Shown here: one piece after another, positions 1-64,000 of the stretch
Position numbering within the stretch: position 1 is the stretch's first letter
How the letters are laid out: each line of letters opens with the position of its first letter
Assembly: GCF_902652985.1 (NCBI RefSeq)
Contig: NC_047024.1
Coordinates: 36,022,001-36,086,000 of the forward strand
DNA from: Pecten maximus
Taxonomy: Eukaryota
Reading direction: 5' to 3'
Length of the DNA stretch: 64,000 nucleotides
Position numbers and translations under genes: made by a program
The notes under the pieces: generated by a model
What the model saw: the letters and a program-made list of their open reading frames with translations, nothing else
Databases searched by the model: none
Told to the model about the DNA's origin: nothing

Positions 1-1028
1 GAGACGACAGGAGGACAGCGGAGACCAGCAAGAGACGACAGGAGACCGCGGAGACCAGCAGAGCAAGAGACGACAGGAGACCGCGGAGACCAGCAGAGCA
101 AGAGACGACAGGAGACAGCGGAGACCACCAGAGCAGGAGACGACAGGAGACCACCAGAGCAAGAGACGACAGGAGACCGCCAGAGCAAGAGACGACAGGA
201 TACCACCAGAGCAAGAGACGATCAGGAGACCCACCAGAGCAAGATGACGGAAGGAGACCACCAGAGCAAGAGACGACAGGAGACCACAGAGCAAGAGACG
301 ACAGGAGACCACCAGAGCAAGAGACGACAGGAGACCACCAGAGCAAGAGACCACAGGAGACCACCAGAGCAAGAGACGACAGGAGACCTGCGGAGACCAG
401 CAGAGCAAGAGACGACAGGAGACCACCAGAGCAAGAGACGACAGGAGACCCCCAGAGCAAGAGACGACAGGAGACCACCAGAGCAAGAGACGACAGGAGA
501 CCACCAGAGCAAGAGACGACAGGAGACCACCAGAGCAAGAGACCACAGGAGACCACCAGAGCAAGAGACGACAGGAGACCACCAGAGCATAGAGACGACA
601 GGAGACCACCAGAGCAAGAGACGACAGGAGACCGCGGAGACCACCAGAGCAAGAGACAGGAGACCACCAGAGCAAGGACGACAGGAGACACCCAGAGCAA
701 TGAGACGACAAGACCCCCAGAGCAAGAGGACGACAGGAGACCACCAGAGCAAGAGACGACAGGAGACCCCCCAGAGCAAAGTACACCAGAAGGACTAAGT
801 GAGACCACCAGATGCAATGAGACTACAGTATACCACCCAGATCAATATAGCTTACATGTATTACCACCATTATTCAATATTTCCTACATTATACCACCAT
901 ATGCAATAACTACATTATACCACCATATTCAATCTACTACATTATACACCATAGTCAATGATACCACATTTATACCACCATATCAATATACTACATTATA
1001 CCACCATATCAATATACTACATTATACC
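1..1028. repeat. 26-bp tandem array in a G-form (aggagaccaccagagcaagagacgac) and a T-form (attataccaccatatcaatatactac)
   Basis: Direct inspection; mixed zone at ~780-900. Confidence 0.9.
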
Positions 1029-1185
1029 TCTTCCTTCACACAGTTAATGGTTGATTTTGGATTTGTTGTACCATTATCAGAGATGGGTTAACTAAGTCAT
1101 TTCTCAATGATGTTCTTCACTTGGTGTTGAATATGTAAAATATATTGAAATTGTATATGTAATCTATCTTTTTTTACACATATAG

Positions 1186-1275
1186 GTGTCAGCTAGATGA
1201 GGTGACAAAGGAAAAGAACTCCTTTCATCTACAGTTCAACAAGAGTAACCAAACTGCAGCTGACCTTCAGGACAG
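1186..1275 (+). CDS. LMNTD1: LMNTD1-like exon, coil 1B start (CQLDEVTKEKNSFHLQFNKSNQTAADLQDR)
   Basis: tatag| acceptor after a T-tract, AG|gtatt donor, 90 bp, phase 2-2; resembles lamin RKTLDSVAKERARLQLE. Confidence 0.8.
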
Positions 1276-4200
1276 GTATTGAATGTCAATCGGATGGAAA
1301 CAAATTAGATGCCACTATTAAGAATAAAATAGATTAATCATTTGGAGCTTTTTCATGCTGCGCATAATCAATTTGGTGAATCAGCCCTAAAATCATTCAT
1401 TTCATATTCATGTCATACACAGTTTACATCATACAGGACCATTTTTCCACTTGGATCTTCAGGCTCGTCTGGTAATGTGACCTAACTATGTATGGTAGCA
1501 GTCATTGCGGTTGATGACTTTTGCCCGTTCTCGTAGAGAACACAGGACCACGCCTGGCCACAACCTGCTCTTTCAATTCCAATCATGTATTTGTTCATTG
1601 TCTATCAGCTCTAAAAAAAAAAATAATACTTAACCCATTTTCCTTAACCAGGACAACATTTCCCTTAATAATGGTAATTGTATAATTATATGCCGCAGCT
1701 AAGACAGCCCTAAGTGCTATTTGTTTGATTTTGTTGACTTTGTATTATTTAGTATGTTAGAATAGTTTATAATGTTAATACCTAGTGATTTGTTTCATAA
1801 TACAGTTGTCAGTCTTTAAACTGTGTTTTTGATTGTTTATGAAATTTAAAGGAAAAAAAGCTCTGTTCATTGGTTGTAGGGATGACCAGAATTTGTCCCG
1901 AGAAAAATGTTTGTCTCAAGTAAAATGACCTCCCTTTTTGTCCCTAATAGAATTACCTCCCTTTTTGTCCCTAATAGAGTTACCTCCCTTTTCAACAATA
2001 AAACAAAACCCTTTAGAGACAACACTCCTGTTTATCCCTACTCTGCCTACATCTTTTTGAAATCCTTTTATAGACCATTCATATCACACATCATTTTTTG
2101 ATTTGTCAGATAAACAATTTTTTCATCTTTATCCTGTGTAAACCTCGTTATTGGTTGTTTTAGACCTAATTATGAACACATTTGTATTTTATACCTGGGT
2201 ATTGAATTTATTGACAATATTGATTTTTGTTAGATTTTCAGTAGAAGTAGACAAGAATAGGAAGCTAACAGACGACATCAATGTGTGTCAGAGAAAGATG
2301 GTGGCTTTACAGGCCGAACTGGAGGACGCCAAAATGTCATCCAGTCAACCCTACGAGGATATCAATCGGCTGCAGCGAGATATTGACTGCCTTGTAAGAG
2401 AAAATGAAAATTACAAGAGAAGGTAAGATGCTGTGTGATAGATATTTGTGCCACATCTGTGTGTTTGTCCCCATCAGTTGTCAAGTCACAAAACCTAGCA
2501 ATAGATGGAGTCATGTAGGTGATAAACCAGTAACTAACTAAAGCTGATAGAACACTGACTATAGTCGGTGAGACGAAACCTAGCAATAGGCGGAGTCGCC
2601 CATGTAGGCGGTAAACCAGTAACTAACTAAAGCTGATAGACCACTGACTATAGTCGGTGAGACGAAACCTAGCCATAGGCATAGTCATGTAGGTGGTAAA
2701 CCAGTAACTAACTAAAGCTGATAGACCACTGACTATAGTCGGTGAGACGAAACCTAGCAATAGATGGAGTCATGTAGGTGGTAAACCAGTCCCTAACTAA
2801 AGCTGATAGACCACTGACTTAAGTTAGTGAGACGAAACCTAACAATAGGTGGAGTGATGTAGGTGGTAAACCAGTAAATAACTAAAGCTGATAGACCACT
2901 GACTATAGTCGGTGAGAGGAAACCTAGCAATAGGGAGAGTCATGTAGGTGGTAAACCAGCAACTAAATAAAAATAATTACTTAAGTCAATGTGTTGCTCA
3001 ATACTGTGTATGTGATCAGCTGTTTGTAAATCTGACAGATACACAAAACAAAATAGATACAGGTAAGCTATGATTGATTTACTCTATTGAATGTGTCTGT
3101 AATTCAGAAGGAATACATTTGATTCATGAAACATGGGATATCATTATAGATGAAATATTCTGAGATCATCTAACAAAAACACCTGTTGTGACCCACTAAC
3201 TTTGTTGTAACATACGTATAGAACGGCTTTGTACGAGGCTTTAGTAAACACAGTAAAAGGGTACCTGTTATCTCAAGTGGTCGAGTATAAGTGAAGTATT
3301 TGATAGGGGTGTCAGTCTGTAGGGGAGCTGTTTATGGCAAACGTATAAAAAATGCCAGGAACTCAATACAGTAACACATTTACTGTATAGACCTACACAG
3401 TACTGAAGATATCTTACAATCGTTTATCGGTATATTTTCCTGGTAGAGCTGGTGATACTCACTTGGGGCAAAGTGAGTTTGGTAGGAAGTGACAACCAAT
3501 AGAACTGTCACAGGTGTTAGATAAGTGTATTGTGTTTTGTTATATTGCTGAATTATTGTTAATGTCTTGTAAATATTTGTGTGGTATATCCTGTTTAGAA
3601 TTACAGGACAATCGTATGGAGAACAGTGAAGTTCAGTAATCTTTTTACTGACCTAGTCCAATATTTATATTTTTATGGATTTTGAAAATAGATTATGGAT
3701 TTCTTATTTTTTCTAAAAATTTAGTCAATAGGACTTTTTATTACCTAGGACGTATATAGAGTATTGGCCCATGGTCTATGACGTGATGAGCATTGATGTT
3801 ATGATCTAAGGAATTTTATCGTTGTTGTGATTTTTAATATCATTAATCAGAATTGACAGGTTAATAAAGTGTGGATCAATAGTACATGATCTACAGCTGT
3901 TTAACATGTGATAAACATTCCATGTTTTTTCACAGATCTGAGAAGGAACAGTTAATTAGACAAGAGTGTGAGGACAAGCTGAGCCAGTGTATGAAGAAGG
4001 CCGAATTCAACGAACAGGTGTTCAACCAGCAGATGAACGAGGCCCGTGAACGGCTGAATGTATCCACGGCTACCATACTGTCACTGGAAGGTCGTGTGCG
4101 CGACCTGAGTAAGACGGACACTACGGTGCCCGAGATGATTCGTCAAGTGAGGGAGGCAGCCGAGGAGGAACTTGCTCAGTACAAAATGAATTCTGAAAAT

Positions 4201-7200
4201 GAATTCGCCCGCAATGTAAGTATATGTTGGCCTATCACAGCTGAAACCTTTCCTTATATATCACAGCTGACCTGGCATGAAAAAGTATACTGTGGTGAAA
4301 TTGATTATATACTGTAAATATACATATTTTAGAAGCCTGGGTATGTTAATTATTTTCTGCAGTAAGTGAGGTGGCCGCACCAATTGGCTAATCTGTTAAA
4401 TTCTGATATGCCCTAAAATTTGAGTGTGCCAAGATAAATATGCATTAACAGTATAATGTAGTAAGATTTAACTGTCTGTTCAGTATTGAAGTCCGATTGA
4501 TAGCAATTGTAAATGATTCCAAACACAGCGGTACAATTGTTATGTAATCAAGTATTAATTCATGTCATTGAGAGTAGATGGTCCAGACAATGGGATGTAT
4601 GTTATAAAATACAAATGTTTTGCCCACAGATAAACTCTCTGAAAGTCCAGATGGAAAATGATGCCCAAACAGTAGAAAGGATAAACCGAGAGAAATCTGA
4701 CCTGTTGGGAAGCACCGGCGAGTTAAAGGCCAGGATTACCTCCCTTGAGGGACAGGTATGTATGATATGTATTATTTTACATCTTCTCATAATTTGAATG
4801 TAATAAAATGTGTTGATAAAAAAGATGTTCAATGATTCTACTTTCACTTCATAAACTATAACAAGTGGTTTATACAACTTTCTACCACAATACCCTGTGT
4901 TATTCAACTCTCAGACCATCAGTTAATCATTACAGCCGTTGATTAACAATCTGTTTATACCACACGTGGTATAAACTCTGTACGCATTTCGATTGGCTAA
5001 CACGGTGAACTTTGACCCAAGCTGCAATTGTTATTGACGTCATCAATAATCTAATGACGTCACATCACCGGGTCCCGGACGTCACCGGTACACTTTATTT
5101 GCATACGCGAAATTATACTTGGCCACGTTTCCCTTTGATTCAATCCGATATTATTGTGGTAGAAACAGGTCACACGACTCGTGATTGTTGGATATGGAAT
5201 TTATTTCACACTCGTAAGTTATTTTTTAAAAGTTGCAAAAAACACTCGCTAAAGCTCGTGTCTTTTGTAACTTTAAAAAATAACTTACTCGTGTGAAATA
5301 AATTCCATATCCAACAACCACTCGTTGTGTAACCTCTATATCTCTGTGTTAGCTGACATATTGATCGAGATCACTGCTGCTCACACTGATAAAATTATAC
5401 ATTAACTATCCTCATTAATAAGCTTACACATTTATCAAGTTGGGAAAACTGCCAAGGAAAAACTGATGAACATTATACTTAAAACAGCTTACACACTTAC
5501 CAAGTAAGAGAAAAATTGGAGTAAAAGGTGGAGAAAATTTATGCACAATGTACTTAAAACAGTCCAATTTTCATCCTTTTCAAATGTCATGACATGTTCC
5601 TCATGGGCTTTGATTGTATCCGATGTGGATGGGTGTATATATGTAATTGGGGCCGCGGTGGCCGAGTGGTTAAGGTGTCCCGACACTTTAATGCTAGCCC
5701 TCCACCTCTGGGTTGCGAGTTCGAAACCTACGTGGGGCAGTTTCCAGGTACTGACCGTAGGCCGGTGGTTTTTCTCCGGGTACTCCGGCTTTCCTCCACC
5801 TCCAAAACCTGGCACGTCCTTAAATGATCCTGGCTGTTAATAGGACGTTAACAAAAACAAACAAACAAGTATATGTAATTAATTGATGACTTCTACTTAT
5901 CGTTACAGATACAGATGTTGGAACATCAGAGAAAGTCTGCTGAAGAAATGTTGCAGCAAGAACGACAGCGATCTGCTGAACAGATTCAAATCATGGAAAA
6001 GAAATTCCGGGAAGTCCAAGATTTACTTATTGTGAAAATGAGGGAAGTGAATGTGTCGCGAGACACAAACATCCCACTGAAGGCAGAGATTGAGGCCATG
6101 AAGGTTCTACTAGAGGAGGAGGAGCGCAGGTATATACTGTGGACTCTGTATATACTGTGGACTCTGTCCCATAACAATTCTTGGTTGTTATATTTTCAGT
6201 ATGGTGTTATATTTTCAGTATGGGTATTATCAATACTAGTGTAGTGGTGCATATCACATTTTTCACTCAGATATACAAGATGCAAACAGGGTCACTTAGA
6301 ATTTTGATATTTCTTACCACCATTTCTCAAAAACAAAAATTAAGGTGCTTAGTAACATTACCTCTCTTTATGGTTTAGTATGATTACCTCCCTTTATGGT
6401 TTAGTATGATACCTCCCTTTATGGTTTAGTATGATTACCTCCCTTTATGGTTTAGTATGATAACCTCCCTTTATGGTTTAGTAGGATTACCTCCCTTTAT
6501 GGTTAAGTATGATTACCTCCCTTTATGGTTTAGTATGATTACCTCCCTTTATGGTTTAGTATGATTACCTCCCTCTATGGTTAAGTATGATTACCTCCCT
6601 TTATGGTTTAGTATGATTACCACCATTTATGATCATTTTATTGATTTCCTCCCTTGATCTTAATGTGGAAGATTTAGCTCACAAGCATTAAATGTTTTAC
6701 AAATTTCTCCACAGTATATCACTGTGTCTGAACTTTGCCATTCTCTGATGTTTCAGACTTTGTAATTCTGCTGTTTTCACTACACAACAAACCACAACTA
6801 CGCCAGCTACTGTGGCATACACTGCCGCCATGCGACCTTTGACTCCCTCAGCTCCTCCCATGTCGCCAGCTCACCCAGCCATGTTTTCTAACATGCATCT
6901 GACAGAAGTCGGCCCGGATTCTATGGTGCCCCATACCGAGATGCTTGACCCTGTTGTATCTTCAACCCTAGCCAAACAGGAATATGAAACCATGGCATCC
7001 TCACCTGACTTCCCTTGTGCCACACGTTATACTTATGAGGCCACACCCAGTATGAACCGTCTACAGATCGAACCGTCACCACCTGTTACTCCTCGACCTG
7101 TTGGTCCAGTTGCCAGGGTCAAATCAGCCCCAGGTAAGTACAGACTGTTAATGATTATGTTATATATTGTTTTATATTGTTATATATTGTTTTATATACA

Positions 7201-10200
7201 TTTATATATCTGTGGAAAGTTCCAATTGTCCAGGTCCAGTCAGGCCCAACTAAAGTCAGACTGAGTTGCTTCCCTTGTTCAAGTCATATATATCTTTAGA
7301 GGATTCCTATCTCACAACCATGATTAAGAACTCAATATATATTTGAGTCTTGACCTGAATATGAATGATTTTCAGAAGCATACTAGTTTACGCTACATAT
7401 GCAAAAGCCATTTTGTTATATATGAGGTTTTTATGGAACAGGTGAAAAAGAAAAGTGCACAGATTGAGAAATAACCCCAGCATACAGTTTACCTATTGAA
7501 ATAATCACTCAACCAAGTGCAGTATTAGCACACTGCAGTCAGAAACAGAAATATGGCTGTTTCTAAACTTTAAAAATCAATTCCTTTAAAACTTTGCTAG
7601 TATTGGTGAGGATTTCTAACTACTAAGTCATAATGGGTGATGAATTTGAATTCATGTAAATATATTTCATAGTGGACTTTGTTATCTATAGATATTGTAT
7701 AGTGGACTGTTATCTATAGATATTGTATAGTGGACTGTTATCTATAGATATCGTATAGTGGACTGTTATCTATAGATATTGTATAGTGGACTGTTATCTA
7801 TAGATATTGTATAGTGGACTGTTATCTATAGATATCGTATAGTGGACTGTTATCTATAGATATTGTATAGTGGACTGTTATCTATAGATATTGTATAGTG
7901 GACTGTTATCATAGATATTGTATAGTGGACTGTTATCTATAGATATTGTATAGTGGACTGTTATCATAGATATTGTATAGTGGACTGTTATCTATAGATA
8001 TTGTATAGTGGACTGTTATCTATAGATATTGTATAGTGGACTGTTATCTATAGATATTGTATAGTGGACTGTTATCTATAGATATTGTATAGTGGACTGT
8101 TATCTATAGATATTGTATAGTGGACTGTTATCTATAGATATTGTATAGTGGACTGTTATCTATAGATATTGTATAGTGGACTGTTATCATAGATATTGTA
8201 TAGTGGACTGTTATCTATAGATATTGTATAGTGGACTGTTATCTATAGATATTGTATAGTGGACTGTTATCTATAGATATTGTATAGTGGACTGTTATCT
8301 ATAGATATTGTATAGTGGACTGTTATCTATAGATATTGTATAGTGGACTGTTATCATAGATATTGTATAGTGGACTGTTATCTATAGATATTGTAATAGT
8401 GATGACTGTTATCTATAGATATTGTATAGTGGACTGTTATCTATAGATATTGTATAGTGGACTGTTATCTATAGATATTGTATAGTGGACTGTTATCTAT
8501 AGATATTGTATAGTGGACTGTTATCTATAGATATTGTATAGTGGACTGTTATCTATAGATTATTGTATAGTGGACTGTTATCTATAGATATTGTATAGTG
8601 GACTGTTATCTATAGATATTGTATAGTGGACTGTTATCTATAGATATTTTATATAGTGGACTGTTATCTATAGATATTGTATAGTGGACTGTTATCTATA
8701 GATATTGTATAGTGGACTGTTATCTATAGATATTGTATAGTGGACTGTTATCTATAGATATTGTATAGTGGACTGTTATCTATAGATATTGTATAGTGGG
8801 ACTGTTATCTATAGATATTGTATAGTGGACTGTTATCTATAGATATTGTATAGTGGACTGTTATCTATAGATATTGTATAGTGGACTGTTATCATAGATA
8901 TTGTATAGTGGACTGTTATCTATAGATATTGTATAGTGGACTGTTATCTATAGATATTGTATAGTGGACTGTTATCTATAGATATTGTATAGTGGACTGT
9001 TATCTATAGATATTGTATAGTGGACTGTTATCTATAGATATTGTATAGTGGACTGTTATCTATAGATATTGTATAGTGGACTGTTATCTATAGATATTGT
9101 ATAGTGGACTGTTATCTATAGATATTGTATAGTGGACTGTTATCTATAGATATTGTATAGTGGACTGTTATCTATAGATATTGTATAGTGGACTGTTATC
9201 TATAGATATTGTATAGTGGACTGTTATCTATAGATATTGTATAGTGGACTGTTATCTATAGATATTGTATAGTGGACTGTTATCTATAGATATTGTATAG
9301 TGGACTGTAATAGATATTGTATAGTGGACTGTTATCTATAGATATTGTATAGTGGACTGTTATCTATAGATATTGTATAGTGGACTGTTATCATAGATAT
9401 TGTATAGTGGACTGTTATCTATAGATATTGTATAGTGGACTGTTATCTATAGATATTGTATGTGGACTGTTATCTATAGATATTGTATAGTGGACTGTTA
9501 TCATAGATATTGTATAGTGGACTGTTATCTATAGATATTGTATAGTGGACTGTTATCTATAGATATTGTATAGTGGACTGTTATCTATAGATATTGTATA
9601 GTGGACTGTTATCTATAGATATTGTATAGTGGACTGTTATCTATAGATATTGTATAGTGGACTGTTTATCTATAGATATTGTATAGTGGACTGTTATCTA
9701 TAGATATTGTATAGTGGACTGTTATCTATAGATATTGTATAGTGGACTGTTATCTATAGATATTGTATAGTGGACTGTTATCATAGATATTGTATAGTGG
9801 ACTGTTATCTATAGATATTGTATAGTGGACTGTTATCATAGATATTGTATAGTGGACTGTTATCATAGATATTGTATAGTGGACTGTTATCTATAGATAT
9901 TGTATAGTGGACTGTTATCTATAGATATTGTATAGTGGACTGTTATCTATAGATATTGTATAGTGGACTGTTATCTATAGATATTGTATAGTGGACTGTT
10001 ATCTATAGATATTGTATAGTGGGACTGTTATCTATAGATATGTATAATGGACTGTAATAGATATTGTATAGTGGACTGTTATCTATAGATATTGTATAGT
10101 GGACTGTTATCTATAGATATTGTATAGTGGACTGTTATCTATAGATATTGTATAGTGGACTGTTATCTATAGATATTGTATAGTGGGACTGTTATCTATA

Positions 10201-13200
10201 GATATTGTATAGTGGACTGTTATCATAGATATTGTATAGTGGACTGTTATCTATAGATATTGTATAGTGGACTGTTATCTATAGATATTGTATAGTGGAC
10301 TGTTATCTATAGATATTGTATAGTGGACTGTTATCTATAGATATTGTATAGTGGACTGTTATCATAGATATTGTATAGTGGACTGTTATCTATAGATATT
10401 GTATAGTGGACTGTTATCTATAGATATTGTATAGTGGACTGTTATCTATAGATATTGTATAGTGGACTGTTATCTATAGATATTGTATAGTGGACTGTTA
10501 TCTATAGATATTGTATAGTGGACTGTTATCTATAGATATTGTATAGTGGACTGTTATCTATAGATATTGTATAGTGGACTGTTATCTATAGATATTGTAT
10601 AGTGGACTGTTATCTATAGATATTGTATAGTGGACTGTTATCTATAGATATTGTATAGTGGACTGTTATCTATAGATATTGTATAGTGGACTGTTATCTA
10701 TAGATATTGTGTATTGGACTGTTATCTATAGATATTGTATAGTGGACTGTTATTATAGAAAGTGTATATTGGACTGTTATCTATAGATATTTTCTATTGA
10801 ATGTTTGTATTTCAGACAATTTTTGTGTTTATCCGAAGTATAAGCCATCTATCTACACATACTCGTATAAACCTCGCTATGTGAATCCGAGCTATAAGCG
10901 TTACCTAGGTCACAGTGACGTGATTCCGAGCTATTCACGTTGCCTAGGTCACAGTGGTACGTCCCGCAATGCTGACAGTATTTGTCATAGATAGATTCTC
11001 ACCTGTTTTTTTTTGTTAAATGGAGGGTTGGGGATCATTTCAGTAGGGGCAAACCAATTTAGAGTCTATTTTACAGTCATAATTTGAAATTAGTTTTGTA
11101 TGAAATATATTTTATTTTAGTTTTTAAATTTGACTGGAATTTGAGTCTATACACTCTAAAGATAACAAAGTAAAATTGATATAATTAGCAAAGTCTAAAA
11201 CAATCTGTGTTCTGTGTGTTTGAAGTTTTTTCTTCTATTATAATCATAATTTACATCAAAATATAGAATAAAGAATATTGCAGTATAATTGGTTCAATTA
11301 ATGAAAGGTACCTTCTCTGCCTGACTTGATCTTCATTGATACAAAGAACTGGGAAATAACATGCTTTACCACAAACAATCACGCTGCTGAGTGGCTGTCA
11401 ATCACGTGCCCTAGGAATGCATGACTTGTAACAGCTTTGTTTGATCTAACAACCATTCATCCTTATTATGTTTGTAAATGCTTCATATAACTGATATCAA
11501 TATACAATAAAAAAAATATGGAAAAAAGCAAAAGATGAAAAAACCTAGTTAAAAAACAAGTAGAAATCTTAGCTTTTACGTTTTTTCATTTTAAGATTGC
11601 ATGGAATAGAGAATAGGCTTGAAATGCATGATACATGTTTATTATTAGTTCATCGACATTTCTTATCAACATTTCTTATCAACATTTCTTATCAACAATG
11701 TATTTTACATACTGGCTTGTTCAAATGACATTTTCAAAGGATTAGCACAGTACTTACCATTTGTACATGCCTGTTATAATTGAGGTATTCACTAAATACT
11801 GTCAAGAAACAACTTTTATGGAGGGAGATAATTCACTGTAGACTGTCAGATAACATGGTTAATTGAGGGGAGATAATTCACTGTAGACTGTCAGATAACA
11901 TGGTTAATGGAGGGGAGATAATTCACTGTAGACTGTCAGATAACAAGGTTAATGGAGGGGAGATAATTCACTGTAGACTGTCAGATAACATGGTTAATGG
12001 AGGGGAGATAATTCACTGTAGACTGTCAGATAACATGGTTAATGGAGGGGAGATAATTCATTGAATACTGTCAGATAACATGGTTAATGGAGGGGAGATA
12101 ATTCATTGAATACTGTCAGATAACATGGTTAATTGAGGGGAAAAATTAATTGAATACTGTCAAAAAACAATGTTAACAAGGGGAGAAAATTTATTGAATA
12201 CTGTCAGAAAACAAGGTTAATGGAGGGGAGATAATTCATTGGATACTGTCAGAAAACAAATTTAATGGAGAGCAGATAGTTCACTGTATACTGGCAGAAA
12301 ACAAATTTAATGGAGGGGAGATAATTCATTGAATACTGTCAGAAAACAAGGTTAATGGAGGGGAGATAATTCACTGTAGACTGCCATAAAACAAGGTTAA
12401 TGGAGGGAAGATAGTTCATTGAATACTGTCAGAACATTGATGTAGGGGAGATAACTGCTATAAACTAAATGTATGCATTAATGAATATACACTGTAGAGG
12501 ATGTTATTTACTAACAACTGTAAAAACCAAATATTCTAGTGCTGTTAGACAGGTTTTATTCACTATGAGGTTACCAGTCAGATTTTCTTATCTAAGATCT
12601 GATTAAGTTGATTTATATTTTTCATCTGTGTGCATTATTATCATTTGAAGCAAAATGTAAATTTTCAGAAAAAGTATTTAATATGATCTTTTTGAATAAC
12701 AGAATTAATCCTAACACTGGTCCATTTGATAGAGTAGAATTCATGTTGGATGTGAGAATGGATGTAGATTCACAAATCATGATTTATCTTTTGTGCCTTC
12801 AGCCTCCGGCCAGGGTAGAATCACAGCAGCAGGCCTTGTACCGGCCAGTCTTGGTCAAGGAAAGGACTACTTTGATGAAATGTTCCGTGATCTTACACGA
12901 GAGACACTTTACACACAAGTACGCCCAAAAAGTAGTCCCACTGAACGACAACCAACGTCGACATACCACGATTATAATACCTCCACCTCCAGGTGAGCTG
13001 ACTTTACCAATCACATCTGATATTACCTGTAACACTTGATCAACTATGTCCATCAATCTGACTGTCTACTTGTGGTCAGCCCAGACCTCTGGTTTAGTGA
13101 ATATGTGTTAGCTGAAAAGCTATGAGTTTTCTGCGACTGATGCTTTCCCTCGGTGGAAATTTCAGCTACAACATTTTCATAAATCCTATTATTATTTTAG

Positions 13201-16200
13201 GTGGTATTTCTAGGTTTTATGTCAATTTTAACCCAAATTATGGTTGATGTCTAGCTCAAGACATAAAATCCTATCTGTAAAATTTGTTTAAGAAGAGGTG
13301 GGCTTATTAACAGGCATGGGCTTATCATCTGTGTCTTGTAGATAATAATGGGCCATCGTAGGTATCTGTAACATGTCCTATGTATTCCGGTAGTGTCTAT
13401 AATGGTATGGTTGTAGATATCTCTTTATGTTAATGACACGGACATATAGATATTGATACAAAATGAAATACCTACATAAATGGTGTCACAAAAAGTGTTC
13501 AATGAAACAGGATTCATGATTTATAGAGGAATGAGACAAAATCAATAAAAATAATTTTTGTAAAGGAAACAATTAATTCAGTTAAACATTTTGATAAAAC
13601 CTTTAAACTGTAAGAAACCCTGCTGGTTCTCTTCTTGTAATGTAAATTCTTTGATAAGGCTAGTATGTGTATATTAAAGACATAAATAGCTTGAATTTGT
13701 TGCAATTTTTTACAAATTTGCAGCAGAAGTGAAAGTGTAGGACTCCCGGAGTGCGAGTCTCCCGACAACACATTTACGTTTAGGTACATCTACACGTTCT
13801 TTATCCTGTTGTATAGTCAATTTATCCTTTATATTTACTAATTTTTTTACCATCAGCAACGAACAAAATCTGTTGTGTTTTTTTTTCTTTTACTTGATTT
13901 TGTGCTTTAATTTTCCTAGGCCTGACACATCATTTGATGCTGAAATTCATGGAGCCTAACACATTTATGACAAATAATATAATAAATCATAAATATTCAT
14001 GAGAGATTTTAAATATATTAAGATCAAGAAAATATATGTAATGAAAATAAAATTCTCTTTACTGTCATTCCTATATTCTGTGTTTGTGTACAAGGTTTTA
14101 AGGGCAACACTGATCATTAACAAATGATTTGATTTTGCTTTGAATAAAAGAGATATTTCTGCTTTGTTGATGCCTCTGTACAACCATTGCTTATTGTGTT
14201 ATACTCCTCCCTCCACCTCTAAACATTTCATTATCAACATGTGTTCCTCTCAGTTATGATAATTTTATATTTAGATGTTATCACTCTTATGTTTACACCA
14301 TACACAGAATTACCCCCCAGACAGACTCCTGTATATATAATGTAGTAGATTTGTTCTCACTTGTTGATTGTTGTGTTGTACTGTTTACTTGTTATATCAG
14401 TCTGTTCAAAACCTACAAATGTTATCAAAATTTTAGAACTAAAAGAAAAATTTAAGAAAAGGAATTAAAAAGACGATGTATTTGTAATATGAATTTGACG
14501 GCATTTATCTATCTCGCAGTGAGGGTAAGAAAGCAAAGAAGGGCAAGTTAAAACGCAAATTGTGTGGTGAACAGTACTACTACGCCAGGTAAGGAGTGGT
14601 CAAACTTGTCCACCACTGCACGCCACCTGTATACCAATCATTAACCTGTGCATGCTGTACTTACTGTAATTCTACTGTTACTGGTCAGTAACACTGGATA
14701 CAACAGCTGATAAAACCCTGTATATCTAACTTATCTCTGGCAAACATGCAGATGAAAAATGTTTGGGATAATAAACAAGATCTGTCATCAATGGCATTTG
14801 TAGGAAACAAAATATTTGCACAGTAGTTCTAGATTCTTTTGGGAAAAATATTTTCAATCAAATCACTCTTAAATCCATGTAAAATCCACATGAATTTTTC
14901 TTTGAGAAAGAAATTCAGCTGATTATTTAATGTTTAGAATAACATTTTCAGGAAATTTATCAAAAGTAAAATCATGGAATTGAAATCTTTGAAACTAATA
15001 TTAAATGTAACTTTAAACTCAACATTTTTTCATGATGAACTACATATAAAATCATTTTATGTAAGCTTGTATTATACGCATGAACTTCATTGACCATTAA
15101 AACAATTGAATATAAGCATGTTGAGATACACAGGGCAAAGGGAAGTAACTCATGAGGATTAACACAATGTATTGTGAGATATTTATCAAACCATGTATTG
15201 GTGAGCAGGTTTTCTTTGACAAAAATATATCTATATTTATACCTAAGATATTAACAAACAAAGGCTAGACACAATATGTCATATTTAGTGTATGTAGGGA
15301 GTAGGATATTTTGCGTACTGGGACATGGTTTCTAGAGCTTTGTTTTGCCAGGAATTATCCAATTATGCAATACTGTATTTAGTAAAAAACATACACTGTA
15401 TATGTACCTTACATTTTCACAAAAATCAACAAATTAGTTTATTTGTCTGCATTATTCCCATATTTGACTTTTACAAACAAGAAACACCATTAAACTGCAT
15501 CAGCTGTCAGATTCACATACAACCATGTACAAATGTATCCTTATAAATGTTGACATTAAACATGTACATATCCATGGTATTGGTGACATTAAACATCTAC
15601 ATATCCATGGTATTGGTGACATTAAACATCCACATATCCATGGTATTGGTGATATTAAACATCTACATATCCTTGTTATTGGTGACATTAAACATCTACA
15701 TATCCATGGTATTGGTGACATTAAACATGTACATATCCATGGTATTGGTGACATTAAACATCTACATATCCTTGTAAATGTTGACATTAAACATCTACAT
15801 ATCCATGGTATTGGTGACATTAAACATGTACATATCCATGGTATTGGTGACATTAAACATCTACATATCCATGGTATTGGTTACATTAAACATCTACATA
15901 TCCTTGTAAATGTTGACATTAAACATCTACATATCCATGGTATTGGTGACATTAAACATGTACATATCCATGGTATTGGTGACATTAAACATCTACATAT
16001 CCTTGTAAATGTTGACATTAAACATCTACATATCCTTGTAAATGTTGACATTAAACATCTACATATCCATGGTATTGGTGACATTAAACATGTACATATC
16101 CTTGTTATTGGTGACATTAAACATCTACATATCCATGGTATTGGTGACATTAAACATCCACATATCCTTGTAAATGTTGACATTAAACATCTACATATCC

Positions 16201-19200
16201 GTGTTATTGGTGACATTAAACATCTACATATCCGTGTTATTGGTGACATTAAACATCTACATATCCATGGTATTGGTGACATTAAACATCTACATATCCT
16301 TGTAAATGTTGACATTAAACATCTACATATCCTTGTTATTGGTGACATTAAACATCTACATATCCATGGTATTGGTGACATTAAACATCTACATATCCTT
16401 GTTATTGGTGACATTAAACATCCACATATCCTTGGTATTGGTGACATTAAACATGTACATATCCATGGTATTGGTGACATTAAACATCTACATATCCATG
16501 GTATCACAAACACAATCACTTCGCGAATATGAACATAAATAAATTACATGTAATTTGAAAAATGATTAAAACTTTCAGAGAAGATTTCTCCACCTTCTTT
16601 CTGAGTTTACATCTTGTACACCTGATGTCTGGCATGACACTGTTTCCTGCCCTTTTCCCAATATTTTTTCAACATGACTTTGTTGATTTTTACCAACTGC
16701 CTGGGAGATGTTGGTATGGTGTAGATCCTACACCCCTGGATCCCCCATACTCTCATATAAACATCTCTATAATCATCGTGATACTAGTGTGACACTGCAG
16801 GCTTCTGTTCACATAAACAACACGGTACACTTTCTTCACCATGATGCATGAGCTCTAATTTACAGTTAAAGGTCCCCAAACATTTCTATTAACAGTTTTA
16901 TCATAATATTTTTTTTTTTATTTAGTTTATATATCACATGTATTTATGATTTGATATGCTTATATATATAAATATATTCTACTAAGAAATAGAATAGTTT
17001 GTTTCTTTTATGGCTTCAATAATCAGCAGAATAAAAACTAGATCACTGGTCAGGTCTGTGTCAGGTATGATCTGATAATCTACATACAGTATTTATTTGA
17101 AAATAAATCCCTGCCCTGTACAAGTAAGTGCCATTCTTCATTTTTGCAGGATCATCAATTTTGAAATAGTATAAGCTAAAATGGTTCACAAATAAGCCTT
17201 TCCCAACCTTAAATATTACAATTTTACACTAGGGGAGGGGGCTTATTTGAGGATAAATATGGTACTAAACTTTTACACTAGGGGAGGGGGCTTATTTGAG
17301 GATAAATATGGTACTAAACTTTTACACTAGGGGAGGGGGCTTATTTGAGGATAAATGTGGTACAAAACTTTTATACATGGGGAGGGGGCTTATTTGAGGA
17401 TAAATATGGTACTAAACTTTTACACTAGGGGAGGGGGCTTATTTAAGGATAAATATGGTACTAAACTTTTACACTAGGGGAGGGGGCTTATTTGAGGATA
17501 AATATGGTACTAAACTTTTACACTAGGGAAGGGGGCTTATTTGAGGAAACATATGGTACAAAACTTTCACACTAGGGGAGGGGGCTTATTTGAGGATAAA
17601 TATATCACTAAACTTTTAAACTAGGGGAGGTCTTATTTGAGGATAAATATATCACTAAACTTTTAAACTAGGGGAGGTCTTATTTGAGGATAAATACAGT
17701 TTACAGAACAATCCTGGACAGTAGTGGTCACATCTGTTAAGCTGTATTGTTTTTATTAAATCTAATGTAGATCGCCATTAAAAGTTTTAATTAAGATCAG
17801 TCCTTATCTAGAGATCCCTGTATCTGGTTACTCTGTAACGGGTCAGGATTGGAATACCATATGTATATCATCTTACACTGATCGCAATCTTTAAACCTGA
17901 TTCGGATATAAGTCTTCTGACGTGTGCCAATTACTAGATGTTACACTAACAAGACAGATATCAGAAATTAGATTTTAGAAATATTCTCCAATTTGGGTCG
18001 CATTATTTTGAGACTTTTTTTTCCTGGACTGTTGTATAATTGTACTCCCCTAAAAGCAGAGTAATTGCCCTTTATTCTCCATGGGTAACATTGTCTGGGT
18101 ATATCTCCTATACTATTTCATCTACCAAGACTGTATAGTTATGGCCCATTATATTGGACCAGTTATATGGTTTTATGTCACAAAAGTTAATAAGGTTAAT
18201 ACAGTCAGACATCGTGCCTTTAGGTGTGCCGGCCGGCCAAGTCATCATTTTCTTACTTTCATTTATCAGAAAGTCTGTTGTCATTGCTAAGCACCCATAC
18301 ATTCCATATTGGTATTTCGGTTTGGTATCAACATGGTAAATGATTTGCTGTACTTATAGTCTGACCCGGACAGTGGCTGGTGGAGATTAGCTGATTAAAG
18401 TATTTACACTAAGCTGTATACTTTCTACTCCCTGTACATAAACCTTGTTTGAGACATAGCTCGGGCCACAGATATTACATTGTGGTAAAGGTTTACTAGC
18501 TTTGATATAAAAAATAGACATTATGTGATACCTACACATTACTGTCTATGACTGAATGTGAACATCAATTTAGTTTCTTTGAGCCATAATCATTGAAGGC
18601 AGTTTCAATCTTTTGCAATTTTTTTTATTTAGAGAACTTATTTTTATAACCTATTTTCTTTTCTAATTTTTCATTTGTTTGTACCATTTTACAGTGTACA
18701 GTTCAAATTCAGTTTTATTGAGATTTCTAACATTTAATCTCAATACAGTATTTGACCTAAGTGAATAATATAGCCATGCTGCCTGAGTTAGATTTTGGTT
18801 CTGGTGTTAATACTGCATCTGACTCTTTACTTCTCTGTGTGATACTGTGTCTGACTCTTTATTTCTCAGTTTGATACTGTGTCCGACTCTTTACTTCTCT
18901 GTTTGATACTGTGTCTGACTCTTTACTTCTCTGTTTGATACTGTGTCTGACTCTTTACTTCTCGGTTTGATACTGTGTCTGACTCTTTACTTCTCTGTTT
19001 GATACTGTGTCTGACTCTTTACTTCTCGGATTGATACTGTGTCTGACTCTTTACTTCTCGGTTTGATTCTGTGTCTGACTCTTTACTTCTCAGATTGATA
19101 CTGTGTCTGACTCTTTATTTCTCTGTTTGATACTGTGTCTGACTCTTTACTTCTCGGTTTGATACTGTGTCTAACTCTTTACTTCTCGGTTTGATACTGT

Positions 19201-22200
19201 GTCTAACTCTCAGTGAAAGTTCTCGTGGTGCAATGTCAGTTGTGATGTCACTAAGTGTTCTGTATGGACATGTTATTTAATGTGTTGAGTGATTGTCAAC
19301 AAACACCAACAATAGCTTGTTCATATCAATTTATACGTTAGCCATTGTTGTCATAACTGTGATACCAGTTGTCAATATTCATGAGATCAAATTGTTTTAT
19401 GTTTACTGTGAAAAGATATGACCATTAAGTACGTGTATATCTACATAGGTGTGGAGGAGGCTGTTACTCTGTTTCTTACAGCAAGAATTGACACAAATCA
19501 ATGAAACAGTTATTATCTGTACTAGACAGACGGACAAACTGTACTAGACGGACGGACAAACAGATAGACAGACAGGCTTTGGGAGACATACATAGACGCA
19601 TTATTGCATTTTGTATAGAGAAAACGTCCATATGTTCTTTTTGTAAGGACAAGTTTATATATTGGATGATACACATGTGTCTAGGAATGAGCCAAACCTC
19701 AAATCAGCCTTTTTGCATACTCTGCTTATTTGCATATTTTCACCTGAAAAAAATCACAAGCAAATAAGCAAATTCCTCTGTATATGAAAACATTGGTTGA
19801 AATTTTCCAAGTTTGAACAAAAATAAGTGAACACAAGATACTAGATTGCTTAGGAGTTGGATTTTGGTGTTTCTGGTGTAAGATGTCTTAAAAACGATAT
19901 TTAACAATAATGATATAAATGTTAGTTCAAATCTCTGATGATTAGAATAGGCTTATCAAAAATCTATAGCATTTACGGTAAATCTGTTTGGAGTACCTAT
20001 GATTGCCACTATGTGTGACGACTGGGTCGTACGAGGCTCAATGGTACCTTGATCCGTGCATAAGACCTTCAGAATTTGAATGACATTACGATTACTAAAT
20101 CATTGGAGTTTTATCCCTGTGTTACCATATACAGCAATTGTTTAAGTATTAAACTGGCCAGTGGTATTGGTGATAGGTGATCATTGTACTCGACAGGTAA
20201 ATCAATACCGACAAGTTTACATAGAAACCAGCTGTATGTATACACACTACCTATACCACTTCACATAGTGACTTGATACTACCACGAGGAAAAAACTCAA
20301 ACTACAGGTAAAAACCATGTCCTGATGTTATAAGTGTGTTAACGAGATTTGTGTTTATTGTGACTTATACCTTCTTCATGGATTATCACATTGACAGTGC
20401 CATAGGAGACATCAAGATCCTTGAGGTGAACCAGGAGGGCAAGTACATCCGGCTGTCCAACGACTCGGAGCAGGTAAGTGTTGGGTACAGGTGTGAACTT
20501 CCCAGAGTACAATAGGAATCCTATCTGTATTGTATCTTAGGGTTTTTGACAAAATGGACACATGCTTTGACAGATATTAATTAATATGCTTTGTTTGTGA
20601 TAAAGTATTGTCTTACTATACAGAGTACAGACAAACTTTTATAGTTAGCGTGTGAACATTTGAATTAGAGGCCATGAATGAAAAGCTAATGCAACTAAGT
20701 TTTTCTTTGTTGTTTTGGTAGAATATTGAAGATTTTTGTAACTCAACACAAATCGTAAGATACTAAAAATGGACTAATATATATATATATTTTTTTCTTA
20801 CTTAATTTTTTTAATGTGTTTTTATGAAACATCTTCTGGATATGCTATAATATGTGACTTAATGAAACCAAGTTTATATTCATAGTTTTATAATGTCATT
20901 GTCAATGGTTAATAATTACAAATAAAGTGAAAAATGCAATTTAATTAAATTTTCTGAGAAGTGAATTTTAATTACATGATAGACCAAATTTAAGGTACTG
21001 TACAAGTCATTAAATTAGACATTGGTTTTGGGTGATCCTGTTGTTACAAGTACAGTATTGAGATTGTTGGCTTGATAAAACGCTAGATTTAAATAATACT
21101 TGTAAACTAATGGCATTTGTCGGTCCATGTAATTTAAATAAATCTGCAATAAAATTCAGATTAAATATCCAATATGTGTCTCGAACACACAAAATGTATA
21201 TGTTATCTGACATGTGAAGCATCAGCGGTACCTGTTATTGAGGGCATGGAAACATTTAAGTCGGTGGTAATCCAGGTGACATTGTTACACCTCCTGGATA
21301 TCATTACGGAGAGATAGGTGTAGATTTAGAAGGAAATGGTATGTTGAGAGTTCACAAAGAAAAAATGTTCAACAGAAAAAATATGTGTGTTTATATCAAA
21401 GGAAAAACTTTCATTTTTCATAGAAGTAAAACTTCAAAAAAGCTCATTTGACTATCACGTATATATATGTGGTACTGGTACATTATTTGGACTACCCTGT
21501 ATGTGTGGTACATTATTTGGACTACCCTGTATGTGAGGTACATTATTTTGTCTACCCTGTATATGTGATACATTATTTTGTCTACCCTGTATGTGTGGTA
21601 CATTATTTTGTCTACCCTGTATGTGTGGTACATTATTTGGACAACCCTGTATGTGAGGTACATTATTTGGACTACCCTGTATGTGTGGTACATTATCTGG
21701 ACTACCCTGTATGTGTGGTACATTATTTGGACTACCCTGTATGTGTGGTACATTATTTGGACTACCCTGTATGTGTGGTACATTATTTGGACTACCCTGT
21801 ATGTGTAGTACATTATTTGGACTACCCTGTATGTGTGGTACATTATTTTTTATACCCTGTATGTGTGGTTCATTATTTGGACTACCCTGTATGTGTGGTT
21901 CATTATTTCGTCTACCCTGTATGTGTGGTACATTATTTGGACTACCCTGTATGTGAGGTACATTATCTGGACTACCCTGTATGTGAGGTACATTATTTGG
22001 ACTACCCTGTATGTGTGGTACATTATTTGGACTACCCTGTAATGTATGTGAGGTACATTATTTGGACTACCCTGTATGTGAGGTACATTATTTGGACTAC
22101 CCTGTATGTGTGGTACATTATTTGGACTACCCTGTATGTGAGGTACATTATTTGGACTACCCTGTATGTGTGGTACATTATCTGGACTACCCTGTATGTG

Positions 22201-25200
22201 TGGTACATTATCTGGACTACCCTGTATGTGAGGTACATTATTTGGACTACCCTGTATGTGAGGTACATTATTTGGACTACCCTGTATGTGAGGTACATTA
22301 TTTGGACTACCCTGTATGTGTGGTACATTATTTGGACTACCCTGTATGTGAGGTACATTATTTGGAATACCCTGTATGTGTGGTACATTATTTTTTATAC
22401 CCTGTATGTGTGGTACATTATTTGGACTACCCTGTATGTGTGGTACATTATTTGGACTACCCTGTATATGTGGTACATTATTTGGACTACCCTGTATGTG
22501 TGGTACATTATTTTTTATACCCTGTATGTGAGGTACATTATCTGGATTACCCTGTATGTGAGGTACATTATTTGGACTACCCTGTATGTGTGGTACATTA
22601 TTTGGACTACCCTGTATGTGTGGTACATTATTTGGACTACCCTGTATGTGTGGTACATTATTTGGACTACCCTGTATGTGAGGTACATTATTTGGACTAC
22701 CCTGTATTTGTGGTACATTATTTTGTCTACCCTGGATGTGTGGTTCATTATTTTGTCTACCCTGGATGTATATTTACTTGGCAGTTAATTTAGACACCTC
22801 CATATCTGGTGTGCTATTCTGTTAAGAGACCAATGTTATAACAGTGCTGTCTATTCCTAAACCTTGTCATATTTTATTACCTGTACACAAAGCACACCTG
22901 CTATTTTCAATCTGACAGGTTAAATCCACAATTCATGCAATTTCTTCCCTTTAACGTTTCATAATGGATTGTAGACTTATCTATTGTCTCAAACAATAGT
23001 GCTACAATCTGTGGCCATATTGTATGATAGACTGCCGTCACAGTCAAACAGTTACTCTGAGAACAGTTACTCAACAGCCTGTATACCTGGCTTAGTTGGT
23101 TTGTATAACAGACTTTATGATCAGTTAGCTAAATTTTAAAACATATTTCATTGCTTGTATATACTAAATTAGCTGAATATCAAAACATATTTCATTATTT
23201 AATTAAAAACTCCAGAATTCAAATAAATTTGATGAAATTTAAGGGTTGTAGAAATATAGGTGTAAATTGAATTAAAAATACCTAGAAAATTACTTACATT
23301 ATATCTCAATACAAATATAGATATTGGTCTTAGAATGATACATTATTATGTACAGCAATAGAAGAAATGACTGTAGTTACAGTTTTACTCTATTGCTTTT
23401 ATATTGGCTGATGTCCATTGTGAAGCAAAAAAAATGATATTGTGTTATTATTATGTGGACATATTACTGATGACTATATTTTGTATATCTAGGAGGCAGA
23501 GTTTGGAGGGTTTATGATCCAACAGAATGTCGGAGGACACCCAGTAGCTGTATACAGATTCCCTTCACGCGCCAAATTCCCCAAACAGTCCACCATCACT
23601 GTGTGGTCAGGAAGTAACGAGGCCATCCTACACCAACCCCCAACAGACTACGTGTGGAAGGAGCAAAGCAAGTGGGGCACTGGGCCCGAATGTACCACCA
23701 TCCTCTGTAAACCTAACGGCCAGGTAGGTCCTCAAACAGTTTTAGTCCACGAGGTTTCTCAAAACTGAACTATGTAATGGAATTTTGATGGATAATGTGT
23801 TCTCATTAGGAAACTTTTTCCTTGTGCGACAAAAGTCAGACTTGTTTCATTCTTGTTGATTTGACCAGTGGTGTCATTGTGACTTATTTCAAATTTGACC
23901 TAGATCTGTATGGTAGGTGTTGTCTTGACCTAGATTTGTATGGTTGGTGTTGTCTTGACCAAGATTTGTATGGTGGGTGTTGTCGTGACTAAGATTTGTA
24001 TGGTGCGTGTTGACCAAGATTTGTATGGTGGGTGTTGTCGTAACCTAGATTGTATGGTGGGTGTTGTCGTGACCTAGATTTGTATGATGGGTGTTATCTT
24101 GACCTAGATTTGTATGGTTGGTGTTGTCTTGACCAAGATTTGTATGGTGGGTGTTGTCGTGACCAAGATTTGTATAGTGCGTGTTGTCATGACCAAGATT
24201 TGTATGGTGGGTGTTGTCGTAACCTAGATTTGTATGGTGGGTGTTTTCGCGACCTAGATTTGTATGGTGGGTGTTGTCGTAACCTAGATTTGTATGGTGG
24301 GTGTTGTCGTGACCTAGATTTGTATGGTGGGTGTCACCAGTAAAGTAGAAGGAGCTTCCTCTTCTGGAACACCTGGTCTGAGTCATGTATACTTTTTCTT
24401 TGGTCCATACAAATGCATCTTTTTGTTCATATTTTGCCCTCATTTGATCAAATTGGAGTTACATGAAGTATACTGAATGAGTGAGAGAAAAAGAGTCGTT
24501 ATTATGTCAGCATTATCACTGTTATTTATATTGTAGAATTTCATGGTAACAGTGTAGAATTTCATTGTTTACATTGTAGACCTGCATTGTATACAATGTA
24601 GAATTTCATTGTTTACATTGTAGAAGTTCATTTTATGCATTATAGACTTCCATTGTTTACATTGTTCACATCATTGTTTACATTGTAGAATTTCATTGTT
24701 TACATTGTGAAATTTCATTGCTTACATTGTAGAATTTCATTGGTTACAATGTAGAATTTCATTGTTTACATTGTAAAATTTCATTACTTACATTGTAGAA
24801 TTTCATTGTTTACAGTAGAATTTCATTGTTTACATTGTAGAAGTTCATTGTTTGCATTATAGACTTTCATTGTTTACATTGTTCACATCATTGTTTACAT
24901 TGTAGGCTATTGCATGGACTACAGCTGCACACAGATTCACCAGAAACGCGTTTGAAGATACACGACCAAACTCAGACTTAGACGACTATCAAGGTGGGTA
25001 CCAGATTTCCTCCATAGATAATATTTGTTTGATATATATTTATCAGCTCAGAATGCGAACTCTTAATTTCCTTTAATCAAATAGCTGAAAATGATTTATT
25101 AAACATAAGTAATAAAAAAAAGGTTTTTACTTGACATTACTAATGGAGTGTCACGCTATCCCATCCACAATATAACACTACAGTGTGGTAGGACCAGGGC

Positions 25201-28200
25201 CCCTGATTGGTCCTTTCGCCCAGTATCCATACACGCGGTCTTTATTGACCTTAACTGTCGTAAGGATATAAGCCCCTAACAAAAAAAACAATCTCCAGTC
25301 TACACAGCTGTATAGATAAATACCAGTATCTTAGACTTAAATCAAGTACTCCTAACCTGTCAGTCCAGCAGAAACCAGGAAAGTTTTTGAACTTTTAAAA
25401 TTTCCCTTTAATTGGAAGGAATACTTTTTCATGAAAATTATTTACTTTGATCATAGAAAACACAGAGCCAGTCATGAATGCCGACCAGGAAAGTTTAACA
25501 GATATGACTGTTAACATCAACGAACCGCGACCAGATCCCGTTTACTTACGCAGAGAGAAGCAGGCTCCACCAACACTGGTCCCACAAAAACATCCCCATG
25601 GTATAAGTCCTGGCCGAGAGTCTCATCCTCATTCTGGACAAGCACGACCTCTAACATACGGCAATGATAACAGTACATTGAACCGCCAGTCTCGGTCACA
25701 GACCACACGTCCAGATCCCGTCCCAGGTGAGAGCTCATCACATCCATGTGCCTTTAAAAGTTTCTTGTATGTGATATTTTGTAACATTTTCTAATAAATT
25801 TGATAATTGAAGTTTGATATTGAAAAAGTTCAGCAACTCTGAATGGGTTAGCCATTCACACCAATATTGTCAGTTTGCGTTGTCTATCTTTTGAGTGAAC
25901 ACAGCTTCACTGCTTGTGGTGGATTTGGTGATGTTTTGAGAGGAGGGAAAGAATTTAAGCAGGGCAGAAAGTTTAATTACAGTATGCTTACAAAATTTGA
26001 ACTTTGGAAAATGGAAAAGTACCTCACTCTTCTCATCAAGGAATATGAGTTGAAGAATTTTCATTTTGTCAAAAAACGACACAGGAGCCTTCCTTTGATA
26101 TCACAATGAGATAGGTGTATAAGCATTAAGATATGTAACAACATGTGTATAATGTATGTGTTGTTTAGGTCAACCTTATGCAGGAGCAGCAGCTCAAAAG
26201 ATGGGAAGTGCACCACTGCGCAAATTTTCACCAAACCAGATGACTCGCGGAAACACAAACATGTCTAAACAATCGGTAGGTGATCTTGATGGAATCCTCT
26301 TGATTGGTGTTTAATTTACAGCATGTAGTTTGAAAATTGTGGTAAATTTTGATCTAAAATTGTGAATTAACATTTCCAATAGAATATTATAGGTATCGTA
26401 ACATAAAAAAATGTCACAATTTTTGCCACAATTCTATTTTTGTCATACACTGTATGTCCTCTTGGCTTCATGGATTCAATTTAGTAATTGTATGTCAAGT
26501 GGCTGGTCACATTTTCACTATAACAATGTGCTTATGTGAAAAATTGATATATTAGACAGTTTTTGTGTCACACTTGTTGTACAACATTGTGGAAAACCTT
26601 ATTGTATTGTCATTAATATCGATGACTTGTCATATGATGCTATAGGAAATATATATGTAACTTGAACTATCCTTGCATGTTGCATGTTAATCATAGCATG
26701 TCTGTATGATGTCACTTCCTATTCCCTGGGGAAATAAAATTCAAGTCTGGGTTATTATCTGGGTTATCTTAACTCTTAGACTCCTTTTAAATTTTCTTGG
26801 TTACATATGTACTAAAACTCTTTGATTCCTTATTGAATTTTCTGGTTTACTAAAACCCTAAGTTTCCTTTCTGAACTGTAACATAACTGCTGTATACAGG
26901 GAATTTTTACCCAGTGTAATATTAACCTTTAAAATCTATATATTTTTTTCTTGTTGGACTTTTACCACTTCACCTAGTGAGCAGATCCTACCATCAAAAA
27001 CAGTAAAATGTGAACTGTAGTGACAATTTCCTAGTATACAGCATTAACTTCGTCACTTCCACAATCTCTAAACTGTCTTAACCCATACAATAAGCCTTCA
27101 AACTTATGAAGCGGAGTTCAGTTTGAAGGAACTCGGAATGCTGTAGATCTGCTGTATTTGGAAGAGGCTATCAGAAGCTGTAATCCATTGAAGAGTTCGA
27201 TGAGTTCCTCTAAAGTATATATATTTCTGTAGCACTGGTGATGTTGGGTTCAGCTTGAAAGTGGATTTGTTTATTTATCAGTGTGCTATCCTTGCAGAAT
27301 TTGACAAAACTAGCGATTTGATGTTTGCGGTTAAACCATATTTTATATTTTCTGTGAGGTGATGTGTTGTTTTGGACCATTTTGCTTTATTGACAAAATT
27401 TTACATCTTTATTCAAAATAATCCAAAAGGTTTTTGCTTTGAAATGATGAGCTAAATTCTGAAAGTAAACAAAAGTAAAGAGACACTCCTGGAGTTGTTC
27501 CTGACATTCTATTCTGCAAGGATACAGTGCTGAACTGTGGTTTCCATGGTAACTTGATGGTGTTCATGGTAACTTGATGGTGTCCATGGTTACTACAGAA
27601 GGTGGTCTACTGGATCTGTACTGCCTAAAGTCAGCAACAAAATGGATTCTTATTAAAATCTTATGTTGTCAGAGAAAGTAAGGTTTGCTGAACCTGCTGT
27701 ACATGTATATTGTTCCTGGAGACAAATCAATGTTCTACTGTGTAACTATTATAGGTCTACATGTATGATATTATTTAATTGTGCTAAATTTATCCTCAGT
27801 CATTTTGGAACAACTCCTCAAGAAATAGAAAGACTGTGAGTTTTGCTTGATATAGCAATGCCGGACATTGTCACGGTACAGTCGTATACGGTACTAAGTA
27901 GCACCACACAGAGTGTTTTAGCATGCCATTCACTGAGTTTGTCACCGACACAAAACTAGATCTGGGTTATACTGCGGCCTGAAAATAAAACAAAGAAAAC
28001 TGTTTGATACAACCCGACTGAATACCATACAGTAACAACACTGGAAACACAACGTCTATTGTTTCCTTTTCATTTCTGTGACAATGTGATTAAATTTTAA
28101 AAATCAATTGGTGGAGAGAAAAATAATTCTGTGATAAAAAAGGCTTCTGTTTAAAATGAAGAACAGACTTTGCAGGGAAAAATATATTCATAAAAGCAGA

Positions 28201-31200
28201 ATAGCAAGCTTTATGTGTACATGTATATTGATTGTGTAGGTTTCACCAATGAATTTTTATAGCAACAAAAACTAGATACATTATTTAATACCCCATTGTA
28301 AATACATACTCTACATAACACAACACACAGCAAAAACACAAAATGTTGGCCACATGGAATAGTAATGTGTTAACAATAAAAAATAGTCAGTGAACACCTA
28401 AATGGTAATTGTTTATGGTTTCCATGGTAACCTTTTGTAAGATCCTTTGTTTTACCACACTTTCAGAGGTCACAGACCAGTTTCCTGAATTTCCTGTTGG
28501 CTTCTGCACCTGAGCACTGATTCACACTGTAAACAGTTACACTATATCTAGACTTGTAACCCCGTAACCTTGACAACCTGATCTAGCCACATAACCCCAT
28601 AACCTTGACAACCTGGATGTGTGATTACCCTAACAAACACATGCATGACTTGTGTGTTTATTAGAAAAGTGTGCATTGTCAATCAAATCTATGATCATAT
28701 TGTGACTAACTTTGTCTTAGATTTATGGGATTAGGTATATTGCTATGGTTACCTAGAGCCATAGTTATGTTTCACATTTTAGAAAGGTCAAGATGGTTAG
28801 ATATATCTTGTAGTAGCACCACAGTAGGTTGGATTATATAGTTGACAAGCTTTCACCACTATTATACCTTAATATTACATTTGTTTATCATTTTCTTGAA
28901 TGTTTAATTTATATGTCCTGTAACCTTGGTTACTGGGTACTACGTGGTCCCCTGTAGCCTGGTTACCCTGTTCCGTGTCCTTGGTAGCCCTAGTTGTTAA
29001 TATTGTACTCTGTTATACTTGTAGCTTTAGTTACATGATACTTCTCCATTCCTTCACAACCTTAATTACCCTGTACTCCCAAGTCCCTTTTAATCTTGGC
29101 AATGTCAGTACTCCCCTGTCCATTGCAACCTCGGTTATGCCATAATCCACTGTCCATTGTAATATGTCACACCCCACTATCTATTGTAACAATAGTCATT
29201 CTTTATTTCCATGTTGTCCTGTTATAACCTTGCATTCTACCATATGATTCACCATGTGTTCTTTGCAACCATAGTTACATTACTCCCAGCCATGAATATG
29301 CCTGGGATCCTTAGATTTGGTTACCATTTACTCCTGTAACTCTTGTAGTCATGGTTACCCTGTACTCCTGTGACTCTTGTAGTCATGGTTACCCTGTACT
29401 CCTGTGACTCTTGTAGTCATGGTTACCCTGTACTCCTGTGACTCTTGTAGTCATGGTTACCCTGTACTCCTGTGACTCTTGTAGTCTTGGGTACCATGTA
29501 TTTCTGTGACCCTTGTAGCCTTAGTTATGTACTCAAATGACCCTGGATTACCCTGTACATCAATGTAGTTGACCATTGTAGTTTTGGTTACCATGGTCTC
29601 CATTGACTTTACCCTGCATTCCTGTGATCCTTGTAAAATGTAGCCTTGGTTACCATGTGTTCCTATGACCCTTGTAGCCTTAGTTACCATGTACTCCTAT
29701 GATCCTTGTAACCTTGGTTACCATGTACTCCTATGACCCTCGTAGCATTGGTTACCATGTACTACTATGACCCTCGTAGCCTGGGTTACCATGTACTCCT
29801 TTGACCCTCGTAGCCTGGGTTACCATGTACTCCTATGACCCTCGTAGCCTTGGTTACCATGTACTCCTATGACCCTCGTAGCCTGGGTTACGATGTACTC
29901 CTTTGACCCTCGTAGCCTGGGTTACGATGTACTCCTTTGACCCTCGTAGCATTGGTTACCATGTACTCCTATGACCCTCGTAGCCTGGGTTACCATGTAC
30001 TCCTATGACCCTCGTAGCATTGGTTACCATGTACTACTATGACCCTCGTAGCCTGTGTTACCATGTACTCCTTTGACCCTCGTAGCCTGGGTTACGATGT
30101 ACTCCTTTGACCCTCGTAGCATTGGTTACCATGTACTCCTATGACCCTCGTAGCCTGGGTTACCATGTACTCCTATGACCCTCGTAGCCTGGGTTACCAT
30201 GTACTCCTATGACCCTCGTAGCCTGGGTTACCATGTACTCCTATGACCCTCGTAGCCTGGGTTACCATGTACTCCTATGACCCTCGTAGCCTGGGTTACC
30301 ATGTACTCCTATGACCCTCGTAGCATTGGTTACCATGTACTACTATGACCCTCGTAGCCTGGGTTACCATGTACTCCTTTGACCCTCGTAGCCTGGGTTA
30401 CGATGTACTCCTTTGACCCTCGTAGCATTGGTTACCATGTACTCCTATGACCCTCGTAGCCTGGGTTACCATGTACTCCTATGACCCTCGTAGCCTGGGT
30501 TACCATGTACTCCTATGACCCTCGTAGCCTGGGTTACGATGTACTCCTTTGACCCTCGTAGCATTGGTTACCATGTACTCCTATGACCCTCGTAGCCTGG
30601 GTTACCATGTACTCCTATGACCCTCGTAGCCTGGGTTACCATGTACTCCTATGACCCTTGTAGCCTTATTTACCATGTACTCCTATGACCCTCGTAGCAT
30701 TGGTTACCATGTACTCCTATGACCCTCGTAGCCTGGGTTACCATGTACTACTATGACCCTCGTAGCCTGGGTTACCATGTACTCCTATGACCCTCGTAGC
30801 CTGGGTTACCATGTACTCCTTTGACCTGTCACCTGCATTCCTGTGATCCTTATAACTTTGGTGACTCCTGTGTCCCTTTTCCTAGTTATACCATCCCATA
30901 CTTCACAATGTTAATTGAGCTATTAGAAATGTAAATTCTACATGATAATTGGCATGATTTTAATATTAGGTAATGCTCAATTTACATTTAACAACATTTA
31001 ACCGTAATGTACCCAACCTATAGAAATAACTTAACATCTGAACTTTTCTCTGCACTTTAAATTCATGGCATAAACTTGTAGTTTAGCAACCATACATAAC
31101 CCCAATCCACAACCAGTACTGATGTCATACACTAAGTATCATTATTTGGTGTCACCAATTACATAAATGTTCACATTGATTTCATGAGGACTTTGATCAC

Positions 31201-33887
31201 ACGTTACCTCCCTTTGACTAATGACCTTTCACCTTCATTTGATCTTTGCTTGTTTAAATTCTGTACACAGCTATCGTATATCATGGAATTCAACTATCTA
31301 CCTTGAATTTTTTTATTCTGCAGATTATATTTTTTATATTTATACATCTTAATAAGGTGAATGATATGATATCTACATCCATTGCTGTTTACAGTATCAG
31401 TAACATATCACACAACGGTGTTTTGGTTCATCAGTCAGTCAAAGGGAGAAACATTTGATCAGGTCCAAGTTCTGTCAGTGACAAAATGACAAGGCTCTGG
31501 CATTTTGTTTCTATTTTAGGCTGGTACTATCCGGTTTGGACCACCGACACCTTTCTTATCTCCCTTGCAGCAAGAGTTCAACAGCCGTTCCACTTCACTT
31601 GTTCGCTTCACTAGTTAAATCACGAACTTCCCTAGGTGTGTTAACAAGTTTTCATCTTAATATTGCAATAGTGAAAACATTAATAGACCCCCCCTCCCCC
31701 AATCTCACTTTAAAATTGTCATCAGTTATTTAAAAAAAATTAATATATGAAGCAGTTTTTTTTTATCTCCCCAGAAATTCTAGATGTCCATTGTTTCTCT
31801 CTATTTCTAACTTAATTAGCAGGGAGAAGGGCTCTCATATCACTGCAGTAATATCCTCCATAGTGAAGAGTCTAACATGATCTAGTTTGCTGTGGTCCCT
31901 TATATATTTGCCTGTTATAAGATTTGGAGTTTAACCTTGACCGTAAGTTTGCCGTGCTCCGTATCATGAGATTGTTTGATATTGTTTGGTTTGTCCCGTG
32001 TGTGTGATGTGGTTTGCTGTTAGCTGATTTTGTATGATTGGGATTTTGTTTTATCAGATGTTGAGTGAAATTCTAGATAGGAAATCATTGATTGATATGT
32101 ATGATTTTCAACTGACAGAATTTTACCATTATTTGAAGGTCAAGGTAACATTTTTAAATGATTTTGTTTAATGTTGATTCAATACAGTATCATCATTTTT
32201 GCTTACTTTTATCATATAACATGCAATGATTCCGTAGAGAACAGATTAGTATACATGCTGTGAGGAATATTGAGGAGATTTATTCTTTTATCAAACTCCG
32301 GCTATCAATCATATGTCCTTTTTTTAATTTAGATAAACTTTATTCTGAATGTTTCACACATTATGCATCCTCGGCCTCAGGTGAAAATCACACTTAGTAA
32401 ATAAGCGATTGTGTGATTTTCACCTGGGGCCGAGGATGCACATTATGTAGAGACTTCCTTTTGCATAATAAATTAACATGATTTTAAAGACATTTTCCTT
32501 TAAAAGAATTTCCATTTCATTTTTTATCTATCACAGAAATAATCAAAAGCATTAAAAAATATTTTTTTCTGAGAGCTTTTCTCTTTCTTGCAAGAATTAA
32601 TCTTTTTTATCAATTTTATTTACTAGATCAATCCTTTTCTGCTTATGATTTATGCTGTATATGTAACATGACAAGTAAAATCACTTTGGGATGATCAAAG
32701 TCTGCAGTGTTACACTTTCATTGATAGGGAGCTATGTCCCTTTAATGGACTCTGGGGTTTACATGGGGATCAATTATTTGTATTCTAGGGTAGAGGATGA
32801 GCTTTGATAGACTTGGGTATAGACAGGGCATTCAATTCTCCTAGACACAAGGGTAACAAAGGTAAACTTCCATGGACACTGGGGTTAGGATAGGACAAAC
32901 AGTTACGTTGTCTTAAGGGTAGAGAGTCGGGAGATTCATAAGGTTGGGGTTACGATCATTTAGGCTTTAGGGTAGAGAGGGATAGGAAGTGAGATTGTAA
33001 TATTGCTCTTAGTTACAGTATTTAGCGTCATACTGTCCATAGCTACAGTAGGTAGTGTTATACTGTCCATAGCTACAGTAGGTAGTGTTATACTGTCCAT
33101 AGCTACAGTAGGTAGTGTTATACTGTCTATAGCTACAGTAGGTAGTGTTATACTGTCCATAGCTACAGTAGGTAGTGTTATACTGTCCATAGCTACAGTA
33201 GGTAGTGGTATACTGTCTATAGCTACATTATATGGTGTTATACTGTCCATAGTTACAGTAGGTAGTGTTATACTGTCCATAGCTACAGTATGTAGTGTTA
33301 TACTGTCCATAGTTACAGTAGGTGGTGTTATACTGTCCATAGTTACAGTAGGTAGTGTTATACTGTCCATAGCTACAGTAGGTGGTGTTATACTATCCAT
33401 AGCTACAGTAGGTAGTGTTATACTGTCCATAGTTACAGTAGGTGGTGTTATACTGTCCATAGTTACAGTATGTAGTGTTATACTGTCCATAGCTACAGTA
33501 AGTAGTGTTATACTGTCCATAGTTACAGTAGGTAGTGTTATACTGTCCATAGTTACAGTAGGTGGTGTTATACTATCCATAGCGAGGCTAGATAGTGTTA
33601 TACTGTAGATGGTATGGTCGTCATAAGGACATAGTACATAAGGAGTAAGTGTTGATTAGTGGTAAATATCATATCATAATTAAATAATGATTTAGAGCTT
33701 TATATTTCAATTTTGAATTAAAGTATTTTGATTTATTTTTCAGGAAAATGAGCGGCCATCGACTCCACCAAATTCATTCATGACTCCCCACAACAGATTT
33801 GAGACGGGGTTAAAGCAGATCCAGTCCCAGCACAATATGGATTTCCTGCCCCCAATGCCACGCCCCCCTCTCTTCTCCTCATGGTAG
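1186..33887 (+). CDS. LMNTD1: Lamin-tail-domain protein (LMNTD1/IFLTD1-like) with N-terminal intermediate-filament rod; 5'-partial spliced gene
   Basis: Core model join(1186-1275,2234-2422,3936-4215,4630-4755,5909-6129,6757-7133,12803-12992,20398-20473,23493-23723,24906-24993,25457-25726,26169-26275,33744-33887). All introns are GT-AG, phases are consistent, and it gives ~795 open codons to TAG. Rod-end motif LKAEIEAMKVLLEEEERR. The tail domain AIGDIKILEVNQEGKYIRLSN..QQNVGG..YRFP..TVWSG..HQPPTDYVWKEQ..CTTILCKPNGQAIAW closely resembles human LMNTD1 as recalled. Confidence 0.8.
2234..2422 (+). CDS. LMNTD1: LMNTD1-like exon, coil 1B
   Basis: ttag| ... AG|gtaag, 189 bp, heptad-rich FSVEVDKNRKL..ENENYKRR. 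Confidence 0.85.
2490..2968. repeat. 85-bp tandem repeat, ~5.5 copies
   Basis: aaacctagcaatag..gtcggtgagacg recurs at 2491, 2576 and onward. Confidence 0.95.
3936..4215 (+). CDS. LMNTD1: LMNTD1-like exon, coil 1B end / L12 / coil 2 start
   Basis: cacag| ... AAT|gtaag, 280 bp; EQLIRQECEDKL..EFNEQVFNQQMNE resembles lamin EMLRRVDAENRL..DFQKNIYSEELRE. Confidence 0.88.
4630..4755 (+). CDS. LMNTD1: LMNTD1-like exon, coil 2 (126 bp)
   Basis: cacag| ... CAG|gtatg, phase 0-0, ELKARITSLEGQ. Confidence 0.88.
4940..5340. mobile_element. Non-autonomous element ending in a ~170-bp palindrome (Crypton-like)
   Basis: Inverted arms 5167-5250 / 5253-5335 with three TC/TC mismatches; small palindrome 4953-4976. 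Family assignment is inference. Confidence 0.55.
5649..5869 (+). mobile_element. tRNA-derived V-domain SINE, full length
   Basis: A box TGGCCGAGTGG, B box GTTCGAAAC, V-like core GGTTTTTCTCCGGGTACTCCGGCTTTCCTCC, (ACAA)n tail, 11-bp TSD tatatgtaatt. Confidence 0.9.
5909..6129 (+). CDS. LMNTD1: LMNTD1-like exon, end of rod (221 bp)
   Basis: ttacag| ... AG|gtata; contains IF helix-termination-like motif LKAEIEAMKVLLEEEERR. Confidence 0.9.
6357..6625. repeat. 26-bp minisatellite attacctccctttatggtttagtatg
   Basis: ~10 copies. Confidence 0.95.
6757..7133 (+). CDS. LMNTD1: LMNTD1-like exon, Pro/Ser/Thr-rich linker
   Basis: tttcag| ... CAG|gtaag, 377 bp, phase 2-1, open frame. Confidence 0.82.
7669..10790. 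repeat. 28-bp satellite atagtggactgttatctatagatattgt, ~3.1 kb
   Basis: ~110 highly homogeneous copies, each with the palindrome tatctatagata. Confidence 0.98.
10816..10956 (+). CDS. LMNTD1: Candidate cassette exon (Tyr-rich, internal duplication PSY.R.LGHS)
   Basis: tttcag| ... G|gtacgt, 141 bp symmetric phase 1-1, open in the correct frame. Confidence 0.5.
11819..12453. repeat. 45-bp minisatellite ggaggggagataattcactgtagactgtcagataacatggttaat
   Basis: ~14 copies, degenerating toward the 3' end. Confidence 0.95.
12803..12992 (+). CDS. LMNTD1: LMNTD1-like exon (SLGQGKDYFDEMFRDL..HDYNTSTS)
   Basis: ttcag| ... AG|gtgag, 190 bp, phase 1-2. Confidence 0.85.
13724..13783 (+). CDS. LMNTD1: Candidate cassette exon (RSESVGLPECESPDNTFTF)
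   Basis: ttgcagcag NAGNAG acceptor, AG|gtac donor, 60 bp phase 2-2, GC-richer than flanks. Confidence 0.45.
14520..14588 (+). CDS. LMNTD1: Candidate cassette exon with basic NLS-like cluster (EGKKAKKGKLKRKLCGEQYYYA)
   Basis: tcgcag| ... CAG|gtaagg strong sites, 69 bp phase 2-2, purine-rich. Confidence 0.6.
15531..16504. repeat. 33-bp minisatellite gacattaaacatctacatatccatggtattggt
   Basis: ~29 copies. Confidence 0.97.
17222..17697. repeat. 49-bp G-run minisatellite
   Basis: ttttacactaggggagggggcttatttgaggataaatatggtactaaac, ~10 copies. Confidence 0.95.
18810..19210. repeat. 32-bp minisatellite gatactgtgtctgactctttacttctctgttt
   Basis: ~12 copies. Confidence 0.95.
20269..20307 (+). CDS. 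LMNTD1: Candidate microexon (DLILPRGKNSNY)
   Basis: cacatag| ... CAG|gtaaaa, 39 bp phase 2-2, 90 bp upstream of the next exon. Confidence 0.35.
20398..20473 (+). CDS. LMNTD1: LMNTD1-like exon, start of lamin tail domain
   Basis: gacag| ... CAG|gtaag; AIGDIKILEVNQEGKYIRLSNDSEQ. Confidence 0.92.
21466..22770. repeat. 30-bp minisatellite atgtgtggtacattatttggactaccctgt
   Basis: ~43 copies, register shift at 22041. Confidence 0.97.
23493..23723 (+). CDS. LMNTD1: LMNTD1-like exon, core of lamin tail domain
   Basis: tctag| ... CAG|gtagg, 231 bp phase 0-0; YRFP, TVW, PPTDYVWK, TILCKPNGQ. Confidence 0.93.
23897..24334. repeat. 30-bp minisatellite gacctagatttgtatggtgggtgttgtcgt
   Basis: ~14 copies. 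Confidence 0.95.
24526..24905. repeat. 22-bp minisatellite tagaatttcattgtttacattg ending at a splice acceptor
   Basis: ~17 degenerate copies. Confidence 0.9.
24906..24993 (+). CDS. LMNTD1: LMNTD1-like exon, end of tail domain (AIAWTTAAHRF..)
   Basis: tgtag| ... AAG|gtggg, 88 bp. Confidence 0.88.
25457..25726 (+). CDS. LMNTD1: LMNTD1-like exon, C-terminal low-complexity region
   Basis: catag| ... CAG|gtgag, 270 bp phase 1-1. Confidence 0.85.
26169..26275 (+). CDS. LMNTD1: LMNTD1-like exon (GQPYAGAAAQKMGSAPLRK..)
   Basis: tttag| ... TCG|gtagg, 107 bp phase 1-0. Confidence 0.8.
29318..30825. repeat. 34-bp minisatellite gttaccatgtactcctatgaccctcgtagcctgg
   Basis: ~44 copies; degenerate relatives extend back to ~28900. 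Confidence 0.95.
31520..31618 (+). CDS. LMNTD1: Candidate alternative terminal exon A (AGTIRFGPPTPFLSPLQQEFNSRSTSLVRFTS*)
   Basis: Strong acceptor cattttgtttctattttag|, phase 0, 33 codons to TAA, GC-richer than flanks, no good in-frame donor. Confidence 0.6.
   Translation, partial: AGTIRFGPPTPFLSPLQQEFNSRSTSLVRFTS
32366..32438. mobile_element. 73-bp MITE with 28-bp TIRs and 9-bp TSD
   Basis: catcctcggcctcaggtgaaaatcacac ... gtgtgattttcacctggggccgaggatg flanked by cacattatg on both sides. Confidence 0.8.
33008..33606. repeat. 30-bp minisatellite ggtagtgttatactgtccatagctacagta
   Basis: ~20 copies. Confidence 0.96.
33744..33887 (+). CDS. LMNTD1: Terminal exon B (ENERPSTPPNSFMTPHNRF..MDFLPPMPRPPLFSSW*)
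   Basis: tttttcag| phase 0, 48 codons to TAG, followed by UTR-like sequence. Confidence 0.8.
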   Translation, partial: ENERPSTPPNSFMTPHNRFETGLKQIQSQHNMDFLPPMPRPPLFSSW

Positions 33888-36800
33888 TGCCACATCCATG
33901 TTCACTGTCATCGTCAGGCTGTCAACACTTTCTGTCAACATTTTGCTGTTAAGACTCGGAGTAACATGTTATGTTAACTTACTGTAAATGTAAGGATACA
34001 AAGCTGTTGTAATCACATTTGTCCATGGACCATTTTGAAAACTTCTGTCTTCCTGATCTTTCGCTCCGTTTCGTATACACTGTATATTGTGTGTGGTGTA
34101 AAATCTGAACTTTCTGTTGTTGCTGCTGCGGCTATGTGTAATGACCGATATGACTACATCATTTGTCAATCTGACTAAGTATTAGACCTTAGGGAAGACT
34201 TTCCCGGTATTTAACAGGTTCTTCAAAATGGTCCATTTCATCAAAATGTCAAACTTAAATGAATGCTATTATTGAAAATATAATGCTGTGATAAGAAATG
34301 GAAATCAAAATGGTTTGTTTTTATACTTTAATCTTCACAATGTGATATAACAGTATATAGGTATGTTAAATAGTGAATGGAATTTATTTAAAAAAGAAAC
34401 TCATTAAACGACCATCATATATATGTCTAATGACATCGCCATGACAACGTAAACAAGTTAGAAGCCTTACTGCCATTTAGAACCTATGTATGTAGTATAT
34501 ATAGTGCGACACGGATAGAGTATGACAAGGTGTAACACGCAGTATTAGTTGCTGATCAATGTTTTTATCACGTATACATGGTTTAGTTACATGTCAATGT
34601 GTTAAGTGTTTTTGTTCATTGTCTTCAAATCATAATTGACCAATAGACACTACAGCTGAAAGAATGGCATCAGACCCTACGAGGAAACACCATTGCCATT
34701 GCTTATATTGGTACCACAGTTCTTCACTGAAGTGGCTTATACAAGAAGATATTCAGGGAACTTTGAACACGATATTGATATGCATAATTCTAAAAAATAT
34801 ATTAAAGTTAGTTTGTTAAGTATTTATTTAGATATTTCCAGCTGTAGATTTTATACATAGTTCTATCTTTATTTTGTGATCCGTCCATATAATCATTTGA
34901 TGTATCAATCTCATATAATATTTTTATTAAGCAGAAGTAATTCCTTATAAAGGGAGATAACCGTGTTAGTTTACCCAAACAAGGGAGCATTTAGTGCTGT
35001 ATTTGTTAGAGAACTATGGAGATGATAGTAGTCATTATGTAGTAGTAGACTTGTACAGTGATCATTCTTGTCCTGTCACCAATCTTGTGCTGTTAATTGT
35101 GCCTAGATTTTGTTATGATTTGATTCATTCCCTCCAAAGAAACCTGTGATATTTACATTGTATAATATATTGCTTAAGTTAGAGGAAGCTAAACTGTATG
35201 TACAGCTTATAACTTCATGCTATGAATTGTTTATTACACAGATATATAATTACATGATGTAGGGGAAGATTATTTGTAGGTTTTGTTGAATTAAGGATTT
35301 AAATGCTGGAGGGATGTTTGGAACAAAATCTGTATTGATAGTAAGACACTTTATTGGTATTATTTCTCACCTTTTATATCTGATTCATGTTCATGTTTTT
35401 TTTCTTTTTAACTTTACAATTACATTGATAAAATTTCATTTTTTAATAAATTATGTAAAATATATAGCAATTTTTCTTTTCTTCATTTTTTAAATTTTTT
35501 TTTTAGAGATTTATAATATACAAGGTTTTCTGCGGTGATAAATGTTGATGGTAAATAATTGTCTATTTATAGATTCCTGTCCTGATTTACAAGTGAGGCA
35601 GGTTTTACTAACTTAAACAACTTCATGTTCCAGTAACCATATTAAGGAGGATAACCAGATAATCTGTGCTTTGTAGAAACTTTGTGTCCAGGTAGCCAGA
35701 GTTAAGAGTATTGAATGCTATGGAGAGGTTTATTTTTATTTAGCATTATCTTCTATCAAATTTTAAATAAATATGAAATTAATCTTAAGATGCGTTTCTT
35801 GTTTGTGACTTTTGTGAAACTACTGACTTAGATATACTGCATGGGTATATCCAAGTCTGTGGTGAAACCTATATAAGGTTACTACGATTTGTTGAATGCT
35901 CATGTTTTTTAAATAACAATTCTCTCTTTGACTGGTTGATAACTGAAGGAAGTCCTGCAACACCAGTTACACAAACTAATTATCACGTAGGTCTGCGACA
36001 ATGACGGGTGTAAACAAGGAAATAGTCAATCTCTAACCTTGCAACAATCACTAATGAGTTGAAATTGGTCATTTAAAGAATTATTTCCAAAAACCAATGC
36101 AGGACAGAATTTATACAGAAGAGACATCATAAATTTTGTGTCCGATGTGTAGGGAGTTATATAGAATAAATTATCAATGATTACTCTACAAATGGACCAT
36201 TTCTAATTAGAAAATCTAGACGTTTTTTCCAGCAAAGTAGGAGTAGGATAATTTTTCATGAAAATTTTTTCTGGTTTTTCGATGTCTTAAATTATTATTT
36301 TTAATATTGCATTCAAAAGATCATTTATCATTTATCATTTTTTCAAAGGAAAATAGAATTTTTTCATTTTTTTTTTTTTTCAGTGTGCATTGGACATTAA
36401 AAAGTGAATAGAGGGGGCTTATTCTTTAGCATGGGTTTATACCCAGTAAAATATGTTAATAATAAAAATGCTTGGAGATGTGACATCATGATAGGACTTC
36501 ATTTATTTTATTATCAAGGAAAACATCTATTAACCTCAGGGCTGTATACAATCCTTGTTTAAGAATTAAAGATAGATAATTGAACCATTCAAATAAGATT
36601 AAAACTTAATATAAAATATTTAAATTTTATTCATGCTTTCATATCAATGGGATATGAACAATGATTAAATTATGACAAATAAATATACACAAGTACATAA
36701 CAACAACCCACTGAAACATGTAACAAGGTGTTAAATACTTTCACTGGTATAAAGTACAGGAGCTTGGCATGGATTTCCAGCCCATGGTCCATATATATGT

Positions 36801-38094
36801 ACCATATATGGATTGTGGGTTGGAAATTCGTGCCAAGTCACTGGTATAAAGGTATATAGGTCCTTGTATATTGAAGTAGAACTTGTTTGATTTAACCATT
36901 TCAAGATGACGGAAAAACTGACTCAATAACAGCATGCAATAGTTTGCATACAGTATTACTGGCACAGTAATATAAATGTTTCTAACACCATTGTAACATG
37001 TACAAATACATATATATATTTATGTGGGTGTAATAAAACATCCAACAATGATTATTACTAGTACAGGTATATCATTGCACTAGTCACTGTCTAGTGTGAT
37101 TCACATAAACCAAGAGTAATCTCCCCTTATTAAGACCGACAGAGATTAGAAGTAATTCCTTACACCGAAATGTATCGAACAAATCAAAGTAACTTAGGAA
37201 AATATTAACTGCAGACTTTCAATAAAGTTTTTTTTTTGTGTGTGAAATTTATTTATTTATATTAATTGCTGGTACCCAATTTGAAAAGGCCTAGACATGG
37301 GCCGTTTTCATTTTTGCGGTCCAAACGGTTAGACCACTTGGACCGGTGTTGTTCGTTTATGAAAAAAAGACGGACCTGGTGATTTTATATTGTTTTCAGA
37401 CGAGCCTTGACAAATACTCCCAAGGCCTGTATTAACATTTGCAGGTCCGTCAAGATATAATATGTTTGAAATATTACATTTAAAAACTGACGCACCGGTT
37501 TGTCCGAGTAAACGAACAGGCCCCCGAATGTGATGGACATGACTATAATTCAACACAAGAATATATACAGTAAAACCCAGATATACCCTTGCTATGGCTG
37601 TTACCATTGTTCAGAAATAAATATTTACAAAGGATTTGGTGAAATGAAGAGTGAACCTAAATCATTAGAGGTGAATTACAGCTTTCTCCATTTAAACCTA
37701 GGTACTTCAAAATATCACTCCAAATATTGGCTTACTTTTTTATTTTGTAATGCTCACCTACTCCAGTTATTTTAGGCAATACAGATACTTTAACAAAGCC
37801 AGGTTTACTACCTAAAATGACCATTTGTTATGTACATGTCCATCTTTCATAAGTTTTACAGTTTTCCTAGAAATGTATAGAATTATTAAACACAATTTTA
37901 ATTTAAGTAGTGGTTTTATGAAATAACACACAGAACAAATAAGATAGACATTAATAATACAATTATATTGATGATTACATCAATGGATGGATGTTTTTCT
38001 TAACACTCCTTTACACATAAATAAACACATAATTAAATCAGTATTTTGATTAAACACTATTAAATGATAATATGTTTTATTAAAATGAAATTGG

Positions 38095-40005
38095 GACCTG
38101 TGACACCTCGCCATCCGTGTGATGTAGATTCTACAGAATTCTATAGAATTCCACTGTATGATGGACACAATAATGACTACATCAGACCTGTGACACCTCG
38201 TCATCAGTGGGACGTAGATTCTACAGAATTCTACAGAATTCCACTGTATGATGGACACAATAATGACTACATCAGACCTGTGACACCTCGCCATCAGTGG
38301 GACGTAGATTCTACAGAATTCCACTATATGATGGACACAATAATGACTACATCAGACCTGTGACACCTCGTCATCAGTGGGACGTAGATTCTACAGAATT
38401 CTACAGAATTCCACTGTATGATGGACACAATAATGACTACATCAGACCTGTGACACCTCGTCATCAGTGTGACGTAGATTCTACAGAATTCCACTGTATG
38501 ATGGACACAATAATGACTACATCAGACCTGTGACACCTCGTCATCAGTGGGACGTAGATTCTACAGAATTCTACAGAATTCCACTGTATGATGGACACAA
38601 TAATGACTACATCAGACCTGTGACACCTCGCCATCAGTGGGACGTAGATTCTACAGAATTCTACAGAATTCCACTGTATGATGGACACAATAATGACTAC
38701 ATCAGACCTGTGACACCTCGTCATCAGTGGGACGTAGATTCTACAGAATTCTACAGAATTCCACTGTATGATGGACACAATAATGACTACATCAGACCTG
38801 TGACACCTCGTCATCAGTGGGACGTAGATTCTACAGAATTCTACAGAATTCCACTGTATGATGGACACAATAATGACTACATCAGACCTGTGACACCTCG
38901 CCATCAGTGGGACGTAGATTCTACAGAATTCTACAGAATTCCACTGTATGATGGACACAATAATGACTACATCAGACCTGTGACACCTCGCCATCAGTGG
39001 GACGTAGATTCTACAGAATTCTACAGAATTCCACTGTACGATGGACACAATAATGACTACAGTATACCTGTGACATCTCGCCATCAGTGGGACGTAGATT
39101 CTACAGAATTCTACAGAATTCCACTGTATGATGGACACAATAATGACTACATCAGACCTGTGACACCTCGCCATCAGTGGGACGTAGATTCTACAGAATT
39201 CTACAGAATTCCACTGTATGATGGACACAATGATGACTACATCAGACCTGTGACACCTCGTCATCAGTGGGACGTAGATTCTACAGAATTCCACTGTATG
39301 ATGGACACAATAATGACTACATCAGACCTGTGACACCTCGCCATCAGTGGGACGTAGATTCTACAGAATTCCACTGTATGATGGACACAATAATGACTAC
39401 ATCAGACCTGTGACACCTCACCATCAGTGGGACGTAGATTCTACAGAATTCCACTGTATGATGGACACAATGATGACTACATCAGACCTGTGACACCTCG
39501 TCATCAGTGGGACGTAGATTCTACAGAATTCCACTGTATGATGGACACAATAATGACTACATCAGACCTGTGACACCTCGTCATCAGTGGGACGTAGATT
39601 CTACAGAATTCCACTGTATGATGGACACAATAATGACTACATCAGACCTGTGACACCTCACCATCAGTGGGACGTAGATTCTACAGAATTCCACTGTATG
39701 ATGGACACAATAATGACTACAGTATACCTGTGACACCTCGCCATCAGTGGGACGTAGATTCTACAGAATTCTACAGAATTCCATCGTATGATGGACACAA
39801 TGATGACTACATCAGACCTGTGACACCTCGCCATCAGTGGGACGTAGATTCTACAGAATTCTACAGAATTCCACTATATGATGGACACAATAATGACTAC
39901 ATCAGACCTGTGACACCTCGTCATCAGTGGGACGTAGATTCTACAGAATTCTACAGAATTCCACTGTATGATGGACACAATAATGACTACATCAGACCTG
40001 TGACA
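38095..40005. repeat. 80/90-bp tandem repeat with optional 10-mer ctacagaatt
   Basis: ~22 copies. Confidence 0.97.
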
Positions 40006-42560
40006 ACTGTCAGAGGTAGTACTTCTTTTAGACTTATAGTTAGTACATATGACAAGGAGCTAAATACTTAAACACATGGTCACTTTAATCATTCCATGAT
40101 AAAAAAAAATTGTACATTTTGGAAAGCACTTGTACAACACATATTGTAACTTTATCAAATTAGGAAATAACATCACCAACAATAGCATAATGTTACAATG
40201 GACATGGAGACTATTGTAAGTAAATATGGCATGTTGAGAACTTCAAGAATCACACCGAACATCCTGTTTTTTCCAATTAATTAAAATAAATTGATCAGGT
40301 AACAGAAATTACCTTAAATATGTTTCAGATGTATAATGACACAAATTCTGACAGTTTATCTAACTTAACTAGACTCCTATAACACTGGCCAGAAATGAGA
40401 ACTTAAATGCAAGATCCTATATACAAGATTATATGAACAATACTATACTGTAATTATACTGGAGAAATCATCATGTTAAACATATTAGTATTTGTTAGAA
40501 ATTCTTCATCAGGATACATGTAGGGATAGCATATTGCTACAAGGAATTCATGTATATACGGTCTCCTTTTGTTAAATTTTAACCTTTTCAGACAAATAAA
40601 AACACATATCCTTTTGTAGACATTAGTGACGTACAAAAACATTTATATATACATTAACAAAAACAGTATATCATAACTATAACAATGTAGAATCTCACAA
40701 CAATATTCCTTAGTAAACTCCATTCTATTATCAGAAACAATCACAAAAGACTTGGACTAAGAGTTTTCCTCGTTCTTTAATCACACTGGGTGGTATCCAA
40801 ACAAGGGATAGAAGGAACCAACCAACCAAGTCATAGGAATGGAGCTTGTTCTATTCCTTGGTTTAAACTCCTTCCTCAATAATTAACATGCCATTGTAAT
40901 GCCCAAAGATGTTTTTTCTATTTAAATAATAAGATCAAACCTACAGCTGACACAGGATAACCAAACATATTAAAACACCAGTAAAGTAAACAGTGCCATG
41001 GAAAAACAATATTTGTGATTTTTCAAGATGGAGAGCATCCAAGAGGAAATGCTTCAAAAATTAAAAATGGGATTAAAAATGAAGCATAATCCCTTTTCAC
41101 ATATCCTAAAAAATTGTAATAACAAACGTTGATCATTGTTTGGTGAAATTTGGTGTTGGCAATAAATAAAATTCATGATTAATTTTTTTCATAATGAGCA
41201 ACACTGTTTACATCTTCTTCATTATATCATGCTTGATGACAGCACTGCAACCCTAAGGCTAACAAAGTTTATTCAAGACAACTTTTATTTTCTTGAGTAT
41301 ACTCAAAGAGATAATATCTACGAAAAAAAAAAAAAAAAGTTTCTATAAACGCTAATATCAATCATTTTGAGTTTTATCAAAGTATGTGGATTACTTTATT
41401 TGAGGAGTAGCATACACTACTATGTACAATAGTTTATATGTTAATTTCTAAAATCAGTAATTATGACCCACATTTGTAATGCATGACCTTGATACTTCAG
41501 CCTTAATCTAGTCAATCATTTAATTCATGATATCAAAAACTACTATAAGCTATAGGCAAAATCTTTCATATCAAGTTTCTAACAATAGTAATGGTAACCT
41601 TCAGTGACCTTAAATGTTAAATGGGACCTTAGAAGGAACAATGAAGCTTCATAAAAAAAGACATCTTACGCTTGACTCTAAATGTCCATCAAATACAGTT
41701 GCATTCGAAGATTTAACGAACATGACCTTGAATGAGGGTCAATACAATCATTTATTCTGGTATGGTGTATTACAGATACCATTGATTACATAGTGAATAC
41801 CCACCTCCCTGGCCCCATCTTTACACCCCTACCACCCTCATCCCTACCACCCTCACCCCTACCACCATTCACATCCCCCCAGCTAGTTGGGACTGTCATA
41901 AAAGTTGCAATTGGTATTGCATTAAAATATTGAAAATTTGAAACACAACAAATCAACATTTCTTCCTCAGATTTGTTTTGTCACATCATGTTGCATAAAT
42001 ACAGTGATAGAAGCTATTCCTACTCTGATATAACAAAACATTTACGACATCTAAAACAAATTACCGGTAAGACACTTAACAAGTAACAGGTTATCACATC
42101 TCTATCATAGTTTTACCGTCTACTGGCAAACTTGTTTACTTATATATAGGTAATCTATATGAGAATCTTCTAACAAATGTAGCCCAGCTTAGCACTATAG
42201 TAGGTACAGCCATCTCACAACAAATAAATATTAGGTACAGCCATCTTTTCAACCCTACAATACCACACAATCATTTAAAACCCCAATTCAAAAGCAATAT
42301 TCATAACAATTCAGGATCTTGGTATATGACTGGCTACCCTAATGTAAACCATTTTATACCAATTTCCTTCCAGGAGATGGGTATCCTGTGTAGAACCATC
42401 CTTAATGTACAAACTTCCTGACAATAATGGTATCTCAATTTGCAAACATTTTCTCTTGAGCAAATATAGCAACTACTTTTAACACATTTGTTTTTCACAA
42501 CAATGAAATTAAAACTAGTATACCAAATCATGTCTCCTTTGTCCGACCACCAACCACCAA

Positions 42561-42714
42561 AGGTTTTCATTTCTGATATAAACAAAGATGTTTTATAATG
42601 TAATAAGACATGTTTGTTTACAAAGATGCTTTATAATGTAATAAGACATGTTTGTTTATAAAGATGTTTTATAATGTAATAAGACATGTTTGTTTATATC
42701 AGAAATGAAAACCT
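42561..42714. repeat. 26-bp perfect inverted repeat enclosing three ~38-bp direct repeats
   Basis: aggttttcatttctgatataaacaaa (42561-42586) / tttgtttatatcagaaatgaaaacct (42689-42714). Confidence 0.85.
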
Positions 42715-43156
42715 GTGCAACCAGTTTGTTCCAAATGACAATAACGGTCCCCTCTAAACCACAACAACTTTCCACTCTCTTCTGATATATAATACCGTTG
42801 CTATCATGCAAGCGAAAATGGGAGATTAACAAGACTCAGGACATGTAGATATATACCGGGAGCTATTTCAGCAGAGTCAATCCAAATTCATCAGTTTATA
42901 GCAATCAGTTCCTACAAGTTCAGAGTCTATATATCTATTGTTATGCAACAAAATCTTGCAATAAACATTTTAGTTCCATATTTTCAATATTTTGACTCTA
43001 GAAAGTGTGTGCATTGTCAATCATAGGTTAGTGTTAGCCACCGAAAACTTGGAATGATGTGACCCAATATTTGCAATGATATGACCTGAATAGCACTGTG
43101 ACACCATCAATATAGCACTAATTTGATCCCTACACCTGTAAACAACAATGACAGCA

Positions 43157-43319
43157 CTAGTGTGATTCAGGTTGTCCTTTATTGTCAACTATTCCAAGCA
43201 GATAATCCTTCACTTCGGATTGGAACTCGTTAGGAGATGGTTTCTCTGTGAGCACCCACGTATCATCCCTACTTCGTACCTTTGCACGGCATATAGGACA
43301 GGTACGGCTAGAGTCATTC
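43157..43319 (-). CDS. RNF141: RNF141 last coding exon (RING C-half)
   Basis: 163 bp, RTCPICR..KGQPESH*. Confidence 0.93.
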
Positions 43320-46300
43320 CTAAAACAAAATTTCACAAAGAAATTTTTGACTGGGTGTAGACAAAACATAAATTTTTCATGGACAATCTACAGACAAAAC
43401 AAAACAGTTTCATTGACACACTAGAGACAAACAAAACAAAGATTTAAAAAACGGCCCACTGACACAAACGCTTGATGGACAATCTAGAAACAAAACCGTA
43501 AGATATGATTGACAACCTATAGACAAAACAAAGACTTCATAGACAACCTTTGGACAAAACACAAAAGCTTCACACTATATTAAGCTATACTTAAATTTTT
43601 CTTCAATAAAAATTGTTTAACTGTTAAATATCATTTGACAGATAGCAGATAAAAAGGACACATTCTTCGAACTGATCAGGCTTTAAATCTTAATATAGAA
43701 AAGCAAAGACTTTTTATGAGCTCACCATTGATCTATACAGCTCTCACAAAACTTGTGGTTACAGGCAAGGATGATCTCAGACTTATTCTCCATACAAATA
43801 CAGCACTCTGTGTCCTCTGTGTCACCTTCTCTGGCTGTCCTGAAACAAACATTCTGTTCACTAAGGCACTGTCAAAGGCTACCCAGACATTCAATAAATC
43901 TACTGTTCACTAAGGCACTGTCAAAGGTTACCCAGACATTCAATAACTGTTCACTAAGGCACTGTCAAAGGCTACCCAGACATTCAATAAATCTACTGTT
44001 CACTAAGGCACTGTCAAAGGCTACCCAGACATTCAATAAATCTACTGTTCACCAAGGCACTGTCAAAGGCTACCCAGACATTCAATAAATCTACTGTTCA
44101 CTAAGGCACTGTCAAAGGCTACCCAGACATTCAATAAATCTACTGTTCACTAAGGCACTTTCAAAGGCTACCCAGACATTCAATAAATCTACTGTTCACT
44201 AAAGCACTGTCAAAGGCTACCCAGACCTTCAATAAATCTACTGTTCACTAAGGCACTGTCAAAGGCTACCCAGACATTCAATAAATCTACTGTTCACTAA
44301 AGCACTGTCAAAGGCTACCCAGACATTCAATAAATCTACTGTTCACTAAAGCACTGTCAAAGGCTACCCAGACCTTCAATAAATCTACTGTTCACTAAGG
44401 CACTGTCAAAGGCTACCCAGACATTCAATAAATCTACTGTTCACTAAAGCACTGTCAAAGGCTACCCAGACATTCAATAAATCTACTGTTCACCAAGGCA
44501 CTGTCAAAGGCTACCCAGACATTCAATAAATCTACTGTTCACTAAGGCACTGTCAAAGGCTACCCAGACATTCAATAACTGTTCACTAAGGCACTGTCAA
44601 AGGCTACCAAGACATTCAATAAATCTACTGTTCACTAAGGCACTGTCAAAGGCTACCCAGACATTCAATAAATCTACTGTTCACCAAGGCACTGTCAAAG
44701 GCTACCCAGACCTTCAATAAATCTACTGTTCACTAAGGCACTGTCAAAGGCTACTCAGATCTAGACATTCAATAAATCTACTGTTCACCAAGGCACTGTC
44801 AAGAGTTACCCAGACATTCAATAAATATACTGTTCACCAAGGCACTGTCAAAGGCTACCCAGACATTCAATAAATCTACTGTTCACTAAGGCACTGTCAA
44901 AGGCTACCCAGACATTCAATAAATCTACTGTTCACTAAGGCACTGTCAAGAGTTACCCAGACATTCAATAAATCTACTGTTCACTAAGGCACTGTCAAAG
45001 GCTTCCCAGACATTCAATAAATCTACTGTTCACTAAGGCACTGTCAAAGGCTTCCCAGACATTCAATAAATCTACTGTTCACTAAGGCACTGTCAAAGGC
45101 TACCCAGACCTTCAATAAATCTACTGTTCACTAAGGCACTGTCAAAGGCTACCCAGACATTCAATAAATCTACTGTTCACTAAGGCACTGTCAAAGGCTA
45201 CCCAGACATTTAATAACTGTTCACTAAGGCACTGTCAAAGGCTACCCAGACATTCAATAAATCTACTGTTCACCAAGGCACTGTCAAAGGCTACCCAGAC
45301 ATTCAATAAATCTACTGTTCACTAAGGCACTGTCAAAGGCTACCCAGACATTCAATAACTGTTCACTAAGGCACTGTCAAAGGCTACCAAGACATTCAAT
45401 AAATCTACTGTTCACCAAGGCACTGTCAAAGGCTACCCAGACATTCAATAAATCTACTGTTCACCAAGGCACTGTCAAAGGCTACCCAGACCTTCAATAA
45501 ATCTACTGTTCACTAAGGCACTGTCAAAGGCTACCCAGACATTCAATAAATCTACTGTTCACTAAGGCACTGTCAAAGGTTACCCAGACATTCAATAACT
45601 GTTCACTAAGGCACTGTCAAAGGCTACCCAGACATTCAATAAATCTACTGTTCACTAAGGCACTGTCAAAGGCTACCCAGACATTCAATAAATCTACTGT
45701 TCACCAAGGCACTGTCAAAGGCTACCCAGACATTCAATAAATCTACTGTTCACTAAGGCACTGTCAAAGGCTACCCAGACATTCAATAAATCTACTGTTC
45801 ACTAAGGCACTTTCAAAGGCTACCCAGACATTCAATAAATCTACTGTTCACTAAAGCACTGTCAAAGGCTACCCAGACCTTCAATAAATCTACTGTTCAC
45901 TAAGGCACTGTCAAAGGCTACCCAGACATTCAATAAATCTACTGTTCACTAAAGCACTGTCAAAAGTTACCCAGACATTCAATAAATCTACTGTTCACTA
46001 AAGCACTGTCAAAGGCTACCCAGACATTCAATAAATCTACTGTTCACTAAGGCACTGTCAAAGGCTTCCCAGACATTCAATAAATCTACTGTTCACTAAG
46101 GCACTGTCAAAGGCTACCCAGACATTCAATAAATCTACTGTTCACTAAAGCACTGTCAAAAGTTACCCAGACATTCAATAAATCTACTGTTCACTAAAGC
46201 ACTGTCAAAGGCTACCCAGACATTCAATAAATCTACTGTTCACTAAGGTACTGTCAAAGGCTTCCCAGACATTCAATAAATCTACTGTTCACTAAGGCAC

Positions 46301-49300
46301 TGTCAAAGGCTTCCAAGACATTCAATAAATCTACTGTTCACTAAAGCACTGTCAAAGGCTACCCAGACATTCAATAAATCTACTGTTCACTAAGGCACTG
46401 TCAAAGGCTACCCAGACATTCAATAAATCTACTGTTCACTAAAGCACTGTCAAAGGCTACCCAGACATTCAATAAATCTACTGTTCACCAAGGCACTGTC
46501 AAAGGCTACCCAGACATTCAATAAATCTACTGTTCACTAAGGCACTGTCAAAGGCTACCCAGACATTCAATAAATCTACTGTTCACTAAAGCACTGTCAA
46601 AGGCTACCCAGACATTCAATAAATCTACTGTTCACCAAGGCACTGTCAAAGGCTACCCAGACATTCAATAAATCTACTGTTCACTAAGGCACTGTCAAAG
46701 GCTACTCAGATCTAGACATTCAATAAATCTACTGTTCACCAAGGCACTGTCAAGAGTTACCCAGACATTCAATAAATATACTGTTCACCAAGGCACTGTC
46801 AAAGGCTTCCAAGACATTCAATAAATCCAAAAATGTGAACAAATGAAAACATGCAAAATACCTGTATAGCTATTATTACCAAATGAATACATCATTGGAA
46901 AATAAAGGCTTTTTATCATTCAGGAACAGTTATCTTCTTGTTACATTATCACATTAATACATGTAATAATATACGGTAGACTGTATTGCCCTTTACTTAG
47001 ACACTGATTTGACAGCACCTTGGGAATGATTTTTATTGATGAATTCAAGTTTTTTTTTTTTTCAAAATCAATTTTTTTCTGGGATTACTCACGAAACAAA
47101 AAACAAAAATCACAAATCTTAAGTGAAATTAATCCCTTGTGACATTAAAATGCTTTACAATATCTAGCTCTAGATATTGTTGCTGATAATATCATAGCAG
47201 ATTGCTGGTATATACATATCAGAGATTCGTGCAATTTACACCCCTTACTCGTCAAATATGATGGAGGCTGTTATATCGCTCGAGGCTCCCAGGGGTGACG
47301 GCATGGATGTTTGGTCTGAGTTGAGGGACATGCTGGACACTTGGTCTGTGATCTCGCTGTACACCTCTATATATTGGCGTAGTTTGAGGATACGTGAGGA
47401 CTCAATGAGGTTAAGTCGTGTGTTCACCTAGAAATGCAATAATTTAATATTATACAATTACAGCAGTAGAAATGATTACAAACGCCACTGCATTTTCCTT
47501 ATCTACGACAGCACTCACACCATTGTAATAAAAGATTATTGTTACCAAATACCCCCATGGTAACTGTTTGATAGATGACGAGAATGGGTAGACTCATTGT
47601 GAGATTGTTTGTTTGTTTTTGTTTAACGTCCTATTAACAGCCAGGGTCATTTAAGGACGCGCCAGGTTTTGGAGGTAGAGTAAAGCCGGAGTACCCGGAG
47701 AAAAACCACCGGCCTACTGTCAGTACCTGGCAACTGCCCCACGTAGGTTTCGAACTCGCAACCCAGAGGTGGAGGGCTAGTGTTAAAGTGTCGGGACACC
47801 TTAACCACTCGGCCACCGCGGCCCCTCATTGTAAGAATATGTGAACTTGGTGAGAATCGACAAGAGCTGATGTTTGTTGTTATCCATACCTTTCAGTTGT
47901 TTTCCATATATTCTGTTTAGAGCACTGACCATTTATTATCTTGTTTCATATCTACAATTCCTTACAATGTAGTAGACAGTAAGTTATACCATACATATCT
48001 ACAATTCTTTACAATGATATAGTAGACAGTAAGTTATACCATACATATCTACAATTCTTTACAATGATATAGTAGACAGTAAGTTATACCATACATATCT
48101 ACAATTCCTTACAATGATGTAGTAGACAGTAAGTTATACCATACATATCTACAATTCTTTACAATGATATAGTAGACAGTAAGTTATACCATACATATCT
48201 ACAATTCTTTACAATGATATAGTAGACAGTAAGTTATACCATACATATCTACAATTCCTTACAATGTAGTAGACAGTAAGTTATACCATACATATCTACA
48301 ATTCATTACAATGTAGTAGGTAGTAAGTTATACCATACATATCTACAATTCCTTCCTATGTAGTAGGCAGTAAGTTATACCATACATATCTACAATTCTT
48401 TACAATGTAGTAGGCAGTAAGTTATACCATACATATCTACAATTCTTTACAATGTAGTAGGCAGTAAGTTATACCATACATATCTACAATTCTTTACAAT
48501 GTAGTAGGCAGTAAGTTATACCATACATATCTACAATTCTTTACAATGTAGTAGGCAGTAAGTTATACCATACATATCTACAATTCTTTACAATGATGTA
48601 GTAGACAGTAAGTTATACCATACATATCTACAATTCTTTACAATGATGTAGTAGACAGTAAGTTATACCATACATATCTACAATTCTTTACAATGATGTA
48701 GTAGACAGTAAGTTATACCATACATATCTACAATTCCTTACAATGTAGTAGACAGTAAGTTATACCATACATATCTACAATTCTTTACAATGTAGTAGAC
48801 AGTAAGTTATACCATACATATCTACAATTCTTTACAATGTAGTAGGCAGTAAGTTATACCATACATATCTACAATTCTTTACAATGTAGTAGACAGTAAG
48901 TTATACCATACATATCTACAATTCTTTACAATGATATAGTAGACAGTAAGTTATACCATACATATCTACAATTCTTTACAATGTAGTAGGCAGTAAGTTA
49001 TACCATACATATCTACAATTCTTTACAATGTAGTAGACAGTAAGTTATACCATACATATCTACAATTCCTTACAATGTAGTAGACAGTAAGTTATACCAT
49101 ACATATCTACAATTCATTACAATGTAGTAGACAGTAAGTTATACCATACATATCTACAATTCTTTACAATGTAGTAGACAGTAAGTTATACCATACATAT
49201 CTACAATTCTTTACAATGATATAGTAGACAGTAAGTTATACCATACATATCTACAATTCTTTACAATGATATAGTAGACAGTAAGTTATACCATACATAT

Positions 49301-51622
49301 CTACAATTCTTTACAATGTAGTAGGCAGTAAGTTATACCATACATATCTACAATTCTTTACAATGTAGTAGGCAGTAAGTTATACCATACATATCTACAA
49401 TTCTTTACAATGATGTAGTAGACAGTAAGTTATACCATACATATCTACAATTCTTTACAATGATATAGTAGACAGTAAGTTATACCATACATATCTACAA
49501 TTCTTTACAATGATATAGTAGACAGTAAGTTATACCATACATATCTACAATTCTTTACAATGTAGTAGACAGTAAGTTATACCATACATATCTACAATTC
49601 TTTACAATGATGTAGTAGACAGTAAGTTATACCATACATATCTACAATTCCTTACAATGTAGTAGGCAGTAAGTTATACCATACATATCTACAATTCTTT
49701 ACAATGTAGTAGACAGTAAGTTATACCATACATATCTACAATTCCTTACAATGATGTAGTAGACAGTAAGTTATACCATACATATCTACAATTCTTTACA
49801 ATGATATAGTAGACAGTAAGTTATACCATACATATCTACAATTCTTTACAATGTAGTAGACAGTAAGTTATACCATACATATCTACAATTCTTTACAATG
49901 ATATAGTAGACAGTAAGTTATACCATACATATCTACAATTCTTTACAATGTAGTAGGCAGTAAGTTATACCATACATATCTACAATTCCTTACAATGATG
50001 TAGTAGACAGTAAGTTATACCATACATATCTACAATTCTTTACAATGTAGTAGGCAGTAAGTTATACCATACATATCTACAATTCCTTACAATGTAGTAG
50101 ACAGTAAGTTATACCATACATATCTACAATTCATTACAATGTAGTAGGTAGTAAGTTATACCATACATATCTACAATTCCTTCCTATGTAGTAGGCAGTA
50201 AGTTATACCATACATATCTACAATTCTTTACAATGTAGTAGACAGTAAGTTATACCATACATATCTACAATTCATTACAATGTAGTAGGTAGTAAGTTAT
50301 ACCATACATATCTACAATTCCTTCCTATGTAGTAGGCAGTAAGTTATACCATACATATCTACAATTCTTTACAATGTAGTAGGCAGTAAGTTATACCATA
50401 CATATCTACAATTCCTTACAATATAGTAGACAGTAAGTTATACCATACATATCTACAATTCTTTACAATGTAGTAGGCAGTAAGTTATACCATACATATC
50501 TACAATTCTTTACAATGTAGTAGACAGTAAGTTATACCATACATATCTACAATTCTTTACAATGAAGTAGGCAGTAATTTATACCATACATATCTACCAT
50601 TCTTTACAATGTAGTAGGCAGTAAGTTATTCCAAAGGGATTTGACCTTTTAGCTGCAGTTTTGGAAGAAAATGTTGAATTGTGAAAGAAATTTCCAGGAG
50701 TACATTGCAAATGTTGGAAATTTTGCTTAAATATGAAAGATTTTCAACTGGGAATGGCCTAAATGAGACTCACTGATTATTAGCCCAAAACAATAAAACG
50801 TCCTCGGAAAAAGCCTTGTACTATTATATGCTGAACTGATCTGCAGATAAATTTTACCTTCTGGCAACAGATGCGTATTGTGTGCTTCCAGAATATGCTT
50901 GTATCTGTACCTGCCTCCACTGAAAACAGGAGTTGCTTCCCTTTGTGGTCAGTGAAGGTTGTAGTTCTGAAAAATTTCAAAAAATCAAAACAATCTAACT
51001 GTTCTATTTATTTTTCAAATTTTTCAATTACTAGATTAACAAACCATTACAAGATACTTATAAAATTTGACAAACAAAGGTTCTAACAAGTTTCAAATTA
51101 GTGATAAATGTATCATAAAAAAAAACATGTACATGTTCTTCAGCCAGTTCAGGTTGGTAAATAATGATATATGTATGGTCAGGGACATATAATAAGATTA
51201 TACACTATTATACGTCCCTGGTATGGTATATGGTAAAAGTAAATGTTGACAGTCGCTGAAATACCTCAACATATATATCGAGGCATTGTAATTAATGGAA
51301 CAGGGACAGGGACAGGGAGCATTAAGAGCAACCAAAGAAACAGTTCAGATGATAAACATCAAAAGAAATTTGTTTAAACCTTTAATCGCCCAACAGCTTT
51401 CGTACAGCAGGATACCATGCTGTAATGGTTACACTTGAAAGGCAGATGTTGTAATGTCTTGGTTTTATCAACTTACAGTTCATTGATGTCCTTGACAGAT
51501 TGTATAAGATCATCGTAGGACAGTTTGGCTATCTTTGTTATGATCCCCAAATGTAATTTCAGCTTTCCATGGACGAGTCCCACAGTCTTCTCTGGGTCGG
51601 GAAAACTCTTTCCCTGGCCCAT
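43157..51622 (-). CDS. RNF141: RING finger protein 141 (C3HC4 RING E3 ligase, N-myristoylation motif), 236 aa
   Basis: complement(join(43157-43319,43726-43839,47249-47427,50858-50966,51477-51622)), 711 bp, all GT-AG. MGQGKS..LSYDDLIQSVKDINEL..LLFSVEAGTDTSIFWK..IESSRILKLRQYIEVY..ECCICMENKSEIILACNHKFCESCIDQW..TCPICR..WVLTEKP..GQP parallels human RNF141 along its whole length as recalled. Confidence 0.93.
43726..43839 (-). CDS. RNF141: RNF141 coding exon 4 (RING N-half)
   Basis: 114 bp, ECCICMENKSEIILACNHKFCESCIDQW. Confidence 0.93.
43854..46827. repeat. 49-bp satellite in RNF141 intron, ~3 kb
   Basis: ctgttcactaaggcactgtcaaaggctacccagacattcaataaatcta, ~60 copies. Confidence 0.98.
47249..47427 (-). 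CDS. RNF141: RNF141 coding exon 3
   Basis: 179 bp, VNTRLNLIESSRILKLRQYIEVY. Confidence 0.92.
47605..47825 (-). mobile_element. V-domain SINE, second copy
   Basis: Near-identical reverse complement of 5649-5869; TSD ctcattgt(g/a)aga. Confidence 0.9.
47948..50629. repeat. 47/50-bp satellite in RNF141 intron, ~2.7 kb
   Basis: tagtagacagtaagttataccatacatatctacaattctttacaatg(atr), ~55 copies. Confidence 0.98.
50858..50966 (-). CDS. RNF141: RNF141 coding exon 2
   Basis: 109 bp, KQLLFSVEAGTDTSIFWKHTIRICCQK. Confidence 0.92.
51477..51622 (-). CDS. RNF141: RNF141 first coding exon (exon extends to acceptor at 51663)
   Basis: ATG at 51622, donor gtaagt, MGQGKSFPDPEK..DINEL. Confidence 0.9.
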
Positions 51623-51799
51623 CTTGTGAAGGCTAGGACACCATTACTTTCATTAAGAAAACTCTGTAAGAAAAACAAACATACAAATAAATCCTTCGTT
51701 TTGTTTTGGGTATTTGGTCTTTCAGATGCAGAGTTGTCTCCTGAATCTAGGAAACTGACAGAGACAACAAATACTTGTCCTGTAATTCTGTTTTAAATT

Positions 51800-53050
51800 T
51801 GATGATGTGCATTAATTATTGCTCTTTTGAAAGCCTCACATTTTTTGTCATCTATACACTGGTATGATTTATACAACGAATGCTTGTAAGAGGTTTAAAA
51901 GTTTTGGTCACAGTTTTTCCATTACATTCCATGTAATGTAGTTGTCAAAAGTTTTAAGTTCTAATACTTCTCTTCGGTCGGCGTTTTATCAAATGTTCGC
52001 CTAGAGGTATGGTTAGTATACTACCACCTTGTGCATAAAAGTCACTGTTTGTTGTTTTATGCCTAGTCTGAAGTTTTGGTAGTTTCTGGTCCTCTAACAA
52101 TCTGTGTGATACATCCCACCTCCAAAGTCAATATTGTTGCTGGCTGCAAGCTTCTAGTGCAGTCATTCTTTTAGCTTGTCAATTTCTTTTTGGCTGTATG
52201 GATCACATAGTTTGGTTTGTTTGGTTTGTTTTTGTAACGTCCTATTAACAGCCAGGGTCATTTAATGACGTGCCAGGTTTTGGAGGTGGAGGAAAGCCGG
52301 AGTACCTGGAGAAAAACCACCGGCCTACGGTCGGTACCTGGCAACTGCCCCACGTAGGTTTTGAACTCGCAACCCAGTGCCTGTGGTGGAGGGCTAGTGA
52401 TAAAGTGTCGGTACACCTTAACCACTCGGCCACCGTGGCCCCTGATCACATAGCATGCACAGTACTTGAAGATGGAATACACAAGGGATGTATATGCATT
52501 GTTGTAGATGGACAATGCTTTAGGTTTCTCTTTAGGAAGCCAAGGGTTGAACTAGTTTTTTGTGATGTTCAAAATGTGATAGTTCGATTTGAGGTCATCC
52601 GAAACGGTAATTAGTCCAAGATTGGGATTGGTTTCCTCTTATTTCATGATTTGTACATCAAATGTATAGAATGTGTAGATGTTCTCCTTGTTGTCATGAT
52701 ATAACATTAGAGTAAAACTTCATTCCCCAATTGCTTTTCTGTTGTTTAATGCAGGTTGATCCTCTTGTAGTAATTGATGGTCACTGTATCGAGTGATTTC
52801 TCTGTAAAGTTAGGCATGCAATCATCACAGAGATGTACAGACAGTACTTTGAAGCTCACAGACTTATAGGTCGTTAATATGACACAAGAACAGCAGGGGC
52901 CCCAGTTCTGTTCTTTTGGGGTATCTGTACTCCAAAATTCTTGGAAGAATTCTTCTTCAAGGGCTGCTCTCATCTGACTTTATGATGGTTGAGATGACAC
53001 TAAATTCTTTCCAGTCTAAAGGTTTATGATAATGTGACAATACATGTGTA
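51800..53050 (-). mobile_element. Decayed non-LTR retrotransposon (CR1/L2-like) RT 3' fragment
   Basis: The - strand reads LGPLLFLCHINDL* (about 52904-52863) then LCDDC and TLGFLKRNL-type segments with stops and frameshifts; boundaries approximate. Confidence 0.75.
52211..52443 (-). mobile_element. V-domain SINE, third copy, inserted in a LINE relic
   Basis: Same family with a 6-bp insertion; 10-bp TSD gatcacatag. Confidence 0.9.
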
Positions 53051-53159
53051 AAAGGAACAAGTAGGTTTTGTTTGTATAATGTTTAAACACTGTCTCATAT
53101 CTCCAGCATGAATCTTTGGTGCAGGTAGCTGTTCCTCTACAAAAATTGCTTATTAAAAT

Positions 53160-53250
53160 GCTATGGCTCAGGAGGTATCACGCTGGAGATCTGGGTTCGA
53201 TTCCTGTCAGCACAAATACACATGTTTCCCACTATTCCTTCATTGGCTCC
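53160..53250 (+). mobile_element. Degenerate tRNA-derived SINE head
   Basis: A-box-like tggctcaggagg and B box gggttcgattcc, no cloverleaf. Confidence 0.35.
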
Positions 53251-53361
53251 GCTTCTGATAGATTAAATTCCACAGTGGTGGTATTCAGAGTCTACGTTGA
53301 GATTATTGAAAAAAAGAAGTATAGGCAGACCCTGGCTAGTGTAAAACTGTCTTAGTGTAGG

Positions 53362-53845
53362 GAGTAATGTCAAAGAGTCTCACTGTAGTCAGTGGTGTCA
53401 AAGAGTCTCACTGTAGTCAGTGGTGTCAAAGAGTCTCAGTGTATACAGGGCTTTTTCTCACTGGTTTGGGAAAGGGCCTTTTTGTCTCATTTTGGGAAGA
53501 AAATTGGTGAATTGGGAAAGATTTTTCCAAGAGTAACCTACAAGTTTTGGGAATTTGGTTTAAATATGAAATAATTTCAATTGGGAATGGGGCCCTTTAA
53601 CGGCCCCAAAAAGGCCCCAGAAAAAGCCCTGGTATACATAGTCAGTAGTGTAAAAGAGTCCCATTGTTGCCAGTAGTGTAAAAGAGTCCCATTGTTGCCA
53701 GTAGTGTAAAAGAGTCCCATTGTTGCCAGTGGTGTAAAAAAGTCTCAGTGATGTCAGTGGTGTAAAGATTCGCATTGTTGCCAGTAATGCCTAAGAGTCC
53801 CAGTATAGTCAGAAGCGTAATAGAGCCTCAGTATAGTCAGAAGTG
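53362..53845. repeat. Degenerate ~29-bp tandem repeat interrupted by a hAT-like MITE
   Basis: gtagtgtaaaagagtcccattgttgcca-type units on both sides of 53446-53631. Confidence 0.75.
53446..53631. mobile_element. hAT-like MITE (CAGGG termini, 5-bp TSD gtata)
   Basis: cagggctttttct ... agaaaaagccctg; a related truncated copy lies at ~50630-50818. Confidence 0.7.
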
Positions 53846-54016
53846 TATGTTTCTGTTTATTTCTGAGAAGTGGAGTAAAGTTCAATGACAGCTAAAAACA
53901 GTATTTCATAATCGCCCAAATGGTTTGCACGCTAATTTTCCAATATTATCACATCAAATATATATATACCAAATAAATTGATTTCTAAGTCGGCTCTCCG
54001 TGTTCATAATGGATAC

Positions 54017-54283
54017 CTGAAGAAACCTTGACTAAATAACTTACATGTTGAAGTTTCAGTTGTCTGTATTTACCATTACAGTCCCTTCCAACGCAGATCA
54101 TATGTATAGTCTAGAGGTGTTCCTTCGAGACATTAGGAACCTCTTTACAGTTTTCCCCCGAAACACTTAGTGTGTGTGAAACGTCATCAACTTGGGTGTG
54201 TACTATTCACCGGAAGCTAAAATAATCAACAAGCCAACCAACCAGGTAGAGATGAAAGTCGGAAGATAAGGAATCAGGTATGT
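54017..54283. promoter_or_regulatory. Probable bidirectional promoter with non-coding first exons of RNF141 (-) and an unidentified + strand gene
   Basis: Outward-facing donors: - strand gtaagt at 54044-54039 and + strand CAG|gtatgt at 54277/54278. Between them, a CRE half-site ACGTCA (54181), ETS-type CCGGAAG (54210) and local CpG enrichment. Confidence 0.55.
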
Positions 54284-54978
54284 ATTTGAGTTTTAAAATC
54301 CTGTAATATTGATTTGTTGTATCGAGTTTGACTACCAGATGATAGAATAGCCAGAGATCTTAGCAAGGCGATGGAGAAGAAACGATCTAGAGCTTTAGAC
54401 TATTGAAAACTACAGCACTCTACCTGTCCGATTGCCGACGACATCCTGTGGTTTATGTAGTGGTGATTGGGTGTAATATTGTGTCATAGTTTGGACGATT
54501 GGTGGCTATTACTCAATTAAAGATGTCTAGACACTTTTGACATACCACCTGTTTGACATCTATATATTAGAGTGTGTGTACACACTTGTCATGTTTACCC
54601 GATCACAGAGACACATATGTGGACATGGATGTGATGTTTTTATTATTATTAAAGAATATTTATTTAAGAATATCAGCTGAATATGCATATGGCGAGTAAT
54701 ATAACAAAGAATACGAATAGTTTTTTAATAATCAAAAGTGTAAAAGAATAACAAATTGTGGCCTAGCTATGATTTTAAGTCCACTAGATATATCTACTTC
54801 ATTGTTATTTTTATAAACTTTTGAAATTATAATCTTCTGATTGTTATAAAACAATTTATTCAGAGCTCTTCATGTTTCTTGCTATATTTAATAATAATCA
54901 TCATCAAAACATCACACTTTTGTTCACAAGTACCTTTGACCCAGGTACCATGCATTCATCTCTTCATGTTCCAGTCAT

Positions 54979-55531
54979 CGGCAGAACGATTTACCCAAAA
55001 ACACCCCAAAAACATCTCACAACATCAACACATTACATGCAAACGTCATTAGAAAATGATATGTATATATTAACATATCATAGTTAGGCTATTGATACCT
55101 TCTTTTGTTGACTTATCGGCGAGTAGGGTTATGACGGCGAGGGAGATAACTCTGTTTTGTTATCTTGACCGATATCTACATACTAAAATAATTATGAGTA
55201 ACTATATATATTTGTGCCAATTCATTGGCAATTCACCTATATCATAATTGTTGTGGCATACTATGTACTGAATAAACATGATATCAACTGGATACGTATA
55301 GTTCTTTCCATGTGGTCAGTTTTTATTGTATGACTGTTTGTAAGAGTTATCTCCCTCGCCGTCAAAACCCTACTCGCCGATAAGTCAACGAAAGAAGCTA
55401 TCACTGTATTTGATGTGTTGATATATACATATTAATTTCTAACAGTGTTTCCATGTACTGTGTTGATGTTGTGAGATGTTTTTGGTGTGTTTGGGTAGTT
55501 TTTGGGTGTTTTTGGGTAAATCGTTCGACCC
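54979..55531. mobile_element. Foldback MITE with ~170-bp imperfect TIRs
   Basis: gaacgatttacccaaaaacacc..ggcgagggagataactct versus its reverse complement at 55343-55526; flanked by (c/t)cagtcat. Confidence 0.8.
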
Positions 55532-57265
55532 TCAGTCATTGCTTTTGTAATGTATTTAATGAAAGTAAATAAGATACAACATTGGAAATCCCTTGGAAAG
55601 TCAATATGGTCCCGATGTTGTCAGACGATTTGTTCATTTATGATTTAATGAATAAACTGAAAATAAAGCATTTGAAGATTTTTGATTTCAATGTTTTTGA
55701 TTGAAAACTGCTTTAAAAAAACAATGGTTTCAAAAGCAGTGATTTAAGAGAAAAAAAAAGTATAGGTCACACTTAATTATGAAACAAAAGATTTTGTGCA
55801 GAGCTAGAATCATAACTCTTTCAACTTTCTCATGTAGTTGACTCTTACCTTATACTCCCCACCTTATACTTTGTTGATATGTTATATTGGGATCCAGTGG
55901 GCATTGTAATAATAAATAAATGTTCAAAATATGAAAAAGATACTTAAGTTTAAATTGTCTTATTAATCTAGAACAAATTAAATTATAAATGATCACTCTA
56001 ATAAGCTTGATTTCTCTGTGTAAAAATTTTTCATTAGGTGAAAAAAAATCATAGAAAAAGACTGTGTTAACCATTTTATTTTACTCTTTTTTTCAATCAT
56101 TGATCAAGCATTGAAAGGGGGAAGGGGGCTGAACCCTGAGCATGGATACTGTTATGTCCTTTCTTAATTTATATTGTTTAGAGTTTTTGTTTGAATAAAG
56201 TGTGTGTCGCCAAAATGAAATTTAATAGGAAATACATCATTTTCTCAAGTAGTAAAAGTTTTAATCCTTTGATTTATACGACAGTTTTACTCTCAAGGGA
56301 AACAAAAGTGCTTCTAGTATTAAATCATAAAAATTCTCAATTCAACCAGAAGTATCACTAATTACCGCAAAGGCAGACAGTATTTGTGTATTAAACGTCA
56401 TTTTTCTGTACATTTCAGCGTTACTTTCATTACTGATAGGCTTAAAAAACTATTATAATACTGATTCGGGCATTGATTTTATCAATAAAGATTTTGCATG
56501 TTTCTGATGTCCTAATAAAGGAATGCCTCTTTAATAGAGGTCAAGAATATTTGATATTGAAAAAAATTGGAAACTTGTATTTGTGTCATTCTTTTTTGTG
56601 CTTTCTGCTTCATAATCATATTGATAAACAATGTATCATTCTTGTAATGCCAGTGTATGTAAACAAATCAACAAAATCGTCCATATGGTACTGCCCAGTT
56701 ATCAAACACTGCCTGCTTCAGTCTCGTGATTCAATGGTTCCATACCACAGATAACGTACCTACTCATCTCATGTAAACAACTAGCCTAATTAGGAAACAA
56801 AGACTGTGTGTACATAGTATTAGTGTTATCTCAACTACACAGCTAATCCATAATTGAAGTGACCACAGGGAGGGGCTCCAGTGTTTACACTGTGATTTAT
56901 ACTGGTGCACAGGTAACCTGTATTACCTGTGGGCGTCCACCTGTCCATCATGCATTAGTTTGGACCTGGTACATTCCTGTGTGTAACTGTATATACCTAT
57001 CCATTACACATGTAGGGCTGGACTTAAACTTCACACATCCTCTATAATTGTATTAGTGTGTATATTCCATGGGAAAACTGTGCCTGGATACATTACTTTG
57101 ATTTGGATCTGTCAAACGGACCTGCCTAAGGATATTTATAACTGCATGACCCTTACACTGGTCAAGTCTTCAGTCATTTATAAAATGTGATGTTAGATGG
57201 ATATATTCATCTGACCAGAGAGTGAACCACATATATTTAACAGGTACATAATGTATGCAAAGAGT

Positions 57266-57645
57266 CAGGGGTCAACATTTGCTTTTCTCATCGCTAGCAA
57301 TTCATTTCGTGTGCTTAAAATTTCCACTAGCAAAATTAAATTTTGAACTAGCAAACTTTATAGTAGTGTTTTCATTAATTTTTATACAAAGTAAAGTAGC
57401 GAAAATACAGGAATTACACCACTTATCGGAAATATTTCATTCGTCGTAAAATCATAATTTCTAATTTTGGTATCAGTCTATTTTCCACACATATTTTCAC
57501 TATTTATGCTTGTATATCACATATATGAACAGATTGTCAGGGAAAACATAATTGCACAAATTTGCAAGTAGACAAAAGTTCGACTAGCATTTCCTGCAAT
57601 TTGACTGGCATTTTATTTGTTATTAAGAGTTTATTTTGAACCCTT
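57266..57645. mobile_element. hAT-like MITE (degenerate CAGGG termini, 5-bp TSD agagt)
   Basis: agagt-caggggtcaacat ... attttgaaccctt-agagt with repeated ctagca subterminal motifs. Confidence 0.55.
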
Positions 57646-58157
57646 AGAGTGAACATGTTCTCATTACTTTTGATTACTGCATTACTAAATCAATCAATCA
57701 TTAATGCGTTAGAGACATACTTTCCAAGAACACTTATGTGCTACAGTATATGTCGCTGTTACTTCATAATGTATGTATTCTTCATTCAGGTTTTATTCCC
57801 TATTTGACAGTATCAATTAATAACAGATTTCAGCGGATATTACATACATTAATTGATTTTAATTGATATATTTTTTTTTAGGAAAATATTTAGAGTACAA
57901 TTAAGAACATCTTTGGGTTATTATCTTATATACTATCTTTCCTTGTTTTATTGTGTTTTCACTTATAAATAAATGCTGTTGAATTACATCTGTAGTCTGC
58001 AATATACTGAAAAATAAGGTATTCAGTGAGAAGTAAATACATTTCATAAGTCCTGATTAATCTTGTTTGTGGTTACCCTATAGTCTATATACCTGACGTC
58101 GACTGTAGAACAGATTAATTAATAGAACTGAAAAGAAAATAATGATGTAAGATGAAA

Positions 58158-59056
58158 TAGTACTTATGGTAGATCAATACATTTTACAGGAATACTACAG
58201 TACTTAGGGTAGATCAATACATTTTACAGGAATATTACAGTACTTAGGGTAGATCAATACATTTTATAGGAATATTACAGTACTTAGGGTAGATCAATAC
58301 ATTTTACAGGAATATTACAGTACTTAGGGTAGATCAATACATTTTACAGGAATATTACAGTACTTAGGGTAGATCAATACACTTTACAGCAATACTACAG
58401 TACTTAGGGTAGATTAATACATTTTCATTTACAGCAATATTACAGTACTTAGGGTAGATCAATACATTTTCATTTACAGCAATATTACAGTACTTAGGGT
58501 AGATCAATATATTTTCATTTACAGCAATATTACAGTACTTAGGGTAGATCAATACATTTTCATTTACAGGAATATTACAGTACTTTGGGTAGATCAATAC
58601 ATTTTCATTTACAGGAATATTATAGTACTTAGGGTAGATCAATACACTTTACAGGAATATTACAATACGTAGGGTAGATCAATACATTTTACAGGAATAT
58701 TACAGTACTTAGGGTAGATCAATACATTTTAAAGGAATATTACAGTACTTAGGGTAGATCAATACATTTTCATTTACAGGAATATTACAGTACTTAGGGT
58801 AGATCAATACATTTTCATTTACAGGAAATATTACAGTACTTATGGTAGATCAATACATTTTCATTTACAGCAATATTACAGTACTTAGGGTAGATCAATA
58901 CATTTTCATTTACAGCAATATTACAGTACTTAGGGTAGATCAATACATTTTCATTTACAGCAATATTACAGTACTTAGGGTAGATCAATACATTTTCATT
59001 TACAGGAATATTACAGTACTTATGGTAGATCAATACATTTTCATTTACAGGAATAT
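58158..59056. repeat. 40/45-bp minisatellite tacagtacttagggtagatcaatacatttt(cattt)acaggaatat
   Basis: ~21 copies. Confidence 0.96.
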
Positions 59057-59944
59057 TTTGCCAGTATGATAGCATCACACCTGGAAAGTTCAAAACATTC
59101 TGTGAGAAGATTTATAAGCAAAGCTCTGGGGATTTCTCCTCCTAAGTAAATAAAACACTCCATTCAGCTAGGTACCTGGTTGTTGTTATCTGATTAAGGT
59201 AGATTAAGGTTTGATGGGATTAGGTTGACAGGTAATTGGATTCCATTACTGGTGTTTACTGCCCACTGTCTCTTTATTGAAATATAATACTATCAGCTTA
59301 TGGTAATTATTTTGGTCCCAGACTGAAATTATATCTATAACTATTAACTATTAATAATAATAGCTGGTACAGGCAGAGATATTTTTATCAAGATAGAAGT
59401 ATATATATGTAGATCATCTATTTAAGTAACTATTTTTACTATAATGTATTCATCTGTATAGTGCTTGGTGATTATTTGAATGGAAATGTTGGATTAATTA
59501 TTCATCAGTATACTGTATTGCCTGCCAGATGAGTGACAATGTACCAAGATACATCATTATTCATAGACATTAGACTGCCACACTCATTTAATTGTGAATG
59601 CATAATTCAATTATCTGATCTCTTCATAAAATAAAAAAGATAGAAGTTATATATCATAATTAAAAAAGGTAGCTGAAAGAATGAATAACATCTGTATTTT
59701 TGGACTAATTTTTAAAAGAAAATTATGAACAAACAAATAGTGTTATTCAAAAGTACTAGAAATAAATGGTTAGCAAAATTGTATTGCTGAAGTCACCATA
59801 TATAGTTCACCCTCAAATGTAGTCCTTATCCCCCAATCTCGATCAATCTTGGCCCCTTCCACTTATCATCTCCATATTCATCCTACCCATTATAAGCTTT
59901 CAAGAAATGTGATACTAATCAAAAATTATCTCAGGTGAAGATAT

Positions 59945-60290
59945 CCGCGGTGGTGCGAGGTTCCACGAGGTGGTGCGAGGTTCCCCGAGGTGGTGCGAGG
60001 TTCCACGAGGTGGTGCGAGGTTCCACGCTCCTTACCCATGTCACTTCCTACCCATGTCACTCACTCCCCATGTCTGTTTGTGTTTCTCGGGAAGCTGAGA
60101 AACAAATCAGTCTGTGCTGTCGTGGTTATGTCCTTGGAAAGACACTTTACCCTAATTGCCCTAGATGGCATGCGACGGGCCTACAGTATTTTGTTAAGTG
60201 GGGTAGTCACCTACTACTACAGGGAGACCCCCACCTCAAACGAACCCTTGCTTTTACTGGGTGATAAACCCAGCAAACAAAACAAAAAAG
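59945..60290 (+). mobile_element. CORE-domain SINE-like element with 20-bp tandem repeat at the 5' end
   Basis: gtccttggaaagacactttaccctaattgc CORE-like segment, A-rich tail, four copies of ggtggtgcgaggttccacga. Confidence 0.55.
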
Positions 60291-62659
60291 AATCAAAACT
60301 GCTGCAGATCTTGAGGTCTGTATATATAATTTTAGAAAAATTGTAAAATCAGTCCAGAGGTAAGTGATACATCTGCGGTCACCTGATCAGCACTGTATAG
60401 TTACATATATCTCAATCATTATAAAGCTATACTGGATAGTGAATACAATTAGTACACTTACAATATCTACTAATTCTATTTTCCCTTTATATATATGGTT
60501 GCTGCAGATCTTTTACATGTAATGGTCTGTCAATTTGTACAGTTACAATAACTACTATTCATATTTTCCCCTTTACATACCCTGGTATATGGTTGCCTCA
60601 GATCTTTTAATGGTCTGTCAATTTGTAAACATTAAATCAGTATAAGTAGAATGAATACCTGTGTATCTAAGTAAAACACTATTGTCTGAAACAGTCCAAG
60701 GGAGATAACCAAAGATGTTGGACAAGTATGCTGAGAAGCAATGGGAGTATGGACTGTCTATAATAGAGCTATGTAAATTATACACGTAACTGATACATTT
60801 GTAGATATGTATGTAGTGAAATTAGGAAAGATCTCTATGTGTTGTAAAGCAAAAAAAAATGATCTGTGACTGTCAGCAAGGACATTGTTTGGGTAAAACT
60901 GTAAAGCATTTCACTTTTATGACTCAAAAAAAATCACTGGTTACAATTATAGATGTTATCTGTAGATACTGAATCATGTTTGAATATATCCACAATACTT
61001 GGTCCTATTGTGTACCTATCATAAACAAGGATCTGAATTCTGTAAGGAAAAATAATCTCTGTTAGTGAATGGACAGAGTAGGATTTTCAAAAAAAGGTTT
61101 TCATCTATTGAAGTGTATAATCCAATGAATGCCATCTGATCTTATGATCATGCAGTCACTATTAAAGATAACTGTGTAGACACCTTATAATTAGTCCAAC
61201 TACCTGGTAATTTGGATCAGTATATGTTGTCACCTTAAACATAGAACCATCCTAATGTTGAATTTAATGGAAACGACTTGAAATATTGTGTTCCAGTTTT
61301 TTTTTATTTAATATATATATATACTGTACATATAATTATTTATTCTTGACTTGCATTATCTTTATATGTACACATCGCCCTTTAGTCTAGGATCATATAC
61401 CAGCTGTATATAATTACTCCAAGATTATACAGACACTAGATACTTATTCTAATACACTGTAGTCACATTTTCATTCTAAATAATGTATGTTTGAATAGTA
61501 GATTTACACACACATTATACAGTTTCTATTAGTCTAAATTATTAATAATGCATATTGGGTAATTCAGAATAACACTTTACATAAAACCTTGATGAATATT
61601 TCATGTGTTTTCCTCCTAAAATTTCTACCTCATTAATAAATGTAACAGCTGACTCAAGTTTTGTACTTGTATATTGCTTCCTGTAAATATATCACTTTTA
61701 ATTAGAGCTGTGTAGCCCTGGCTAAAACGTCTACTGCTGGCTGTCTTGACATGTTTGGGCCTGCTTCTTTAGGAAATGTAGGGATGACAATAAAGTTGCT
61801 AATTACACATTCTAATTATATTGCCAGCAGTAGTAGCTACAAGCCCTCAAGCAAGACTTCCTTAGTTTGATTAAAAAAAAAAAAATTAAAAAAAAATTCA
61901 ATTAATCCAGAAACTCTCCGAACCTCTTTTTTGTTTTTGTTTTGTTGGGAGGGGGGGGGGGGGGGGGGGGGACTTATCAAATCTTTCACCACATTGGGTT
62001 TGAATGATTATTCATTTGAATTGTCAGTGTGGCATCACTATGATCAGTAGTCAGATATACGTACCAGATATTTTCTATTATTGCTATGATGTCATATACT
62101 CGTTGTTTTGAAAAGGGAATTCTTTGTGTCAACCCTAGGGTAAGATAAGGAAATGAAATAAGAAAATCTCATACTGATGACTGTGTGGATACACCTGTCC
62201 AGAGTTTGTTTCATATTTTGAAATATGGACATTTTTGAATAATCCATAAAGAATTAAATATTGTACCTATAACTAACATCTAGCACACTTTATATTAAAC
62301 CTCAAATTAACATCAGTGACAGAGTTTCATATTGAACCCTTTAAAAACAGCCATGAAACATTCTATGAATTTGAATATTTAACGACTGCATGATTAATGA
62401 AGGTATGCAGAGTCAGGTAGTGGATAATTGAAGGAACTTTGTATTCATTTAGGGTATCTGATGATTTCCGTTTGAAGCTTTCATCTGACTCATTTAGCTT
62501 TAATGCTATGTAAAACAGGCCGGATGCATTCTATTCCTATCAAGCAGTACATACATTGTCCCTACAATTTTATTAAAACAAAATTTTGTTGGAGAAAGTT
62601 TTATATATTTCATTCGTATCCAATCTGATGACAAATTAACTGTTACAGTTATAAGTGAC

Positions 62660-63330
62660 CTACCGGGAACTTGTCTGTCCTTCCACTATCTTGTACAGGC
62701 TCTTCTTCATTTCTTGTCACTCGAACTTCATACTTTGGTCTTGTGTTCACCTTGGTGATCATACTTTAGGTATGTGTTCACCTTGGTGATCATACTTTGG
62801 GTATGTGTTCACCTTGGTGATCATACTTTAGGTATGTGTTCACCTTGGTGATCATACTTTGGGTATGTGTTCACCTTGGTGATCATACTTTGGGTATGTG
62901 TTCACCTTGGTGATCATACTTTGGGTATGTGTTCACCTTGGTGATCATACTTTGGGTATGTGTTCACCTTGGTTATCATACTTTGGGTATGTGTTCACCT
63001 TGGTGATCATACTTTGGGTATGTGTTCACCTTGGTGATCATACTTTGAGTATGTGTTCACCTTGGTGAGGCGGTGTGTCAGATATCAAACGGAGGTCACT
63101 ATGACTTTTGACCTTTGGCCAATGTCAAAGAAAAAGTTGTCCAGGTCCTATTTCATACTTGGGTAAGGGAATTACCTTGGTGTGAGGAGATGTGTCATTT
63201 ATCAAAAGTAGGTCACTCTGACCTACATTTTTGACCATCGACCTACATCAAAGATAAAGTGTGTCCAGGCTATATCTCCTACATTACTTGTCTCTGGAAC
63301 TTAATACTTGATATATGGGTTCACCTTTTT
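62660..63330. mobile_element. Helentron/pearl-like non-autonomous element relic with internal 31-bp array
   Basis: gtctgtcc lead-in and repeated core units (catacttgg..accttggtg..tgtgtca..aggtcact..tgacc..gtccagg) of the kind seen in bivalve HINEs; family is inference. Confidence 0.5.
62728..63068. repeat. 31-bp minisatellite catactttgggtatgtgttcaccttggtgat
   Basis: ~11 copies. Confidence 0.96.
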
Positions 63331-64000
63331 TATTACAAATTTTTCATCTGTGCATTCTTGGCATATAATTTTTCATCTGATGATGTACTGTAATTTTAAT
63401 TGTGAATTGTTTTAGATGAAGTCTGGTTTATCTAGGTGTATGGTGGCCATGGTACATCGTATTCAGATTTTGTTGAGTGCTGCATCATGTTTTTCTATGC
63501 CAGGAATCACAAATAAATGTCACATTTTTGCTACAGAAATCCTGAATCAAAAATAAATAGAAAACATTTGACATATTATTGTAGATCTGTGCCGACATCA
63601 CTGTTGACATTTGTGTTAAAGTCCCCATCATCTCCCTCCTGGTCTAACCTTGTCAGTCAAACTGAGTCACTGTTTACCAGCTGGCTGACTGCAATTACAT
63701 TAAAAAAAATGAAATGATTTATTTAGCTGTTAAAACAAAGGAAACATGTTTGGGAGTTAGGTAACAAAAGCTGTGAATAAAGCATGCTTGTCAGCTGTAT
63801 GCTGTCATGTTTACAATTTAAAGTTCATGGCCCTGTAGCTGTTTCCTGTGTTATATTTTCCTTTAATTAAAACTTTATGCTTAGTATCTGCATCCTGTTT
63901 TGTAATTTCCCTAAATTTAAACTTTATGATTTCCCTAAGATTTAAAGTCCCATGTTATAATATTTCCCTTAAGTTAATGGTAGTATTTGCTTCCTGTGTT

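What the first reader, a model, noticed from the sequence alone, without database searches (positions are those of the whole stretch)
1186..24993. LMNTD1-type tail domain still attached to a lamin-type IF rod: possible ancestral form of a third lamin-derived lineage
Seen: a frame-consistent splice model joins ~300 aa of coiled coil ending in an IF termination motif to a tail domain with LMNTD1-type signatures (QQNV, HQPPTD, WKEQ, TILCKPNGQAIAW). Established: human LMNTD1/IFLTD1 has no IF rod. The offset from L(DEVTKE) to E(QLIR) is 94 residues, the same as LMNA L92 to E186 as recalled, so the 42-residue lamin/protostome coil-1B extension is present. Inference: LMNTD1 began as a complete IF protein, distinct from lamin and from classical cytoplasmic IFs, and mammals lost the rod. 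This may be an uncharacterised filament system.
Basis: partly seen in the sequence, partly recalled or inferred. Interest (0 to 1): 0.75.

Follow-up and report, generated by a model that had tools for sequence, protein, structure and literature searches.

The report
Scallop cilin/nematocilin (LMNTD1-family) filament gene

Summary
They are an internal part of one gene of about 45 kb. A database protein maps onto it at 100% identity: RefSeq LOC117335906 of Pecten maximus, named 'uncharacterized protein', with 10 isoforms of 1113-1168 aa.

All 10 isoforms carry:
- a full intermediate-filament (IF) rod (Pfam Filament 3.6e-25, lamin-length, starting upstream of the window);
- a lamin tail domain (LTD, 2.2e-14);
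- a conserved C-terminal tail.

In 4 of 4 RNA runs 6129 is spliced to 6757. In 10 of 10 isoforms two constant linker exons, plus up to two small cassette exons, lie between rod and LTD.

Separate rod and LTD trees both place the protein with named vertebrate LMNTD1/2 and a coral homologue. The scallop's own lamin and two candidate cytoplasmic IF genes fall on the other side (rod branch 100/100, LTD branch 88/80). A protostome-only origin is rejected (p 3e-76 for the rod, 3e-5 for the LTD).

The evolutionary inference is already in print. Kollmar 2015 described nematocilins as rod + IG + tail domain and said mammals lost the rod. Kremnyov et al. 2025 united LMNTD1/2, nematocilin and cytovec as 'cilin', a cilia-associated filament.

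Verdict: correct, ordinary, already known. One loose end is an NLS-like cassette exon placed where lamins carry their NLS.

The parts
1186..1275 (+). Rod exon (coil 1B, CQLDEVTKE...); coding exon 3 of the gene. Exons 1 and 2 lie upstream of the window, at about -10824..-10805 and -6464..-5532.
   Evidence: Read. P0151 maps at 100% identity. RNA joint 1275>2234 with GT..AG in 4 of 4 runs.
2234..2422 (+). Rod exon (coil 1B).
   Evidence: RNA joint 2422>3936 in 2 of 4 runs. The intron at its 5' border sits at the same aligned place as a lamin-gene intron.
3936..4215 (+). Rod exon (end of coil 1B, linker, start of coil 2).
   Evidence: RNA joint 4215>4630 in 4 of 4 runs. The phase-0 intron is shared with the lamin gene.
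4630..4755 (+). Rod exon (coil 2).
   Evidence: RNA joint 4755>5909 in 4 of 4 runs. The phase-0 intron is shared with the lamin gene.
5909..6129 (+). Last rod exon, ending in the IF rod-end motif EIEAMKVLLEEEERR.
   Evidence: It aligns without gaps on lamin ...EIMAYRKLLEGEEERL. RNA joint 6129>6757 in 4 of 4 runs. The intron is shared with the lamin gene.
6757..7133 (+). Constant linker exon (Ser/Thr/Pro-rich) directly after the rod.
   Evidence: P0151 residues 620-746. Present in 10 of 10 isoforms. RNA contigs in 4 of 4 runs.
12803..12992 (+). Constant linker exon with the conserved motif LGQGKDYFDEMFRDL.
   Evidence: Present in 10 of 10 isoforms. The motif is also seen in other molluscs, a flatworm and a catshark homologue.
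13724..13783 (+). Cassette micro-exon (60 nt, phase 2 at both ends).
   Evidence: Included in 7 of 10 isoforms (absent from X4, X9, X10).
14520..14588 (+). Cassette micro-exon (69 nt) encoding the NLS-like stretch KKAKKGKLKRKL just before the LTD.
   Evidence: Included in 7 of 10 isoforms (absent from X5, X9, X10). phmmer aligns it on the NLS region of lamin A.
20398..20473 (+). LTD exon 1 (SAIGDIKILEVNQEGKYIRLSNDSEQ).
   Evidence: Pfam LTD positions 5-32, E 0.065. Its 3' intron is shared with the lamin gene.
23493..23723 (+). LTD exon 2 (QQNV, HQPPTD, WKEQ, TILCKPNGQ).
   Evidence: Pfam LTD positions 36-100, E 3.7e-6. It gives 297 database hits at E<=1e-3, among them named LMNTD1 and LMNTD2.
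24906..24993 (+). LTD exon 3 (AIAWTTAAHRF...) and start of the tail.
   Evidence: Its 5' intron is shared with the lamin gene.
25457..25726 (+). Tail exon, the conserved part (VYLRREKQ..., GNDNS..NRQSRSQ.TRPDP). It probably corresponds to Kollmar's nematocilin tail domain.
   Evidence: Aligned with oyster, nemertean, flatworm, coral and vertebrate homologues.
26169..26275 (+). Tail exon (GQPYAG...MGSAPLRKF).
27800..27835 (+). Optional tail micro-exon (SFWNNSSRNRKT).
   Evidence: Absent from isoforms X2, X6 and X10; X7 has a different tail at this point.
31520..31618 (+). Alternative last coding exon (...SLVRFTS, stop TAA), used in isoforms X3 and X6.
33744..33887 (+). Alternative last coding exon (...DFLPPMPRPPLFSSW, stop TAG), used in 6 of 10 isoforms. 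This ending is conserved from coral to shark.

Best explanation
The stretch is the middle of the Pecten maximus gene LOC117335906. This gene is the scallop orthologue of the nematocilin/cilin family, whose vertebrate members are called LMNTD1 and LMNTD2.

It encodes a complete intermediate-filament protein:
- a head of about 257 aa;
- a 363-aa rod of lamin length (long coil 1B);
- a linker of about 190-230 aa;
- a lamin-type Ig-fold tail domain (LTD);
- a conserved C-terminal tail domain, with no CaaX box.

Shown here: the gene structure, the splicing of the rod exons, the domain content, and the orthology of rod and LTD.

Inferred from the family's literature, not tested here: the protein dimerises through the rod and forms cytoplasmic filaments associated with cilia (gill, larval velum, sperm flagellum), as reported for Hydra nematocilin and Mnemiopsis cilin, and as suggested by expression in oyster ciliated cells.

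The gene descends from a lamin-type gene in which rod and LTD were already joined. Mammals later lost the rod.
For: Gene identity:
- P0151 ('uncharacterized protein LOC117335906 isoform X3 [Pecten maximus]') maps at 100% identity onto the window and its upstream flank. Its contig length equals that of the window's contig.

Domains:
- P0151 has Pfam Filament at residues 258-620 over profile positions 1-313 of 313 (E 3.6e-25), and LTD at 851-960 (E 2.2e-14).
- Exon by exon: the upstream exon gives Filament E 2.8e-9. The LTD exons give E 0.065 and 3.7e-6.

One transcript:
- RNA contigs join all rod exons and join 6129 to 6757 with GT..AG. Four of the five joints are seen in 4 of 4 runs and one in 2 of 4.
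- All 10 RefSeq isoforms hold rod and LTD.
- A close mussel-like relative has proteins of 1000-1063 aa on contigs of 3358-3759 nt. These are too short to hold introns. Both Pfam domains are on record for the cluster's representative, P0003.

Orthology:
- The LTD exon's hits include named LMNTD1/IFLTD1/LMTD1 in 9 of the 20 hits looked up, and LMNTD2 in 1 of 20. The LTD is 50-53% identical to the LTD of seal, aardvark and hamster LMNTD1.
- Rod tree: 39 rows, 363 columns. 21 cilin-like rows, including lungfish, caecilian and turtle LMNTD1 and a coral protein, are split from 16 lamins plus 2 partial cIF rows at 100/100.
- LTD tree: 48 rows, 113 columns. The same split has 88/80 support.
- Forcing all protostome rows into one clade is rejected: rod p-AU 3e-76, LTD p-AU 3e-5.
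- The tail after the LTD, including the PPMPRPP..SSW ending, is conserved across phyla.

Lamin descent:
- 6 of the 9 mapped introns in rod and LTD lie at the same aligned places as introns of the scallop lamin gene.

Literature:
- Kollmar 2015 and Kremnyov 2025.
Against: - Function and localisation were not tested here.
- No read or contig shown to me spans from the rod to the LTD in this species. The 3000-nt contig of run X4 continues 962 nt past 7133, but that part was not displayed.
- The five window rod exons give no Pfam Filament hit singly.
- Support for the LTD split is only 88/80. An AU test that forced the window protein alone onto the lamin side was not rejected (p 0.129). That test was badly posed, because near-identical sisters stayed on the other side.
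- The AU groups were named after the trees had been seen.
- Cytoplasmic IFs are represented only by single exons of two unnamed candidate genes.
- 7 of 10 isoforms carry an NLS-like cassette, whereas the cilin group is described as lacking an NLS.
Confidence: 0.9

Rival explanations
1. It is a CaaX-less nuclear lamin paralogue of molluscs. The NLS-like cassette sends it to the nucleus, where it joins the lamina.
For: Automatic names of orthologues say 'lamin-B2-like', 'lamin-B2.L-like' or 'lamin-A-like'. The cassette KKAKKGKLKRKL sits just before the LTD and aligns on the lamin A NLS. It is included in 7 of 10 isoforms. The rod has lamin length and 6 introns are shared with the lamin gene.
Against: None of the 10 isoforms ends in CaaX, whereas the scallop's own lamin P0298 ends in CSIM. 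The rod is 22.9% identical to that lamin, against 28.6-30.8% to lungfish LMNTD1 and the coral homologue. Rod and LTD lie across well-supported branches from 16 lamins. Among the proteins I inspected, the cassette is seen only in three scallop genera. The paper on CaaX-less lamins mentions no scallop or nematocilin (term search only).
Confidence: 0.06
2. It is an ordinary protostome cytoplasmic IF protein. These also keep a long coil 1B and an LTD.
For: The architecture of rod + LTD without CaaX is what protostome cytoplasmic IFs have (Kollmar 2015).
Against: Two candidate cytoplasmic IF genes of the same genome (C2) fall on the lamin side of the rod tree (100/100) and of the LTD tree. They lack the QQNV, HQPPTD and CKPNGQ signatures. 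The window protein has a 257-aa head, a long linker and the conserved tail shared with vertebrate LMNTD1. Caveat: only single, partial exons of the cIF genes were used.
Confidence: 0.02
3. Two neighbouring genes, a coiled-coil gene and an LTD gene, were wrongly merged by the reader and by automatic annotation.
For: About 14 kb of repeat-rich intron lies between 6129 and 20398. No displayed read links rod and LTD directly. The haplotig copy is annotated as a partial 'calcium-binding and coiled-coil domain-containing protein 1-like'.
Against: The same rod + LTD order is found in 19 of 19 close homologues from molluscs and a nemertean, and in coral, flatworm, shark, lungfish and caecilian proteins. 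Intron-free contigs of 3.4-3.8 kb encode proteins of 1000-1063 aa in a mussel-like relative, and the representative P0003 has both rod and LTD. RNA contigs run from the rod through 6757-7133 and on. Rod and LTD trees give the same relationships.
Confidence: 0.02

Closest known systems
Nematocilin (Hydra), cytovec (Nematostella) and cilin (Mnemiopsis); bilaterian 'nematocilins'
   Same: A lamin-derived IF lineage separate from lamins and from canonical cytoplasmic IFs, built as rod + IG/LTD + conserved tail domain without CaaX (Kollmar 2015; Kremnyov 2025). The coral homologue P0036 groups with the scallop protein in both the rod and the LTD tree. Both share the PPMPRP... ending.
   Different: According to Kremnyov et al., Hydra, Hydractinia and Morbakka nematocilins lack the LTD; the scallop protein keeps it. 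The scallop protein has a long head (about 257 aa), a 190-230-aa linker and an optional NLS-like cassette, whereas the family is described as lacking an NLS. No named Hydra or Mnemiopsis sequence was in my trees.
Vertebrate LMNTD1 (IFLTD1) and LMNTD2
   Same: The LTD is 44-53% identical. It shares the signatures (I/L)QQN, HxPP(S/T)D and TILCKPNG. Tail motifs are shared. The rods of lungfish, caecilian, turtle and Xenopus proteins group with the scallop rod.
   Different: Mammalian LMNTD1 has no rod: Pfam finds only the LTD in seal P0057. The scallop gene is a single copy with 10 annotated isoforms, while tetrapods have two paralogues (Kremnyov 2025).
Nuclear lamin (scallop 'lamin Dm0-like' P0298; lamin A/B Ig-fold structures)
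   Same: The rod has the same length, with indels of only 1, 3 and 2 columns. The LTD matches lamin A/C and B1 Ig-fold chains at E of about 1e-20. Six intron positions are shared.
   Different: It has no CaaX, whereas the lamin ends in CSIM. Rod identity is 22.9%. It lies on the opposite side of the 100/100 rod branch. The LTD signatures are absent from 120 of 120 lamins.
Protostome cytoplasmic IF proteins
   Same: A long coil 1B, an LTD and no CaaX.
   Different: The candidate scallop cIF exons group with lamins, not with this gene. The LTD intron pattern differs: the cIF gene splits the part that is one exon (23493-23723) here. The cIF genes were not searched for the conserved cilin tail.

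Membership tests
Intermediate filament proteins (Pfam Filament PF00038) | Coil 1A start motif (LNDR..Y...VR.L) | tested here: met
   EKEELQRLNDRFSSYVQRVRQLREQ lies in the exon upstream of the window. It gives Filament positions 1-60 at E 2.8e-9 and aligns with lamins.
Intermediate filament proteins (Pfam Filament PF00038) | Full rod ending in the conserved rod-end motif | tested here: met
   P0151 residues 258-620 cover profile positions 1-313 of 313, at 89.7 bits against a cut-off of 40. PLKAEIEAMKVLLEEEERRL aligns without gaps on KLDNEIMAYRKLLEGEEERL. Taken singly, 0 of 5 window rod exons hit Filament.
Intermediate filament proteins (Pfam Filament PF00038) | Assembly into ~10-nm filaments | not testable with these tools
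   Needs in-vitro assembly or electron microscopy.
Nematocilin / cilin / LMNTD1-2 | Architecture of rod + IG (LTD) + conserved C-terminal tail domain | tested here: met
   Filament and LTD. The tail is conserved with oyster, nemertean, flatworm, coral, caecilian and shark homologues. That this tail is Kollmar's 'NTD' is my reading; his Supplementary Fig. S6 was not seen.
Nematocilin / cilin / LMNTD1-2 | Rod groups with family members, apart from lamins and cIFs | tested here: met
   21 rows form one side of a 100/100 branch; p-AU 3e-76 against a protostome-only clade. The cIFs were partial single exons.
Nematocilin / cilin / LMNTD1-2 | LTD groups with named LMNTD1/2 | tested here: met
   the split has 88/80 support; p-AU 3e-5.
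Nematocilin / cilin / LMNTD1-2 | No CaaX box | tested here: met
   0 of 10 isoforms end in CaaX. The endings are LFSSW, VRFTS, SAPEH and TVSFA.
Nematocilin / cilin / LMNTD1-2 | No nuclear localisation signal (Kremnyov 2025) | tested here: inconclusive
   7 of 10 isoforms include KKAKKGKLKRKL, which aligns on the lamin A NLS. No NLS predictor or experiment was run.
Nematocilin / cilin / LMNTD1-2 | Expression in or localisation to ciliated cells and sperm | not tested
   Known only from the literature, for oyster larvae, sea urchin, Mnemiopsis and human. The tissues of the RNA runs were not examined.
Nuclear lamins | C-terminal CaaX | tested here: not met
   The scallop lamin P0298 has CSIM.
Nuclear lamins | Groups with lamins in trees | tested here: not met
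Protostome cytoplasmic IFs | Groups with protostome cIFs | tested here: not met
   The test is limited, because the cIF rows are single exons of two unnamed candidate genes on contig C2.

The most novel reading that the evidence does not exclude
In scallops the cilin gene carries an alternatively spliced 69-nt cassette (14520-14588). It encodes a lamin-like NLS at exactly the lamin position, just before the Ig fold. One gene would then make both a nuclear and a cytoplasmic/ciliary filament protein. That would be a living intermediate between lamin and cytoplasmic IF, in a family so far described as lacking an NLS.
Probability: 0.12. Interest if true: 0.5.

Novelty: already known. Interest (0 to 1): 0.18.

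Why it matters
It matters little as a discovery. The gene is in RefSeq as an 'uncharacterized protein'. The idea that LMNTD1 is a rod-less remnant of a third, lamin-derived IF lineage was published in 2015 and extended in 2025.

The work still has practical value:
- It gives this scallop gene and its mollusc orthologues, now labelled 'uncharacterized' or 'lamin-B2-like', a proper family name.
- It documents the full exon structure and the introns shared with the lamin gene.
- It flags three small points worth a specialist's look: an NLS-like cassette, a conserved GQGKDYFDEMF linker motif, and a flatworm family member where the family was reported absent.

Tried and rejected
- Whole-genome search of G000 with Pfam LTD found only the window's own exon, so it could not list lamin or cIF LTD exons. 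I used the lamin protein P0298 as the query instead.
- No complete cytoplasmic IF protein was obtained. The lamin search listed 120 lamins and no cIF. I therefore used single exons of two candidate cIF genes on contig C2 as separate partial rows, without joining them.
- The AU test forcing only the window protein onto the lamin side gave p 0.129. I consider it badly posed and replaced it with the test, whose groups were chosen after seeing the trees.
- ARAGORN found no tRNA gene in 4700-6000, so my impression of a tRNA-like repeat there is unsupported.
- A word search of earlier scan notes found nothing.
- The paper on CaaX-less lamins holds none of my terms except one use of 'Bivalvia'.
- Not done: structure prediction, fold search, the ESM Atlas and Rfam. 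The question did not need them.
- Joined step left out: I never assembled or searched my own spliced model. Searches of window sequence were exon by exon. Whole-protein analyses used the database's own proteins, P0151 and others.
- Supplementary files were not opened. Kremnyov's Supplementary file 1 and Supp. Figs 1, 8 and 9, and Kollmar's supplementary figures and alignments, may already contain a scallop or oyster sequence and the tail-domain alignment.
- Papers seen: Kremnyov 2025 as abstract and outline, passages and sections 5 and 10 in full. Kollmar 2015 as passages only. PMC10125929 as a term search only. All other titles as search listings only.

Full report
WHAT IS THERE. The window is G000:C10:36022001-36086000, + strand. 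Five coiled-coil exons lie at 1186-1275, 2234-2422, 3936-4215, 4630-4755 and 5909-6129, all with AG/GT borders and consistent phases. They encode about 302 residues ending in EIEAMKVLLEEEERR. Three exons at 20398-20473, 23493-23723 and 24906-24993 encode a lamin tail domain with QQNV, HQPPTD, WKEQ and TILCKPNGQ|AIAW.

Searched exon by exon, Pfam gives LTD for the first two tail exons (E 0.065 and 3.7e-6). It gives no Filament hit for any of the 5 rod exons. I did not build or search a joined model of my own.

THE GENE IS LARGER THAN THE FINDING. Upstream of the window (L003), an exon encodes a long head and the canonical coil-1A start EKEELQRLNDRFSSYVQRVRQLREQ (Pfam Filament positions 1-60, E 2.8e-9).

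Searching the LTD exon 23493-23723 against 1.84 billion representatives gave 297 hits at E<=1e-3. The best was a 1160-aa protein. A search with that protein returned P0151, 'uncharacterized protein LOC117335906 isoform X3 [Pecten maximus]', 1153 aa, on a contig whose length equals that of C10. P0151 maps at 100% identity onto the window and its flank.

The start codon lies at about -10824 and the head/coil-1A exon at about -6464..-5532. After 6129 come these exons:
- 6757-7133 and 12803-12992;
- two cassettes, 13724-13783 and 14520-14588;
- the three LTD exons;
- tail exons 25457-25726, 26169-26275 and 27800-27835;
- alternative last exons 31520-31618 and 33744-33887.

RefSeq lists 10 isoforms of 1113-1168 aa. 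All 10 contain the rod, both constant linker exons and the LTD. They differ only in the two cassettes and in the C-terminal exons. None joins 6129 directly to 20398.

RNA. Four runs from four studies were laid on 1186-7185. Only X1 is on record as RNA; the kind of the other three is a guess or unknown, but their contigs skip the introns. Contigs skip the introns at GT..AG as follows:
- 1275>2234: 4 of 4 runs;
- 2422>3936: 2 of 4 runs;
- 4215>4630: 4 of 4 runs;
- 4755>5909: 4 of 4 runs;
- 6129>6757: 4 of 4 runs.

So the rod is spliced as read, but it continues into exon 6757-7133 and not into the LTD. One 3000-nt contig (X4) carries 962 further letters beyond 7133. Under every annotated isoform these would include the LTD, but that part was not displayed, so this is inference. 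A direct 6129>20398 joint would appear only as a loose end. None is among the rows shown, and 240 rows were not shown.

Indirect support for a single transcript comes from a mussel-like relative. It has proteins of 1000-1063 aa on contigs of 3358-3759 nt, which leave no room for introns. Both Pfam domains are on record for the cluster's representative, P0003.

IS IT AN IF ROD OF LAMIN TYPE? On the database protein P0151, Pfam Filament covers residues 258-620 (363 aa) against all 313 profile positions (E 3.6e-25). LTD covers 851-960 (E 2.2e-14). The scallop's own lamin, P0298, spans 357 aa for the same profile.

In a 39-sequence alignment, the rod differs from that lamin and from an orang-utan lamin B2 only by indels of 1, 3 and 2 columns. 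The rod end aligns on lamins without gaps. Against solved structures, residues 246-520 match lamin A 22-290 (E 4e-14) and the LTD matches lamin Ig folds (E about 1e-20). That lamins carry 42 residues more in coil 1B than vertebrate cytoplasmic IFs is established knowledge. No short-rod sequence was aligned here.

WHICH LINEAGE? Of 20 LTD-exon hits whose names I looked up:
- 9 are named LMNTD1, IFLTD1 or LMTD1 (lungfish, two caecilians, seal, aardvark, turtle, lizard, hamster, gar);
- 1 is LMNTD2 (gecko);
- 4 have automatic 'lamin-like' names (snail, coral, Xenopus, horn shark);
- 4 are uncharacterised, hypothetical or 'LTD domain-containing';
- 2 have no name.

The four signatures occur in 79, 27, 47 and 47 of the 150 listed hits, and in 0 of 120 lamins.

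For the trees I chose 37 database proteins and 2 single-exon rows out of about 370 sequences held:
- 21 cilin-like proteins;
- 16 lamins, 14 of them from the 120 and 2;
- 2 single-exon pieces of candidate cIF genes on contig C2.

In the rod tree (363 columns), the 21 cilin-like rows sit on one side of a 100/100 branch. The lamins, including the scallop lamin, and the cIF pieces sit on the other. The LTD tree adds nine proteins found with the LTD exon. They include rod-less mammalian LMNTD1 and a gecko LMNTD2, and two LTD exons of one candidate cIF gene replace the two rod exons, giving 48 rows and 113 columns. It shows the same split at 88/80. Holding all protostome rows together is rejected (rod p-AU 3e-76, LTD p-AU 3e-5), though the groups were named after the trees had been seen. 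A first AU test that moved only the window protein gave p 0.129 and is uninformative.

Rod identity is 22.9% to the scallop lamin, 28.6% to lungfish LMNTD1 and 30.8% to the coral protein. The region after the LTD (VYLRREK..., GNDNS.NRQSRSQ.TRPDP...PPMPRPP..SSW) is conserved from coral to shark. Six of the nine mapped introns of rod and LTD lie at the same aligned places as introns of the scallop lamin gene. This fits descent from a lamin-type gene in which rod and LTD were already joined.

WHAT IS KNOWN. Kollmar 2015 (PMC4448529; passages) says:
[quoted passage not shown] Kremnyov et al. 2025 (bioRxiv 10.1101/2025.08.21.671432) identify Kollmar's human nematocilin as LMNTD1. They show the full IF architecture of LMNTD1 in turtles and frogs, and unite nematocilin, cytovec, cilin and LMNTD as 'cilin'. 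They localise the ctenophore protein to cilia and report oyster 'nematocilin' enriched in ciliated larval cells. Their supplements, which may list mollusc sequences, were not opened.

MECHANISM. Shown: domain content, splicing of the rod, and orthology. Inferred: the rod forms coiled-coil dimers that assemble into cytoplasmic, cilia-associated filaments. The Ig-fold LTD and the conserved tail would serve as interaction surfaces. Alternative C-termini and cassettes would tune this. I put about 0.9 on the family assignment and about 0.6 on the ciliary role in the scallop.

LOOSE ENDS. The cassette 14520-14588 encodes KKAKKGKLKRKL. It is present in 7 of 10 isoforms and is aligned by phmmer onto the lamin A NLS. 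Among the proteins I inspected it occurs only in three scallop genera. The family is described as lacking an NLS, so this is the most novel reading left open.

Noticed in passing
window 14520-14588 (and 13724-13783): Two phase-2 cassette micro-exons lie just before the LTD. The second encodes the NLS-like stretch KKAKKGKLKRKL. It is in 7 of 10 RefSeq isoforms and aligns on the lamin A NLS. Among the inspected proteins it is seen only in Pecten, Mizuhopecten and Ylistrum.
   Followed up: partly
window 31520-31618, 33744-33887, 27122-27214: Alternative C-terminal coding exons. The ending ...PPMPRPPLFSSW (33744-33887) is conserved in oyster, Solemya, flatworm, coral, caecilian and catshark homologues. 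The ...SLVRFTS ending is shared with abalone and a nemertean.
   Followed up: partly
window 12803-12992: The linker exon holds the motif LGQGKDYFDEMFRDL, conserved across molluscs and recognisable in a flatworm (GEGRDYFEELFEDI) and a catshark (GQGRDYFNLLIQDL) homologue. I did not see it mentioned in the passages I read.
   Followed up: no
proteins P0038 and P0173 (Macrostomum lignano), found with window 23493-23723: A flatworm has a protein of about 925 aa with a cilin-type LTD (58% identity), a rod and the tail motifs. It sits inside the spiralian cilin clade, on a long branch. Both papers state that the family is absent from Platyhelminthes. Kollmar put a grouping of flatworm 'lamins' with nematocilins down to branch attraction.
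   Followed up: partly
rod and LTD exon borders of the window gene compared with L014/L015 (scallop lamin gene, C9:45.096-45.112 Mb): Six of nine mapped introns lie at the same aligned positions as lamin-gene introns. The pairs are residues 348/144, 504|505/295|296, 546|547/337|338, 620/411, 877|878/486|487 and 954|955/563|564.
   Followed up: yes
L002 = G000:C1479:4898-9332: A 99% identical copy of window 1040-2482 lies on a small contig, probably the other haplotype. Its gene model may be P0341, 'calcium-binding and coiled-coil domain-containing protein 1-like, partial' (427 aa, on a 14,965-base contig); that this contig is C1479 was not checked.
   Followed up: no
window 4786-5385 and 5586-5985: Intronic repeats are covered by very many RNA-run contigs (summed depth up to about 489,000), so they are abundant dispersed elements. 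ARAGORN finds no tRNA gene there.
   Followed up: partly
window 15525-16532, 21448-22788, 23880-24340, 24540-24900: Intronic tandem repeats produce long spurious open reading frames on both strands (read).
   Followed up: no
L006-L013 = G000:C2:24.596-24.636 Mb and 24.434-24.474 Mb: Two candidate cytoplasmic IF genes of the scallop. They have LNER/LNKR coil-1A starts, YRKLLEGEE-type rod ends and a split LTD.
   Followed up: partly
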